Below are positions 1-64,000 of a stretch of 64,000 bases of DNA, piece after piece (position 1 is the first letter of the stretch; each line of letters begins with the position of its first letter). This stretch comes from Candidatus Micrarchaeota archaeon (lineage in GTDB: Archaea; Micrarchaeota; Micrarchaeia; Anstonellales; Bilamarchaeaceae). Made by a program: the position numbers and the translations under genes. A model generated the notes under the pieces. The model had not been told where the DNA came from. It saw only the letters and a program-made list of their open reading frames with translations, and ran no database searches. The DNA lies in contig JBDRCX010000006.1 in NCBI GenBank assembly GCA_043821365.1, forward strand, positions 544,001-608,000, given 5' to 3'.

Positions 1-2907
1 TCTTCCAACTTTGGCCCCTCCTTCTAACATAGTATATGATGCACCTGCAATCATCCTACGTTGAGTGTCATCAAGTTCTGGCTCTTCAATTTTGGATAAC
101 TCAAGTAATATTTGTGCAGCTTCATCATACTCTTTTCTCCCTCGGTATCTGTGTATTGTTCTTATTGTTGTTATGCTTGAATGAAGTTGCAATAATGCCT
201 GTTGGCCTTGTTGGGAAAGATAAATCATTCTCAATCCTTTTTGTTCTAAAACATCTGCTTCTGGTGTGCCTGCTTTCCTCATTGTTCTTGCTTGTTGGAC
301 TAGTTCAAGTCCCCTTGAATAACTGGTACTAAATCCTTCTGCCATTGTTGTTATCCTTTCGTAATCTATCCTCTCAGCTTCTTGGGTCTGTATATCTGCT
401 TCCAGTATCCTTCCTGCTTTTTCAGCAACTGTGGCTTTCCTTTCGTGGTAACCACTTTGTGCTGTATAAGTAGCACCAATCCTTGTTTGTTGTGTTGGTG
501 TTGTTCCAATTATTTTAGAACCAGTTCGCTGGAATTCAAGTAGCATTAATCGACTATCATGTTCCTGCTGTATACTTTCAAGTGAAGCAATTCGTTTTGT
601 ATCACCAACTGGCAGAAGTGCTACTAGTTTTTCATCTTCAGAAGAATTAATTGTATTTATGAAACTATTTCCACTGATCAAAGCAGTTCCTAATGGTCCA
701 GATAGTGTTGTTGGTACAAACCTTTGTGGATTTCCCTCTTCTAAAAGCATATCAAGTATCCGGTGGTCACCAAGTGCAGTACTACCCCTATAATCGCCAA
801 GAACAGTCCTTACAAATTCTGGTATTTCCTTCTCACCTGGCTGCTTTGCTGCTCTACAATAAAGATCAGCAAGATCTCTTACTCTTTCTGCCCCTTCAAC
901 ATCCCCTCTTGCAAACAAAACCTCTGCTGCATCATAGTATGCTTGTATGTTCCTTCGTACACTAGAGCTTGGTATCCCTTCCATTCCCTTTTGTTTTCTT
1001 AGTTCTGCCTCGAGTATCCATCTGACTTTTTCTACAGGTAGACTTTCAATTTCCATTCTTGTTATCTCATCTGCTATGGTTGCTACATCTCTGTCATTTA
1101 TTGGTCTCGAGCATGCATTTGCTCCAAGGATATATACAAGAAATTCTTCTTGCGATTTATCCCCTTCTATTGCATCCTGTGCTCTATGTAAGATGTCTAT
1201 TGTTCCGTAGAAGGCCAAATCTCTTGCTTTGCCTGTGATATCAGCTACGTTGCCAAGTGTTCTCAAGGAAGGGTCCAATGTATGGATTCCATCTCCGGCT
1301 ACAAATGATGCAATCTGTTCTGGCTTTCCAAGGTAAAGTATTTGCATTCTTCCATACGCTGTTCTTTCTTTATCAGTTAATTCTTCACCATTTGCAATCT
1401 TTTCAAGTAACCTGTCCATATACTCTATCGGGCGACTGTACAAATCAGTAAGATCAATCTGTTTTTTCTGTCTTGCAGTTTCATGTAACTCAAGAATTGC
1501 AAGTTGTGTTTTGGTTATCTCAATATAAACAGCAGTTTCCTGAACATGTTCACCTGCTGTTAGTGATATGCCATGAAGCTGTGCTCGTTTTTCTGGTGTT
1601 GTTAATTTATTGGCATATAATTGGCTAAGTTCAATTTGTATTTGCATCTGAGTACTATCACTAGAAGCCATGGCAGCAAAAATTCTCTCATGAATTCCGT
1701 TGAATTGTTCTAATTGTTCTGAACTCATGGATTGATAACTTTTCAAATAAGTTTCAACTATTTTTTGTAAACCGCTTGCAGTATATACCTGTTGCAATGT
1801 TGCTTCATCTGTTTTCAAACCAACTATTGCATCATGCAGTCCACCTACTGTTGGAATTTCTTGGCTTTCAATGTCTGCAATTAGATGATCTCTGATCTCA
1901 TTTCTAACTGTTGCTTCATCTTTTCTACCAGTTACTAAGTCGTCGCTCCATGTTGCTAATTTTTTCCTAAATGCACTATCAGCAGTTTCATACTGAGCTA
2001 ATATGTATTCATATAATGCAAGCTCATCTTCTTTCAGTGTTCCTTGTTCAGCAAATTCTGTTCTCAATTCTTTAACTCTTACATACATTCCTTGGATAAA
2101 ACTTGGTGGGGCATCACGCATTCCTAAATCTTGTAGGTGCTCTATCATTCCGTCTATTCCGGCAAGCTTTTGTTGCTTTAGAATCCCAACACCATCTCTG
2201 AATCTTTGCATTACTTCTTGGAGTTCTTGATTATTTTCATCAGTAAATTCTTGTCCTGCATCTATCTGTCTCTTAAGAACTTGTGACACTTGGATGATAC
2301 CCTGTCCAAGGCTACTTTGCGGTGTTATATACTGTTTATTAGAAATAAAAAATTCTGATAATTCTATCAATCCCTTAATCCTTTTTTCAGATAGGCCATA
2401 GTCTTGGAAAGATGCACGCAATGCCTCAGTCAGTTCTTGTGGTGCATCGACAAGTCTTTTTTCAAGCGCTATTATAGTTACCAATCCAGTAAGTTTTGCT
2501 TCTGCTTCATCCATCAATTCTCTTGATTTTTCTAGCTGTCCGGTTCTCATTTCCTGTATGCTTTTATCTGCTAAACTTCTAATGCGTGCAATCTCTGGCG
2601 TATACTTGGTTAATGATTCACCATCTAATCTTTCGGATATCTGTCCATCCAATGCTCTACGTCTTTGTTCAACAGCTTCTACAGTTGGTAATGTTGATCC
2701 AAGTGCTCCTGCAGTTTCTGCAAGTTGAGTTCTAGCATGATCAGCAGCTGCAGTAGCTTCTCTTAATTCCCGTTCTGCTCTAGCACGTGGCCCTCTTCTC
2801 GGAGTTATGCTTGCCAGTCCACCTGCAACGTCTCGTACTTCCCCTACAACTCGGTCGGCCTGTCCTACAGCAAGTTCAACATCAGTTGGTCTAACCTGTT
2901 CAGCCAA
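1..2907 (-). CDS. Large hypothetical protein, at least 969 aa, runs off the window start (absent from ORF track)
   Basis: Manual translation of the minus strand is open from TTG at 2907 (preceded by AGGTGA RBS) to position 1: LAEQVRPTDVELAVGQADRVV...MLEGGAKVGR. Charged, helical-looking, no family recognised. Confidence 0.85.
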   Translation of the reverse strand, partial: MAEQVRPTDVELAVGQADRVVGEVRDVAGGLASITPRRGPRARAERELREATAAADHARTQLAETAGALGSTLPTVEAVEQRRRALDGQISERLDGESLTKYTPEIARIRSLADKSIQEMRTGQLEKSRELMDEAEAKLTGLVTIIALEKRLVDAPQELTEALRASFQDYGLSEKRIKGLIELSEFFISNKQYITPQSSLGQGIIQVSQVLKRQIDAGQEFTDENNQELQEVMQRFRDGVGILKQQKLAGIDGMIEHLQDLGMRDAPPSFIQGMYVRVKELRTEFAEQGTLKEDELALYEYILAQYETADSAFRKKLATWSDDLVTGRKDEATVRNEIRDHLIADIESQEIPTVGGLHDAIVGLKTDEATLQQVYTASGLQKIVETYLKSYQSMSSEQLEQFNGIHERIFAAMASSDSTQMQIQIELSQLYANKLTTPEKRAQLHGISLTAGEHVQETAVYIEITKTQLAILELHETARQKKQIDLTDLYSRPIEYMDRLLEKIANGEELTDKERTAYGRMQILYLGKPEQIASFVAGDGIHTLDPSLRTLGNVADITGKARDLAFYGTIDILHRAQDAIEGDKSQEEFLVYILGANACSRPINDRDVATIADEITRMEIESLPVEKVRWILEAELRKQKGMEGIPSSSVRRNIQAYYDAAEVLFARGDVEGAERVRDLADLYCRAAKQPGEKEIPEFVRTVLGDYRGSTALGDHRILDMLLEEGNPQRFVPTTLSGPLGTALISGNSFINTINSSEDEKLVALLPVGDTKRIASLESIQQEHDSRLMLLEFQRTGSKIIGTTPTQQTRIGATYTAQSGYHERKATVAEKAGRILEADIQTQEAERIDYERITTMAEGFSTSYSRGLELVQQARTMRKAGTPEADVLEQKGLRMIYLSQQGQQALLQLHSSITTIRTIHRYRGRKEYDEAAQILLELSKIEEPELDDTQRRMIAGASYTMLEGGAKVGR

Positions 2908-2915
2908 ATCTTCAC

Positions 2916-3230
2916 CTAATTTTTCGTATAACAGATATTTACAAATTCCTGCAGCATATTAATGCGTTCGTTGTAATCTCGTCTTCTATTTTTTGTAATT
3001 AAAACTTTCTTTTCCCATTCACTCAAAGCAGTGTGTAATTTTTTGTACCCCGTAAATTTTGGTTCAAGGTCTTTTGGTCTTGTTTTTGCATTATCCCATT
3101 TTGCAATTGCATCTTCAAGTACAGAAATAGTGTTATTGACTTTTTCAATAACCTTCTTTTCAACAAGATCTATGTTTGATTCATTGACTGGTTGACCAAA
3201 TTCAAAATCTTTATTCTTGTTGTTATCCAT
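2916..3230 (-). CDS. Hypothetical protein (104 aa)
   Basis: ORF track; its stop codon abuts the RBS of the downstream large ORF. Confidence 0.7.
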   Translation of the reverse strand: MDNNKNKDFEFGQPVNESNIDLVEKKVIEKVNNTISVLEDAIAKWDNAKTRPKDLEPKFTGYKKLHTALSEWEKKVLITKNRRRDYNERINMLQEFVNICYTKN

Positions 3231-3340
3231 GGTTCCCCTCTATACTCTTTGCTTATCTCTTATTTTTATATATTCCTCTCACGTAACCTTGTTTTCGATT
3301 CAACGCCAAGTTTTTTAACTGATCCCAACAAATAATTTTT

Positions 3341-3874
3341 ATGGCAAATACTCAGTCACGGCCTCCTAATTTGCGTCTTATCAAAGGTGATCACACCACA
3401 CCATTCAATCGTTCCAGAACTGAAGTTCTATTATCTGAAATTCAAACTGGTGGCCCGTCTTATATGAAAATAAGGGAACTTTCAAAACAAATAAAATCAA
3501 AAATTGCTTTTTTGGAAGCAGAATTGGCAGATGATGGGAAGAATCTTCGTAGTGGTCTTCAAAATTTCTTAGCTGTCATGGCAAGCAGTAGAAAAGATGA
3601 ACTAACTGGCAGTGGTGTTGACTTTAGGGATCCTTCTGATCCTAAAAAAGTTGCTGTTAGTCTTGTGAGTGGTGAAACAGATTCTCCTGAAGCACAACCC
3701 AAAATTGATCAAATTATAGCTAGTTGCATAGAAGTTGCAAAATCAGATGTTGAATTTTTAAGAGAAGTTCTCATCTCAACTAGAGACAAAGGTTCGGTTA
3801 CTCATGAACAATTTCCTAAATTAAAAGATATTTTAGAAAATAATAGTTATTGGCGCTTTATTGAACCAACTTAA
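3341..3874 (+). CDS. Hypothetical protein (177 aa)
   Basis: ORF fills the gap with typical composition; no family recognised. Confidence 0.7.
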   Translation: MANTQSRPPNLRLIKGDHTTPFNRSRTEVLLSEIQTGGPSYMKIRELSKQIKSKIAFLEAELADDGKNLRSGLQNFLAVMASSRKDELTGSGVDFRDPSDPKKVAVSLVSGETDSPEAQPKIDQIIASCIEVAKSDVEFLREVLISTRDKGSVTHEQFPKLKDILENNSYWRFIEPT

Positions 3875-3875
3875 A

Positions 3876-5030
3876 TTATTCAGGATGAGCAGCAGCACTT
3901 GTAACTTTTAATTGCACTACTTTTTTTGGATCAGACCACACTGGAGCTGTTTCATGTTGGTGCGTATTTTGATGGTTTTCATTATGCCCCATTGGTCCTT
4001 CATGTAATGGGTGATGTTCCTCATGATGTGTATTACCATGTCCACCATGCCAGAATCCACCAACTAATCTTGAATGTCCTGGGTGTAAATGTGCATCAGC
4101 TTCAAACACTGCTCCTTCATGATGCCCCCCATGTGAATGATGATCATGATGTTCTACATGTGCATGATGTCCTTCTATGTGGCGATGAGTACTATGATGT
4201 TCTCCGTGATTACCTTCATGATGATGTTCACTACGGTGTCCTTCATTGGTATGATGACTTCCATGATGTTCCTCATGATGTGTATTACCATGTCCACCAT
4301 GCCAGAATCCACCAACTAATCTTGAATGTCCTGGGTGTAAATGTGCATCAGCTTCAAACACTGTTCCTTCATGTGAATGATGTTCTTCATGTGCATGATG
4401 TGATCCATGCTCATGATTGTCATGATGAGATTCTCCATGTTGATGCCCTTGTTCATCATGGTGATGACCTATATGCGGTTCTCTATCCTGTGCATGATGT
4501 TGTTCATTATGAGAAGAATGTTTCTCTTGATTTCCATGTTCTGCATGAGCATGTTGTCTGTTAGGACCAGCATATAAAAGTTGGATTAAGTTTCCGTGTG
4601 TTTCATAACCAACTATTTCCACTTGTTCCTGTGCTGCTGTTTCTTTTTTTGTAGAAACACCAGTTTCGTTTTGACCTAGTTTATCAAATAGGGGAGTTGT
4701 TTTTCGTTGTTCTACATAATAATTATGTTTCATCCCACCAGTTGCTCTGTCTGCGTAGGTCCATACTCTTGCCCGCTTTCCATATGTGTATATACCTCCG
4801 CATGCTGCACGGGGGGAAATCCAGACTGTTTTTTGTTTTTTGGGTTTTTGTAGAGTGTGGTGCCCGGGTTCAATTAATCTTGGTATTTGTACTGGGTGAT
4901 GTATAAATTCAACTAACTGTGATGGGTGATACATAGCCCCAACTAGTCTTGGTCTTCGTAGTGAAGGCGGTTCAATTTTCGGAATTGGCATTTTTCTCTG
5001 CGCAATTCCAGCACTAGTCTTAATCATCAA
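3876..5030 (-). CDS. Histidine-rich protein with internal duplication, putative metal-binding
   Basis: About 67 His in a ~200-aa segment; duplicated motif VFEADAHLHPGHSRLVGGFWHGGHGNTHHEEHH. Confidence 0.8.
   Translation of the reverse strand: MMIKTSAGIAQRKMPIPKIEPPSLRRPRLVGAMYHPSQLVEFIHHPVQIPRLIEPGHHTLQKPKKQKTVWISPRAACGGIYTYGKRARVWTYADRATGGMKHNYYVEQRKTTPLFDKLGQNETGVSTKKETAAQEQVEIVGYETHGNLIQLLYAGPNRQHAHAEHGNQEKHSSHNEQHHAQDREPHIGHHHDEQGHQHGESHHDNHEHGSHHAHEEHHSHEGTVFEADAHLHPGHSRLVGGFWHGGHGNTHHEEHHGSHHTNEGHRSEHHHEGNHGEHHSTHRHIEGHHAHVEHHDHHSHGGHHEGAVFEADAHLHPGHSRLVGGFWHGGHGNTHHEEHHPLHEGPMGHNENHQNTHQHETAPVWSDPKKVVQLKVTSAAAHPE
4012..4363. repeat. 100-bp perfect direct repeat (4012-4111 and 4264-4363) inside the His-rich gene
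   Basis: Direct comparison of tgatgttcctcatgatg...cttcaaacactg; period 252 bp. Confidence 0.9.
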
Positions 5031-5090
5031 ATGACAAGTTGTTCCTGTTGCTTTTAAAACTTAATTATTGGATTTCGTTCCTTGTCGTAT

Positions 5091-5270
5091 GCGACTTTTT
5101 AGGAAAAAGTCGCCCAAAAACTAGTTAAAAAAACTCATCCTTGAACAAAGTTCAAGGTGCAAATTGTTGCTCTGCAACAATTACGTGGCAAAAAACTAAT
5201 TTGCTATTTGGAAAAAAGGTAGCACCAAAAACTCATCATTAGTAAAATTGTGCCACAAAAAACTGATTTA
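5091..5270. repeat. Intergenic array of short perfect hairpins with A-rich linkers
   Basis: gcgacttttt-agg-aaaaagtcgc (5091-5113), ccttgaac-aaa-gttcaagg (5139-5157), aattgttgc-tct-gcaacaatt (5162-5182); linkers ccaaaaactagtt and caaaaaactaatttgcta. Confidence 0.85.
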
Positions 5271-5286
5271 TTATTTGGAATACCCA

Positions 5287-5685
5287 CTAATCGTCCATAC
5301 ATCTTTGATGTCCATTAGGGCATGTCATGCTAGTGTCATCATAGAATCCTTCATCATAATTAATGTCTATACTGGCTTCTTTTTCACAATAAAGTTTATT
5401 GCACTCGGGACAATAATAGTCAAGACCCATTTTCTGTATCCATTTTTCTCTTATTAATTTATGGATTTTCAGATAATTTTTTTCTTCAATCCATTTTTTT
5501 ACTTCTACAATATCCACTTCATTAATGGTTATTGATCTCAATGGACTATAAATTGTAAATTCATTTTCTCCAAATTTTATTAATACAATTTCCTGGCCAC
5601 AGCTATCACATTTTAGTCTGTAATCAGCTTCTATTTTTGCTAATTTTTTTCTATCCTGTGTTTCATCAAATGAAGTTACTCCCAT
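5287..5685 (-). CDS. Hypothetical Cys-motif (zinc-binding) protein
   Basis: CDSC and CPEC...C...CPNGH motifs; ATG at 5685 follows a GGTGG RBS. Confidence 0.75.
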   Translation of the reverse strand: MGVTSFDETQDRKKLAKIEADYRLKCDSCGQEIVLIKFGENEFTIYSPLRSITINEVDIVEVKKWIEEKNYLKIHKLIREKWIQKMGLDYYCPECNKLYCEKEASIDINYDEGFYDDTSMTCPNGHQRCMDD

Positions 5686-5695
5686 TATTCCACCT

Positions 5696-5959
5696 TTATT
5701 TGAATGAAAGATACCACCTTTCATATTCTTTATGAGTTGCAAAACACCTTAAGATAAAAAGTCGATCATCTTCAACTTGGTAGACCAAACGCGATTGTTT
5801 GGTCACATTTACTACGTTAAAAGGCAATCCATACCGCATATGACGGCGAGTTGGCATATTAACTATCTTTTCTATGTGTTTTTTAAAATATAATCTAAGT
5901 TGCGCATCCATCTTACTAAGTTCTTCTTCAGCTAATTCTGATATGCGCACTTCAATCAT
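5696..5959 (-). CDS. RelE/ParE-family toxin
   Basis: 87 aa, MIEVRISELAEEELSKMD...SRLVYQVEDDRLFILRCFATHKEYE; directly downstream of an RHH antitoxin. Confidence 0.75.
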   Translation of the reverse strand: MIEVRISELAEEELSKMDAQLRLYFKKHIEKIVNMPTRRHMRYGLPFNVVNVTKQSRLVYQVEDDRLFILRCFATHKEYERWYLSFK

Positions 5960-5963
5960 TTAA

Positions 5964-6200
5964 TCACATATGGTATTTTTTCTTTATCTCCTCAAAGCTT
6001 TTGGTTTTGATTTTACCAGATCTAATTTTTTCCATTTCAGATTCTATGCCTTTATTGACTAGATAAACCTCTTCCTCGCTTATGGCTCTGTCATATGCAA
6101 GTAATGCTTGACGAATCACCTCAGTCTGACTACCGGCATATCCTTTATTTATCAATTTTTTGATAATTATCTCGTATGGCTCTCCCAATATAATATTCAT
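5964..6200 (-). CDS. Ribbon-helix-helix antitoxin (CopG/ParD-like)
   Basis: IIKKLINKGYAGSQTEVIRQAL pattern and C-terminal SFEEIKKKY; upstream of the RelE-like gene. Confidence 0.75.
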   Translation of the reverse strand: MNIILGEPYEIIIKKLINKGYAGSQTEVIRQALLAYDRAISEEEVYLVNKGIESEMEKIRSGKIKTKSFEEIKKKYHM

Positions 6201-6262
6201 ATCCACACCATAAACATTCAATGCACATTAGAGTTTATAAAGGATGTGTATTCACTGGTCAT

Positions 6263-7567
6263 TCAATGATCATTAAATAAATAACTTCCACAAAATTTCA
6301 AAAATTCATTTAGTTTTTCTTTTGGTATTGATGCACCTGCAGCAATTTTATGCCCACCACCAATACCACTAATTTCTAGAGTAGCTTTTTTCATCAAATC
6401 TCCAAGATTTAATCCATTTTCAACTAAAATTTTCGATCCTCTTCCAGAAACTTTTACTGTGTTATTGTCTCCAAGTGCAATTCCAATTATTGGTGTTGAC
6501 CATTTTTGCTGAAATGCCATCCCACAAACAGTTCCTATTATGCCCTCATCAATTTTTCCTCTTCCATCAAGAAAATGAAATGCACCAAAATTCTGAATGT
6601 TACCATGTGCATATTCAATTCCGCTTCTAAGCATTCTTCTATGGTGTTGTAGTAGTGCCTTTGCTTCTGCATATGCATCATGATCTCCTAAACAAACCCG
6701 TACTCCTATGTCTGGTTGGGAATGTCTGCCACATGCATTCAAAATTGTACTGAATTCGTTTGCTTCATATGTTTCATCTTTTGGTCGATTTGGAAAAATG
6801 TAACTTTCACCAACAAGTTCATTTACTTTTTTCAACTGCCCATAGTTTATCAGAATTTTTGCAAGTGCACTTATCAAATTTTTCCTTTCATTATTATTTA
6901 GATCAACATATTTCTTCCCTTCATGTTCAATTTTAAGTTCATTCAAAAGTTCAATTGCCTTATCTTCTCTATATGAAATTCCAGGTATGTAGGGGTCATC
7001 ACAGTAAGATAAAAACTGCACTAATTGTCTGCAGTATCTCCCATAAAATCTTATATCTTCTTCAATTGTAATTTCGCCTTTCTTTTTTCCATCTTCCAAA
7101 ACCCACCTATTCATACCAGAAAGCGGAGATTGCATATCACCGACTGCTCCAACAACTGCAACATCTGCCATCTCTCTAAAAACACAATAGGCAGTGGTTG
7201 CTGCACTTAATTCTGTGCCACCATCTATACCATATAATACTGGGTTAATCTGGACTTTTTCTATGCCTTCTGTTTGGTGATGGTCAATAACAATGACATC
7301 TTTCAATTCATTCACTCTTTTATTCCCGCCTCCAAGATCTACAAAAATTATTTCTTGTTCTTGTGAATAGCGCTCGATGGCAGCATCATCTAGTTTTTTT
7401 ATTGCCTCTCTTCTGAATTTTTGATTATTTTTCAAAAATGCTTTTGCAACTATTGCACCTGAACTTAATCCATCTGCATCATAGTGGTGAACAATGATCG
7501 GATCTTTGAATGAAAGAGCCAGTTTTCTAGCTTCTTCACATTTTTCTAAAAATTCAGGATGTTCCAT
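6263..7567 (-). CDS. recJ: RecJ/GAN-like DHH-family exonuclease (DHH + DHHA1)
   Basis: Motifs HHYDADG, FVDLG, IDHH, AVVGAVGD and C-terminal GGGHKIAAGA. Confidence 0.85.
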   Translation of the reverse strand: MEHPEFLEKCEEARKLALSFKDPIIVHHYDADGLSSGAIVAKAFLKNNQKFRREAIKKLDDAAIERYSQEQEIIFVDLGGGNKRVNELKDVIVIDHHQTEGIEKVQINPVLYGIDGGTELSAATTAYCVFREMADVAVVGAVGDMQSPLSGMNRWVLEDGKKKGEITIEEDIRFYGRYCRQLVQFLSYCDDPYIPGISYREDKAIELLNELKIEHEGKKYVDLNNNERKNLISALAKILINYGQLKKVNELVGESYIFPNRPKDETYEANEFSTILNACGRHSQPDIGVRVCLGDHDAYAEAKALLQHHRRMLRSGIEYAHGNIQNFGAFHFLDGRGKIDEGIIGTVCGMAFQQKWSTPIIGIALGDNNTVKVSGRGSKILVENGLNLGDLMKKATLEISGIGGGHKIAAGASIPKEKLNEFLKFCGSYLFNDH

Positions 7568-7621
7568 ACCTACTTTCTTGCAAGTGTCTAATTTAAAATA
7601 AATTTCATTTATCATCCATCC

Positions 7622-8140
7622 ATGATCCAAAATATTTTGTTGAATTTGATATTGGCTATAGTGAAAGTTATTGCCGGAATAACGTTGTCTATAAATGCTG
7701 CCTACATGGGTATGTCTCTTCTTGACAAAATCACTGCATCAATAGATGAATGGAAAGAAATCAAAAAAGGAAATACTGCAGTTGGTATTCTTTATGCTGG
7801 TGCCATACTTTCGGTAATAATACTCGCAGAGCCTCAAATTTATGATTTTGTAAATGCAATACAACTTGATTTTGGAGCACAATATCTTTTGGGAAGTCTT
7901 GCATTTGGACTTGCCAACTACCTTGTTTCAGTTCTTCTAGGAATAATAGTAGTCTATCTTTCTATTCATGCAATTGATAGACTTTCAGGAGATCTTGAAG
8001 AACTCAAAGAACTAAAAAAGGGCAATGTTGCAATTGCAGTAATCATGGCAGTCATACTAGTTGCAATTGCATTTTCACTAAGAGCACCATTTGAATCAAT
8101 ATTTGAAACAATAAAGTCAATGGAGTCGTTAATTCTATGA
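7622..8140 (+). CDS. DUF350-like membrane protein
   Basis: Two repeats of (D/E)EWKEIKKGNxAV / EELKELKKGNVAIA between hydrophobic helices. Confidence 0.75.
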   Translation: MIQNILLNLILAIVKVIAGITLSINAAYMGMSLLDKITASIDEWKEIKKGNTAVGILYAGAILSVIILAEPQIYDFVNAIQLDFGAQYLLGSLAFGLANYLVSVLLGIIVVYLSIHAIDRLSGDLEELKELKKGNVAIAVIMAVILVAIAFSLRAPFESIFETIKSMESLIL

Positions 8141-9576
8141 AAATTCAAAAGTCAAATTTTTCTGAATGGTATAATACCATAATCAAAGAAGCACAACTTT
8201 GTGATCTGCGCTATGGCATCAAAGGCTTTGTAGTGTTCATGCCTTGGGCAGTCATGTCAATGAATAGAATGTATTCCATGTATGAAACTGCATTGGAATC
8301 CCGTGATCATGTGCCTGCTCTTTTTCCTGCACTAATTCCAGAACAATATTTTACTCGAGAAAGTGAACATGTGAAAGGTTTTATACCAGAAGTATTTTGG
8401 GTTACTGAAGCAGGCGGAAGTAAAACTGAAGAAAAGTATGCAATGCGACCAACTTCAGAAACTGCAATGTATACCATGTATGCTTTGTGGATTCATGGCA
8501 AAACTGATCTCCCACTAAAATTATATCAAAGATGTCAAGTCTGGAGACACGAAACCAAAGCAACCAAACCATTTATTCGTTCAAGAGAATTCCATTGGAT
8601 AGAAGCACACAATTGTTTTGCAACACGTGAAGAAGCAATGGCACAAGTTAGGGAAGATATGGGAGTTGCAGAAGAGGTTATTCATAATCAATTTGGTGTT
8701 CCATTTTTGTTTTTCAAAAGACCACAGTGGGACAAATTTGCAGGTGCTGAAGATACTTATGCAGCAGATACTTTGATGCCAGATGGCCGTGCGTTGCAGT
8801 TGCCATCAACACACATGCTTGGTCAGCATTTTTCAAAAGCATTTGGAATAAAATATGCAGATGAAAAAGGAATTGATCAGTATGTTTGGCAAACATGTTA
8901 TGGTCCGTGTATTTCGCGAATTTATGCTGCAGTAATTGCAACTCATGGTGATGATAAAGGACTTGTACTTCCAATTAGGTTAGCCCCTGTTCAAGTTGTA
9001 ATCATTCCAATTATCAAAGAAGGAACAAGTGAAGTTATAATGGCAAAATGTCATGAAGTGAAAAATAAAATTGAATGTTGTTTTGTTGTTAAAATTGATG
9101 ATTCTGAAAAAACACCTGGATTCAAATTTAATGAATGGGAAATGAAAGGAGTTCCATTGCGTATAGAAATTGGAATGCGTGATCTTGAATCAGAAAGTGT
9201 TGTTGTTGTGCGGAGAGATAGTGGTGAAAAACAATCTGTAAAAATAGAAGAACTTGAAGAAACTCTGCACAAACTTGCTGAATCTATGGAAATAAATCTG
9301 AGAGAAAAATCAGACAAATTCTTTTCTGATAAACTTTCATCTGCTGCAACATTGGAAGAGCTTGGTAAGAAATTAGAAAGTGGCCATGGTTTTGTTCGTG
9401 TGCCATTTTGTTCTGATCAAATGTCTGCAGAAAGCTGTGCTAACATTGTGAAAGATAAATGCCAGGCAAATGTCAGGGGATCACTTTTTGGTTCTGATGA
9501 AAAACCAGAAAAAGAAAAATGTCTTGGTTGCGGTGCCCCCGCAACAATTTATCTTTATGTTGCAAGACAATATTAA
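8137..9576 (+). CDS. proS: Proline--tRNA ligase (archaeal/eukaryotic type)
   Basis: FSEWYNTII, MRPTSET, TKPFIRSREFHWIE, QTCYGP; C-terminal Cys domain ending YVARQY. Confidence 0.97.
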   Translation: MKIQKSNFSEWYNTIIKEAQLCDLRYGIKGFVVFMPWAVMSMNRMYSMYETALESRDHVPALFPALIPEQYFTRESEHVKGFIPEVFWVTEAGGSKTEEKYAMRPTSETAMYTMYALWIHGKTDLPLKLYQRCQVWRHETKATKPFIRSREFHWIEAHNCFATREEAMAQVREDMGVAEEVIHNQFGVPFLFFKRPQWDKFAGAEDTYAADTLMPDGRALQLPSTHMLGQHFSKAFGIKYADEKGIDQYVWQTCYGPCISRIYAAVIATHGDDKGLVLPIRLAPVQVVIIPIIKEGTSEVIMAKCHEVKNKIECCFVVKIDDSEKTPGFKFNEWEMKGVPLRIEIGMRDLESESVVVVRRDSGEKQSVKIEELEETLHKLAESMEINLREKSDKFFSDKLSSAATLEELGKKLESGHGFVRVPFCSDQMSAESCANIVKDKCQANVRGSLFGSDEKPEKEKCLGCGAPATIYLYVARQY

Positions 9577-9594
9577 TTTTTTTATTTAAAAAAG

Positions 9595-9667
9595 TAGCCC
9601 CGAGCGGATTCGAACCGCTGTCAATGGATCCAAAGTCCACTATCCTTGACCGCTAGACGACGGGGCT
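9595..9667 (-). tRNA. tRNA-Gln (anticodon UUG), intronless
   Basis: Reverse complement AGCCCCGTCGTCTAGCGGTCAAGGATAGTGGACTTTGGATCCATTGACAGCGGTTCGAATCCGCTCGGGGCTA folds into a cloverleaf with an A1-U72 pair typical of archaeal tRNA-Gln. Confidence 0.96.
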
Positions 9668-9733
9668 AGTTAAATCTTAATCGCTTTGTTATGCAAAATG
9701 ATTATTACAAAGCACAGAACAGATTTTAATTGA

Positions 9734-10152
9734 TATAGGCTCGAGAAATCCGCAGCAGTAACCGCAGAAGAACATGGCAAAGGAGTTTCTGATGCAGGAT
9801 GGAAAATATTCACGAATATCCTAAGCTACAAAGCGGCAGAAGCTGGTTGTGAAGTAATATTTGTGAATCCAAAAAATACGTCTAAAGTTTGCAACAGGTG
9901 TGGTTCATCTGTGCCAAAGAGGCTATGGGAAAGACAACATATTTGTCCTTCATGTGGTTTGAGCATGGATAGAGACCTCAATGCTGCGATAAATATACTC
10001 GAAAAAGCTACTGTTGGAATGGCAGGAAGTAACGCTTGTGTTGGAGAGCAACGCTCTTCGACAGCTAAAGGTTCAAAGCCTTTAGATGGAGATGTTTCAA
10101 AAGAAACGTCAATGAAGCAGGAAGCTCACATCCCTAGATGTGGGTAGTTCAC
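9734..10152 (+). mobile_element. tnpB: Truncated IS200/IS605-family remnant: tnpB 3' part plus right end
   Basis: Frame open from 9734: SDAGWKIF..LSYKA..VNPKNTSKVCNRCG..CPSCG..DRDLNAAINI (Zn finger and RuvC-III). Right-end hairpin cacatc-ccta-gatgtg followed by gtagttcac ending at 10152. The 5' part of tnpB is missing. Confidence 0.9.
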
Positions 10153-10157
10153 GAAGA

Positions 10158-10165
10158 TTATAAAA
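10158..10165 (+). promoter_or_regulatory. TATA box of tRNA-Val
   Basis: TTATAAAA about 30 nt upstream of the mature tRNA 5' end at 10193. Confidence 0.6.
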
Positions 10166-10192
10166 AGCCTTTCACAATCATAAGAAACACAT

Positions 10193-10433
10193 GGGCTCGT
10201 AGTCGAATGGTTATGACGTCCGCCTCACAGAAACTTTTTGGAAAAAAGTTTCACAAAAACCCGTTCAAAAAGTTTTGGGAGCGCGGAAGATTCGCGGTTC
10301 GATCGTTCTTTTTTAGTAAAACATTCGTGAACGTATTGCGTTCACGGTGCCCCATAAAAACGAATTCTCGTTTTTATAGGGAAGAACCAAAAAACTAGTT
10401 CCTAAAAAGCGCACGAAAATCCGCGCGGGCCCA
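10193..10433 (+). tRNA. tRNA-Val (anticodon CAC) with two introns: 10230-10281 (37/38) and about 10304-10419 (T-loop, 59/60)
   Basis: Exons join to GGGCTCGTAGTCGAATGGTTATGACGTCCGCCTCACACGCGGAAGATTCGCGGTTCGATTCCGCGCGGGCCCA. Intron 1 forms a full bulge-helix-bulge (CUCA/UGGG centre; aaactttttg/caaaaagttt outer helix). Intron 2 has a UUCG/CGAA central helix. Confidence 0.92.
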
Positions 10434-10567
10434 TTTTTTCATTTTAGTTTAAGTAATACTCAGGATAAAATGGAAGCTAAGTGAAATCTCAATTTCACAA
10501 TTTTTGCTAATATAAGATTCTTGTGGAGCAGGAGAATGTTTTAATTTCTTAACTTTGTTGTGCTATT

Positions 10568-11590
10568 ATGGCAAAAGCTAAAAAGAAAAAACATTTATCA
10601 AAAAAACATACAAAAAAATCTCCAAAAGTAAAACATAAAAAATCTCATAAAACTGTCAAAAAATCAAAACACACTATAAAAAAGAAAAAACAACACAAAA
10701 CAAAAAAATCAATTAAGAAACCAAAAAAAATTGTTATAAAACCAATTAAATTCAAAAAATCAAAACAACCAACTGAAATTGTAATGCAGCCTATTGTATT
10801 GAAAGTAGTGTTGCCAAAAGAAATTTGCGATAGTTATCAAGAATTCGTTCCTAATCTAAGTAAATTGCCTCCATGGGAAAGCAGGCAGGCATTGAAAAAT
10901 TTTATTTTTAGTAAGAATCTAAAATTCTATTGCGTAAGTCGTGCATCGCCTGATTTCCAAACTGTGATGGGATTTTTTAACGAGTCTCCATATCAAGATG
11001 TTTCTGGACATTTTGTTATTTGTGTAAAAAGTTCAAGCAAAATTGTTGGTGCTTTGGATGGTTACATTGTTGATAATGTTCTTGTTCTTGGGAATAGTTA
11101 TGTAAAATCAGATAAAAGGATTTTACATTTGCTTTTGTATGCTGCTGCATTGACAAGAAGAGAATCAAATTATGTCGTATGTTCAACAAGAGTTGACAAA
11201 CCTTCTATTGATTTTGTTGGTATGCTTAATCTTCTCGGCAGAGGATTTGGGATGTATGCTGTCCCCTATCTTAAATCAACTTTTGTTTTTGTCAGAAGAA
11301 TAAAAAAAGAAGGTCCTGTTACCAATGGGCAGGAAATTGCACATATCCTACGATCATTAAGACTTTCTGGGGATCATGAAATCCGTTCTGCAGTTTTTGA
11401 ATTTAACAAAAGAAGTCTTGTTTCTTTGATACCTTTGCCAATGTCATTAGATAGAAAGGAAAATCTCTATGAACTAAAAGACAGCGGATCTTCACTTGGC
11501 TTTTCTACTGAGTCTTTAGATAGGTTGATTGGGTTGCTTAAACAATCAAAACTCAGTTACAAAGATCTAACTCCCGAGACTCTTTTCTAA
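10568..11590 (+). CDS. Hypothetical protein with Lys/His-rich N-terminal tail
   Basis: First ~66 aa are roughly half Lys, followed by a globular alpha/beta region. Confidence 0.8.
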   Translation: MAKAKKKKHLSKKHTKKSPKVKHKKSHKTVKKSKHTIKKKKQHKTKKSIKKPKKIVIKPIKFKKSKQPTEIVMQPIVLKVVLPKEICDSYQEFVPNLSKLPPWESRQALKNFIFSKNLKFYCVSRASPDFQTVMGFFNESPYQDVSGHFVICVKSSSKIVGALDGYIVDNVLVLGNSYVKSDKRILHLLLYAAALTRRESNYVVCSTRVDKPSIDFVGMLNLLGRGFGMYAVPYLKSTFVFVRRIKKEGPVTNGQEIAHILRSLRLSGDHEIRSAVFEFNKRSLVSLIPLPMSLDRKENLYELKDSGSSLGFSTESLDRLIGLLKQSKLSYKDLTPETLF

Positions 11591-11632
11591 AAAACAAATA
11601 GTTAATTAATATCTTCCTAACCTCTTACATTT

Positions 11633-12493
11633 ATGTTTCGAATTGTTTTTCTTGGAACTTCTGCCAGTGCTCCAACTGTAGAAAGGGGCATGCCTTCAAT
11701 TGCAATAAAATATGAAAGCGAACTTATTCTTTGGGATTGTGGTGAGGGAACACAAAGACAGCTTATGAAATACAAAGTTGGCTATGGGAGCATTGACCAT
11801 ATTATGATCTCCCATCCGCATCTTGATCATTATCTTGGTTTATTTGGTTTATTGGAAACATTGAGATTATCTTCTCCGGCTCCCCGTCCAGTTAATTTAT
11901 TTGTTCCAAAACAACTTGATCTTCAAGATTATAAATTTGCAAAACTTTCAAAATTAAAAAATGGATTAATATATCGCGGAAAAAATTTTACAATAAGTGC
12001 ATTTCCAGTCAAGCATACTAAAAATTCATTTGGTTTAGTTTTCCAAGAAGATGATAAAATAAAATTTCACGAGGAAAAAGCACATTCATTGGGAGTTCAT
12101 GGAAAATTATTCAAAGAAATTCAGAAGAAAGGAAAAATCAAAACTGACAAAGGCGAAATAAAATTACAAGACATTACATGGAAAAATCCAGGGAAGAAAA
12201 TTGTTTACAGTGGCGATTGTTCATTCGATGATAATGTTCTTGAAGCAGCACGTGGTGCAGATATTCTAATTCACGAGGCAACATTTGATTCGTCGAAAAA
12301 ACAAGAAGCAACAGAAAGATCTCATAGCACTGCAGAGGATGCAGCAATGGTTGCAAAGAAAGCAAAAGTAAAACAACTAATTCTGACTCACATCAGTCCT
12401 AGGTATTCTAATAGTAATATATTACTAGAGCAGGCAAAGGCAATATTTGAAAATACGACGGTAGCCAAGGATGGATTTACTGTGGATTTGTAA
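11633..12493 (+). CDS. rnz: Ribonuclease Z
   Basis: FLGTSASAPTVERG, DCGEGTQ, HPHLDH metallo-beta-lactamase motif, HEATF, LTHISPRY. Confidence 0.95.
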   Translation: MFRIVFLGTSASAPTVERGMPSIAIKYESELILWDCGEGTQRQLMKYKVGYGSIDHIMISHPHLDHYLGLFGLLETLRLSSPAPRPVNLFVPKQLDLQDYKFAKLSKLKNGLIYRGKNFTISAFPVKHTKNSFGLVFQEDDKIKFHEEKAHSLGVHGKLFKEIQKKGKIKTDKGEIKLQDITWKNPGKKIVYSGDCSFDDNVLEAARGADILIHEATFDSSKKQEATERSHSTAEDAAMVAKKAKVKQLILTHISPRYSNSNILLEQAKAIFENTTVAKDGFTVDL

Positions 12494-12542
12494 TTTTACT
12501 TCAACTCATCTATTTTTATATTATATTCATTTAATTGAATTC

Positions 12543-13106
12543 ATGTTCAAAAAATTGAATTTGTTTTCAAAAACTGAAATTAAACTCCTTTCTTTTATCT
12601 CATTCCAGGACAGGGAATTATATGAACGTGAAATTGCAATTGGGGCAAAGATAAGTGTTGGGTCGGTAAATTCAATTCTAAAAAAATTAAGTTCTCTAGG
12701 TCTTGTGATCAAATCAAAAAAAGGGAAAATGCTTTTTTACAGGAGGAATGATTCAAACCCAGTTTTACGTCAATTCAAAATTTTTGTAAATGTGTCGCTC
12801 TTATTTCCGTTGGTAAAAAAATTAGTACCAATATCAAAGAGAATAGTGCTTTTCGGCAGCTGTGCAGAAGGTAGGAATGGTGAAACCAGCGATATTGATC
12901 TATTTATTCTTACTTCTGAAAAAGACAGGGTGAAAAAAATACTTAGAACATATAATGAAATTCAAGGGATAGTTATGAATTCAGTTGAATATTCAAATTT
13001 ACGAGATAAAGATAGGGTTTTTTATGATAATATAAACAAAGGAATAGAATTGGGGGATGAAATATGGATGAGCGATTTAGGAGATGTATCGAAGAAAGGA
13101 AGTTAG
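12543..13106 (+). CDS. Minimal nucleotidyltransferase (MNT) with N-terminal winged HTH
   Basis: LFGSCAEG..SDIDLFIL motif; N-terminal YEREIA..ISVGSVNSILKKL helix-turn-helix. Confidence 0.85.
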   Translation: MFKKLNLFSKTEIKLLSFISFQDRELYEREIAIGAKISVGSVNSILKKLSSLGLVIKSKKGKMLFYRRNDSNPVLRQFKIFVNVSLLFPLVKKLVPISKRIVLFGSCAEGRNGETSDIDLFILTSEKDRVKKILRTYNEIQGIVMNSVEYSNLRDKDRVFYDNINKGIELGDEIWMSDLGDVSKKGS

Positions 13107-13480
13107 TAAAAATTAGAATTGAAAAGGAACTAGTTGTTAAGGAACTTAAAGCAGCCGAAGAGGATTTGATCAGTGCAGAAAATTCCATCAGGAAAGGGGA
13201 TTACAAATGGGCCACTATTCAATCCTATTATTCCATGTTCCATACTGCACGTTCTCTTGTTCTTAGTCGTGGTTATCGTGAAAAAAGCCATCTTTGTTTA
13301 TCAGTTGCCTTGAGAAATCTTTTTGCAAACAGGTTGGAAGAAAAATATTTTAACAATCTGAGGGACTGCATGGCACTTCGAGAAGATGCTGATTATGGTT
13401 TAATTTATTCAGAGCTCTCGTCTAAACAGGCGTTGACATGGGCAAGGGATTTTATCCATGTAGCTCGCCTTTTAATATAA
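13064..13480 (+). CDS. HEPN domain protein (MNT-HEPN toxin-antitoxin partner)
   Basis: WATIQSYYSMFHTARSL..REKSH..LREDADY; follows the MNT gene. Confidence 0.88.
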   Translation: MDERFRRCIEERKLVKIRIEKELVVKELKAAEEDLISAENSIRKGDYKWATIQSYYSMFHTARSLVLSRGYREKSHLCLSVALRNLFANRLEEKYFNNLRDCMALREDADYGLIYSELSSKQALTWARDFIHVARLLI

Positions 13481-13579
13481 TAGTAATAATATACTCTCGA
13501 CATCATCACTATCTATAAACCCCGTAAACGTACGGGAGACGTATGTATACTGCGTCTATTGTCTAAATTAAAACTGCAG

Positions 13580-13784
13580 TTTATAAACTGGAGTTTATGT
13601 TTGAGGCCAATGTTTATAAAGATTTTGAAAGACAGTCTCTCAAAGAGATAGGGTAGCCCCTATCCTGGAACTCAGGGGAGAATCTCTTCTGAGCTTTGTG
13701 GGCCGCGCAGGGAAAAAAAACACCGCCGTTAATTGTTTTAGGCGGCCCTATAGTTGGGCGGTGAAAAAAAATTGAGGTGAAAAA
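13580..13784 (+). promoter_or_regulatory. Tandem TATA boxes and long structured 5' leader of the S-layer gene
   Basis: TTTATAAA at 13580 and 13613; GC-rich stems gataggg/ccctatc and caccgcc/ggcggtg; GAGGTGA RBS. Confidence 0.55.
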
Positions 13785-16667
13785 ATGAAAGTAAACCTAA
13801 AGAAAATCGGCGCAGTTGTTGCGGGTGCAACAATTCTAGCCAGCTCAGCCGCGTTTGCCGGACTTATGTTCGGATCAACAACGTTGGTTGATGACAACGG
13901 TGCCCCAGTGGCAAAGGTTGTCGTGGGCAGCAATGCTATGCCAAGCGACGGTGTCGCAGCAGCATTGATTGCAGGAAAAATGGTAAGCGAAGCATACAAG
14001 TCAGCCACCTTGACCGCTCAAGTGTCTGGTACTGCAACTTGTTCAGGAGATGCAAATGCAACAGGAACCTGTGCAATTAGCAATGAGAAAGCAAAATTGG
14101 AAATTACAGTTCCAGACTCAGTTGCAACAGGAACATGGACTGGAGCAAGCCTTATCGGTGATTTTATCAACAGAGATTTGAACGACCGAGTTCATAACGA
14201 TGTTGCTGATAATGATGTGTTGTATCCATTAACTGCATCTGAAACATCTGAAAGTGCAAACCCATTTACAGATAATACTGGTGCAGGTACTGATTTGGCA
14301 TCTTCACCATCTGATGATGAGGTTTTCTACAAAGTAGATGGCAGTGATTTTACTCCATTTGCTGATGCTGACTTATCGGATGATGATGCAGGTGATTCAT
14401 ATACAGAATCTCAAGCATTGTGGATTCAAGGTGATGGTGAATATAATACTGGAGAAGAAGAACTTGTAGGACATGTTGATCTTTTGGTTTATTCAATAAG
14501 ATTTGATGGTCCAGGTGGAGATGAAGCAGGTATTCCTGTTTGTACGAGCCCAGAAAATACAGACTACACATTCTGTAAGACTGGAGATGGCAACTTGGAT
14601 TACGCAACAGAAACCCATAAAGTTAATGTTTACTTCTTGGGTGAAAGTTGGGTTATTAGTGAAATGAACCCACCAACAGATGCAACTGCTGATGAGGATC
14701 TTGTCCAGAGCGGTGGTTCAATTAAACTTGCAAAAGAAGCAGTTTCTGGTATCTTAAACCAAGGTGAATCACTTCCAGTTGATGGATACAAATTCCAATT
14801 GGATGATCTTGAAGCACATGGTGATCAAACATCTGCAATTTTGTCTGTTCTAGATGCTAACGGTAACATTCTCAAAAAAGACAAAGTTGAACCAGGTGAA
14901 ACAAAAGAATTCAATATTGAAGGACAAACATACAGATTCCACGTATACAAAGTTGCCCCAGGTTATACCTTCGGTGCAAAATGGGCAGATGTGGCTATCT
15001 TCTCTGAAGAATTAGAATTAGAAGATGGTGAAGAGCTCAACAAAGAAGAAGGAGATAACGAAGGGTATTATGTAACTCTTGGTTGGAAGAACTATGATGC
15101 AGAAGCTGATGATGGTGATGCAGACAATGGTGAAGAAGAACAACCAGATGCATTGAGAACAATTATTCTCTATGCAGAAACACCAGAAGATGTTATCAGC
15201 AGCGGTGAAGATTTCTTGCTTGCAGGAGATTATATCCCAATTGTTCAAGATCCAGTTGCATGGAAACTAACTTTCCAAGGTTTGGACTTGACAACTGATG
15301 ACTACTTTGGCCTTAGTTTCTCATTAGAGACAGGTGATAAGACCATTTCTGCAAATAAGATGGCAGATAATCTTGACTGTACCATAGCTGGTCCATATGT
15401 CGAAGTATCATCTGATGCAGATGGTGGTATATTCGAAGTTAGTACTTTCTCTGACAATGAATTTTATGTCACACTAGGTAACGACTTTACCGACAATCTT
15501 GGAGGAGGTCTCTGTGATGCATTAGCTGGAGGAGCTACTGGTATCGGTGCAATTGTTATGCAAGAATCTTCATCCTCTGGAGCTGACTACAACGTAGTAC
15601 CATATGTTGTTGGTTCTGAAACAGAAGTTGGTTATTCACAAGTTGGTGATGGTGAAGATACATTTACCACAGGCGGTTCAATTTTGATTGAACAAGGCAC
15701 AACTGTTAATGCCGAATTACTTGCATCAACTATAGGTCCACCAATTGCACTATCTGATGATGAGATTGGTGCGTTGTTCGAAACTGTCCATGCGGCAGAG
15801 GACACTACAGTTACTGGTGGTGCTGGTTTGTACTTTGCAGTTTCAGAACATGCAGGTAATGACTACGTAAACTACTGGATATTCGGTGTTGATGACTATA
15901 CTGACACAACAGATGTTGAATTCCAGTTCGATACTGATGCAATATTGAACATTGGCGGTACAACAGTCTTGTCAGATGATAGGTTACTGTACGGCCATGC
16001 AACTCCAAATGGAGATGACTTCTATGTTGATGGTGCAGCAGCAACGGTATCTGGTCCAGTTGATTCTGGCGTAGAAATGGTTGAAGAAGGGTATGTATCA
16101 GAAAGAGGAACAGTTCTAAAATCATTTGACAGTGATGAAGTTAAATTCGATATGACTCATACACTTGGTCATCTTGAATGGTTCCTTGCTTCATCTGCAA
16201 CTTCAGCAGACGATGCCTCAACAACCATTTGGACTGGTGGTGAAGGTGAATCAACCACTGTAAGCGGCGTAACAGTTAAAGTTCTCGAAATAACTGAAAC
16301 TGTAGGCGCATGCAGCGCAGCAGGTGGTGCACCAGCATGTACAGCAGACATGACCGGCGTTACAGCAGTCATTATGCCAAACAATGCAGCATCAGTAACC
16401 GTTGCAATGCCATACACTGGCAGCTATGGTAACTTGGTCGTACTCGACACAGATGCCGTAGGTGTAAACACCTTAGTATCAGTTGGTGGTGACAAAGTTA
16501 ACTCTGTTACTGCAGGCTTGTTACAAGGTACACCAGTAGATTGGACAGCAGAGACAAAGGTTGTAAGAGAAGTCGTACAGGGATCAAAGATTGTGGTCGC
16601 TGGTAAAGACGCATCAGACACACTCGAAGCAGCCTCAGACTTTGTAGCACAAGTCCAAAAAGTCTAA
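13785..16667 (+). CDS. S-layer protein (Methanococcus-type N- and C-terminal domains)
   Basis: MKVNLKKIGAVVAGATILAS signal, VVVGSNAMPSDGVAAALIA, C-terminal LVSVGGDKVN..IVVAGKDASDTLEAA; very acidic. Confidence 0.9.
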   Translation: MKVNLKKIGAVVAGATILASSAAFAGLMFGSTTLVDDNGAPVAKVVVGSNAMPSDGVAAALIAGKMVSEAYKSATLTAQVSGTATCSGDANATGTCAISNEKAKLEITVPDSVATGTWTGASLIGDFINRDLNDRVHNDVADNDVLYPLTASETSESANPFTDNTGAGTDLASSPSDDEVFYKVDGSDFTPFADADLSDDDAGDSYTESQALWIQGDGEYNTGEEELVGHVDLLVYSIRFDGPGGDEAGIPVCTSPENTDYTFCKTGDGNLDYATETHKVNVYFLGESWVISEMNPPTDATADEDLVQSGGSIKLAKEAVSGILNQGESLPVDGYKFQLDDLEAHGDQTSAILSVLDANGNILKKDKVEPGETKEFNIEGQTYRFHVYKVAPGYTFGAKWADVAIFSEELELEDGEELNKEEGDNEGYYVTLGWKNYDAEADDGDADNGEEEQPDALRTIILYAETPEDVISSGEDFLLAGDYIPIVQDPVAWKLTFQGLDLTTDDYFGLSFSLETGDKTISANKMADNLDCTIAGPYVEVSSDADGGIFEVSTFSDNEFYVTLGNDFTDNLGGGLCDALAGGATGIGAIVMQESSSSGADYNVVPYVVGSETEVGYSQVGDGEDTFTTGGSILIEQGTTVNAELLASTIGPPIALSDDEIGALFETVHAAEDTTVTGGAGLYFAVSEHAGNDYVNYWIFGVDDYTDTTDVEFQFDTDAILNIGGTTVLSDDRLLYGHATPNGDDFYVDGAAATVSGPVDSGVEMVEEGYVSERGTVLKSFDSDEVKFDMTHTLGHLEWFLASSATSADDASTTIWTGGEGESTTVSGVTVKVLEITETVGACSAAGGAPACTADMTGVTAVIMPNNAASVTVAMPYTGSYGNLVVLDTDAVGVNTLVSVGGDKVNSVTAGLLQGTPVDWTAETKVVREVVQGSKIVVAGKDASDTLEAASDFVAQVQKV

Positions 16668-16705
16668 TTTGACTTTTTTTATTTTTTCTTTTTATTTTAT
16701 TTATC
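16668..16705 (+). terminator. Oligo-T terminator after the S-layer gene
   Basis: Several T runs immediately after the stop codon. Confidence 0.55.
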
Positions 16706-16800
16706 TACTTCTAGATGAAAAAATAGATCTTGTTGTTCATAATTTGTAGTGGCGAATTAAAATCAAAAAGCTTAAATAATCGTAGGCACTACATATTAAC

Positions 16801-17718
16801 ATGGTTTTTATAAGAAAAAAGAGTAAGAGTAACACCTACTACTATGAACTTGTTGAGAATAAGCGTATTGGTGGAAAAGTAGTTCAAAAAGTTCTTGAAT
16901 ATTTTCCTACAATTACAGATGCTACAGAATATGCAAAAAAACATGGGCTCAAATTACCAAAAGATGATGGGGAATGGATAAATGAACATCTAAGAAAGTC
17001 CTTGAATGAAAAGTTTGCTAAATTAAATTCTATAAGGCCTCTTCCAAAGAATGTTCTTGAAAGATTACGTGATAAATTTGAAGTAGATATGACATACAAT
17101 TCAAATGCTATAGAAGGGAATCGTCTTACTCTCAGAGAAACTTGGATGGTTTTAAGAAAAGGAATAACAGTACGTGGTAAATCTATGAAAGAGCATTTGG
17201 AGGCTACAAATCATGCTGAAGCAATAGAGTTGTTGGAAAATTTAGCAAATTCAAAAAATGAAATCAAAGAATCAGATGTTCTAAGTATACATGCGATAAT
17301 ACTCGACAAAATCGATTCACAGAATGCTGGATTCTATCGCCATGAACAAGTGTATATAGAAGGTTCCACAGTCCAACTTGCAAAATGGAAAGAAGTACCT
17401 CGTCTAATGCAGGAAGTTTACAAAGAACTGAATAATTTAGATAAGGGCATATCTGCTATCTATTCTGCGGTAAAAATCCATCATAAAACTGTCAAAATAC
17501 ATCCTTTTGTGGATGGTAATGGGCGACTAGCACGTCTTCTTATGAATTTAAGGCTTATACGTGCAGGTTTTCCACCAACAATACTAAGAAAAGAAGAAAG
17601 ACGATCATATTACTCTGCTTTGGAAAAAGCAGACTCTGGAGACTTTAGGTCTTTGTCTATGTTGATTGCAAATGACGTTCGAAAAGCACTTGATTTGTAT
17701 ACAGAAGCTGTGGAATAA
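16801..17718 (+). CDS. Fic-family protein (adenylyltransferase)
   Basis: Canonical HPFVDGNGRLAR motif; TYNSNAIEGNRLTLRET. Confidence 0.93.
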   Translation: MVFIRKKSKSNTYYYELVENKRIGGKVVQKVLEYFPTITDATEYAKKHGLKLPKDDGEWINEHLRKSLNEKFAKLNSIRPLPKNVLERLRDKFEVDMTYNSNAIEGNRLTLRETWMVLRKGITVRGKSMKEHLEATNHAEAIELLENLANSKNEIKESDVLSIHAIILDKIDSQNAGFYRHEQVYIEGSTVQLAKWKEVPRLMQEVYKELNNLDKGISAIYSAVKIHHKTVKIHPFVDGNGRLARLLMNLRLIRAGFPPTILRKEERRSYYSALEKADSGDFRSLSMLIANDVRKALDLYTEAVE

Positions 17719-17796
17719 GTCATTGTATAATACACATCAAAATCCACTCTCTAGCGAACTGTAATCCTTTATATTTTTTCTCTTAGTATCACTCAC

Positions 17797-18576
17797 ATGG
17801 CAGCTCCAACCGTAGAACACAAAATCATCCCCCCAGGAAAGAAACTTCCTCAGAATGTAGAAATCCTTGCTGGAAAAGTAAAATCAATTACACTTGTTCT
17901 TCCGTTGTTAAATGAAAAAAACGCATACTTAGTAATAAAACTTCCCGAATCAGTTCTAAAAGATGTTTTAGAGCATGCAGCAAAACTTCCAGAAGCACAA
18001 AGAACACAATTTGTTCAAGATTGGCTTATGAAAAACCAAGACGTTGCGTTGCAACAATATATCAAAAGCAAAGCAAAAGTATTCACTCTTGATGTTGTAC
18101 CAGTTAGAGTTGCAGAACCAAGTAGGTTGGGTACAATTCATCTTGAAAAAGCACCACACCGAATTGGTCTTGAAAGAGGAGAGACAAGAATTCTATCAGG
18201 TTCAGGTACAACTGGAGACCCCTACCAAGCAACAATCGCAGTTTCTCCTTTTGTTAGATTGGAGGGAGTTGGTAAAAAAGCAGTTAAGCTACCCTTAATA
18301 ATTGATTTGGAATCATTTGGACAATTTCACTTTAAAATTACATTAAAATTAGGGCAGTTAGCTGAAGACAATATTTCAGTAACAAGTGGCAGTATTTCGT
18401 TCTTATTACGACAACAAATAACTAAATTAGCTTCAACGCAATTTGATACTGAAACAAGGGATTTTAGGGAAGCACTTCGTGATGCAATGTCAAATATTGC
18501 ACCGAATTTGCGTGAACAAGTCAAAAGGATGAAAGTCAAACACCCAGAATGGACTGATTGTCTAGAAGGAAATTAA
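17797..18576 (+). CDS. Hypothetical protein (259 aa)
   Basis: Long ORF with typical composition; no family recognised. Confidence 0.7.
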   Translation: MAAPTVEHKIIPPGKKLPQNVEILAGKVKSITLVLPLLNEKNAYLVIKLPESVLKDVLEHAAKLPEAQRTQFVQDWLMKNQDVALQQYIKSKAKVFTLDVVPVRVAEPSRLGTIHLEKAPHRIGLERGETRILSGSGTTGDPYQATIAVSPFVRLEGVGKKAVKLPLIIDLESFGQFHFKITLKLGQLAEDNISVTSGSISFLLRQQITKLASTQFDTETRDFREALRDAMSNIAPNLREQVKRMKVKHPEWTDCLEGN

Positions 18577-18611
18577 CAACAGTTTTAAATCTGCACAAGC
18601 TTATCACTTCT

Positions 18612-19283
18612 ATGGGTAATTGTTCTAGATGCGGCCGCAGCGGAGAGATAGAATATGGTTCTGACGGTCTATCCTATTGTTCTGCATGCATATTCTATGG
18701 TCTAAATAAACCATGCTGGAGATGCCGTATGTATCTTCCTGCTTCTGAACTTCAACAATACAAAGGCCAGTTCACCTGCCCATATTGTATAATGGATATG
18801 CGTGATGAAGATAGAAGGATAGAACAATCAGTAACAAAAAAGCCAAAAGTAGAAATACTAGCATATAATGAAAGATGCGAAAGATGCGGACGTGATCTTG
18901 AAGCAAGAGTTTACATTGTAAATGGAAAAAAACTCTGTAAAAGTTGCGTTGATGCAGAAAAAAACACCTGGGAATTAGTAAGTGGTTCTCCTATGGGTGC
19001 AGGACAAAAAATATCAGTAAAACCAATAATACAAAAGAAAAAAATGGGTCTTCTATCTGCCTTTATCTCTGAAGCATTATATGCACTAAAACTGAAGAGG
19101 AAACCAGTAGAGGAAATAGTTGTTTATGATACAAAAATGCCAATACAGTATGCAAAACCAATGACAGAAAAACCAATGCAAAAAGATGAAAAGAAACCAG
19201 AGACAGAAGGACTTATGGTAATAAAGCCAGAAGTCAAAAAAGCCAAGAAAAGAAGAAAAAAGAAGAAAGGTCAGAACAAATAA
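18612..19283 (+). CDS. Multi-CxxC zinc-finger protein with basic C-terminus
   Basis: Six CxxC motifs: CSRC, CSAC, CWRC, CPYC, CERC, CKSC. Confidence 0.8.
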   Translation: MGNCSRCGRSGEIEYGSDGLSYCSACIFYGLNKPCWRCRMYLPASELQQYKGQFTCPYCIMDMRDEDRRIEQSVTKKPKVEILAYNERCERCGRDLEARVYIVNGKKLCKSCVDAEKNTWELVSGSPMGAGQKISVKPIIQKKKMGLLSAFISEALYALKLKRKPVEEIVVYDTKMPIQYAKPMTEKPMQKDEKKPETEGLMVIKPEVKKAKKRRKKKKGQNK

Positions 19284-19317
19284 AAACCCAACGTCATATT
19301 TTATCCTAGCGGGTTTA

Positions 19318-19833
19318 ATGGTACTTAATTATTCTGAACTTAGAGATATTCAAAAGCGCGAGATGGATTCATCAGCAATAGTTAAGTTGCCAGAAGATTT
19401 CTACCAGGAAGTTTCAAAACTTCTTGCAAAAAAAAATTCTGATGCCGTATCGTCAAAATTGCTTCTTGCAATAAAAGAATACGAGAATATAAAGAAAATC
19501 ATTGTTTCAATATCTAGTAAACGAGAAGAAAAGATAGTTTTAATGGCAGTTAGGGGGGAAAGAGAAGGTCTTGGCCTTACTTTAGAGGAAAGGGAAATGT
19601 TAAAAGAGCTATCCTCAATAATTAAGAAAGCAAGGTCCAAAACTCAGTCTGTATGGGCTGCAGAGGATCCCAAAGCAGGCAATTCAAGAAAAGTAAAAGT
19701 GCTGAAAGATATCTCTCAGTATCGTGGTCTTGATAATGAGATATATGGTCCGTTTAAGGAAGGTGAAGAAAAATCCCTTCCGAAAGCTGAGGCAGAATGG
19801 TTATTAAAAGCTGGAATGGCTGAAATTCTATAG
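19318..19833 (+). CDS. DNA replication factor GINS (Gins51-type)
   Basis: KLPEDFY motif, C-terminal B domain GLDNEIYGPFKEG..AEWLLKAG; conserved position before L44e. Confidence 0.85.
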   Translation: MVLNYSELRDIQKREMDSSAIVKLPEDFYQEVSKLLAKKNSDAVSSKLLLAIKEYENIKKIIVSISSKREEKIVLMAVRGEREGLGLTLEEREMLKELSSIIKKARSKTQSVWAAEDPKAGNSRKVKVLKDISQYRGLDNEIYGPFKEGEEKSLPKAEAEWLLKAGMAEIL

Positions 19834-19891
19834 GTGTAAAAATGCAATGCATTTTTACTTAATAAATGTAATTTTTACAGGGTGATTAAGA

Positions 19892-20170
19892 ATGAAATTT
19901 CCAAAGGAAATAAATGCATATTGTCCTTATTGCAAATCTCACAAAGTGCATAAGGTTAAGGCTGCAAGTAAAGGCAGAGCCAGAACAATGGCAAAGGGAA
20001 ACAGAGCACACAACAGAAGCCTTATGGGGCACGGCAGTAAAAGAGCTGGTGAAAAAACAGTGAGAAAGCAAGGAAAAAAGCAAAAATTAGCATTACAATG
20101 CAGTGCATGCAAGAAAAAACAAGAAAGAATTGTTGGTGGAAGAACAACAAAGAAAATCGAATTCAAGTGA
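19892..20170 (+). CDS. rpl44e: 50S ribosomal protein L44e
   Basis: MKFPKEINAYCPYC..LQCSAC. Confidence 0.95.
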   Translation: MKFPKEINAYCPYCKSHKVHKVKAASKGRARTMAKGNRAHNRSLMGHGSKRAGEKTVRKQGKKQKLALQCSACKKKQERIVGGRTTKKIEFK

Positions 20171-20186
20171 TTATGAGGTTATATTT

Positions 20187-20354
20187 ATGGCTGGCAAATA
20201 TTTGAAAGTAAAATGTAAATGTGGAAATGAGCAAGTTGTTTTTAGTCATACTACTTCGGTGGTAAACTGCAGCGGATGCAAAGAACCGTTGGCACACCCA
20301 TCTGGAGGAACAGCAGTTATCCATGGGGAAGTTTTGGGTGATTTAGATAGTTGA
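20187..20354 (+). CDS. rps27e: 30S ribosomal protein S27e
   Basis: YLKVKCKCGNEQVVFSH..VNCSGC..PSGG. Confidence 0.95.
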   Translation: MAGKYLKVKCKCGNEQVVFSHTTSVVNCSGCKEPLAHPSGGTAVIHGEVLGDLDS

Positions 20355-21093
20355 ACTCCCAGAAGAAGATGAATTAGTTCTTGCAACTATTAAAAAAATC
20401 CAGCCCTATGGTGCATTTTGTACTCTTACTGAATATAATAATATAGATGCATTCTTGCATGTTTCAGAAGTTGCACCTCGTTGGATAAAAAATATCCATG
20501 AATTTATCTCTGAAGGCCAAAGATATGTGGTTAAAGTTCACCATGTTGACAAGGAGAAAAATCAAGTTGATATATCCATAAAAAGAGTGAGTGAAGAAGA
20601 AAAGAAACAAAAACTCGAATTAGTCCAAAACGAAAAAAGAGGTTCAAAACTTCTTGAGATTGCAATCAAAGCAACAAAAACAACAATTGATCTGCCAACT
20701 GCTAAAAAAGAAATTGAAAATTATTTTGATGATGTTTATGCCTGCTTTAAGGAAGTCAATGCCGATGGCGAAGATGTATTAAAAAAATTAGATCTTCCAA
20801 AACCACTTAAAACAAAAATATTTGAAATAGCAAAAAAGAACATAAAGAAGCCAGTTGTAACTGTGGATGCAATAATGACCATTGTCTGTTATTCTCAAAA
20901 CGGTGTTGAAACAATACAAAATGCATTGAAAGTTGATGGTGCCGATATTCACTATCTTGGTGCTCCAAAATACAAAATCTCGTTGACTGCTCCTGATTAC
21001 AAATCTGGAGAGAAAAAACTTCTCAGTATGTTGGAACATATAAAAACCTACGCTCAGAAGAATAATTGTGATTTTAAAGTCCACAGGGATTAG
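20347..21093 (+). CDS. eif2a: Translation initiation factor 2 alpha subunit (apparent non-AUG start at ATA 20347)
   Basis: S1 domain ELPEEDELVLATIKKIQPYGAFCTL..FLHVSEVAPRWIKNI begins just after an in-frame TAG (20344-20346); C-terminal YLGAPKY. Confidence 0.9.
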   Translation: MVELPEEDELVLATIKKIQPYGAFCTLTEYNNIDAFLHVSEVAPRWIKNIHEFISEGQRYVVKVHHVDKEKNQVDISIKRVSEEEKKQKLELVQNEKRGSKLLEIAIKATKTTIDLPTAKKEIENYFDDVYACFKEVNADGEDVLKKLDLPKPLKTKIFEIAKKNIKKPVVTVDAIMTIVCYSQNGVETIQNALKVDGADIHYLGAPKYKISLTAPDYKSGEKKLLSMLEHIKTYAQKNNCDFKVHRD

Positions 21094-21113
21094 TGCGACT
21101 GGAGCTGGTTTTA

Positions 21114-21263
21114 TTGTTTAAGATGAGATTTTGTAAAGTTTGCGAAAGTTATACTCTAACTAACGAACATTGTAGTCTTCAGACGTTATCAGCTCACCCT
21201 GCGAATTTTAATCCAAATGATCCCTATGGAACTTATCGCAGAAAAGTAAAATTTGGTGCTTAA
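21114..21263 (+). CDS. nop10: Nop10 (H/ACA RNP), absent from ORF track
   Basis: LFKMRFCKVCESYTLTNEHC..SAHPANFNPNDPYGTYRRK; conserved position after aIF2alpha. Confidence 0.9.
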   Translation: MFKMRFCKVCESYTLTNEHCSLQTLSAHPANFNPNDPYGTYRRKVKFGA

Positions 21264-21264
21264 T

Positions 21265-22029
21265 ATGGAAAAAACAACTATTATCGAAAAAGTCCAAGTG
21301 AAGAAACTTCGTAAAGCAGTACTTATAACCGGACTTCCTGGCATTGGACTCATTGGTCAAGTTGTTGGAAGATATCTTGTTGATGAGCTAAAAGCAAAAA
21401 GAATTGCAAACTTATATTCACCACATTTTCCCCATCAGGTTTTCATGACCAAAAGAGGTGGAATGAGACTAATAAAAAACAGTTTCTATTTTCACAAAGG
21501 CAAAAAAAGAGACATACTGATTCTGGTGGGAGATATTCAGGCCATGAGTTCAGTTGGTCAGTATGAAGTTGCAAGCAGAACACTTGATTACTGCCAGAAA
21601 ATAGGGGTTACTGAAATTCTTACTGTTGGTGGTTATAGCACTGGTAAAATCTCAGAAAATAGGAAGATTTTCTGTGTAGCAACATCAGATGGTTTAAGGG
21701 AACGATTGAAAAAATTCCATGTTATCTTTGGAGAAGCAAGAGGCTCAATTGTTGGTGCAGCAGGGCTTTTACCTTCATTGTGTAAATTCAGAGGTATGGA
21801 AGGAGCCTGTGTCATGGGCGAAACCCATGGTGGCTATATAGATACTGCTTCAGCAAGACAAATAACAATAATGCTTTCCAAATATCTTGATATCAAACTT
21901 AATTTGAAAAAGCTTGATGAAAGGGCAGCAGAAAGCCAGAAGGTCTTGAAAAAAGTACAGGACGAAGTTCAGAAAACAATGGAAGCCCAAAATGAAGCTT
22001 TGAACAGAAATGTCACATACATAAGATAA
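21265..22029 (+). CDS. PAC2-family proteasome assembly chaperone
   Basis: LITGLPGIGLIGQ..GSIVGAAGLL..MGETHG; conserved neighbour of Nop10. Confidence 0.88.
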   Translation: MEKTTIIEKVQVKKLRKAVLITGLPGIGLIGQVVGRYLVDELKAKRIANLYSPHFPHQVFMTKRGGMRLIKNSFYFHKGKKRDILILVGDIQAMSSVGQYEVASRTLDYCQKIGVTEILTVGGYSTGKISENRKIFCVATSDGLRERLKKFHVIFGEARGSIVGAAGLLPSLCKFRGMEGACVMGETHGGYIDTASARQITIMLSKYLDIKLNLKKLDERAAESQKVLKKVQDEVQKTMEAQNEALNRNVTYIR

Positions 22030-22064
22030 TTAAATTTTCCTCCATTATTATTTTGGGGGATGAT

Positions 22065-22436
22065 ATGCGTGGGCAAATCAGTCTAGAATATCTTTTCATA
22101 TCTGTTATTTCTCTTTGTTTGATCTCAATATCTCTATTTTCCTTAATGGCAATCAGAGATTTTTCTATGAAGGCCATAGAGATCCTAACGTTCAAATTTT
22201 CTGTCTCAACACTTAGCAATATGATTGGTGAAGTATGTGTTATGGGAAACGGAAATTCACAATATCTTTATTTGAATAATCTGTCTGTTGAATCAGTAAA
22301 AGATGATTTTTGGATAGTGAGATTTAGTTCTGGCAACATGTCTATTGTGAAAAAAGCACTCTGCCAAGTAGAAGGAAAAGCAAATGGAGAAACACAAATT
22401 AAGAATGAAAATGGAATAATTATCCTATCAAACTAA
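22065..22436 (+). CDS. Class III signal-peptide (type IV pilin-like) protein
   Basis: MRG|QISLEY followed by a hydrophobic stretch. Confidence 0.8.
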   Translation: MRGQISLEYLFISVISLCLISISLFSLMAIRDFSMKAIEILTFKFSVSTLSNMIGEVCVMGNGNSQYLYLNNLSVESVKDDFWIVRFSSGNMSIVKKALCQVEGKANGETQIKNENGIIILSN

Positions 22437-22462
22437 ATAACAAAGGAGATTCAAAAAGATGG

Positions 22463-22509
22463 CAAGAACGTTGCGACGTTCTTGACTGTCTTGAAATAGG
22501 AATTTCAAG
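22463..22509. repeat. Pair of perfect hairpins between convergent genes
   Basis: caagaacgt-tgcg-acgttcttg and cttgaaat-agga-atttcaag. Confidence 0.75.
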
Positions 22510-22527
22510 TACAACCGTAGGTTCTTT

Positions 22528-22845
22528 TTATATTACAGTAAGCTTTCCAAATTTTCCTAATGTTAATTGGGCAGCTCCTTGCCATTCATTTACATAACCA
22601 TTTTCTATCTTTATCTTGTCTCCAGTTTTTACAGAATCTATCTGTTCATTCCATAGAACAAGAGTAACAGTTCCACTGTCATCCTTTATTGTTGCATTTC
22701 CAACTCTTAATTTTCTCCCGTATTTGTTAATTTCGCGTTCACTGTCCATAGAGACAACTTCGGCTTCGATATTAACACTGCCAGTTCCTGCCTTCAAATC
22801 TTTAATCTTCATACCACTACCTTCAGTTTCTTTCTTTTTTGCCAT
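22528..22845 (-). CDS. ssb: Single-OB-fold ssDNA-binding protein
   Basis: MKIKDLK..VNIEAEVV..VGNATIKDDSGTVTLVLW..KIENGYVNEWQG. Confidence 0.85.
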   Translation of the reverse strand: MAKKKETEGSGMKIKDLKAGTGSVNIEAEVVSMDSEREINKYGRKLRVGNATIKDDSGTVTLVLWNEQIDSVKTGDKIKIENGYVNEWQGAAQLTLGKFGKLTVI

Positions 22846-22909
22846 TTTAATACTCTCCTTTTTTTGTTTGATGTGTGGGTCTAAGGGGGCGTGCCCCTTA
22901 AATAAACAA

Positions 22910-23157
22910 AGCCTCCGGAGGGGATTGAACCCCCGACTTCCTCCTTTCCCGCTTTTCGTAAAAGCGGGACCAAAACTAATTTGCTAATTTTTGCCCAAGG
23001 CAAAAATGGTAAACCAAAAAACCCTGGAGGGTTTTTAAACAATCAGTTTTGATCCAACTTTTTCTAAAAGTTGGTTACAAGAGAGGCGCTCTACCGTTGC
23101 ACGCCTTGCGGACAAATCTTTTACAGATCGCCGTGCAAGACTCTGAGCTACAGAGGC
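22910..23157 (-). tRNA. tRNA-Thr (anticodon UGU) with a 130-nt intron at 37/38 (22946-23075) and a 46-nt D-loop insert (23097-23142)
   Basis: Exons join to GCCTCTGTAGCTCAG|CGGTAGAGCGCCTCTCTTGTA|AGGAGGAAGTCGGGGGTTCAATCCCCTCCGGAGGCT. CUUG/CGGG central helix and AAA bulge at the anticodon intron. Confidence 0.88.
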
Positions 23158-23302
23158 ATGTGCTCAACATATAGCCGATGACATACAGGCCAGATTCATC
23201 TGGTGCGGACATATTAGAAGCACTAATATGTTATCTACTCCATTCGACAGTTTTGGTATTTGACTGATAAAGTTTAAATAACAACTTCCTAAACCATCAT
23301 GT

Positions 23303-24397
23303 ATGGATGTTGAAACAAAAATCGACTTAGTGAAGAAAAAACCAACTGAAGAAGTTGTGACTGAAGATGATCTCAGGTCAATCTTTGAAAATTATGCTCA
23401 CCCTAGACATTATATTGGGTATGAGATATCCGGAATGGTTCATATTGGTTCTGGACTGGCAGTTGGACTTAAGATAAAAGATTTTCTCAAAGCAGGTATA
23501 AAACCAACAATTTGGCTTGCAGATTACCATGCATGGATAAACGGAAAGTTCGGTGGCGATCTTAAAAAAATCCAAAAAATAGGCGAAGGATATTTCAAGC
23601 ATGCATTGATTAGTGCAGGTATTGATGATGAAAAAGTTGATTTTCTCTTAGCAAGTAAAACATATCAAGAAAAACCAGAATTTTGGGCAGACATGCTAAA
23701 AATTTCTAAGGATACCACACTCAATCGTATGCTTCGATGCGTTACTATTATGGGGAGAAAAGAATCTGATAATCTTTACAGTTCAGCTATTGTTTATCCT
23801 GCAATGCAGGCAGCAGATATTTTTCTACTTGATGTACAAATTGCACATGCTGGTATGGATCAAAGAAAAGTGCATATGCTTGCCCATGAACTTGCACCAA
23901 AATTCAATAAAAAAATATGTGCAGTGCATGGCCATCTTCTTCCAGGTTTGCAAGGGCCAGGAAGAATGAATGCACCTGGAGTTGAAACTGGAGTTGATTC
24001 AAAAGTTGATGGTGAGATGGATGCTAAAATGAGCAAATCAAAACCTGATTCAGCAATTTTTGTTCATGATTCAGAAGAAGAAATTGCAAGAAAAATCAAA
24101 AAAGCATATTGTCCTGAAAAAATAATCAAAGGAAATCCAGTAATAGAATATGCCGAATATTTAGTTCTAAGGGACAAACCGTTAAAAGTTGAAAGACCTG
24201 AGAAATTTGGTGGAGATATTGAATTCATAACCTCGGAGGAACTAAAGAAAATCTATACTGATGGGAAACTTCATCCAATGGATCTTAAGGCTGCAGTTAC
24301 CAGAGAAGTTTCTGCTATGCTAAAACCAAGCAGGGATTATTTCAACAAAAATAAAGAATATTTAGACCAACTAAAAGTGGATGATATTACGAGGTAG
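23303..24397 (+). CDS. tyrS: Tyrosine--tRNA ligase
   Basis: YIGYEISGMVHIG (HIGH-like), YPAMQAAD, GMDQRKVHML, KMSKS. Confidence 0.95.
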   Translation: MDVETKIDLVKKKPTEEVVTEDDLRSIFENYAHPRHYIGYEISGMVHIGSGLAVGLKIKDFLKAGIKPTIWLADYHAWINGKFGGDLKKIQKIGEGYFKHALISAGIDDEKVDFLLASKTYQEKPEFWADMLKISKDTTLNRMLRCVTIMGRKESDNLYSSAIVYPAMQAADIFLLDVQIAHAGMDQRKVHMLAHELAPKFNKKICAVHGHLLPGLQGPGRMNAPGVETGVDSKVDGEMDAKMSKSKPDSAIFVHDSEEEIARKIKKAYCPEKIIKGNPVIEYAEYLVLRDKPLKVERPEKFGGDIEFITSEELKKIYTDGKLHPMDLKAAVTREVSAMLKPSRDYFNKNKEYLDQLKVDDITR

Positions 24398-24402
24398 GGG
24401 TC

Positions 24403-24825
24403 GTGTCTTCTCTCTCCAAGGCAATAAAGTTGGCAAGAAAAGTTCATCTCGATCAGTTTCGAAGGGATGGTAAAACACCTTATTTTATCCATCCAAAAAG
24501 AGTTGCAAAGCTTGTGAAGTTGATGGGTGGGTCGGAAGAACAGATCATACTTGCCTATCTTCATGATGTTATTGAAAATTTCAATGGCGATAAAAATTTT
24601 TTATTATCAGAGATAAAAACTATTTTTGGTGAAAAAATATCCAAACTTCTTCTTCTTTTAACAAGGGAAAAAAACCAATCATATGGAGTTTATCTGAGAA
24701 AAATCAGACGTAATAAAACAGTTCTCCTTGTAAAACTATGTGATATGATCGATAATCTTTCAGATGATCCAACGGAAAAACAAAAGATAAAATATTTGTC
24801 CGTGTTTATTGAGCTGGTGGAGTAA
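24403..24825 (+). CDS. Stand-alone HD-domain hydrolase (RelA/SpoT-HD or Mesh1-like)
   Basis: AIKLARKVH..RRDGKTPYFIHP..AYLHDVIE..VKLCDMIDNL. Confidence 0.8.
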   Translation: MSSLSKAIKLARKVHLDQFRRDGKTPYFIHPKRVAKLVKLMGGSEEQIILAYLHDVIENFNGDKNFLLSEIKTIFGEKISKLLLLLTREKNQSYGVYLRKIRRNKTVLLVKLCDMIDNLSDDPTEKQKIKYLSVFIELVE

Positions 24826-24960
24826 TCACATTGGTCTAATATCGCTGTAGTTGCATTTTTTACAAAACGAACCCCAGCAATTTTTGCATCCTATCGCCTT
24901 ACACTTGTAGCATTGTAAAAGCTGATATCCGCTTTTCTTACAACTTGGACATGTGGCCAT
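24826..24960 (-). CDS. Small Cys-rich zinc-finger protein (44 aa)
   Basis: MATCPSCK..CYKC..CKNC..CKKC, four CxxC motifs. Confidence 0.65.
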   Translation of the reverse strand: MATCPSCKKSGYQLLQCYKCKAIGCKNCWGSFCKKCNYSDIRPM

Positions 24961-25011
24961 GTTATTCACATACCCTGTAAGGCTTATAAACATCAACTCT
25001 GTGAAAATTTC

Positions 25012-25605
25012 ATGGATGAAGTGAAAACAGTTTCTGATGCAATGCAAACAACTCAAATTGCTTTAGATGATTATGAAGATCTTTTTTCTGACTTTGATCC
25101 ATCACCATATGGGAAGAGAATACTCTCCACAGATTTTCTCCAAGAGCTTCATAGGCGCTATTCAGAAGATAAAAAAGGAACATTTTGTGTTAATTTCACA
25201 TTGCCAAAAAGTATCCGTTCAGAAAAAATAGAGTCACTTGTCAAAAAAAGATTTAAGGAATATTTTAGAAAAGAATTAAAAACTCTTGAAAAAACAAAAA
25301 AAGAGCAGACAAAAAATGGTCTAATCCGTATTTTTGCCGGTGCAATTCTTGCGATATTTTTAGTTATAATTCCAGAACTTGATTCTGAACCATTTCTGAC
25401 AATTTTCTCAGTTCTTATCTGGTACACTTTATGGTCTGGTTTTGAAAAACTTTTCGAGTCCTCAAAATTACTTACTAATGAAATAATCTTTACTGAAAAA
25501 TTCCTAAAAGCAGATTACAAATTTGTTTCTGAAGAAGAGGTTGTTGAAGTTATACAAAAGATTCAGGAGACTCCAAAGGAGCAGAAACCTCCAGAAAGTT
25601 CTTGA
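25012..25605 (+). CDS. Hypothetical membrane protein
   Basis: IALDDYEDLFSDFDPSPY N-terminus and two C-terminal TM helices. Confidence 0.75.
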   Translation: MDEVKTVSDAMQTTQIALDDYEDLFSDFDPSPYGKRILSTDFLQELHRRYSEDKKGTFCVNFTLPKSIRSEKIESLVKKRFKEYFRKELKTLEKTKKEQTKNGLIRIFAGAILAIFLVIIPELDSEPFLTIFSVLIWYTLWSGFEKLFESSKLLTNEIIFTEKFLKADYKFVSEEEVVEVIQKIQETPKEQKPPESS

Positions 25606-26161
25606 TCATATTTTCCCCGTACTCACTGTGCCAGACTTCAGGATGGAATTGCACACCAAATATTGGTAATGCCCTATGTCTCATTGCTTCTATCCCACAA
25701 TTAGTTGAATGTGCAAGCTTTACAAAATTTTCCGGAAGTTTTTTAACTTCGTCAAAGTGTGATACCCAAACACGTAATTTTGGTGGCGCTCCATTGAATA
25801 TAATATCATTATCATCAATTTTTATACTTCCCATACCATACTCTGCACTTTCTCCTTTTGCCACTTCCCCTCCCCATACTTGTGCAATCATCTGATGTCC
25901 ATAACAAACTCCAAATAAAGGAAGTTTTATATGTTCATCTCTGACTTTTTCACAAATCATTGAACTTAGATTCGGAGGATCTTCGTAGACAGAGTTTGGA
26001 CCACCAGAAAGAATAATTTTTGCAACTCCTGATTTCAAGAATTCATCTACTTTATCATATGTTGCTCTATTATACAACATCTCGGCCTCGTAGCCAAGTT
26101 CCCTACAATTTCTTTTTATCAAATGGGTGTATTGGGATCCATTATCAATGATAAGAATCAT
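25550..26161 (-). CDS. guaA: GMP synthase glutamine-amidotransferase subunit A
   Basis: ILIIDNGSQYTHLI, LSGGP, GVCYGHQ, VWVSHFD, QFHPEV. Confidence 0.9.
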   Translation of the reverse strand: MILIIDNGSQYTHLIKRNCRELGYEAEMLYNRATYDKVDEFLKSGVAKIILSGGPNSVYEDPPNLSSMICEKVRDEHIKLPLFGVCYGHQMIAQVWGGEVAKGESAEYGMGSIKIDDNDIIFNGAPPKLRVWVSHFDEVKKLPENFVKLAHSTNCGIEAMRHRALPIFGVQFHPEVWHSEYGENMIKNFLEVSAPLESPESFV

Positions 26162-26276
26162 GCTATGAATAAGTTTGGAATAGTTTATATTTTTTAAGTT
26201 ACCTACCTCAAAAAAAAACAGCAATATTTATAAATAAGAAAGCGCCTTTAATGTAAGGTATGCCGAGGCGGAGTAT

Positions 26277-29200
26277 ATGAGATTAATTATCATTTTTGCG
26301 TTGTTGGGTATAATTGGATTAAGTTTTGCTGGTACAATTGGATCTCCAGATCCTATAAATAATTGTCAGGAAATGGATACTTCAGGTTATTACTACCTAA
26401 ATACTAATCTTGTTGGTGCTCCAATAGCTGTTACGGGTGGGAACACCTGCCTCCACATCATCAATTCAAGTATTGTTATTGATGGTAGGGGATACAATAT
26501 AACTAATGACGGAACTGCAAATGCCTCTGCAATTTATGGTAATGGAATTAGTAATTTTACATTTTTCAATTCATCTGTTTCTCAGTACCAAGATGATAAT
26601 TATGGCGGAGGTCAAATAGAGTTTGATCATTCTTCAGACCTTTCTTTCTATGACCTTGTAGTCTACAACGGTAGTGGTGTATCTGGTTTTGATTTTTACA
26701 ATGTTACAGATTTGGAAATTTACAATACTGAGGTGTTCGATCACAATAGGTCTGCAATCAGGGTTGATCTAAGTCAGGATATAGAATTTTATAATCTAGA
26801 GGTTCATGATATTTTTTCTTTCTATCATTGTGACTGGATGATGAACTGTCATTATGATTCTGATCCTGCCATCCGTATAATAAATTCAAATAATCTTGAA
26901 TTTTATGATTCACAAGTATATGATCTTGAAACTGAAGGGGTTGATATTCAGAACCTGACAGGTGCAGACATTTATAGAATTGAAGTTTTCAATTTATCAG
27001 ATATTCCTGATGAAGGTGATGCATCACTCTTAATTCTAGAAACAGTCCGATATGTCTATCTTGAAGATAGTCTGTTTCATGATTCTGAATATTCCTGTGT
27101 CGAAATTCACGAAAGTCAGGAAGATGAAATCGCTGTTGAGAACAGTGTTTTTGATAATTTAACTATCTATAATTGTGCTATTGGTTTGTCTTCAGGCGAC
27201 AATCCTTTTGATTATGAAGAGTATTCTACTAATAATAGTTATACCAACCTTCACATATTCAATAATACACTTGGTATGATTTTATCTGCACACAATGACA
27301 CTATATTGTCAAACCTTAATATTTCTGATAATATAATTTCTGGTTTGACTATGGCTTCATCATCCCATACAAATATAAGTAACAGTAATTTTACTGAAAA
27401 TGGAGTTGTTGACCTTATTGATGCTCCACTTTCAGCACTTATGATCGTTGGTCTTGTTGAATTTGTCCCGCCATTATTACAAGCAGTTCTAGGTCCACTT
27501 GGTTCTGGAGAATTAAATATGAGCGCCATGATGTCCCAGATGCCTGATGGTGGTGCACCAGATTGTTCTACTACTCTTACAAACGTTACTGGTTCTGGCG
27601 GCAGACCAATACTATATCTTAGGAATAATGAAAGCGTTGATGGCGGAGTTTATTCAGAAATACTTGTTTGCGCAGGTAATAACTCTTACATTAACAGTTC
27701 AACAGTCCTTGGATCAGATACCTTACACAATAACGGTCTTTTTGTTATGGGCGGAAGCAAAATGACTATAAAGAATTATACCTCAAATGGAAATGCCTTT
27801 GGTATGGTCCTTGTTTCTGTTGCTGACAGCCTGATAATTAATAATACAATTAATGATTCAACTGTTATTTTTGAATCACAATTAGAGGAATTTGACGTTA
27901 ATATATCTGAATTCATTGACATGGCTGGTCTTAATTCAAGTGATTACATGGATGTTGGTGAATTCACTCTTGCATGGAAGGTACTTGGACTTGCCTATGG
28001 TAGTGTTACAACATTCGGTACAATTAACACTACATTCTCAAACAATCTGATACAAAACAATGATTATTCTGGTTTTATCTCGTTTTTATCTTTCTGGAAC
28101 ACTTATGATGGTAATCTGATAAGATCCAACAATCAACATGCCATCGGAGATTTAGAATTTTCAATTCCAGTTAAAGCTCAAACTGTAGGTCCTGTTGAAT
28201 TTGATCCAAATTCTTCTACTGACATAACTCTAACTGGGTTAGACACCATAAGATCTGGGTTTATATCTATAGCAGGATTCGGGGATAGTTATTCTGGTAA
28301 TATTTTCTATAATAATACTGGGGCTGGTTTCACAAGTGTATTGACCTATGGAAATTCTTTCAATGAAAATCAAGCATACAATAACAGTGTATCTGGTTAT
28401 GTTACTGTTCTTGGTGCACATAATACTTTTGTCGGAGACCAAGCATATCAAAACAATCCAGAAGATCTTAAAAATTCATTTGATTTATCACTATCAACAC
28501 CAGCATCTTCATTTGAAGACCTACTAAACTATACTCCTGCAAATGCAACTGATGATGCATTATTGATGATACCAGCTTTTGTGGTTGGGGATATCACTAT
28601 CAATGCACCAAAGAATCTTTCGCACAATGTTGAAATTGTTATTTATTCCCCAGTTGCAAATCTGTCTTATTACCATACCCCTAACATCACTTCAAGTGCT
28701 AATTTCTCTCCAAACCTTTCTCTGAATTCAACATACTGGATTGAGGATTCACTTGGTGAAAATATTACTATTCATCTTAATGGGAATATGCCATTTTCTT
28801 TTACAATCAACATTCATGAAAATGCTTCTGAAAACGCAACTTTCAGCAAATTAAAAATGGATATTATGGAAGTTGCTCCAGCCTCAGGTGGATTTGTTAA
28901 TCACCTATCAATAGCAACAAGGTTGCTAGGCGTTCAATCATATGAGAATAATGGTTATGGTGTTGCTGATTTTGCAATCCCACCAATATCTGTTGATCTA
29001 AATGTTGGTGAAAGTGTTGAGCTTATTGATGGGCCAGATATATTCTTGCTTGCATCTCTTCAACTTTTATTGAACCTTGTTTCAACTAATATCCCTGGGA
29101 CACTTATCATAGCATCAACTGTTTCAAACAACAGTATGGATGACGTAAATACAGGATCGCTAATCCTTCCTTATGCAAAAACTTCAAAAGTAGTTTTCAA

Positions 29201-31517
29201 TGATGCAGTTGGAGTTAGCTTAGAAACTGGAAGAGGTAGTTTATTCCAGCAATTCATGGATACAATGCCAATGGACTATTTTGCAACTATGACGTTTATT
29301 CAAGAAGATGAAGAAGGGGATTTTGATATACAGATGAGAGTAGGTAATATTTGGGAAGAAGATAGCAGTTATTTAAATGGTCTGCCACTCGCAATGAATA
29401 ATTCTCCAACTCTAGAAACTTTTGTATATAATAATAACATTGTTCTTCTTATCTCAAATTCAACTAATGTAAGTGCTTATACGTGGAACGGGTCAATATG
29501 GCAGCCAAATGCATCCTGGGCAAGTGGTTTGAATGGTATGCCAGTCGCATATCCGATCTATCCAGCAGTATTCGAAATGGATGGATATTTGCATATGATC
29601 TATGGTACTTCTCCAGGAAATCTGTTTGGTTTAACTTGGACTGGATCAACATGGACAATTAATGCATCACTTACAAATGGTATTACCGGGGCTCCAGCTG
29701 CATTATCTGCATCTCCAACAGTTTTCTATGACAGAGAAAACTACAAGTTTGTTCTTGTTGTAGGTTATGAACTTAATAATAATTTATTTGTTTGGACAAG
29801 AAGCAATGGAAGCTCTAGTTGGTTTGAACCGTCGTGGAATGAATTCGGAGATGATGCTTGGAATTCAAGCCATGGTGCTCTTAGGCCAAGAGCTTATTAC
29901 AGTGAAAAGTTCAATGAAGAAATTATAATTATTGGAATGAGCGATGGTACTTTTGCATGCACATACTGGGATGATGAGCATGAAGAAATAGATGATGGTG
30001 ATATAATAAGATGTCCCCCAGACATAACTCAAAGGTACTATAATCTGACTTGGGTTTCTCCATCAACACCAGTTAGAATTGATGATACATTGATGTTTTT
30101 AGTAAGCAATAAAACCGTAGGTGGAGGAAATTTCACAGCATTTGTCTCTGATGATTCTGATATAGAAATTGGGCTTTATTTACACCCATTGGGTTATAGA
30201 CTTTCAGGAATTGAAGCACCGTCAGCTACAACACCACCTGATTTGATTCCTTTCCATAATGAATATTTCTCATTAATAAGAAGTGCAGATCTGTTTGAAA
30301 CATCTGTGCTTGGTTTACAACTCAATGACTCTTTAGGTAAGAATTATGACCCTCTTATAATTACCATTGCGACTTTCGAATGGGCAAGAGCAAATATGAG
30401 TGGGTATGATGAAGACACAGTTGGCTTATATTGGTGGAATGGAACTGATTGGTTCCTAGTTCCAAATCAATATGTCATACCTTCAAAATACAGATTAGTA
30501 GTACTCAATTTACAATCATATAATGAAACTGAAATCTATGGTTTATTTGCAGATGAAGGTCCAGACCTTAATTGTACTGGTTCATCAAATACTGAGTATA
30601 ATTACATAGATCCAGATGTTGATGTTTCTCATGATTGTGTTGACGGTCTTGAAGTTTCTACTCACACTGCAAGCGGAGATCCATGGGTAAATATCAATGT
30701 TGGATTTGGTTATACTGACCAGAATGGTATCTTTACATATGGACCATTACTATGTGCAGTTGATTGTACGACTGATCTTGACTGTCCAACATATCAAGAA
30801 TGTGTTGGTGGACAATGTGAACCTATAGAATGTTCATGTGGGCAAATTGTTGAACATACTTGCCAGGAATATGATTGTTGTACAAACAATGACTGCGGTT
30901 CAGGTTCAAGTTGTATCAACCACAATTGTGTTTCAGTAGAAACCTGCACTTCTGATGGCCAATGTCTCTCAAGTGAATATTGTGATCTTTCATTGGGAGT
31001 TGGAATCTGCAAACCAGTTTCAAGTACTTGCGGTTATGCAGCAAACCACCAATGGACAGCATATGATTGTGGGGATTCTCCAGATTGTCCAAGCTGTGCT
31101 CCAGGATTTGTTTGTGAAGTTCACGAGTGTGTTGCATTACCATCTGACCTTACTGGTCCAGATTCAGGATTTGTTGGTGATGATGTTAATTTCCATGCAG
31201 TGAACTGCCCACAATGCCAAGTTCAAATCACTGATCCAAGAGGAAAGAACATGTCTGCTTTAACAAGCAGTTCAGGTAACCTTACATTGCCATTATCATA
31301 CAATGGTACATACACATTAACTCTGGTTAAAGGTTCAGTACCTATAAAAACAGCTTCTGTTAGAGCATTGTCAAAGAGTCCAGGCGTTGAGCCTGGTGGA
31401 CCAAGCTTTATCAATGATGTTGCACTCCCAGGGGCATTGATGGCATTATTACTTGCGTTAATTATTGTTTTCTTGTACTCAATTTTTACGAGGAACAAGC
31501 CAAAGATAAATGAATGA
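26277..31517 (+). CDS. Giant surface protein 1 (signal peptide, parallel beta-helix repeats, Cys-rich repeats, C-terminal TM anchor)
   Basis: Asn-rich NosD/PbH1-like repeats; CTTDLDCPTYQECVGGQC-type repeats; hydrophobic C-terminus plus basic tail. Confidence 0.85.
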   Translation: MRLIIIFALLGIIGLSFAGTIGSPDPINNCQEMDTSGYYYLNTNLVGAPIAVTGGNTCLHIINSSIVIDGRGYNITNDGTANASAIYGNGISNFTFFNSSVSQYQDDNYGGGQIEFDHSSDLSFYDLVVYNGSGVSGFDFYNVTDLEIYNTEVFDHNRSAIRVDLSQDIEFYNLEVHDIFSFYHCDWMMNCHYDSDPAIRIINSNNLEFYDSQVYDLETEGVDIQNLTGADIYRIEVFNLSDIPDEGDASLLILETVRYVYLEDSLFHDSEYSCVEIHESQEDEIAVENSVFDNLTIYNCAIGLSSGDNPFDYEEYSTNNSYTNLHIFNNTLGMILSAHNDTILSNLNISDNIISGLTMASSSHTNISNSNFTENGVVDLIDAPLSALMIVGLVEFVPPLLQAVLGPLGSGELNMSAMMSQMPDGGAPDCSTTLTNVTGSGGRPILYLRNNESVDGGVYSEILVCAGNNSYINSSTVLGSDTLHNNGLFVMGGSKMTIKNYTSNGNAFGMVLVSVADSLIINNTINDSTVIFESQLEEFDVNISEFIDMAGLNSSDYMDVGEFTLAWKVLGLAYGSVTTFGTINTTFSNNLIQNNDYSGFISFLSFWNTYDGNLIRSNNQHAIGDLEFSIPVKAQTVGPVEFDPNSSTDITLTGLDTIRSGFISIAGFGDSYSGNIFYNNTGAGFTSVLTYGNSFNENQAYNNSVSGYVTVLGAHNTFVGDQAYQNNPEDLKNSFDLSLSTPASSFEDLLNYTPANATDDALLMIPAFVVGDITINAPKNLSHNVEIVIYSPVANLSYYHTPNITSSANFSPNLSLNSTYWIEDSLGENITIHLNGNMPFSFTINIHENASENATFSKLKMDIMEVAPASGGFVNHLSIATRLLGVQSYENNGYGVADFAIPPISVDLNVGESVELIDGPDIFLLASLQLLLNLVSTNIPGTLIIASTVSNNSMDDVNTGSLILPYAKTSKVVFNDAVGVSLETGRGSLFQQFMDTMPMDYFATMTFIQEDEEGDFDIQMRVGNIWEEDSSYLNGLPLAMNNSPTLETFVYNNNIVLLISNSTNVSAYTWNGSIWQPNASWASGLNGMPVAYPIYPAVFEMDGYLHMIYGTSPGNLFGLTWTGSTWTINASLTNGITGAPAALSASPTVFYDRENYKFVLVVGYELNNNLFVWTRSNGSSSWFEPSWNEFGDDAWNSSHGALRPRAYYSEKFNEEIIIIGMSDGTFACTYWDDEHEEIDDGDIIRCPPDITQRYYNLTWVSPSTPVRIDDTLMFLVSNKTVGGGNFTAFVSDDSDIEIGLYLHPLGYRLSGIEAPSATTPPDLIPFHNEYFSLIRSADLFETSVLGLQLNDSLGKNYDPLIITIATFEWARANMSGYDEDTVGLYWWNGTDWFLVPNQYVIPSKYRLVVLNLQSYNETEIYGLFADEGPDLNCTGSSNTEYNYIDPDVDVSHDCVDGLEVSTHTASGDPWVNINVGFGYTDQNGIFTYGPLLCAVDCTTDLDCPTYQECVGGQCEPIECSCGQIVEHTCQEYDCCTNNDCGSGSSCINHNCVSVETCTSDGQCLSSEYCDLSLGVGICKPVSSTCGYAANHQWTAYDCGDSPDCPSCAPGFVCEVHECVALPSDLTGPDSGFVGDDVNFHAVNCPQCQVQITDPRGKNMSALTSSSGNLTLPLSYNGTYTLTLVKGSVPIKTASVRALSKSPGVEPGGPSFINDVALPGALMALLLALIIVFLYSIFTRNKPKINE

Positions 31518-31527
31518 GGCGGAATAC

Positions 31528-34500
31528 ATGAGATTAATTATTATTTTTGCATTGTTGGGTTTGGTTGGATTAGTTACTGCAGCAGGTGATATTAGTTCAG
31601 GTCCCATCACAGATTGTGGTACCATACAGGCACCAGGATATTACTCCCTGGCTAACGATCTGTTGGGTGCAGATGTACCTTTCCTTAGTGGGACCCAAGT
31701 CTGTCTTTTGATTAATTCATCAGATGTTGCAATAGATTGTGGTTCTTATACTATGTTTGATGATACTGGCACTAATCAAACTATTGCAATAGCAAACAAT
31801 GCTAGTGCTATACTCAATAATCTCACTATAAAAAATTGTGAAATATCAGGTTATAATGCTGATGGTGAAGATGGCCCCCCATCTTATCCACCAAGAGGCC
31901 AAATTCACATCTACGATGTTGAAAACCTTTCATTATCTGGGCTTGAAGTTCATAATAGTACTTATTCAGTTGGTATTTCTCTTGAGAATGTTAACAATAT
32001 TACAATGTCTGATCTTGAAGTTTATGATTTGAATCGATCAGCTATTATGGTCAAAGATAGTAAAAAACTCAACATAAGCAACATTTTTGTTCACGAAATA
32101 TATTATTTCGATTCTTATTATCATGACCACAACTATGCTGTTGACCTTAGAGATGTTTCGCGAGTTGATTTTAAAAATTCAGCTATCGGTTATAACCAAA
32201 GGCCATCAGTTAGACTTGAGGATGTTCAAAATGTAAAACTAGATGGTCTTGAAATTGCAAATAGTACTGTTCCTATGGACTGCGATTTTAATCCTAGTGA
32301 CGATAGCTGTATGGATCTTGCAAATCTTCTGAGAATTGAAGATGCGACTAATTTCTCCATTAAATCAAGTAATTTGTATAATACAGTTGGAGACTGTTTT
32401 GATATAGAAGAAAATGTAACTAACTTCGAACTAGATAATGTTGAAATTTATAATTGTATGGGGTCAGGGATAATGGCGCTTGGCGATGATCCTTTTAGCG
32501 ATGAATATGACAATAAAAACCATAGCTTTTCATCTTTACATATATATAACACATCTCTTGCTATGGTGGTTGGGGCTTCAAATATCACAAAAATAAATAA
32601 TTCTAATATCTCGAATAATATCATTGGTTTAGTTTCCTTGTCAAACCATGATTTGTATATACTTAACAGTTTGATAAGTGAAAATATGCTTCTTGATTTC
32701 CTGGATATTAATCTAATGTCACTTGAATCAGTTGGGGTGAGCAACTTCCTTGAACCTCTTCTAAATGAAACAATTGGTGAATTAGTTAACGAATCACTTG
32801 ATCTTGGAGAACCTCATGTTGATTGTTCAGTTTATCTTACAAACGTTACTGGTTCTGGCGGCAGGCCAATTCTTTATTTGAATGACACTACAAGTGTTGA
32901 TGGTGGAGTTTATTCAGAAATAATCATGTGCGCAGGTAATAATACACACATAAATGGAACAACAGTTAGGGGTTCAGATAGTTTCTATAATAATGGTATT
33001 TTCATTATGGGTGGAAACAATATTACAATTTCAAATTCTCTTTCTGAAGGAAATGCATTTGGTATGATGCTTTTTGCTGTTAGTAATAGTAATATTAGTA
33101 ATAATGTAATACGCGACTCAACAATGACACTTGAGGCACAAACTGCAGCATTAGGAATGAATGTAACTAGTTTCATGGAACAATTTGGCTTGAATATGTC
33201 TGAGGATGGCAACGAATTAATTATGTACTGGAAAGGTCTTGGTTTGCTTTATGGCAGTGTAACATCATTTATCACAACAAATACATTATTTTCAAATAAT
33301 CTTATAGAAGACAGCCAGTATCTAGGTATGATATCTATAATCTCTCTCGACAACACATATCAAGAAAATATAATAAGAAATAATAATTTATACGATCTTC
33401 AGGAATTTAACTTATCTCTTAGTTCTGGCGGTGGTAACACAACAAACTTCTCTGTCTATGGTCTTGATACATTTAGAGCTGGGTTTGTATCTTTAGGTGG
33501 AATTGGAGATACTTACATAGAAAATGAGTTCTACAATAATACAGGTTCTGGTTATCTTGGTTTATTACTATTAGAGAATGAATTTTACAGAAACAAAGCA
33601 TATGATAATACGGTTTCTGGATTTGTTGCAGTATTAGGTGGTTACAATCAATTCATTGAAGATGAAGCTTACAACAACAATCCAGCTAATGATCTTGTTG
33701 GATTAAGCTTTACGATATACAATCCTGATAATCTTTCCGAGACAATCGAACCTCAGGTAAATATCTCATCTGGTGGTTTTGTAACTATCCTTGCTTTTGA
33801 TACAATCATGCTTGGCATAGAATCCCATGATAATAATGGGTATGGGGTTGTTGATTTCCCTATTCCACCAGTATCATTTTCAATGATTGATCCACTTAGT
33901 CTTGGGGAAGAAAACATGTTTGAGGAAGGCATTCAAGGTATCTTAGTGAATGCAGGTCTCCAGGTTTTAATTAACCTTATCTCTGCTGATATTCCAACCA
34001 CTACTATAGTTTCATCAACTTTTGCAGGAAATTCACTAGGTGGAGTTAATTCAGGTTCATTATTTTTGCCTCCAGCACAGCTATCTGATGTGAATCTTGG
34101 AGATACAATAAGTGTAAGTATAGAAACAACAAGAACTACAAGTTTAATTTCAGATTTCTATGATTCAATACCAGAAGAACTTTATGGAGTATTTGAATTT
34201 GGTGGTGAAGACTATTTCTCTTTCAATATGGGTAATGTTTGGGAAGAGAATAGCAGCTACTTAAATGGTCTGTCACTTCCTATGGCAGGTTCTCCAAATT
34301 TAGAAACATTTGTCTATGATGACACTCTTGTTCTTCTTGTTTCAAATTCATCAAATGTCAGTTCATACGAATGGTCTGGTTCAACATGGCAGCTTAATAA
34401 TTCTTGGGCAAATGGTTTGAATGGATATCCTTCTGAAATTTATCCAACCTACCCAGCAGTATTTGAAATGGATGGATTACATATGCTTTTGGGAACTGCA

Positions 34501-36480
34501 AATGGTTCAATTCTTGGTTTCAGTTGGAATGGTTCACAATGGGTATACAATACGTCTGTTGCTAACGGAATAGATTTACTAGCAGAGACTCCTCCATTAT
34601 CACCTAAAAACATCTCACCAACTGTTTTCTATGATGATATAGAAGGTAACTATATCCTTGTTGTTGGCTATTCAGGAAGTTATAATGGAAATAATAGAAT
34701 ACTTACATGGTCACGGGATAATGAGTCAACTCCATGGACTTGGGCAACCTATTATGAAGAAGATGAATGGGATGCAGATCATGGCCATGGTAATTCTACC
34801 AAGCCAAGAGCGTATTACAGTGAAAGATATAATGCTGAAGTAATAATAATTGCTTTAGAAGATGGCACATTTGCTTGTAATTATTGGGATTCAGAACACA
34901 ATCCAAATGGTATTGAAAGCGAGACTAGGTGCCCGCCAGATATTCCTGCAGGTAATCTTTCAGGTGCAACACCAGTAAGAATTGATGATGTGTTGCTATT
35001 TTTGGTAAGCAGCAAATCATCAGGAAATTTCACAGCATTTGTTTCTAATGATTCTGATATAGAAATTGATTTACATGTTAATCCAACTGGTTATATCATT
35101 TCAGATGCTGCTGCTCCATCAGCTACTCCACCTACTGGTTTAATGTCTTTCAGAGGTCAATACATATCACTTGTGAGGAAGGCAAAGATGCTTGAAGCAT
35201 CATTAGCACTGACTGCATCTAACATCAGCTTAGGTAATGGTACAGTTGTTGATTTTGAAAATTATACTATTAATCTAAGTACAACTATTGATTTTGGTTA
35301 TATTGAACTTGGCGGAATCTATGATCCATTCGTAGTTTCTGTTGCAGTATTTGAATGGCCAAGGTCTGCAATAAGTGGCTACAGCCCAACTGCAATGAGA
35401 TTATATGCTTGGGATGGTAGCAATTGGTCTTTAGTTCCGAATCAATATCCAGTTCCAGAAAGAAACATGCTCTTAGTATTTGATATTGCAAGCCAAGAAG
35501 ATCAAGAAATTTATGGTTTATTTACAACAAGCGGACCGTCAATTGATGATTGCAGTGATGAAACCAACACTGTGAATGTTGACCTTCAACCAGATATATC
35601 TATGGAGTATGATTGTTACGATGGTCTTTACATTGAAGTTCTTGGTGCCAATGGTCCTATGGAATACTTAAACATTGGAATTGGAACCACAAATGCACAA
35701 GGTCAAGTTACTGTTGATCCATTTGACTGTCAGGTAGAGGAGTGTACAACTGATCTTGACTGTCCATCTACTCAGGAATGTGTTAATGGCGAATGCAGGT
35801 CAGTTCAGTGTGATTGTGGACAAATTATTGATCATGTTTGCAATGACTATGAATGTTGTACTGACTTTGATTGCGAATCTGGTTCAACATGCATAAGCAA
35901 TGAATGTGTGGAAGTATCTTCATGTACCTATGATTACGAATGTCTATCAAGTGAATACTGCAGCAATGGTGTCTGTGTTCCAGTTACAAGTACTTGTGGA
36001 TATGCAGCAAACCATGAATGGATACCGTACGAATGTGGTTCACAATCTGATTGTCCAAGCTGTGCTCCAGGATTTGTTTGCGAAGGCTACCAGTGTGTTG
36101 CACTACCCTCTGACCTTACTGGTCCAGATTCAGGATTTGTTGGTGATGATGCCACTTTCCATGCAATAAACTGCCCACTTTGTGAAGTTCAGATTTCAGA
36201 CCCACTTGGTAGGAACATGTCTGCATTGACATCTGAAGCAGGTGATCTTGCTCTTCCACTGGCATACAATGGTACATACACATTAACCCTAGTGAAAGGT
36301 TCAGTACCAGTAAAAACAGCTTCTGTTAGAGCATTATCAAGAAGCCCAGGTGTTGGTCCAGTTGGTCCAAGCTTCATCAGTGATGTGGCAGTTCCAGGTG
36401 CAATATTGGCACTATTGCTTGCTTTGATTGTGGTTTTCATGTATACTATCATGACAAGAGGCAAACCAAGAGTAAAATAA
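31528..36480 (+). CDS. Giant surface protein 2, tandem paralog of 26277-31517
   Basis: Same domain order; same MRLIIIFALLG start and near-identical upstream RBS (gaggcggaRta); shared C-terminal DNA blocks. Confidence 0.85.
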   Translation: MRLIIIFALLGLVGLVTAAGDISSGPITDCGTIQAPGYYSLANDLLGADVPFLSGTQVCLLINSSDVAIDCGSYTMFDDTGTNQTIAIANNASAILNNLTIKNCEISGYNADGEDGPPSYPPRGQIHIYDVENLSLSGLEVHNSTYSVGISLENVNNITMSDLEVYDLNRSAIMVKDSKKLNISNIFVHEIYYFDSYYHDHNYAVDLRDVSRVDFKNSAIGYNQRPSVRLEDVQNVKLDGLEIANSTVPMDCDFNPSDDSCMDLANLLRIEDATNFSIKSSNLYNTVGDCFDIEENVTNFELDNVEIYNCMGSGIMALGDDPFSDEYDNKNHSFSSLHIYNTSLAMVVGASNITKINNSNISNNIIGLVSLSNHDLYILNSLISENMLLDFLDINLMSLESVGVSNFLEPLLNETIGELVNESLDLGEPHVDCSVYLTNVTGSGGRPILYLNDTTSVDGGVYSEIIMCAGNNTHINGTTVRGSDSFYNNGIFIMGGNNITISNSLSEGNAFGMMLFAVSNSNISNNVIRDSTMTLEAQTAALGMNVTSFMEQFGLNMSEDGNELIMYWKGLGLLYGSVTSFITTNTLFSNNLIEDSQYLGMISIISLDNTYQENIIRNNNLYDLQEFNLSLSSGGGNTTNFSVYGLDTFRAGFVSLGGIGDTYIENEFYNNTGSGYLGLLLLENEFYRNKAYDNTVSGFVAVLGGYNQFIEDEAYNNNPANDLVGLSFTIYNPDNLSETIEPQVNISSGGFVTILAFDTIMLGIESHDNNGYGVVDFPIPPVSFSMIDPLSLGEENMFEEGIQGILVNAGLQVLINLISADIPTTTIVSSTFAGNSLGGVNSGSLFLPPAQLSDVNLGDTISVSIETTRTTSLISDFYDSIPEELYGVFEFGGEDYFSFNMGNVWEENSSYLNGLSLPMAGSPNLETFVYDDTLVLLVSNSSNVSSYEWSGSTWQLNNSWANGLNGYPSEIYPTYPAVFEMDGLHMLLGTANGSILGFSWNGSQWVYNTSVANGIDLLAETPPLSPKNISPTVFYDDIEGNYILVVGYSGSYNGNNRILTWSRDNESTPWTWATYYEEDEWDADHGHGNSTKPRAYYSERYNAEVIIIALEDGTFACNYWDSEHNPNGIESETRCPPDIPAGNLSGATPVRIDDVLLFLVSSKSSGNFTAFVSNDSDIEIDLHVNPTGYIISDAAAPSATPPTGLMSFRGQYISLVRKAKMLEASLALTASNISLGNGTVVDFENYTINLSTTIDFGYIELGGIYDPFVVSVAVFEWPRSAISGYSPTAMRLYAWDGSNWSLVPNQYPVPERNMLLVFDIASQEDQEIYGLFTTSGPSIDDCSDETNTVNVDLQPDISMEYDCYDGLYIEVLGANGPMEYLNIGIGTTNAQGQVTVDPFDCQVEECTTDLDCPSTQECVNGECRSVQCDCGQIIDHVCNDYECCTDFDCESGSTCISNECVEVSSCTYDYECLSSEYCSNGVCVPVTSTCGYAANHEWIPYECGSQSDCPSCAPGFVCEGYQCVALPSDLTGPDSGFVGDDATFHAINCPLCEVQISDPLGRNMSALTSEAGDLALPLAYNGTYTLTLVKGSVPVKTASVRALSRSPGVGPVGPSFISDVAVPGAILALLLALIVVFMYTIMTRGKPRVK

Positions 36481-36622
36481 TTTTTTTTCTTTTCTTATCA
36501 TTTTTAATCAAATATGGCCATGTTTAGAGCAAAACCAACGTTTATAAATACTTCTCTCATAAATCTTCCTACAAGGAAGCTAGTACAATTGCTAGCCCTG
36601 CTCTTTTGTTGGGTGATTCTGC

Positions 36623-36874
36623 TTGAAGAAGAAAAAAAGTAGTACTACAATAGATGTTTTATCGCATGATCTTGTTCCTGAAATGAAAGTTTTATCTGAT
36701 AATGAAAAGTCAAAAGTTCTCTCTAAATACCAGATTGATGAAGATCAATTTCCTAAAGTTTCTTCTAAAGATTCTGCAGTTGTTGCACTAAAAGCAACTG
36801 TTGGAAATGTTCTTGAAATCAAGAGAGATGATGGAACTGGGAAGTACACCACATACAGGATAGTGGTTGAATAA
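36623..36874 (+). CDS. rpoH: RNA polymerase subunit H (Rpo5)
   Basis: HDLVPEMKVLS..FPKVSSKD..GNVLEIKR..YRIVV. Confidence 0.95.
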   Translation: MKKKKSSTTIDVLSHDLVPEMKVLSDNEKSKVLSKYQIDEDQFPKVSSKDSAVVALKATVGNVLEIKRDDGTGKYTTYRIVVE

Positions 36875-36919
36875 TTTTTCTGGTCTGGTCAGCTGATCGG
36901 CCAATTGAGGTGTTGCTAG

Positions 36920-38380
36920 ATGGTTGAAGGTCTAATGGAATCTTATTTCAGAGTTAACACTCTTGTTAACCAGCAACTTTTGTCCTATAATAAATTTTTG
37001 GACACTGGGCTACAACAAGTTGTCGATAGAATTGGGAAAATTCAAACAAATGTTGAAGGTTTTGAACTTAAACTTGGTAAAGTTAGGATTGAACAACCTA
37101 GGTACTATGAAGTTAAAGGTGGATACAGGCAGGTTTTGCCTAATGAAGCAAGATTAAGGAACCTAAGTTATTCTGCACCAATTTTCCTTGAAATTATACC
37201 TGTTTTTAATGGAGTTGAAAGACCTGTTTATTCAGATGTTTTCATCGGCGAATTACCAGTTATGTTGAAATCAAAACTTTGTTATCTTTCTCAGATGAGA
37301 AAAGATGAACTTATTGAAAATGGAGAAGATCCTGATGATCCAGGAGGCTACTTTATTATTAATGGTAGTGAGCGTGTTTTGACTTCAATCGAAGACCTTG
37401 TACCAAACAAATTAATGGTCACAAAAGAAAGAAATGGAGTTGTTTCAAAAATATTCTCAACCCATTATGGTTTCAGAGCAAGATGTGTTGTTGAAAGAAA
37501 TGCAGATGGAGTCTATACTGCCGAATTCCCTTCAACCCCAACAGGAATTCCACTTCTCCAGCTTTTGAGGGTTCTAGGTCTTGAAACAAATCCACAGATT
37601 CTTTCTGCATTTACAGATGAAAAACACATTAGAAACGATGTCATTCTTAATCTTGAATCAGAACAGTCAAATAACAAAGAAGAGTCAGTTGATATGCTGA
37701 GCAGGCGTCTTTCGCCAGGCCAACCGCCTGAATTTAGATTAAATAGGATGGAAAATCTGCTTGATAATTATCTGCTTCCACATATTGGTGTGACAAAGGC
37801 AGCAAGAATTGACAAGGCAGTCTATCTTATAAGAATGGCTGAAAGAGCAACAAGAATTTCATACGGTGAATTTGCTCCTGATGATAAAGATCATTATGCA
37901 AATAAACGTGTGAAGCTTGCAGGAGACATGATGGAAGAACTTTTCAGATATGCTTTCCAATTTTTAATCAAAGATCTTGTTTATCAAGCTTCAAGAGCCG
38001 ATGCACGTGGAAGAAGATTGCAGGTGCACACTTTGATAAGACAAGATGTTATGGGTGACAGGATCAAATACGCAATGGCAACTGGAAACTGGATTGCAGG
38101 ACAAACTGGTGTTTCCCAGTTGCTTGATCGTGTCAGTTCTCTATCTACAATTTCACATTTGAGGAGAGTTATTTCTCCACTTAGTAAAAAACATCCACAC
38201 TTTAAGGCAAGAGACCTTCATGGTACACACATTGGAAAACTGTGTCCAAATGAAACTCCAGAAGGTCCAAGTTGTTCTCTTGTGAAGAACCTTTCGGTTA
38301 TGGCAGAGGTTTCTATAGGTGTCGAAGAAGAAGACATCAACAGAATTCTCAAGGCCTATGATGTAAAAGATCATGCTTAA
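36920..38380 (+). CDS. rpoB2: RNA polymerase subunit B'' (Rpo2N)
   Basis: EARLRNLSYSAP, GGYFIINGSERV, ARDLHGTHIGKLCPNETPEGP. Confidence 0.96.
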   Translation: MVEGLMESYFRVNTLVNQQLLSYNKFLDTGLQQVVDRIGKIQTNVEGFELKLGKVRIEQPRYYEVKGGYRQVLPNEARLRNLSYSAPIFLEIIPVFNGVERPVYSDVFIGELPVMLKSKLCYLSQMRKDELIENGEDPDDPGGYFIINGSERVLTSIEDLVPNKLMVTKERNGVVSKIFSTHYGFRARCVVERNADGVYTAEFPSTPTGIPLLQLLRVLGLETNPQILSAFTDEKHIRNDVILNLESEQSNNKEESVDMLSRRLSPGQPPEFRLNRMENLLDNYLLPHIGVTKAARIDKAVYLIRMAERATRISYGEFAPDDKDHYANKRVKLAGDMMEELFRYAFQFLIKDLVYQASRADARGRRLQVHTLIRQDVMGDRIKYAMATGNWIAGQTGVSQLLDRVSSLSTISHLRRVISPLSKKHPHFKARDLHGTHIGKLCPNETPEGPSCSLVKNLSVMAEVSIGVEEEDINRILKAYDVKDHA

Positions 38381-38428
38381 TCTGATGTAATTTTTATAGT
38401 TTGACTTCTGGTCAAATATAAAAATCAA

Positions 38429-40279
38429 ATGGTGATTTTTATGGTTAAAAAAAGAAAGAAAAAAACTCCAGACAAGACAACTATATTTTTGAATGGTAGG
38501 ATTGTCGGTAATCATCCAGATGGAAAAAGTCTTTCCAATCGTCTTCGTGAAAGGAGAAGGATGAATGAATTAAGTAATCAAGTAAACATCTATTACAATA
38601 ACAAACTAAATGAGCTTCACATACTCACTGATAAGGGGAGAGTAAGAAGACCATACATAGTAGTTGAAAACGGAAAGTCAAGACTTACAAGCGAAATACT
38701 CATAAGAATAAAAAACAATGAACTCAATTGGAATCATCTCGTGAAAATGGGCATCATAGAATACTTAGATGCACAAGAAGAAGAAAATTCTTTAATTGCA
38801 ATAAATGAAGCAGATATTACTTCAGACCATACTCATCTTGAAGTTGATCCATCAAATATCTTTGGTGTTGTTGCAGGTGTACTACCATTTTCTGAGCATA
38901 ATTCTTCACCAAGAATTACCATGGCCTGTGCTATGGCTAAACAATCACTTGGTATTTACGCAACTAACTTCGGTGCAAGGTATGATACTAGAGCATACAT
39001 CATGTATTACCCACAACAACCTCTTGTCCAAACAAGCATTTACAAAGCTTTGAATTTGAAAAACAAAGCTGCTGGGCAAAACTGCGTTGTTGCACTTACA
39101 AGCTATCATGGATACAATATGGCAGATGCAATTGTTGTTAATCGTTCATCTATAGACAGGGGTCTCCATAGGGTTACTATGTTTAAGACATATGAAACCG
39201 AAGAAAGAATGTATCCAGGTGGACAAAAAGATAAAATTGAACTTCCAACTCCAGAAGTTGTAGGGTATAGGGGAGAGGAAGCTTACAGATATCTTGGTGA
39301 AGATGGAATCATAATGCCAGAGAGCGAAGTTGGTGGTAAAGATGTTCTTGTTGGAAAAACATCACCTCCAAGATTCCTTGAAGAAATTTCTGTTTTCGGT
39401 GCAGTTGAAGAAAAGAAAAGAGAAAGTTCACTTTCATTAAAAAGCGGTGAAAAAGGAAAAGTAGATTCAGTTATGGTAACTGAAGGACCAAGCGGAAACA
39501 GACTTGTAAAAGTTCGTGTAAGGTCAGTAAAAGTACCAGAGACTGGAGATAAATTAGCATCACGACATGGTCAGAAAGGTGTTATTGGATTACTTGTTCC
39601 ACAGCAGGACATGCCATTTACAAAAAGCGGTATTGTTCCTGATCTTGTTGTTAATCCACACGCAATTCCTTCGAGAATGACTGCAGGTCACCTTCTAGAA
39701 ACCCTAGGAGGTAAGGCAGGTTCACTTGGTGGTATGCTTATGGACGGAACTGCATTTGCTGGAAACACAGAAGAACAATTCCAAGATATCTTAAAGAAAA
39801 ACGGATTTGAGGAAAGTGGGGAAGAAATTCTTTACGATGGTTTAACCGGGAAACAAGTCAAAGCAAAAATTTTCATAGGAAATATTTACTATCAAAGATT
39901 GCATCATCTTGTTTCAAATAAGATGCATGTTAGAAGCAGAGGTCCGGTACAATTACTTACTCACCAGCCAACCGAAGGTCGTGCACGTGAAGGTGGTCTT
40001 AGGTTCGGAGAGATGGAACGTGATTGTCTTATTGGTTACGGTGCCAGCATGCTTATTCGTGAAAGACTTTTGGAAGAAAGTGACAAAACATTACAGTTAG
40101 TTTGTACCGATTGCGGTTCCATTGCAACTCATGATTATGCAAGAAATCGTGATGTTTGTCCAATCTGTCAAGGAGAGAATGTTGAACCAGTGGAAATCAG
40201 TTATGCATTCAAACTATTACTTGATGAGATTAAATCTCTGTATATTTTCCCAAGAATAATTCTCAAGGATAAGGGTTAA
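38429..40279 (+). CDS. rpoB1: RNA polymerase subunit B' (Rpo2C)
   Basis: GDKLASRHGQKG, HAIPSRMT, GGLRFGEMERD. Confidence 0.97.
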   Translation: MVIFMVKKRKKKTPDKTTIFLNGRIVGNHPDGKSLSNRLRERRRMNELSNQVNIYYNNKLNELHILTDKGRVRRPYIVVENGKSRLTSEILIRIKNNELNWNHLVKMGIIEYLDAQEEENSLIAINEADITSDHTHLEVDPSNIFGVVAGVLPFSEHNSSPRITMACAMAKQSLGIYATNFGARYDTRAYIMYYPQQPLVQTSIYKALNLKNKAAGQNCVVALTSYHGYNMADAIVVNRSSIDRGLHRVTMFKTYETEERMYPGGQKDKIELPTPEVVGYRGEEAYRYLGEDGIIMPESEVGGKDVLVGKTSPPRFLEEISVFGAVEEKKRESSLSLKSGEKGKVDSVMVTEGPSGNRLVKVRVRSVKVPETGDKLASRHGQKGVIGLLVPQQDMPFTKSGIVPDLVVNPHAIPSRMTAGHLLETLGGKAGSLGGMLMDGTAFAGNTEEQFQDILKKNGFEESGEEILYDGLTGKQVKAKIFIGNIYYQRLHHLVSNKMHVRSRGPVQLLTHQPTEGRAREGGLRFGEMERDCLIGYGASMLIRERLLEESDKTLQLVCTDCGSIATHDYARNRDVCPICQGENVEPVEISYAFKLLLDEIKSLYIFPRIILKDKG

Positions 40280-40292
40280 GGGGTGTACTCAT

Positions 40293-43007
40293 ATGGTTGA
40301 AGTTCAAAAAGTTCTTGATAAATTGAAATTTTCTTTGTTTTCTCCAGAAATGATAAGAAAAATGTCTGCTGCAAAAATAGTTGTACCAGATACATATGAT
40401 GATGATGGTTATCCTATTGATGGTGGACTTGTTGACACCAGACTTGGGGTTGTTGATCCTGGTCTAAGATGCAAAACATGCGGTGGTACTGTTAAGGAGT
40501 GCCCTGGTCATTTTGGCCACATAGATCTTGTCCGTCCAGTTCTTCATGTTGAATTTGCAAAACATGTTTATTATGTATTAAAGTCAACTTGTGGAAGTTG
40601 CCACAAAATACTTTCTCAAAAACCAGTGAAGGAAATTTCTGAACTTGAAAAAACAGTCGATACTCTTGGTGAAGATGAAAAACCAATTGTAAAAACAACC
40701 TCAAAACAAGTTGATAAACCAGAAGAAGATGAAAAACCAATTGTAAAAACAACCTCAAAACCAAAACAAGTCAGTGATGATATACCGTCCTTGCTTGATG
40801 TTGCACAAAACAAAGTAACTGATTCAACAGAAGCTGCACAAAATGTCGATGCATCTACAAAAAAGAAGAAAGATAAAAGTTCAAAGCTGTGTCCACATTG
40901 TGGTTCTGAATTACCTGAAATAAAATTCATGAAGCCAACTACTATCTACAAAGACAAGGATATGATGTTACCAACAGATATTCGTGATTGGCTTTCAGGA
41001 ATAAATGATGGTGATCTTCGTGAACTTGGTTTTGATCCACTTTATTCAAGGCCAGAATGGATGATAACAACTGCACTTCCAACTCCTCCAGTTAATGTAA
41101 GACCTTCAATTACACTTGAAACTGGTGAAAGAAGTGAAGATGATCTTACTCACAAATTAGTTGATGTCATAAGAATCAATCAAAAGCTTGATGCGAATAT
41201 AAATGCAGGTGCACCACAACTTATTATCGAAGATCTTTGGGAACTTTTACAATACCACGTAACAACATATTTTGATAATGAAACTGCAAATATCCCTCCA
41301 GCAAGACACAGAAGTGGTAGGCCACTAAAAACACTAGCTCAGAGACTCAAAGGAAAAGAAGGCCGTTTCAGATACAATCTATCAGGTAAACGTGTTAATT
41401 TCTCAGCCAGAACTGTTGTTTCTCCTGATCCAAGAATTGATCTTGATGAAGTTGGTGTTCCACAACTTATTGCCGAAGAACTTACAATTCCTATGAAAGT
41501 AACTGAATGGAATTTACCTTATTGTAAGGAACTTATATTGAGGGCAGAGTATCCAAAAGCAATCTACATAATAAGAAGCGATGGAAGAAGGATCAAAGTT
41601 GGCGATACTGAAGAAATGAAAAAGGAACAAATAGAGACTGTTAAAGTAGGCTATACAATAGAACGCCATATTATGGATGGGGATATTGCTCTATTCAATA
41701 GACAGCCTTCCCTTCACAGAATCTCCATGATGGCACATGAAATTAAAGTTCTTCCAGGCAAAACATTCAGGCTTAATCCAGTAACTGTCTCACCATATAA
41801 TGCAGACTTTGATGGAGATGAAATGAATCTTCATATTATGCAAACTGAAGAAGCACAGGCAGAAGCAAGACATCTTGCAAAAGTCGAGGGCCAGCTTCTT
41901 TCTCCAAGACATGGGCATGCAATTATTAAGCCACAAGAAGACCATGTTTCTGGTCTTTATTTCTTAACCAAAGATGAGACTGTGTTCACAAAATCTGAAG
42001 CAGCAAGTTTGCTCTACTTAATAGGAATAACAGATCTTCCCGAACCAGATAGAAAAGGAAAATATTCTGGGAAACTTCTTTTTTCAACACTTCTACCTGA
42101 TGATACAAACCTTAAGGTAATATCAAAACTTGGTGAAGAAATTATCATAAGAAAAGGGAAGCTATTGAAAGGCGCTGTTGAGAGTAAGGCTATGGAAGGC
42201 GAACTACTGGAGAATATGTTTGTTACTCATGGACCTGAATTCACAAGAGATTTTATTGATAAATCATGTAGGCTCGCACTAGAAGCACTAGCCTATCACG
42301 GTCTTAGTGTGTCATTGAAAGATTATACTTTATCAAAGAAAGGTGAAGATAAAGTCAAGGAAATCACTGACAAAATGAATCGTGAAATCGATAATTTGAT
42401 TATGCAATATAAGAACAGATCACTTGAACGTGCTCCAGGTATGAGTCTTAAAGAAACATTGGAAGGACTTATAATGGAAATTACAAGCAAAACACGTGAG
42501 GATGTTGGAAAACTAGTGGAAATAGATCTTGGTATTGATAATCCATCTGTAATCATGGCTAAGATAGGTGCACGTGGTAGCTTACTTAATGCCATTCAGA
42601 TGTCTGCACTTGTTGCACAACAGACTGTTAGAAGTAAAAGAATCACACGTGGCTACAGAAGAAGGATACTACCATACTTCAAGGAAGGTGCAGTTACTGG
42701 TCCAGAGAAAGGATTTGTTTATTCTTCATTCCATAGAGGGCTTACACCATATGAATTCATGAACCATGCTATGGGTGGCCGTGAAGCTTTAGTTAATACT
42801 GCAATCAGAACAGCAAGATCTGGTTACATGCAACGTAGATTGATAAATGCACTTCAAGATCTTGTTGTCTCAGATGATTTGACTGTAAGGAACGCAGATA
42901 TGAGTGTCATCCAGTTTATTTACGGTGGAGATGGAAAGGACCCAATGTTCTCATCAACTGCAGAGGTTGGAGGAGAAGCAAAACAGGATGATATTGATAC
43001 TGCATAA
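40293..43007 (+). CDS. rpoA1: RNA polymerase subunit A' (Rpo1N)
   Basis: CKTCG..CPGHFGH, catalytic YNADFDGDEMN, TARSGYMQRRL. Confidence 0.97.
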   Translation: MVEVQKVLDKLKFSLFSPEMIRKMSAAKIVVPDTYDDDGYPIDGGLVDTRLGVVDPGLRCKTCGGTVKECPGHFGHIDLVRPVLHVEFAKHVYYVLKSTCGSCHKILSQKPVKEISELEKTVDTLGEDEKPIVKTTSKQVDKPEEDEKPIVKTTSKPKQVSDDIPSLLDVAQNKVTDSTEAAQNVDASTKKKKDKSSKLCPHCGSELPEIKFMKPTTIYKDKDMMLPTDIRDWLSGINDGDLRELGFDPLYSRPEWMITTALPTPPVNVRPSITLETGERSEDDLTHKLVDVIRINQKLDANINAGAPQLIIEDLWELLQYHVTTYFDNETANIPPARHRSGRPLKTLAQRLKGKEGRFRYNLSGKRVNFSARTVVSPDPRIDLDEVGVPQLIAEELTIPMKVTEWNLPYCKELILRAEYPKAIYIIRSDGRRIKVGDTEEMKKEQIETVKVGYTIERHIMDGDIALFNRQPSLHRISMMAHEIKVLPGKTFRLNPVTVSPYNADFDGDEMNLHIMQTEEAQAEARHLAKVEGQLLSPRHGHAIIKPQEDHVSGLYFLTKDETVFTKSEAASLLYLIGITDLPEPDRKGKYSGKLLFSTLLPDDTNLKVISKLGEEIIIRKGKLLKGAVESKAMEGELLENMFVTHGPEFTRDFIDKSCRLALEALAYHGLSVSLKDYTLSKKGEDKVKEITDKMNREIDNLIMQYKNRSLERAPGMSLKETLEGLIMEITSKTREDVGKLVEIDLGIDNPSVIMAKIGARGSLLNAIQMSALVAQQTVRSKRITRGYRRRILPYFKEGAVTGPEKGFVYSSFHRGLTPYEFMNHAMGGREALVNTAIRTARSGYMQRRLINALQDLVVSDDLTVRNADMSVIQFIYGGDGKDPMFSSTAEVGGEAKQDDIDTA
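40671..40761. repeat. 37-bp direct repeat (40671-40707 and 40725-40761) inside rpoA1
   Basis: gaagatgaaaaaccaattgtaaaaacaacctcaaaac twice, encoding EDEKPIVKTTSK. Confidence 0.9.
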
Positions 43008-43063
43008 GGTGAATATATGAACGTCGATACGTTCATAATTAACCTTTATATTTGAAGGTGATC

Positions 43064-44110
43064 ATGATGAAATCAAACAAAAAACAAACAGTAAAGATCC
43101 CGGCATACGAAGCCGTTGGTGTTGTTTGTGCTCAAAGCATCGGTGAACCAGGTACGCAGATGACGATGCGTACCTTCCACTATGCAGGTGTTGCAGAACA
43201 CGTACCAACTGGTTTGCCAAGACTTATTGAAATTGTGGATGCTAAAAAAGAACCAAAAAAAGCAATTATTGATGTCTATTTGAAATCTTCATATGCAAGA
43301 AGTCGTGGTGATGCAGAAAAGGTTGCAAAAGAACTTGCAAGTGTCTTTGTTTCTGATGTTGCAGATGTTGAAGATGATCTTGAAAACCTTGTAATAAAAG
43401 TAACCTATAATGAAAAAGATGGCAAATCTCAAAGTATAACTTTCAATATGGTCAAAAAAGCATTCGAATCATTTCAAGGAACTATGAAGGTTGATGATTC
43501 AACAATTACACTTAAACCAGCACATGATGATGGTAAAGATAAGAAGAAAGAAAAAAAGATCACTGCAAAATCAGTTAGAAAACTTACTCAGAAAGTTCGC
43601 GAGACAATAGTTAGAGGGGTAAAAGGAATTCACAAAGCAGTTGTAATAAAAGGAGAAAATGAATATTTCATACGCGCAGGTGGATTTAATGTCATTGGGG
43701 CATCAGAAAACCCATCAGTTGACCCAAAGAGAATTTACACCAATAATATTAAAGAAATTGAAAGGATTTATGGTATTGAAGCTGCAAGAAATGCAATCGT
43801 ACGTGAGATCAAAGAAGTTATGAATATGCAGAAACTATATGTTGATATTAGGCATATAATGTTGATTGCAGATGCAATGACTCATTCAGGTTATGTCAAA
43901 TCAATTGGAAGGCATGGTCTATCTGGTGAAAAAGTAGGTGTTCTTGGAAGAGCAGCTTTCGAAGAAACCATAAAACATTTGATAAATGCAAGTGCATTCT
44001 CTGAAGAAGAGAAATTAATTGGTGTGACAGAAAATATCATTGTTGGTCAGACTGTTCCAGTTGGTACTGGCAAGATAAAACTTGTTATGAAACACACTAA
44101 GAAAAGGTGA
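43064..44110 (+). CDS. rpoA2: RNA polymerase subunit A'' (Rpo1C)
   Basis: [39 protein letters not shown]. Confidence 0.96.
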
Positions 44111-44115
44111 TTTTA

Positions 44116-44517
44116 ATGACTGAAGAAGTTCAAGAAGAAGTTAACGAAGAAGTTGAAGAAAAAGTTAAGAAAGTAAAAACTAAAAAAGTAGTTCGAAGAA
44201 GAAAAACAAAGAAAGAAAGAGAGAATCCGCTCACAGTGGCAATAAGACTTGCAGTTGAAAGTGGTTCAGTTGAATTTGGTGCACGCGCAGGTCTATCTGA
44301 AAGTGGAGGCAAAGCAAAACTCTTTGTAATGGCAGATAATCTTCCAGATGTTCTAAAAAACAAGGTTGAAACATTTGCTAAAACTTCAAAAATACCATTA
44401 ATAGTTTTTGATGGAAGTAGCATGGAACTTGGTTCAGTTTGTGGTAAACCATTTCCGATATCAGTACTATCTGTTTACAAGGAGGGTTCTTCAAACATCC
44501 TTGATCTAGCAAAATAA
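44116..44517 (+). CDS. rpl30e: 50S ribosomal protein L30e with charged N-terminal extension
   Basis: AIRLAVESGSVEFG..FDGSSMELGSVCGKPFPIS..GSSNIL; conserved position after rpoA2. Confidence 0.9.
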   Translation: MTEEVQEEVNEEVEEKVKKVKTKKVVRRRKTKKERENPLTVAIRLAVESGSVEFGARAGLSESGGKAKLFVMADNLPDVLKNKVETFAKTSKIPLIVFDGSSMELGSVCGKPFPISVLSVYKEGSSNILDLAK

Positions 44518-44611
44518 TTTTTATTATTTATTTTTATGAGGGTTTTCATGATATTTTTTTTACATATGATGGGGATGGAAAACCCCAAGAAGGAAGATGT
44601 TGAGGGTTTTC

Positions 44612-45046
44612 ATGGTTGAATTAACTGAAGATGATCTGAATATATTCTCTAATTTTGAGAAAATTACTCACGTTATGCCATCTGATTATTTAACTACTGA
44701 ATCATCAGTCCTCTTTTTAGTTGGTCCTGAAGTTTTAGGTAAAGCAATTGGTAAAAATGCCTCAAACATCAAAAGACTCAGCGAAGTTTTTAGAAAACGT
44801 GTAATTGTGATTGCAGATAACCCAGACCTTGAACTTTTCATCAGAAGTTTCTTTGGAAATATAAAAATCTATGATATAGAAATCCGTGATGTTATGGGCG
44901 AGAGGGCTGTTATGCTTACCATCGAGGAAAAAGATAGGGGCATAGCAATTGGTCGCGATGGTGAGAGAATTAAAGCTGCCAAAGCTCTGTTAAAGAAGAA
45001 ATTCAATGCAACTGTGCATGTAAGAACAAGAAGAACTGCTATCTAA
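44612..45046 (+). CDS. nusA: Archaeal NusA (KH domains)
   Basis: GKAIGKNASNIK..RGIAIGRDGERIK; conserved position after L30e. Confidence 0.92.
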   Translation: MVELTEDDLNIFSNFEKITHVMPSDYLTTESSVLFLVGPEVLGKAIGKNASNIKRLSEVFRKRVIVIADNPDLELFIRSFFGNIKIYDIEIRDVMGERAVMLTIEEKDRGIAIGRDGERIKAAKALLKKKFNATVHVRTRRTAI

Positions 45047-45084
45047 TTCACAAAAAATATATTGTTTATTGTACTACTAATGTC

Positions 45085-45930
45085 ATGGACATTCTAATAA
45101 TTGGTGGTTCAAGATTCGTAGGTCCTTTTCTAGTTAAACTATTGGTTGAAAAAAAACATAATGTAACACTTTTCAATCGTGGATTAATCCAATCTGATTA
45201 CGATCAAGTACTATTTATCAAAGGCGATAGGAATGGAGGGTTTCAGATAGATCAAAAATTCCAGGTTGTAATAGATATGTGCGCCTATGATGGTATGCAA
45301 ACAAAAACTGCTCTAACCCAACTTGATTTTGATTTTTTTATTCATTTTGGGACTGCCGCTGCTTATAGAAAATCAAATTTCATATTAACTGAAGAGTCAC
45401 CTCTTGGTGATTGGCCACTTTGGGGGGAGTATAATAGGGGTAAAGTAGAATGTGAAAATGTTCTCGCAGCAGGCAATATTAATTTTGCATCGATTCGTCC
45501 AGTCTACATTCTTGGTCCAAAGAATTATTCTGATCGGGAACATTTTATTTATAATAAAATTAGATCATCAGAGCCATTGATCTTACCAGGTGATGGGAAT
45601 GCAACGGTTCAGTTTGTCTTTGCCAATGACGTGGCAAATTGTATGGCTCTTTTGGCTGAGAAAAGGGCAAAAGGATGTTTCAATTGTGTTGGTGATGAAA
45701 AGATCACATTAAGAAATTTAGTGAATGGAATGGGCAAAATTGTTGGAAAAAAACCAATACTAAAATTCAATCCAGACAATGACGGGGAAAATTTTGATAG
45801 ATCCGAATTTCCATTTGCCAATGAAAATTTTATATGTAGTAATGCCAAATTCAAATCATTTGGCGTGAATTTCACCCCGTTGTTCAAAGGTCTCAAAGAA
45901 GATTATGAAAATTACTATTCCAAACTTTAG
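45085..45930 (+). CDS. NAD-dependent epimerase/dehydratase family protein
   Basis: ILIIGGSRFVG..TLFNRG..YNRGKVECE..IRPVYILGP. Confidence 0.88.
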   Translation: MDILIIGGSRFVGPFLVKLLVEKKHNVTLFNRGLIQSDYDQVLFIKGDRNGGFQIDQKFQVVIDMCAYDGMQTKTALTQLDFDFFIHFGTAAAYRKSNFILTEESPLGDWPLWGEYNRGKVECENVLAAGNINFASIRPVYILGPKNYSDREHFIYNKIRSSEPLILPGDGNATVQFVFANDVANCMALLAEKRAKGCFNCVGDEKITLRNLVNGMGKIVGKKPILKFNPDNDGENFDRSEFPFANENFICSNAKFKSFGVNFTPLFKGLKEDYENYYSKL

Positions 45931-46649
45931 TCTTTTTCAAAAACAGAAAGTGAAATCTCAGTTATTACTATTTTCTTATTCTCTATTACTTCGTATACAT
46001 CTGTTCCTCTTTCTACTTTTTTCAAAACACCATTTATCCAAAAATACGGATTTCCATAAGGATCTGTTCGTTTTTCTATATTCACACTAAACCTATCTCT
46101 CTGCATTTTTTGCATATAAACAATTTCCGCATCCTCTGGTTCTAGTGGCAAATTCACGTTAAAAAATTTGTCAGGTTTTAGTTTTGGTTTTAATTCTTTA
46201 ATTAGGTCTTCAACAAGGTTTGCTATCTTTTCTTTATCCCCCCAATTTCCCTTACCCCAATCTCTCTTTTCTTTTGCCATTGAAAAAGCTATCGCAGGTA
46301 TGCCCTCAAGTGCCGCCTGCCAGCATGCGGCAACTGTTCCTGATCCAAGCAAACAATCTATTCCAGCATTGTCCCCCCAATTTATCCCAGACAAAACCAT
46401 ATCTGGTTTTTTGAATTCATCTGAAAAAATCGAGAAAAGAACACAATCAGACGGAGTACCATTTATTGAATGGATATTTTTTTCTATTTTATGAAGCCGT
46501 ATTGGTTTATGCATTGTCAATGCTCCTGAAACTGCACTTCTCTGTCTATTTGGAATTATAGCATATGATTTGTCAAATTTTTCAGCAACCCTAAGAAGTA
46601 TCCTCAAACCTTCAGAGTCACCATCATCATTAGTAACAAGAATCGTCAT
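45927..46649 (-). CDS. surE: 5'/3'-nucleotidase SurE
   Basis: ILVTNDDG, GTPSDCV, LSGINWGDN, SGTVAA. Confidence 0.93.
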   Translation of the reverse strand: MTILVTNDDGDSEGLRILLRVAEKFDKSYAIIPNRQRSAVSGALTMHKPIRLHKIEKNIHSINGTPSDCVLFSIFSDEFKKPDMVLSGINWGDNAGIDCLLGSGTVAACWQAALEGIPAIAFSMAKEKRDWGKGNWGDKEKIANLVEDLIKELKPKLKPDKFFNVNLPLEPEDAEIVYMQKMQRDRFSVNIEKRTDPYGNPYFWINGVLKKVERGTDVYEVIENKKIVITEISLSVFEKD

Positions 46650-46711
46650 GTATCAATTTGAACAATTAAATTAAAAACATTGTATGTGTTTCATTGTTAA
46701 GGTGTTTTTAT

Positions 46712-48607
46712 ATGGTTACTATGGATGAGCATAGAAAGAAAATTTCTTTTTTGAAAACTGAACTTATGCCTTTCCTGGCAAGTATGAAAAATGATAAGGA
46801 AAAACTTAACCTAATCATGTATGTTTTCTATCCTGATATTCTTAGGGAATATAAAAAAATAAAAGCAACAAAAATCTTTGATGCAGTTCCTGATGCACAG
46901 GGCCAACCACTGCTTGAATTGTATAATGATATCACCAAAAATGCCACAAGATATGGCAGCGGCATCAAGACTCTCACTGCATTAAATCAAAAGTTGACTG
47001 AACTTCTTGGGGCAAAATATACTGGAATAAAAAATCCAGAGTCATTTTCAAAACTTGGAGCTTCTTTTAATTTATTGAGGTCAAAATTCGGAAAAGATAT
47101 TGAACCAGCAAAAGCTGAATTAGCCAAGATGATTATGGATGCTCTTGGATTGGATGAGGCCACTGCAACGCAGATTGTTAGTGATCAAAATGCTTCACAG
47201 TCGCTTACTGGTGCGTCTCAAGACTTTACAAGAGCAAAAAGTATGGGGGTTGACACAATTTCAAAATTTTCCAGTATGGTTGCCGAAGTTTTCAAGCAAG
47301 AAACTGCTAAAGGAAATTTTGACTTTGCTTATAATTATCTAACAACTCTATTTAATGACGCAAAAGCAGAACGAAGACCTGGAGATGTTACAGAATATGT
47401 TCCTGAGTTTGTCAATTCATACGTTGAACTCTATTCATCAATGTTTGAACCATTCGAAGTTCCTGAATACTCAACAATAGAACAGGCACAGAAAGTTCTG
47501 CAAGATTCGATGTCAAAAAATTACTACGGAAATACCATAACAGTGCTTCTTGATCTTTTGAATGCGGGAGCAACTGGACTTGATACGCAAACAAATCAGC
47601 TTGTTGCATTTATGAAGGAGAAATTTGGTTCAGAGCAAGCAAAGGCTACTTTTACAATGCTTGAAAAACACCAGATGGATGACAGTATGGATATTATCGC
47701 AGAGAATGCAAATGCAAGCAAGTATTCATTTTTTGATCTTGACAAGTTTTCTGCACAGTATGGCTCTGATCTTAAGGAGACACAACCAAGCCTTGGACTC
47801 TTCACATTGTCAACCCCGAGAACTTTATATAAGGCAATGGAGGTGGCAAATGAAAACGTACCCAAAACTTTCCAGACTACTGGAGTTTCGACATTCTACA
47901 ATGTTGCAGTAAAGTTTGCATTAATGCAGATGCCATTATGGCAGCTTCAAACAGTGAAAAAGCTTGAATCATTATTGCAATCAACATTGAATAGTGAACT
48001 TTTGGCAGACAAAAGCGATGATGAATGTAAAAAATATTATTCTGAGAACTACCTGAGATCAAGAGGAGCATTAGACAGAATAACAAAATCATTGAAATCA
48101 GCAAAGGAATTGAACATTCTTTCAAAAGAAATTCTTGATTCCATGCTTAGTTTTGTTGAAACACGTGCACCTCCATTATTAAAAGCAGGGGAGGCAGCTT
48201 ATTTAGAAAAACTCGACACAATACAACCACCAAAAGATGGTTACACCCAGCCAGATTTGACACAAGTAAAGCAAGATCTTCTTGCATCACAACAAAAACT
48301 TGATGGTAAAGGAGAGAAAACTCTTGGTATAATAGTTAGTTCTCCTGATTGGGAGCTTATTGAAGAGAAAAAATGGAAGATGCAAGGAGATACCCTTGTT
48401 GAGTATATAAACCGTTATCGCTGGACAAAAGGTTATATCATAGTGGAAAGAGGTGATTCATTTTACTGGGCATATCCAGTTGGTTTCACATCTTTACCAT
48501 ATCAAAATAGCTGGGGGAAACCTTATGTCAGTGGTACACTTATGACTGATATAATCTTCCTTTCAAAAAAGAATACAGAAGCTGCCGGGCTTTTAATGGT
48601 TAAATAA
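46712..48607 (+). CDS. Hypothetical protein (~630 aa)
   Basis: Long ORF, mostly helical composition; no family recognised. Confidence 0.75.
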   Translation: MVTMDEHRKKISFLKTELMPFLASMKNDKEKLNLIMYVFYPDILREYKKIKATKIFDAVPDAQGQPLLELYNDITKNATRYGSGIKTLTALNQKLTELLGAKYTGIKNPESFSKLGASFNLLRSKFGKDIEPAKAELAKMIMDALGLDEATATQIVSDQNASQSLTGASQDFTRAKSMGVDTISKFSSMVAEVFKQETAKGNFDFAYNYLTTLFNDAKAERRPGDVTEYVPEFVNSYVELYSSMFEPFEVPEYSTIEQAQKVLQDSMSKNYYGNTITVLLDLLNAGATGLDTQTNQLVAFMKEKFGSEQAKATFTMLEKHQMDDSMDIIAENANASKYSFFDLDKFSAQYGSDLKETQPSLGLFTLSTPRTLYKAMEVANENVPKTFQTTGVSTFYNVAVKFALMQMPLWQLQTVKKLESLLQSTLNSELLADKSDDECKKYYSENYLRSRGALDRITKSLKSAKELNILSKEILDSMLSFVETRAPPLLKAGEAAYLEKLDTIQPPKDGYTQPDLTQVKQDLLASQQKLDGKGEKTLGIIVSSPDWELIEEKKWKMQGDTLVEYINRYRWTKGYIIVERGDSFYWAYPVGFTSLPYQNSWGKPYVSGTLMTDIIFLSKKNTEAAGLLMVK

Positions 48608-48611
48608 TTTT

Positions 48612-49166
48612 TTATCCTATTTTCTTTATTTTCTCAAGAAGTAGTTCGAATTTTGTATATCCTGCTTTAACATTAAAATGTCCTGCATTTGGTAATACAA
48701 TCAGGTCTGCATCTAAGTTTTTGGCCAATTCAATTCCATTTCCAACTCCTACCATAGAATCATCTTCAGAATGGAAAATAGTTATTCTTCCACCATTATC
48801 TCTGATCTTTTTCCAATCAAATGGTTTTCCTATAAATGGCTGGTCTCCTTCCCAGTTTTTTATTGGTCTAACTCCTATTGGTGTAGCTACAAGAAAGGTT
48901 GCATTTATTTTTCTGTCAAAAGTTTCAAGAACCCTCAATGCAAAAGCTCCACCCAAACTATGTGCCACTAAAATCGTGTTCTTGTTGAAATCTTTTTTAT
49001 ATCTGTCAAAAATTTCAAACCAAGTTTCTGGAGTTTGATTTTCAGGGGTTGGAAACTGTGGTATTATGACTTTGTAACTCATTTTCTCTAGCTCTGTTTT
49101 CAACCAAGGAAACCAATTTTCTTGTGGGTGACCTCCAGTGCCATGAATGATAAATACTGTTTTCAT
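48612..49166 (-). CDS. RBBP9/YdeN-family alpha/beta hydrolase
   Basis: IIHGTGGHPQENWFPWLK, AHSLG nucleophile motif, HSEDD, NAGHFN. Confidence 0.9.
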   Translation of the reverse strand: MKTVFIIHGTGGHPQENWFPWLKTELEKMSYKVIIPQFPTPENQTPETWFEIFDRYKKDFNKNTILVAHSLGGAFALRVLETFDRKINATFLVATPIGVRPIKNWEGDQPFIGKPFDWKKIRDNGGRITIFHSEDDSMVGVGNGIELAKNLDADLIVLPNAGHFNVKAGYTKFELLLEKIKKIG

Positions 49167-49277
49167 CCTCTATTCCTCCTTCAGCTTCCGGAGCATTAGT
49201 CTATTCTGAGACGAACGGACCAGAAGATTTTGTAAGTTTGTGACGTTTTAGTTTCTAATGAGTTCTGTTAGAATACA

Positions 49278-50570
49278 TTATGGCATTAGCCTCATTCTAT
49301 CTCTCGGGAACATTGTGCACTCACGAATATTTTCCTGTTGGCAAATTTTCATCACCAATCTATCAAGTCCAATACTCCATCCTGCATGTGGTGGTGCACC
49401 CATTCTGAATGCATTTATGTAAAATTCAAAATCAGCTGGATTCAATCCTCTTTTTTTGAGTTGGTTCTCAAGAACTTCAGGAATATGAATACGTTTTGCT
49501 CCACTTGAGATCTCCAAACCTCTGTACATAAGATCAAATGCATGGCAGATTTTATGGTCTCTCTCATCAGGCATGGAATAAAATGCCCTAACTTCAGTTG
49601 GCCAATCATAAATAAAGTAAAGTTCATGGTCAAGTATTTCATGCAATTTTCTCTCTGCTTCTTTTGTGAAATCCCATCCATGCTTCATTTCAAAGCCGTC
49701 TGCATTTAATTTGTCAACAAGTTCACTATATTTGTATCTTGGAACTTTTTCGGGGATCACTATTTCTCCCCATAATTTTGCTATCTCTTCTCCAACTTCT
49801 TTCTTCACAGTTTGAAGTATGTGTGTCATTGTTTTTTCCAAAACATCCATTGCTTCATTATGGTCTACAAATCCCATTTCAATATCCATCTGAGTTATCT
49901 CATTAAGATGGCTTGTGGTATTATGTTTTTCTGCTCTGAAAACTGGAACAGTCATCATCACTCTATCAAAACCACCAATAACAGCAAGTTGTTTGTGAAG
50001 TTGTGGTGATTGGACTAAATAAGCTTTATTTTCAAAATATTGAAGTGGAAAAACATCTGCGCCTCCTTCTGTTGCAGCTCCAGTTATTGCTGATGGGTGT
50101 ATTTCTAAGAATCCAAGTTCCTGAAGTTTTTCCCTGAAAGCTCTCACTGCAATTGCTCTTGTTTTGAATATCAAAGTGGATTCTTTTCTGCGTAAGTCTA
50201 AATATCTAAAATCAAGTCTGGTATCTATCTCTGAAGGTACCACTCCAGTTGGATCAACAGGGAGTTTCCTATCAACTTTATTTAAATGCTCAAAAGCAGT
50301 TGGCACGAGTTCTACTCCATCTGGAGCTGTTTTATTCTCTTTAATCTGGCCTTCAAATGCAACAACATCTTCCTTGTTTAATTTGACAGCCTCAAGTATC
50401 TCTTCACTTACAAGTCCTTTCTTCAATATTACCTGAACCATGCCAGTTATATCTCTAACAAGTACAAATTTCAACTTTCCAAGATCTCTGAAATCATGTA
50501 CCCAACCTGCTATCTTTACAGTATTTCCTTGCATTTTTTTTGCATCATTTATGTAATGAGTCCTATACAT
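49278..50570 (-). CDS. aspS: Aspartate--tRNA ligase, archaeal, probably non-discriminating (Asp/Asn)
   Basis: AGWVHDFRDLG, QSPQLHKQ, FRAEKH, PPHAGWSIGLDR. His in WVH and Pro in KTAP match the known non-discriminating determinants. Confidence 0.95.
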   Translation of the reverse strand: MYRTHYINDAKKMQGNTVKIAGWVHDFRDLGKLKFVLVRDITGMVQVILKKGLVSEEILEAVKLNKEDVVAFEGQIKENKTAPDGVELVPTAFEHLNKVDRKLPVDPTGVVPSEIDTRLDFRYLDLRRKESTLIFKTRAIAVRAFREKLQELGFLEIHPSAITGAATEGGADVFPLQYFENKAYLVQSPQLHKQLAVIGGFDRVMMTVPVFRAEKHNTTSHLNEITQMDIEMGFVDHNEAMDVLEKTMTHILQTVKKEVGEEIAKLWGEIVIPEKVPRYKYSELVDKLNADGFEMKHGWDFTKEAERKLHEILDHELYFIYDWPTEVRAFYSMPDERDHKICHAFDLMYRGLEISSGAKRIHIPEVLENQLKKRGLNPADFEFYINAFRMGAPPHAGWSIGLDRLVMKICQQENIRECTMFPRDRMRLMP

Positions 50571-50646
50571 TTTTTCACTTCCGTAAAATGAGTACTAAAA
50601 TGTAATACCAATAGCTATTAAAAAACCCATATAGGATATTAATATT

Positions 50647-51960
50647 ATGGAGGTTCTGCTGCTACCACTACTGATGACCCTACCTCCTGCTGCAGGTACA
50701 TTAATAGGGATAGCCATCTTTTTCACAATTTTAGTAACATCCTCACTATTTTTGATTGGTTATGGGATAAATCACCCACCAATGATAGCAATTGCCAAAG
50801 AAGAATTAGCAGCCTTAATTTTTACGGTTATGATAATCTTTTTTTGGTTGAGCTTTGATTCCATACTCAACACCATTGTTTCTGGTCTTATAGTGTCAAC
50901 GTTGCCGCCTCAGGCTTATGTAAGTCCTGATTCATGCCTAAATCCAGCAAATGCAAATACAAACCCAAGTTGTGTTATAAATGGCCTTACCACGAGTCAT
51001 CTTTCACTGGCTGTCGCATCATTAACAATACTTGAACAAAAACTCAAAAACCAATATCTTGATCTTTATCTTTTTGAGGCTCTAATTGGTTTTCTATCAA
51101 CAATTAGTTTCCCGGTTGGGTCTCCAATTCCTGCAGTTAATATCATCTCATTATCAATTGCTCCATTCGCTGGTTTGGGTATGCTTAGTACTGCACATAC
51201 TGTTATTGTCGAATCTATAGGTTATTTACTAACTGTGGTGTGGGCCAAACAATTCATACTTGTTTTTTCCAGAGATATTGTGCCATTATTGTTATTACCG
51301 CTGGGTCTTATGATCCGTGCATTTCCATTCTTTAGAAAAACAGGTTCTAGTGTTATTGCAGTTGCATTTGCGCTTTATTTTGCTCTTCCATTTGCAATTC
51401 TTTTATCTAATTTCTTAATTTTTGATATTTTCCAACCTGCTGATTTTACCTATAATCCATCAAGTGCTACTGCAATGCATACAACAAAATCAAATGCTGA
51501 GGTTACGGGCGAGGTGAATGAAGCCCATGGTGGAAGTGCAACTGAAGAGTTATTCGAACAATTTCGTGCACCAAGTATAATTGATGATTCACAAACAGGC
51601 ACAGAACCATGTGCTGGTAATATAATTTACAGAATGTTTTGCAGTATTTCAAATTTAGTTACTGGAGCGTTCAAAATTGTTGGTGGTTTCTTATCAACAG
51701 TATGGACAATCTGGCGATTCATGGTTGGTATGGCTGGAGACTTTTTCTTTACTGGATTCAACAATCCGTTACTACCTGCAAGTGCATCTGCAGGATTATT
51801 CCATTTCTTGATACTTGAAGTTACAACCATAAGTCCATTTTTGATATTAATAATGCTTACATCTGTACTCGAGATAATAATTACAATAACTGCATTCAGG
51901 AGCATCTCTTTAATGATCGGCGGAGAAGCTGAAATCATAGGTCTAACAAAGGTTGTTTGA
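50647..51960 (+). CDS. Multi-pass membrane protein, CedA/VirB6-like paralog 1
   Basis: AKEELAALIFT; PLGLMIRAFPFFRKTGSSVIAVAFALYFALP; C-terminus GGEAEIIGLTKVV. Confidence 0.75.
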   Translation: MEVLLLPLLMTLPPAAGTLIGIAIFFTILVTSSLFLIGYGINHPPMIAIAKEELAALIFTVMIIFFWLSFDSILNTIVSGLIVSTLPPQAYVSPDSCLNPANANTNPSCVINGLTTSHLSLAVASLTILEQKLKNQYLDLYLFEALIGFLSTISFPVGSPIPAVNIISLSIAPFAGLGMLSTAHTVIVESIGYLLTVVWAKQFILVFSRDIVPLLLLPLGLMIRAFPFFRKTGSSVIAVAFALYFALPFAILLSNFLIFDIFQPADFTYNPSSATAMHTTKSNAEVTGEVNEAHGGSATEELFEQFRAPSIIDDSQTGTEPCAGNIIYRMFCSISNLVTGAFKIVGGFLSTVWTIWRFMVGMAGDFFFTGFNNPLLPASASAGLFHFLILEVTTISPFLILIMLTSVLEIIITITAFRSISLMIGGEAEIIGLTKVV

Positions 51961-53518
51961 GATGAAACAAGTAGTTCTATTTTTATTTTTAATTTGTTTT
52001 GCAATGGCATCCTCACCGTTCTTTAATCAAGCCCCAGTTGATCCAGCAGTTGAAGTTGTCAATCAAGTTGACCTAATGCTTGGACTAATTGCACCATTTA
52101 TGCTGATGATGATTGTTTTGGCTGCAGCAGCATATGTTGTTGGACAAATTTTTGGTAGTGAAACAAGAGCAAAAGCATCAGTATGGGCACAAAGTATGCT
52201 TGTTGCTGTTGGTATCTGTGCATTGATAATATTCCTAATATATGCAGTTCTTCCTGGTTTTCTTTCTGGTCAACCATTATCATTTGATCTTGCACTAAAA
52301 GTTGCTGAAATAAGAAATCTTGCAGAAACTGGTTTTGGTCTTTTGATATTATTAATGATTGTTTTGGCTGCAGCAGCATATGTTGTTGGACAAATTTTTG
52401 GTAGTGAAACAAGAGCAAAAGCATCAGTATGGGCAAATAATCTTCTTGCTGCTTCTATTTTTGCGTCTGCACTCTATCTTGTTATTTTCAATCTAATAAT
52501 CCCATTTCAAAGCACTCTTTTCACCCAACCACTTGTGGGTGGTATAACCCTTGGGCTCTATGGGACACTCATCATCGACGTTTCTATTCTGGTATCTGTG
52601 ATTATCTTAGTGACTTATTTAATTTCACGATTCTTCAAAATATCCGAATGGGAAGCCTATCTTAATATTGAGTTATCTAATCTTATGAGTTCATTTGTAA
52701 TTTTCCTTTTTATTGTTGGTATGTTTGCAACTACGGAATTAATTGCATCATCTTTTTATGATTCTAGTCTTTATTCAAATGCTCCACAGGCTGCAGTACA
52801 CTTTATGAGTTCAACTGTTTCAGACAGTGCACTAAAAGCAACCCTAGACATTTACAAAATTCAAGCATGCTCTTCCATGCTATCAACATTTAGTAAAAGA
52901 ACTGGCGAATTTGTTCTTACCCAAACATTCAAAGTATTTCCAGGTGTTGATACTTTCGTATCAATTGCAAATGTTCTAACCTACACACTGATATCATTTT
53001 ACAGTGCGGTTTCAGTTCAAATTGCAGTTCTTCATGTTGTCGAAGCCCTTATGGTGCCATTCTTTTTGCCTGCAGGTCTATTGTTAAGGTTCTTTCCTCC
53101 AACACGTGATGCTGGTGCATTTTTGATTTCACTTGCATTTGGTTTCCAACTTATCTACCCAACACTTTATCTTATAAATGCAGAAATCTTTTCTACAGTT
53201 GGCGGCGAAGTTTATGATACTCCACAATTACTTATCCAGTCAATTTGTGGCCCATTCAAATATGGCGCAGCAGGATTTTTGTTTAATCCAGCTGCAAATC
53301 CTTTATTTAGAATTCCAGGTCTTAGTAGTCTAGGTACATTGCTTGGGAAAATTGTATCTGAAGGTCTTTTGAATGCAATTTCTATGGCAGAGTTCATACC
53401 AGTACTAAAAAGCATTGCAGCACTTTCATTGTTGGTGCTTTTTATGCCTGCACTGGCTTTAATGGTTACTATCTCATTCATAAATGTCATGACTAAATTT
53501 ATTGTTAACAAGGGGTAA
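51953..53518 (+). CDS. CedA/VirB6-like paralog 2 with two N-terminal pilin-like repeats
   Basis: IVLAAAAYVVGQIFGSETRAKASVWA twice; PAGLLLRFFPPTRDAGAFLISLAFGFQLIYP. Confidence 0.75.
   Translation: MFEMKQVVLFLFLICFAMASSPFFNQAPVDPAVEVVNQVDLMLGLIAPFMLMMIVLAAAAYVVGQIFGSETRAKASVWAQSMLVAVGICALIIFLIYAVLPGFLSGQPLSFDLALKVAEIRNLAETGFGLLILLMIVLAAAAYVVGQIFGSETRAKASVWANNLLAASIFASALYLVIFNLIIPFQSTLFTQPLVGGITLGLYGTLIIDVSILVSVIILVTYLISRFFKISEWEAYLNIELSNLMSSFVIFLFIVGMFATTELIASSFYDSSLYSNAPQAAVHFMSSTVSDSALKATLDIYKIQACSSMLSTFSKRTGEFVLTQTFKVFPGVDTFVSIANVLTYTLISFYSAVSVQIAVLHVVEALMVPFFLPAGLLLRFFPPTRDAGAFLISLAFGFQLIYPTLYLINAEIFSTVGGEVYDTPQLLIQSICGPFKYGAAGFLFNPAANPLFRIPGLSSLGTLLGKIVSEGLLNAISMAEFIPVLKSIAALSLLVLFMPALALMVTISFINVMTKFIVNKG
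52109..52435. repeat. 81-bp perfect direct repeat (52109-52189 and 52355-52435)
   Basis: atgattgttttggctgcagcagc...gcatcagtatgggca is identical in both copies; period 246 bp. Confidence 0.92.
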
Positions 53519-53519
53519 A

Positions 53520-54941
53520 ATGGCTTTAATAGAAAGTTTTTGGGGTGATTGGGTTTGGTTTGCGGGTGGTGCACTCACACTGACAACCATACTTGTTGCC
53601 ATAGTCTACATGCTATCAGAACTTTTCTCAAGCGATAAGATGAAAAGCTGGGCAAAAATGGAACTTGCAGAAATTTTCTATTCAGCTGTGATAATTTCAA
53701 TTGGTATCACTGGGCTACCTCTAATTGATGCAGTTGTTCAAGGATCTTTAGGGGTTTCTAATACTGGTGGTGCTATAGGTACTCCAGGATGTGCTGGATC
53801 TGCAACTAGTTTTTGGATTCCAACAACCGACTATGGTACTTTCACCACCACTAAGGAATACCAGTGCAAGGATATTTGCGGTTCTGATATAGCATCTCAT
53901 CCAAATTCAGTTTATCATGGTGTTGAATCCTGCCACATACGGCTTGGTATATGGTATATGCGGGAAATATTTGATGAGGCAAAGAATTTTGCGTTTAGTA
54001 TCTACATTGATTATATCAAAACTTCAATGATAGCAGAATTTACAATAAACATTGAATTTATATTTGAAAAAGCAGGTTTCTTTACTTTCACTCCGTGGAG
54101 AGGATTTTATACAATGGGAAATAAAGTAAAAGAACTTGCTTTTGACTGGGCAATGAAACTTCTCATGATAACAAAATTCCAAGAAGTTATGATACGTTTT
54201 ATTGCAATTGCATTATTCCCTGCATTTTTTGTTATAGGTGCTTTACTAAGAGTTTTTCCATTTACAAGAAAACTTGGCGGTCTTATGCTTGCAATAGCGA
54301 TAGCACTTTACTTTATATTTCCTGCATTTTATGCATTTGGTGCATTAATTATGCTTGATATTAAGAATGATCCTAATGTGATTGCTGCTTGGCAGCTAAG
54401 TCCTGCAAATCCTGCGGCTCTAAGTTCTAATCCTTCTGACAGTCCAAATGATTATCCTGATCCTCCGATTGCAAATAGCATGTATATAAACCAAAATATG
54501 TCGATGCTTGGGCAAGGTGGCAATTACAATAGTGGTGATATTTACGATGCACTTAGGGATATGGAAGGTATGAGTTCATCTGACTATTTTGATGCTATGG
54601 AAAAAGGCCAATTAATTGGTGGTGATACAACTGCTCCTGGTCTTGACCTGTCAAGCAAAGCTTATCAAGGAAAAACAGATCAAGAAAAAGAAGATGCTGT
54701 AAAAGCTGCAAGCGAGCATGCTGACAGTTGGTTCAATTCACTTTCAGAAGAAAACAAAGCAGATAATTTCATCGGGTTTGCATTTGAGCCAAATGGTCCT
54801 TTGGATACTTTGGCAAGGCTTACTTTCTGGTCAGTTTTCTTTGCATTGTTTAGTATTCTTGGAACTATAGCAGGAATACGTTCACTGTCAATAACTTTCG
54901 GCGGAGATATCGAGATAGCCGGGCTTACGAGGCTGATTTAG
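53520..54941 (+). CDS. CedA/VirB6-like paralog 3
   Basis: AKMELAEIFYS; GALLRVFPFTRKLGGLMLAIAIALYFIFP; C-terminus GGDIEIAGLTRLI. Confidence 0.75.
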   Translation: MALIESFWGDWVWFAGGALTLTTILVAIVYMLSELFSSDKMKSWAKMELAEIFYSAVIISIGITGLPLIDAVVQGSLGVSNTGGAIGTPGCAGSATSFWIPTTDYGTFTTTKEYQCKDICGSDIASHPNSVYHGVESCHIRLGIWYMREIFDEAKNFAFSIYIDYIKTSMIAEFTINIEFIFEKAGFFTFTPWRGFYTMGNKVKELAFDWAMKLLMITKFQEVMIRFIAIALFPAFFVIGALLRVFPFTRKLGGLMLAIAIALYFIFPAFYAFGALIMLDIKNDPNVIAAWQLSPANPAALSSNPSDSPNDYPDPPIANSMYINQNMSMLGQGGNYNSGDIYDALRDMEGMSSSDYFDAMEKGQLIGGDTTAPGLDLSSKAYQGKTDQEKEDAVKAASEHADSWFNSLSEENKADNFIGFAFEPNGPLDTLARLTFWSVFFALFSILGTIAGIRSLSITFGGDIEIAGLTRLI

Positions 54942-54942
54942 A

Positions 54943-56151
54943 ATGAGGAAATTATTATTTCTATTATTTTTAATCCCATTCCTATTTGCAGCTGATCCAA
55001 ATTCATTAAGCACTTATTTTGATGAAGTATCTGGTAATGTTAGCAGTGAGATGGATGCATTTGTTGATGCAGCTAGCGCAGCTGGTAGTACATTCCCAGG
55101 AATACTTGATGCATTCAAACCAGCTGATTGTAGTGAAGACTGGATAAATAATCTTCTTGGCGTTCCAACAATCATATCTCTTTGGCTTGTCCCCTCGATA
55201 ATAATTGGTATGATTGTACTTTTCGGTATAACTGGCCTTTATATGGTTGGACAGGTTATGAACATGCCAAATCTTACTGCAATAGCAAAAGACGAGGCAT
55301 TCCAAACTGCACTTACTTTCTTGCGTGTTGCATTCATTGCAGGAGTACTGATAGCAGGTGATACTTTTTATGCAATAAATGCATCTGGGAGTTCAGATCG
55401 TATTTACGGCAATCCAGCAAATACACAAACAATTGATGCAGCAATGTCTTTTTCCAGGCTTATGGTTGCTGATATGGTTAATCACTACAGCATGCTTCTG
55501 ATGTACAATATGGTTGTCCATACTGTTTATTCATCAACAATGTGGTTTGGTATGACCTGGCGTGCCATGTATTCATTCAACTTAGGGCCAGTACTTAAAC
55601 CAATAATTGATATTATAGGTACAACTTTGCAATATCTTTCACTTGGGGTAAGTGAATGGCTTTTGCATATTATCACTCTTTGTTTTATTAAGAAATGGAT
55701 GTGGGGGCTTTTCATTCCATTTGGGATGTTATTGCGTGCTTTTCCACAAACACGGAATGGTGGCGAAGCAATTCTTGCGCTAGGTTTTTCATTGGTTATT
55801 TTCTATCCATATATGTTCCTTTTTGATTATGAAGTTCATAAAATAATGAAATTATCCGTTATTGATCCACAGCAATCTATGCATAATTTTCTGAACAGTA
55901 GCGGAATAATGGATGTGTTTGGGTCAGTGATAATAATAATGCTATTGATGTCTGGGGTATTCATACAATTTTTCCTTGGCACTGCCCTTACGCTTGCATT
56001 CGAACTGATTAAAGGTGCTATTTACTATATTGTGATAATGAGCGTATTCATGCCATTCCTTAACATATTCATAACACTGACCTCTGCAAAAGAGACTGCT
56101 GAATTCTTCAAGGCAGATGTAAATTTCCTCGCCTTTCTTCGGCTTATTTGA
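54943..56151 (+). CDS. CedA/VirB6-like paralog 4
   Basis: AKDEAFQTALT; PFGMLLRAFPQTRNGGEAILALGFSLVIFYP; C-terminus ADVNFLAFLRLI. Confidence 0.75.
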   Translation: MRKLLFLLFLIPFLFAADPNSLSTYFDEVSGNVSSEMDAFVDAASAAGSTFPGILDAFKPADCSEDWINNLLGVPTIISLWLVPSIIIGMIVLFGITGLYMVGQVMNMPNLTAIAKDEAFQTALTFLRVAFIAGVLIAGDTFYAINASGSSDRIYGNPANTQTIDAAMSFSRLMVADMVNHYSMLLMYNMVVHTVYSSTMWFGMTWRAMYSFNLGPVLKPIIDIIGTTLQYLSLGVSEWLLHIITLCFIKKWMWGLFIPFGMLLRAFPQTRNGGEAILALGFSLVIFYPYMFLFDYEVHKIMKLSVIDPQQSMHNFLNSSGIMDVFGSVIIIMLLMSGVFIQFFLGTALTLAFELIKGAIYYIVIMSVFMPFLNIFITLTSAKETAEFFKADVNFLAFLRLI

Positions 56152-56159
56152 GGTAAAAT

Positions 56160-57269
56160 ATGGCAATGCAAAATGCAACTGAAATAATATCTTCGGTTTC
56201 CGGTCTAACAATGGGCGGAGTTACTTTGTACCCTGGCATTTGGTCATGGGTTGCTTTGGCAGGATTAGCTTTACTAACGTCAGTTGTGATACTCTCTTTC
56301 ATGTACATTTGGGCAACCATGTTTAGAAATCCCCAGATGAATGCATATGTCAAACAAGAGTTGCTTGAATGTTTTATAACTGCATTAATGATACCAATGA
56401 TATTTGCTGTAATAGCTTCCATGGACAGTCTATACCTTGGTAGTTTTGTTCCAGATGAACTTCTACCAGCTGATGTTGATTCTACTACTAATATCTATGA
56501 AGCAGCACAAATGTATTATGAAGAAGTGGATCGTGATATGTCTGCTTGGCTTAATATCAATTACATAATGAATATCTATGTTGATCAGACGGCATCAGTT
56601 ACACCGTATGCAAGACCACTAGGCGTTGGTCTTGTTGCGTCACCATTAACTGGTATTGCTTCGCCGCTAAAACAACTTCTTTACAATATGACAACTGCTC
56701 TCTCACTTGCATTTGTTATTAATCATGCACAATTAGTTGTTTATCTATTTTCTCTCCAGGCATTCTTGAATTACTATCTTCCGCTTGGTATTTTCTTTCG
56801 ATCATTTACACCAACAAGAAGATTAGGGGGAACTCTTATAGCAGTTGCTCTTACCTTCCTTATTGTTTTTCCTTCACTTTCAACAATTACATATTCAATT
56901 TTTTATCATCGTGGTGGCGGTCCGCTTATGTCATTTGGTTCTTTACTTTCAGATTATTTTGGTGATTTTACCGGCGGATTCCAAGACTCTCTTTCAAATT
57001 TCTATTCAACTAATTTCAATAGTGGTAGTGGGGGGGTTATGGATTTAGTTTCTGGTGTTTTTGGTGGTCTTGGTGATTTGCTAAAAGCATTTATTGGAAA
57101 AGTATTTCTCATGTTGTTTATAATTCCAATGTCAATGATAAGTTTTGCATTTGTTGTTGGGTTTATCATACCTGCCATAAATATTATTATTTTTACAGCT
57201 GCTGCAAAAGCAATGAGCAAAGCATTTGGTGAAGAGGTAGACATAAGTTCCCTTACGAGGATGATATGA
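56160..57269 (+). CDS. CedA/VirB6-like paralog 5
   Basis: VKQELLECFIT; PLGIFFRSFTPTRRLGGTLIAVALTFLIVFP; C-terminus GEEVDISSLTRMI. Confidence 0.75.
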   Translation: MAMQNATEIISSVSGLTMGGVTLYPGIWSWVALAGLALLTSVVILSFMYIWATMFRNPQMNAYVKQELLECFITALMIPMIFAVIASMDSLYLGSFVPDELLPADVDSTTNIYEAAQMYYEEVDRDMSAWLNINYIMNIYVDQTASVTPYARPLGVGLVASPLTGIASPLKQLLYNMTTALSLAFVINHAQLVVYLFSLQAFLNYYLPLGIFFRSFTPTRRLGGTLIAVALTFLIVFPSLSTITYSIFYHRGGGPLMSFGSLLSDYFGDFTGGFQDSLSNFYSTNFNSGSGGVMDLVSGVFGGLGDLLKAFIGKVFLMLFIIPMSMISFAFVVGFIIPAINIIIFTAAAKAMSKAFGEEVDISSLTRMI

Positions 57270-58342
57270 TGGCATTTGAATCAAGCTTTTACCAAGACTG
57301 GGGAGTAATCTCAATTGCAGCTGCTGCACTCTCAGTGTTAGGAGCTTCAATGCTAATAATGACCTCAAGGCTATTTAGCCTTAAGAATCTTGAACAAGTA
57401 GCAAAAACTGAATTTATCTATGCAATGTCTACTATTGTTATTGTGATGATAGTTGTTTTTTCTATTCCATTAATAGAAGATCAACTTGCAGGTCCAGGAA
57501 ATAGTCTTGCACGGTGTCTCTTTCTCTCTTCTTTTGGGGAATCCTGCTATGATGCGAGTACAAGTACCTATGTTTTCATGTGCGGGACTACTCAGTGCAG
57601 TACCTTCATCGATTGGATGAAATTATACATGGCAACTCCGGCAAAATGCATTACAAAATTCATGCAATATCTTTACTATTTAGCTATCCCTGTCGATGGA
57701 GCTGCTTCAATTTATATGGAAATATTCATGTCTGAGCATGCTTCTGGTTTTGGTGTCAAATGGCTTTCTGAGCGTATTTCTAATGCCACACAATCACTTT
57801 CATTTTATATGTATATATTCTACCTTCTTATTCATGTGTTTAATTTTGTGAAATATTACGCTGGTTTCTTTTTCTCAATTGGGGTAGCCCTAAGGGCATT
57901 TCCACCAACAAGAGGGGCTGGTGCATATGTAATGGCACTATCAATTGGGCTTTATTTTATTTTTCCACTTTCATATATACTTATTGCTTCTTTGGCAACG
58001 CCCCATTCCCAATCAGTGATATCAAGCTTCGATCCATCTGCTAGCGGAAGCTATCAATATGTTTGTGCAATTCCTGATGTTCAGGATGTGAAGGCATTGG
58101 GATGTGGGGCTGCTGATCTAGGTAATGCAATGGAGCTTCCAGATAGACTTCAATCAGTTAAAGATGAGCTTAGTGATGTGTTTACTATATCTTTGGATGA
58201 TTTCACAAGGCATATGGCACATGCCATCTGTATTTTCCCAATGATTGCATTTGTTGTGCTGCTGACATTTGTTCTTAATACTACAAATCTCTTTGGTGGC
58301 AACATCCCAGAGATCGGACGTGGTCTTGTCAAACTGATCTGA
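57266..58342 (+). CDS. CedA/VirB6-like paralog 6
   Basis: AKTEFIYAMST; GVALRAFPPTRGAGAYVMALSIGLYFIFP; C-terminus GGNIPEIGRGLVKLI. Confidence 0.75.
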   Translation: MMAFESSFYQDWGVISIAAAALSVLGASMLIMTSRLFSLKNLEQVAKTEFIYAMSTIVIVMIVVFSIPLIEDQLAGPGNSLARCLFLSSFGESCYDASTSTYVFMCGTTQCSTFIDWMKLYMATPAKCITKFMQYLYYLAIPVDGAASIYMEIFMSEHASGFGVKWLSERISNATQSLSFYMYIFYLLIHVFNFVKYYAGFFFSIGVALRAFPPTRGAGAYVMALSIGLYFIFPLSYILIASLATPHSQSVISSFDPSASGSYQYVCAIPDVQDVKALGCGAADLGNAMELPDRLQSVKDELSDVFTISLDDFTRHMAHAICIFPMIAFVVLLTFVLNTTNLFGGNIPEIGRGLVKLI

Positions 58343-58379
58343 TGTAAGGATTTTTAATTCTTCGAGTTGTTAGGAGAAT

Positions 58380-58946
58380 ATGGCCAACCGTAAATATGTT
58401 CTGGATACTTCTCTTTTTGTTAATCCCTATGCAAGAGAAAAATTTGGTAAAGACTCAACTTCTGCAATGCTTGCATTCATAGAATGCGTAAATGATCCTA
58501 ATATTGAATTGTTCATGCCACCAATAGTTTTCAAGGAACTTAGTAATTTTGTTGATGCAAAAGCACTTGATGAATTTGAACTTGTAATAAAAATAAGAGC
58601 TCCAAATACTCATGGAATTTTTCTTCCTGCAGCAGTATTTTATGATTTCATCGAAGATATACGCATAAGGATGAATAAAGGTATGCGGTTGGCAGAAGAT
58701 TTTGCTAAAGATAACAATCCTGACAATGATAAAAAACTAAAGAAATTACGTGAAAAATATCGTGATGCTTTGCGTACTGGTATTCTTGACAGTAAAGAAG
58801 ATTTTGAACTTGTTCTTCTTGCCAAAGAACTTGAAGCACCGCTTGTGTCTTCAGATGAAGGTGTGATAAAATTTGCACATCAAATTGGTTGTGAGTGTAT
58901 AGATGCATCTAGGTTCTATTCTTTACTATTAAAATTAAAGAAATAA
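58380..58946 (+). CDS. Protein-only RNase P (HARP, PIN-like, 'RNA ligase partner' family)
   Basis: YVLDTSLFVNP..RMNKGMRLAE..LREKYRDALRTGILDSKEDFELVLLAKEL..SSDEG. Confidence 0.9.
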   Translation: MANRKYVLDTSLFVNPYAREKFGKDSTSAMLAFIECVNDPNIELFMPPIVFKELSNFVDAKALDEFELVIKIRAPNTHGIFLPAAVFYDFIEDIRIRMNKGMRLAEDFAKDNNPDNDKKLKKLREKYRDALRTGILDSKEDFELVLLAKELEAPLVSSDEGVIKFAHQIGCECIDASRFYSLLLKLKK

Positions 58947-60008
58947 TCAATCCTCTATGGCTTTTCCATTCGCATAACTAGTTAGAATTTTTGTTGTGTT
59001 CCTGTAAATTCTCTTAAATCGTATTCTTATCCGTCCATTTTCTGTTTTTCGGTAAATCTCTTCTACTCTTACATCACGATTACTGTGTTTTAGAATATCG
59101 TGCCAAACATTTTCATCTTTGATGAGAATTTCAAATTCTTCACATATAGCTTTTTTCTTTTTTATTCTGTTTATTGATTCTTCAAGCCCTTTGTAAAATG
59201 CCATTCCAAGCATTTTCCCATATTTTTCCCTATCCATGTCAAAATCATTTACAAAAAGTGCAGAACGTAAAATTCTTTGATGGTAAAAACCAATTGGCAT
59301 ATCAAAAAATCGATTGGATGCATCTGCCATATCATCTATATCAGAATAGGCAGTAACATACTTCACAGCCTGTTTTCTATCATTACTTTTCAGTACCATT
59401 CCTTCTTTACGTCCTTTGTTCAAAGAGAGGATTATTCTCTTCAATCCACGAATATCATCTGCTCTAAATCTTCCAAATGATGGTACACTGGTTAGTTTGT
59501 ATTTTTTTATAATCTTATATCGTTCTTCACAACTGATATACCCATTTCCAGAATCAATGTCAAAAACATACATTTTAACATCAAATTTCTTTGTTGGTTT
59601 TGTGTGTGGTGTGTTTCCAATCATCTCGCCACAAATAATGTGGTTTGGATGGTTTTTGAAGAACTTTTCAAGTTTCATTTCTTTTGCTTTTTCAGTTACA
59701 AACGCATCTAAAAATCCGCCGCGTGAAAATCCATAAATTTTTCCATTTATTGAGATTATACGGACATTATACCCATCTATTTTTTCTTCAGCATGAACAT
59801 AATCTGATGATATGTTCCTCTTAATTCCGTTTTCAAGTGTGAAAATTCTTTTTATATGTGGATATGCTGGAATTATCCTATTCGAAGTTACTATAGTGCC
59901 CCTTTCAATTCTTTTGATCTTGTCTCTAAACCTAATATATTCAATATCGCTACTGATCTTCTCAATCTTCCCTTTTTTGAAGGCTTCTTCAAGGATTTTT
60001 TTATCCAT
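58947..60008 (-). CDS. ATP-dependent RNA ligase (Pab1020/Rnl3 family)
   Basis: Motif I EEKIDGYNVR, FSRGG, CGEMIG, VFDI, KEGMVLK, KYVT. Confidence 0.9.
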   Translation of the reverse strand: MDKKILEEAFKKGKIEKISSDIEYIRFRDKIKRIERGTIVTSNRIIPAYPHIKRIFTLENGIKRNISSDYVHAEEKIDGYNVRIISINGKIYGFSRGGFLDAFVTEKAKEMKLEKFFKNHPNHIICGEMIGNTPHTKPTKKFDVKMYVFDIDSGNGYISCEERYKIIKKYKLTSVPSFGRFRADDIRGLKRIILSLNKGRKEGMVLKSNDRKQAVKYVTAYSDIDDMADASNRFFDMPIGFYHQRILRSALFVNDFDMDREKYGKMLGMAFYKGLEESINRIKKKKAICEEFEILIKDENVWHDILKHSNRDVRVEEIYRKTENGRIRIRFKRIYRNTTKILTSYANGKAIED

Positions 60009-60041
60009 GGATTCAATTCTAAAGCAATCTTTATAATGTGT

Positions 60042-60554
60042 CTACCATGGAACTTTCTTCAGGCCAATCCTGTTTGCAAAAATATTTGTTAGTGGGTGGA
60101 GAATGGTTGTTAGAACCAAAAACAACCCCAAATTCAATGGTGAGTACAATTCCATTTTAACAAAGGGGATGGCCAATAGTAATGCAATAATTAGAAATAG
60201 CATTGTATCAAGGAAGAAAGGTTTTCCTGGTTCCAATCCAACTCTTCTCTTAATAAAACTACCAAATGCATCGCCAATTAAGGTTCCAGATGCAAGGACA
60301 AATCCTGCTATGAATTGTGCATGCTGACTATCAAAAAATTCTACTTGATAAAATATGGCAATTAATCCACCTGCAACTGTTCCTGCCAGAATTCCTCCAA
60401 CAAATCCTCTGATTGTTTTACTATCACCAAATAATCGTTTTCCATCAGATAAAACCAATCCAAGATCAAGAGATTTGCCTCCTCCGAGAACTACTGGAGA
60501 CGAGTTGGCAATGTAAATGGGTATTAGAAATAGTAACAAGTCTAGGACAGCCAT
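60042..60554 (-). CDS. carS: CDP-archaeol synthase
   Basis: PIYIANSSPV..LDLG..RLFGDSKTIRG..GDAFGSFIKRR..FLD. Confidence 0.9.
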   Translation of the reverse strand: MAVLDLLLFLIPIYIANSSPVVLGGGKSLDLGLVLSDGKRLFGDSKTIRGFVGGILAGTVAGGLIAIFYQVEFFDSQHAQFIAGFVLASGTLIGDAFGSFIKRRVGLEPGKPFFLDTMLFLIIALLLAIPFVKMELYSPLNLGLFLVLTTILHPLTNIFANRIGLKKVPW

Positions 60555-60637
60555 AATATTTCTCTTTGCTAAACATTTTATAAGCTATTGTAAATTCTTA
60601 CGTCTTAATTTACAACAGGCCTATTTATATTTATATC

Positions 60638-61600
60638 ATGAGATTTTCAGTTATGGAACCTCACCCTGAAAATAGAAAACGATCAGCCAAGCCAAGCGAT
60701 AGAATTATTCTTGGCACTGGATTACTACTTATATTGGGATTTTTTGCCTTGTTGGCATTATTCTTTCTAGTGTCTATGTTTACGCCAAGTTTAGTTGGTA
60801 AGTGCGTTGCAGTTGTTGAAATAAACCAGCCACTTACTGTTGAAGGTGCAGCACCTTCATTATTCAGTGATGGTATTGCTGGTTCAGAACAAATTGCAGC
60901 ATCAATAGAATCACTTAACAACAGAGATGATGTTGGGGCAGTTGTTATTGTTTTCAATTCAGGTGGTGGTTCAGTTGTTGCTACCAGGGAAATTTATGAT
61001 TCAGTTATTGATCTGAACAAGCCAACTGTTGCATATTTCAGGGAAGTTGCTGCTTCTGGCGCATATTACATCGCCAGTGGAACAGATTATATCATTTCTG
61101 ATCCAAATGCAATAACTGGTAGCATCGGCGTAATAACAACACTTACCGAAATGAGCAGTTTGTTCGAGAAAATAGGCATAAATGTAACTACAGTGAAATC
61201 TGGAAAATTCAAAGACATAGGTTCTCCATACCGTGAATTTACAGATGAGGAGCAGGCGATTCTACAAGCTCTTAATGAAGAAGTCTACAATGAATTCAAA
61301 TCCATTGTTATTGAGAATAGAGGATCCAAACTTGATATGACCAAATTCGAGAATATTACTGACGGAAGAATAATGACTGGAAGACAGGCAGTAAAGGTTG
61401 GATTGGTTGATGAAGTTGGAAACAAAAAATCAGCTATCATGAAAGCAGCAGAACTTGCTGGCATGTCTCCACAATCATATGATGAGGTAAGAGTTTGCAC
61501 AGTGCCAACATATGGGGCTGAAAGTAGCATGTTTGGTGTAGATTCATTGATAAAACAACTTCAACTACAGACAAACAATCCATCAATTAGTTATAAGTGA
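60638..61600 (+). CDS. sppA: Signal peptide peptidase SppA (S49)
   Basis: FNSGGGSV, AASGAYYIA, TGSIGVI, KSGKFKDIG, GLVDEVG. Confidence 0.92.
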   Translation: MRFSVMEPHPENRKRSAKPSDRIILGTGLLLILGFFALLALFFLVSMFTPSLVGKCVAVVEINQPLTVEGAAPSLFSDGIAGSEQIAASIESLNNRDDVGAVVIVFNSGGGSVVATREIYDSVIDLNKPTVAYFREVAASGAYYIASGTDYIISDPNAITGSIGVITTLTEMSSLFEKIGINVTTVKSGKFKDIGSPYREFTDEEQAILQALNEEVYNEFKSIVIENRGSKLDMTKFENITDGRIMTGRQAVKVGLVDEVGNKKSAIMKAAELAGMSPQSYDEVRVCTVPTYGAESSMFGVDSLIKQLQLQTNNPSISYK

Positions 61601-61604
61601 TGAA

Positions 61605-61934
61605 GTGAAAAACAAAATTATCATTGGTCTGTTTCTTTTGCTATTTCTTATTCTTGCGTATGTTGTTTTTCAGAATTTCAGTCTTTCTAAAACTAAATCT
61701 AATTCTATCCCCGAAGACCAATATTTAGTATGTACAGAAAATTCAACTCAATACTGTTCAGTTGGTTCATGTTCAGGCCTATCTACATGTCATAATGGTA
61801 TTTGGTCATCATGCCAATGGGAGAAGGTCTGTACCCCTGGTTTTAAGACAATGTGCATTGAGAATGGCTGTGCCTATGCAATAAAAGAATGTAATGAGTG
61901 TGGCACTAGTTTTGGCCAATGTCTCCCGCCGTAG
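61605..61934 (+). CDS. Small membrane-anchored Cys-rich protein
   Basis: N-terminal TM helix followed by ten Cys in about 70 aa. Confidence 0.7.
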   Translation: MKNKIIIGLFLLLFLILAYVVFQNFSLSKTKSNSIPEDQYLVCTENSTQYCSVGSCSGLSTCHNGIWSSCQWEKVCTPGFKTMCIENGCAYAIKECNECGTSFGQCLPP

Positions 61935-61999
61935 GGTTGTGGGCAAAAAAGTAAAAAAAGCGTATGGGTTTTAAAAGCCCTTCATCAAATGTTCTATCT

Positions 62000-62710
62000 A
62001 TGAAGGCGTTCATATTCTCACTAGATGCTTTTGTAGCCTTTACGCTTGCTTTGGTTGTTATTTATTCGCTTATATTCTTCTCAAGCGTACCGTCGGCTTA
62101 CTATTATCTTCTTACTCAGGGACATTATCTTTCAAGAGATATACTATATTCACTATCAACTACTCAATGTTCTGGTATCTATTCATGTTACAATCCTAGT
62201 GCGTCTATTCTTGATAATATCGTATTCCCAGAATCTAGCCATGTTTTTGATGAATCTCTTGTACAGAATACTATAGGTGAGATGGTCCCAGATCAATTTG
62301 GTTATCTGATGGAAGTTAGCGAAGATCAAGGCCAAAGCTGGTATGTTGTATATAACACATCCAATAGACCTGCGCCAGTTGATAATCATGCTAAAAACAT
62401 CAAAAAGTTACAAATTTCTACCTATGTCATGGCATTCAACTATCCAGATACTTTAAATAAAATGGATAAAACTCCTTACAACTATAATAGCTGTGGATCT
62501 GGGGCAGGTTGGGTAGCTGGGACCACGGGTAGTGGTGGATCAACATGGACTAATTGGGGGTTAATAACATGCGGAGAACTAACAACAAGCGGTGGTACAC
62601 CTGGTTCACCACCAACTATTATTGGAAATACTCACCCATCAAATATTCTTGGTGGAGATCTTGTTCCTGCAACCGAGGTTAAACTCGTTAAATTTACTAT
62701 CTTCATCTAG
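62000..62710 (+). CDS. Pilin-like (class III signal-like) secreted protein
   Basis: MKA|FIFSLDAFVAF hydrophobic N-terminus. Confidence 0.65.
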   Translation: MKAFIFSLDAFVAFTLALVVIYSLIFFSSVPSAYYYLLTQGHYLSRDILYSLSTTQCSGIYSCYNPSASILDNIVFPESSHVFDESLVQNTIGEMVPDQFGYLMEVSEDQGQSWYVVYNTSNRPAPVDNHAKNIKKLQISTYVMAFNYPDTLNKMDKTPYNYNSCGSGAGWVAGTTGSGGSTWTNWGLITCGELTTSGGTPGSPPTIIGNTHPSNILGGDLVPATEVKLVKFTIFI

Positions 62711-62716
62711 GTGATT

Positions 62717-64000
62717 ATGTTGGATAAAAAAGGTTTTCTTTTTACTGTGACGGTGTTTTTGATACTTACTTATATTCTTTTGTCAATTTCAGTTTGGGTA
62801 AAATCAGTTGAAACATCTGAGCGATCATTTGCTGATTTTTATAAACAATCAACAATAGAACTTGCAATAGAACAAATTACTCCTGAGAAAATGGGTAATG
62901 TTTCCTCTATAATCATGAATAGAGCTCTCAATAGACTCAATGAGCATACAATTGATCATCCGATATATGCTGGTCCTAGTGGTAATGAAAATAAATACAT
63001 CAGAACAACAATGTTCAGTTTGTTGATGAATGGCTCTGCCAGTGGAATATATTTCGTTGGGCTATCTGACACAATTACACAAGAAGAAAACTCATCATTC
63101 AAATCCTGGGTTTACAATCTTAATTCATCTTTAGCAGCAATTGGTGTCTACATCTCAGATTTTAGTGTTTATGATTTCAATTTAACTCAGGACGATATTG
63201 ATCTGATAAATTATTCATTCACAATCAACCTTAGTATGAAAGATTTTGCCAACACAACCTCAGTTTCAAGAGTTTACTATATTGACAACCAATTGGACAT
63301 CACTGGTCTTGTTGATCCTGCACTTGCAAGAACAAGTATAGACGAAGCAGGTGATGCCTTAGCAGTTTACAGGATGTTTTTCTTCAATAAAAATTATTCT
63401 GATCCATCAGATATTACAATTAACTCCATTCCAGGCTCTATCTATGGTGGACAGGGTTGGGTATATGGCTATCTTGCTGATGCTAATTCATCTCATAATT
63501 ATAATTTGATTCCATATGCAGTAAATGTGAATGAGAGTGAAAGGCATTTGTACATTCTCTACGGAACCTATTCAGAACTTGAAGCACTTTCATATGATAT
63601 ATTTGAAGATTTTGGTGGTTATATTGTTACTACAAAACCAGGAAATCCATCGAACTGTACTTCTGGAAGTACAACCTATGAAAATGAAGATGAAACACTT
63701 AATCCAATAGAATATACTGGAGGAAGCTGTACGCCAGAATTAGCATCTGGTGCTGATGTTATTTATACAAGCAAACCATTCATTGTTTCTCATGGATTTA
63801 ATTCTCTAAATGCAGAAGAATGTCCAATATTTGACGGTTCAAATTCAAGTGGAAGGTGTGTTCTGTTTTTGAATAATTATGGTCCTGAGGATGTTGCTAC
63901 CCTACCATCTAGAAAACTTTTAACAAGTGATGCTGGTCTTTATTCAATTGAAGAACTAAGAGACTTTGTAATGTGTGGTTATTACACCCATAGTCCTGAT
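62717..64000 (+). CDS. Pilin-like (class III signal-like) large protein, runs off the window end (absent from ORF track)
   Basis: GGTGA RBS then MLDKKG|FLFTVTVFLIL; frame read open to 64000 (428 codons). Confidence 0.8.
   Translation, partial: MLDKKGFLFTVTVFLILTYILLSISVWVKSVETSERSFADFYKQSTIELAIEQITPEKMGNVSSIIMNRALNRLNEHTIDHPIYAGPSGNENKYIRTTMFSLLMNGSASGIYFVGLSDTITQEENSSFKSWVYNLNSSLAAIGVYISDFSVYDFNLTQDDIDLINYSFTINLSMKDFANTTSVSRVYYIDNQLDITGLVDPALARTSIDEAGDALAVYRMFFFNKNYSDPSDITINSIPGSIYGGQGWVYGYLADANSSHNYNLIPYAVNVNESERHLYILYGTYSELEALSYDIFEDFGGYIVTTKPGNPSNCTSGSTTYENEDETLNPIEYTGGSCTPELASGADVIYTSKPFIVSHGFNSLNAEECPIFDGSNSSGRCVLFLNNYGPEDVATLPSRKLLTSDAGLYSIEELRDFVMCGYYTHSPD

Follow-up and report, generated by a model that had tools for sequence, protein, structure and literature searches.

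In the multi-intron tRNA genes of ARMAN-2 (Ca. Micrarchaeum acidiphilum), introns occupy canonical and non-canonical positions, including T-loop position 59/60, with relaxed as well as strict bulge-helix-bulge motifs, and the epsilon2 type of splicing endonuclease was shown to cut relaxed motifs (Fujishima et al. 2011, PMC3239211). In archaea of a different phylum, related intron sequences turn up within one lineage in several tRNA types and at several positions, implying that intron spread is constrained by spliceability (2010 work, as summarised in PMC4033280 and bioRxiv 10.64898/2026.10.13.758758). Here, we analysed a stretch of 64,000 nucleotides (the window; features in Table 1) on contig C6 of a micrarchaeal genome designated G000, other G-numbers denoting its relatives. 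We propose, with a probability of roughly 60%, that CTTTT-nnn-AAAAG hairpins, together with their (C)CAAAA(A)C linkers, form the terminal modules of endonuclease-spliced (BHB/BHL-type) introns that make up a multi-copy family specific to one genus.

Table 1 Features of the window discussed in the text (stems given as bp/loop nt)
Feature	Position	Strand	Details
Class-A module	5091..5121	+	hairpin GCGACTTTTT-agg-AAAAAGTCGC, linker CCAAAAAC
Free-standing array	5091..5286	-	between two minus-strand ORFs
Perfect stems	5091-5113, 5139-5157, 5162-5182		10/3, 8/3, 9/3
Two-hairpin cassette	5139..5182		CCTTGAAC-aaa-GTTCAAGG, then AATTGTTGC-tct-GCAACAATT
Segment of ~1.17 kb	5091..6262		missing from orthologous spacer in two relatives
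Truncated tnpB	9863..10147	+	Cas12f1-like TNB domain (Pfam)
tRNA-Val(CAC) gene	10193..10433	+	two introns
Perfect stems	10230-10252, 10326-10346, 10354-10377		10/3, 8/5, 10/4
tRNA-Val intron 1	10230..10281	+	canonical 37/38 position
tRNA-Val intron 2	10304..10420	+	T-loop (59-61)
Nested two-hairpin cassette	10322..10381	+	60 nt; CGTGAACG..CGTTCACG and ATAAAAACGA..TCGTTTTTAT
Separate double-hairpin element	22436..22534		~100 nt; flanks AAAAAGGAG...CTCCTTTTT-like
Perfect stems	22463-22484, 22490-22509		9/4, 8/4
tRNA-Thr(UGU) gene	22910..23157	-	D-loop intron and long anticodon-loop intron
tRNA-Thr anticodon-loop intron	22947..23074	-	128 nt, double-module
Perfect stems	22947-22969, 22987-23007, 23017-23036, 23054-23074		10/3, 9/3, 8/4, 9/3
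tRNA-Thr D-loop intron	~23097-23139	-	without class-A module

Perfect hairpins (stem of at least 8 bp, loop of 3-6 nt) number 390 genome-wide compared to 122-152 (~134) in Markov-shuffled genomes, an approximately 3-fold excess, and the span 5091-23231 holds 18 of them with about 2 expected; hairpins with one mismatch stay at background level (132 vs 112). We defined the class-A module as a hairpin X-C-T4-6-nnn-A4-6-G-X' followed by the (C)CAAAA(A)C linker, a combination that occurs 55 times in the genome and 2-8 times in second-order Markov shuffles. Hairpins and the hairpin-linker combination thus both exceed the shuffled background, and hairpin and linker are tightly coupled. Copies differ in their outer stems and have only T/A core and linker in common, which bears out the original prediction of a dispersed, non-random set of constant linkers with variable stems; the recurring linkers on which it was built, ccaaaaactagtt at 5114 vs ccaaaaaactagtt at 10387 and caaaaaactaatttgcta at 5189 vs caaaactaatttgcta at 22971, are all present in the sequence. 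The predicted tandem stems of 8-10 bp were found again at 5091-5182, 10230-10252, in tRNA-Val intron 2, at 22463-22509 and at 22947-23074. At 10040-10085, within or adjoining the truncated tnpB, the stems comprise only 5 bp and 7 bp (7-nt loop) and lack linkers; these were excluded from the family. What had been taken for one family falls into at least three distinct things, namely class-A modules, the element at 22436-22534 and the tnpB 3' stems, because the latter are short and linkerless and the 22463-22509 pair belongs to a different repeat without CCAAAAC. On either side of this element are pilin-like and SSB-like genes in convergent orientation; its site is empty in G015, G046 and G024, and alignment located copies elsewhere in G015 (two), G024 and G003.

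The class-A module is present in 20 of 24 genomes of the same genus (Bilamarchaeaceae, Micrarchaeota), a group of tiny DPANN archaea, and only sporadically outside it, with near-zero matches for the reversed pattern used as control. Its sites are exact tRNA intron ends, plus 23S rRNA, tRNA trailers and some spacers. Since deletion from hairpin to hairpin restores the tRNA in most callable cases (ARAGORN), the hairpin-plus-linker modules represent the ends of the introns themselves. The idea that such elements survive by landing in introns consequently does not apply to the modules; it fits the inner two-hairpin cassettes only, which are passenger-like in their behaviour. Likewise, the sense linkers of tRNA-Val and antisense linkers of tRNA-Thr, previously read as a sign of DNA-level insertion, rather reflect 5'-end and 3'-end modules, i.e. 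inverted ends. Many tRNA types carry members of this module family, be it in the D-, anticodon- or T-loop. Some introns, such as the tRNA-Thr D-loop intron, lack it, so the module is not required for splicing.

Deleting both inserts from the tRNA-Val gene yields tRNA-Val(cac) of 73-77 nt (ARAGORN). Bulge-helix-bulge motifs can be drawn for both tRNA-Val introns, in which the hairpin adjoins the 5' bulge, as well as for tRNA-Ile and tRNA-Ala. Intron 1 consists of the class-A hairpin GAAACTTTTT-gga-AAAAAGTTTC and the linker ACAAAAAC, followed by CAAAAAGTTT-TGGG-AG; CUCA/UGGG serves as central helix and the 5' arm of the hairpin pairs with the distal AAAAAGUUU. This intron is kept in 8 orthologs, in which stem changes stay paired (GAAAC/GTTTC, GAAGC/GCTTC, CAAAC/GTTTG). 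Intron 2 begins with the hairpin GTTC-T6-agt-A4...A-GAAC and the linker CAAAAAAC and ends in ...CGAAAAT, UUCG of the T-loop and CGAA forming a 4-bp central helix between 3-nt bulges, as read from the sequence. Among 9 orthologs it occurs in G000 only, the other 8 having an intact T-arm ggttcgat[ct]ccgcgcgggccca; it is a lineage-specific gain, and comparison with the intron-less orthologs revealed no target duplication. Within the intron-2 hairpin, the nested cassette splits the 3' arm immediately past the A-run. A 91% copy occupies the equivalent site of a tRNA-Pro-like intron in G015:C43, whose G000 ortholog (C6:368921) has an uninterrupted hairpin, and further nested cassettes of similar kind are found at C6:642640, 678483 and 321296.

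Long introns are exemplified by the anticodon-loop intron of tRNA-Thr, which in RNA sense reads hairpin CCAAC.., linker AUCAAAAC, UGAUUGUU and hairpin AAAAACCC.., then hairpin AUUUUUGCC.., UAGCAAAUUA, GUUUUGG and hairpin UCCCGC.... A four-way junction is predicted to arise from it and the anticodon stem; such a junction is, to our knowledge, not a documented endonuclease substrate. A canonical bulge-helix-bulge could not be drawn consistently for double-module introns; a CUUG/CGGG central helix is possible in tRNA-Thr(UGU) and lost in several Thr(CGU) orthologs. Introns of this type number at least 24 and form a family whose interior helices covary (94.4% paired vs 87.3% in shuffles; 36 double changes vs 9.3, a level reached in 0 of 500 shuffles), and one interior helix keeps a U-G pair that is valid in RNA sense only. 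The asymmetric interior has a single polarity relative to transcription in every resolvable host. The splicing endonuclease of the host is of the epsilon2 type (393 aa, E 3.5e-132 over the full length vs PDB 4FZ2).

Each module places its hairpin flush with the splice site, its linker pointing into the intron; in long introns, the linkers of two inverted modules pair (CCAAAAC/GUUUUGG) and enclose a core of two more hairpins. According to our proposal, the hairpin would offer the broad-specificity epsilon2 endonuclease an intron-side helix beside the splice-site bulge and may keep the intron folded on itself. The family is in flux, with whole introns gained and lost between species and small two-hairpin cassettes entering a fixed point of the hairpin 3' arm; this turnover offers a concrete handle on how tRNA introns reach archaeal genomes. 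Mobility of introns and nested cassettes is supported by the predicted presence/absence differences between relatives, which were found for tRNA-Val intron 2, the nested cassette, the 22436-22534 element and the 1.17-kb segment. Variation between orthologs concerns tRNA-Val intron 2 and the D-loop intron of tRNA-Thr; the anticodon-loop intron of tRNA-Thr shows genus-wide conservation, and in that respect the expected variability did not hold.

Besides the four-way junction of double-module introns and the existence of introns without the module, two features argue against the intron-module reading and would suit a MITE/REPIN-like DNA transposon, whose terminal inverted repeats the modules would be for some transposase or recombinase, with splicing incidental and introns and spacers merely the sites where copies survived. 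Class-A palindromes are perfect and strictly Watson-Crick, G-T being no commoner than A-C, which is atypical for helices selected as RNA, and loop composition tracks module polarity (G82 A59 T28 C8; purines prevail in 5' loops and pyrimidines in 3' loops), which resembles the terminal inverted repeats of DNA elements. G000 has 12 inverted module pairs bracketing 71-137 nt, with further pairs in relatives, so that terminal inverted repeats are present, as is insertion polymorphism at orthologous sites, with filled and empty sites for tRNA-Val intron 2 and the nested cassette. Copies also occur in spacers free of RNA genes and at the edge of the 1.17-kb insertion, and the 52-nt module-bearing insertion in 23S rRNA is flanked by an ~11-nt direct repeat (GGGCCCATGAAA/GGGTCCATGATA). 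We nevertheless consider such a transposon unlikely: the missing target duplication at tRNA-Val intron 2 (at the tRNA-Thr insertion point, an ambiguity of 0-2 nt applies), stems that differ among copies in a way copy-and-paste leaves unexplained, and the fixed interior polarity in resolved hosts with its RNA-sense-only U-G pairing all speak against it. A candidate enzyme is lacking as well, as no ORF of G000 lies between paired modules (assembly 87% complete), and hence no autonomous partner with the same ends was found there. The suggested link to HUH transposases (RAYT/TnpA) failed: Y1 transposases occur in 8 of 40 genus genomes, uncorrelated with module load, and are absent from the five module-richest of 25 tallied genomes (G011, G019, G022, G006, G024). 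The single IS200-type Y1 gene of G000 is flanked by unrelated GC-rich hairpins. We therefore reject both a REP/REPIN identity, given that no RAYT (Y1 HUH) gene co-occurs and palindrome stems are not conserved between copies, and an IS200/IS605-derived miniature element, given ends unlike those of the resident IS200 and short, unrelated stems at the tnpB remnant.

Could the modules instead be immobile, vertically inherited structures of old introns and flanks, selected as folding insulators or processing signals and alike through tRNA gene duplication? The genus-wide tRNA-Thr anticodon-loop intron and tRNA-Val intron 1 with their paired stem changes would fit, as would near-identical introns in paralogous tRNAs (G046 C45 and C69). 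We hold this to be improbable, as one family occurs in unrelated tRNAs, in D-, anticodon- as well as T-loops, tRNA-Val intron 2 is confined to G000, the two cassettes of 91% identity belong to separate species and separate tRNAs, and the tRNA-Thr D-loop site is empty or occupied by at least 5 different introns across orthologs; empty sites already point to repeated independent gains.

Outside introns, the array at 5091 contains one perfect module, which forms the left edge of both array and insertion, one two-hairpin cassette and three to four degenerate modules. On the mRNA (minus) strand, 3'-type half-modules (UAGCAA-nnnn-GUUUUUUG ...) follow one another. Rfam, tRNAs included, gave no match in the array, and the whole array has no counterpart in 39 genus genomes. 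Its cassette has an 84% copy at G000:C6:464801-464868, sitting in an interrupted class-A hairpin. Besides the array, the 1.17-kb segment has an ORF of 151 aa and a pair with weak likeness to ParE/ParD (ParE_toxin and ParD_antitoxin matches below the Pfam threshold); in G015:C40 and G024:C11, 'cttgtcgtat' runs directly into the DHH-family gene without it. In spacers, transcription mostly yields the T-rich strand, so the modules there may act as terminators. That free-standing copies (5091-5286, the C6:696872 trailer and others) are nothing but terminators or 3'-end signals, alike through the composition of T-runs and hairpins, is a remote prospect in our view: the transcribed strand is the GTTTTTGG strand in ~7/9 spacers between same-direction ORFs (manual tally, ORF table), five T5-T7 runs lie on the mRNA strand of the array and a T7 hairpin begins directly 3' of the tRNA end at C6:696872, but the 31-nt hairpin and linker of 5091 recur identically in a tRNA intron (G000:C6:414562; 100%, query 60-91), the extended linker with TTGCTA is common to the array and tRNA intron modules, and modules within tRNA genes would terminate the tRNA transcripts.

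Returning to the intron-module reading, a bolder version is conceivable, albeit doubtful: an archaeal counterpart of introners, a mobile cassette that is spliceable and complete in itself because the helices needed by the epsilon2 endonuclease come from its own inverted hairpin-linker ends. If so, it could enter the D-, anticodon- or T-loop of any tRNA, as well as rRNA and further stable RNAs, without ceasing to be removable, with smaller two-hairpin cassettes inserting site-specifically 4-5 pairs from the hairpin loop. Fixed polarity without target duplication, transposase or reverse transcriptase would then point to a possibly RNA-guided or splicing-enzyme-dependent insertion route.

Bacterial REP/REPIN-RAYT and IS200/IS605 palindrome elements resemble the modules as short, dispersed, multi-copy palindromes, often in inverted pairs; they differ in their co-occurring HUH gene, in conserved rather than variable stems and in imperfect rather than perfect palindromes, and the modules described here lie within RNA genes exactly at splice sites. 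Eukaryotic introner elements (MITE-like transposons; PMC12130899) offer an analogy only: they are repeated, have inverted ends and give rise to a removable intron on insertion, but this is a spliceosomal intron, and the splicing system described here is a different one. ARMAN-2 belongs to the same phylum, a full-length homolog of its epsilon2 endonuclease is present (PMC3239211; PDB 4FZ2), and position types and, apparently, the range of motifs are the same. The text on ARMAN-2 never uses the term 'hairpin' and mentions no end module common to the introns, no modules in inverted pairs, no cassettes nested within introns and no copies beyond tRNA genes (PMC3239211), whereas introns in this genus reach 98-145 nt with four hairpins. 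With the archaeal introns of the 2010 work, as summarised in PMC4033280, they share the recurrence across tRNA types and positions, although phylum and enzyme type differ. We conclude that the elements are a variant of the known proliferating archaeal introns, to which, measured against those summarised introns, they add inverted terminal hairpin-linker modules, perfect palindromes, nested insertions, copies in spacers and rRNA, and empty orthologous sites that are directly visible.

Perfect hairpins (stem ≥8, loop 3-6) are strongly enriched in the host genome, G000, with 390 against 122-152 in shuffled sequence, an excess over background that the original prediction had anticipated for a genome-wide inverted-repeat scan; 68 clusters contain two or more hairpins. 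One-mismatch hairpins occur approximately at background level (132 observed versus 112), and G-T mismatches (21) are not commoner than A-C mismatches (22). The hairpins of G000 are strict DNA palindromes. In the window, the linker pairs quoted in the original prediction match the sequence exactly and its listed hairpins are perfect stems, with the exception of those at the tnpB 3' end, which are not perfect stems of the family. Its view of one single hairpin family had to be given up in favour of three things, namely class A modules, a ~100-nt double-hairpin element and the tnpB 3' stems. Class A modules follow the formula X(3-6)-C-T4-6-nnn-A4-6-G-X', then [n](C)CAAAA(A)C, and 55 copies of hairpin plus linker were found in G000 compared to 2-8 expected by chance. 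Read on the strand that places the linker after the hairpin, the loop is purine-rich (G82 A59 T28 C8). The pattern is present in 20 of 24 genomes of the same Bilamarchaeaceae genus, with no match in G004, G007, G016 and G020, and its occurrence in the order's other families is only sporadic; a reversed-pattern control yielded close to zero matches in the same comparison.

The ~100-nt element at 22436-22534 is absent from the same convergent-gene spacer in the related genomes G015, G046 and G024, and G015, G024 and G003 have copies of it elsewhere. A further palindrome type, GTAAAAATGn..CATTTTTAC and ATAAAAAT..ATTTTTAT, is found beside ribosome-binding sites; these palindromes (GTAAAAATGn-nnnn-nCATTTTTAC and ATAAAAAT-nnnn-ATTTTTAT) are often paired and directly abut GAGGTG ribosome-binding sites, and the family is flanked by repeated ACCTC/GAGGT. 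The tnpB is truncated to its C-terminal zinc-ribbon part, which ends 46 nt upstream of tRNA-Val; tRNA-Gln(UUG), truncated tnpB and tRNA-Val are all located within 600 nt (9594-10147).

Features and coordinates (window numbering unless a contig of G000 is named)
Feature	Position	Strand	Remark
151-aa ORF	within 5287-6221	minus	no family
87-aa ORF	within 5287-6221	minus	weak ParE_toxin match, below Pfam cut-off
85-aa ORF	within 5287-6221	minus	weak ParD_antitoxin match, below Pfam cut-off
tnpB 3' stems	10040-10085		stems of 5 and 7 bp, without linker
Nested 60-nt cassette	10322-10381		interrupts tRNA-Val intron-2 hairpin just past the A-run
Separate double-hairpin element, ~100 nt	22436-22534		contains the 22463-22509 hairpin pair
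GTAAAAATGn-type palindrome family	19836-19858 and 38418-42; G000:C6:457568, 720393, 786413		
tRNA-upstream hairpin arrays	G000:C6:327188-327300, 368805-368880, 768343-768392		

Judged from sequence, class A modules appear to be the ends of tRNA introns. Modules in tRNA genes place the hairpin immediately at the splice site and point the linker inward, and 12 inverted pairs enclosing 71-137 nt are present in G000. Exact deletion from hairpin to hairpin restored a tRNA recognised by ARAGORN in most callable cases, with junctions located in D-, anticodon- and T-loops; tRNA-Val(CAC) of the window was recovered once 10230-10281 and ~10304-10420 were removed. Intron 1 of this gene can be read as a canonical bulge-helix-bulge (central CUCA/UGGG, bulges CA|G and AG|C), whose outer helix would consist of the hairpin 5' arm and the distal AAAAAGUUU. 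In intron 2, the T-loop UUCG would pair with CGAA at the intron 3' end, leaving a 3-nt bulge on each side, the 5' bulge being followed by the class A hairpin. The 128-nt intron of tRNA-Thr is predicted to fold into a four-way junction in which the anticodon stem and the CCAAAAC/GUUUUGG helix meet two hairpins; no splice motif holding across its orthologs could be drawn. A canonical bulge-helix-bulge in double-module introns via pairing of exon and hairpin arm fits some orthologs only. Mimicry of a tRNA minihelix by hairpin plus NCCA, as a substrate for RNase P/Z, is disfavoured as NCCA occurs in only about half of the linkers, and a kissing or duplex interaction between the two terminal hairpin cores by their mostly non-complementary loops.

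The long intron family covers at least 12 tRNA types across ten genomes. In an alignment of 24 copies in RNA sense, the interior helices covary: 94.4% are paired compared to 87.3% in shuffles, and double-change cells number 36 versus 9.3, a value reached in 0 of 500 shuffles, while slid controls gave 37-60% pairing. In helix UGUU/UAGC, a U-G pair, possible in RNA sense only, is kept in 18 of 24 copies. The sense orientation of linkers in tRNA-Val and antisense in tRNA-Thr had been taken as a sign of DNA-level insertion. Interior polarity relative to transcription is constant in all hosts resolved, however, and is shared by the tRNA-trailer copy at C6:717451 and, on its mRNA strand, by the window array. 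This rules out random insertion orientation, and the sense/antisense contrast thus comes from comparing the module at the 5' end of a symmetric intron with that at the 3' end.

Modules also occur outside tRNA introns. The array at 5091-5286 bounds a 1.17-kb segment on the left. The segment carries three small ORFs, and the same gene pair lacks it in G015 and G024. A hidden tRNA was rejected for the array, which has neither exon-like flanks nor an Rfam match. No match to C/D-box, H/ACA or any Rfam family was obtained in the hairpin arrays. In the 23S rRNA gene (G000:C4:16866-16920; extracted locus L050, ~1030-1120), a class A module lies inside an insertion of 52 nt, as judged against the Rfam model, that has a ~11-nt direct repeat (GGGCCCATGAAA/GGGTCCATGATA) at its borders; about 900 nt downstream (L050 1982-2122) there is a weak group I intron match (E 3.4e-4, below the gathering score). 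Class A modules are likewise found beside SRP RNA and RNase P RNA matches. A complete double-module element at G000:C6:717451-717581 directly follows a tRNA 3' end just upstream of the AGGAGG-ATG of the next gene, a placement which marks it as a trailer, not an intron. Two to four hairpins separated by spacers of 5-6 nt (e.g. acagt, attcgc) form arrays that stop 4-7 nt short of tRNA mature 5' ends.

Comparison of orthologs for presence or absence gave a divided picture: tRNA-Val intron 2 and the tRNA-Thr D-loop site vary as expected for mobile sequences, whereas tRNA-Val intron 1 and the tRNA-Thr anticodon-loop intron are conserved. Intron 2 is missing in all eight tRNA-Val orthologs, each with an intact T-arm, and comparison with these revealed no target duplication. 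Three species have no intron at the tRNA-Thr D-loop site, where the others carry at least five different ones between them; all retain the anticodon-loop intron, its stems altered yet perfect. Intron 1 is retained in eight tRNA-Val orthologs with stem changes that stay paired. Across these loci (L178-L186), the hairpin 5' arm, the local 3' arm and a distal copy adjoining the anticodon complement change in concert (GAAAC/GTTTC/GTTT versus GAAGC/GCTTC/GCTT), which suggests that two alternative pairings may both be maintained. The nested cassette in tRNA-Val intron 2 has a counterpart in G015, 91% identical, which interrupts the equivalent hairpin of a tRNA-Pro-like intron; in the G000 ortholog of that intron the hairpin is continuous. 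Similar nested cassettes are located at C6:642640, 678483, 321296 and 464801 and at C3:58407.

The proposed HUH/RAYT transposase is ruled against by the distribution of the IS200-type Y1 gene, which 8 of 40 genus genomes carry, one of them without modules, and which is missing from the five module-richest of 25 genomes tallied; the sole copy in G000 is accompanied by unrelated GC-rich hairpins. Neither a reverse transcriptase nor an ORF bracketed by modules, i.e. an autonomous element, was found in G000 (assembly 87% complete).

The window corresponds to G000:C6:544001-608000 of a 1.2-Mb assembly (36% GC, 6 contigs), whose nearest public records are Micrarchaeota MAGs, with Ca. Bilamarchaeum dharawalense LFW-283_2 on top (91% aa identity for the 393-aa splicing endonuclease). 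Along its whole length, this enzyme matches the ARMAN-2 epsilon2 endonuclease (PDB 4FZ2; E 3.5e-132); ARMAN-2 was already known for both that enzyme and its multi-intron tRNAs (PMC3239211). A second endonuclease homolog lies at G000:C6:480614-480853 (L002) within a 171-aa open frame. Standard finders detected only 23-27 tRNA genes in G000 and neither tRNA-Val nor tRNA-Thr of the window; because of these module-bearing introns, such tools recover only roughly half the tRNA gene complement of genomes of the genus. The predicted tRNA-Thr fold raises a biochemical question: is a four-way junction with hairpins at both splice sites a substrate that the epsilon2 endonuclease can cleave?

We found no description of the hairpin-linker module in the literature searched. 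The class A system is real and genus-wide and appears to be a variant of proliferating archaeal introns; it displays DNA-palindrome features and nested cassettes. In Thermoproteales, intron families are common to several tRNA types (PMC4033280), their transposition having been inferred from similarity alone, and a 2026 Asgard census offers no general arrival route for archaeal tRNA introns (bioRxiv 10.64898/2026.10.13.758758). Unlike those systems, the genus has a recognisable end module, dozens of module copies per 1.2-Mb genome and sites that are filled or empty across ~40 related genomes, at a resolution that reaches a single cassette lodged at a constant position in a hairpin arm. Taken together, end module, copy number and filled and empty sites make the route of intron arrival approachable by experiment and computation.
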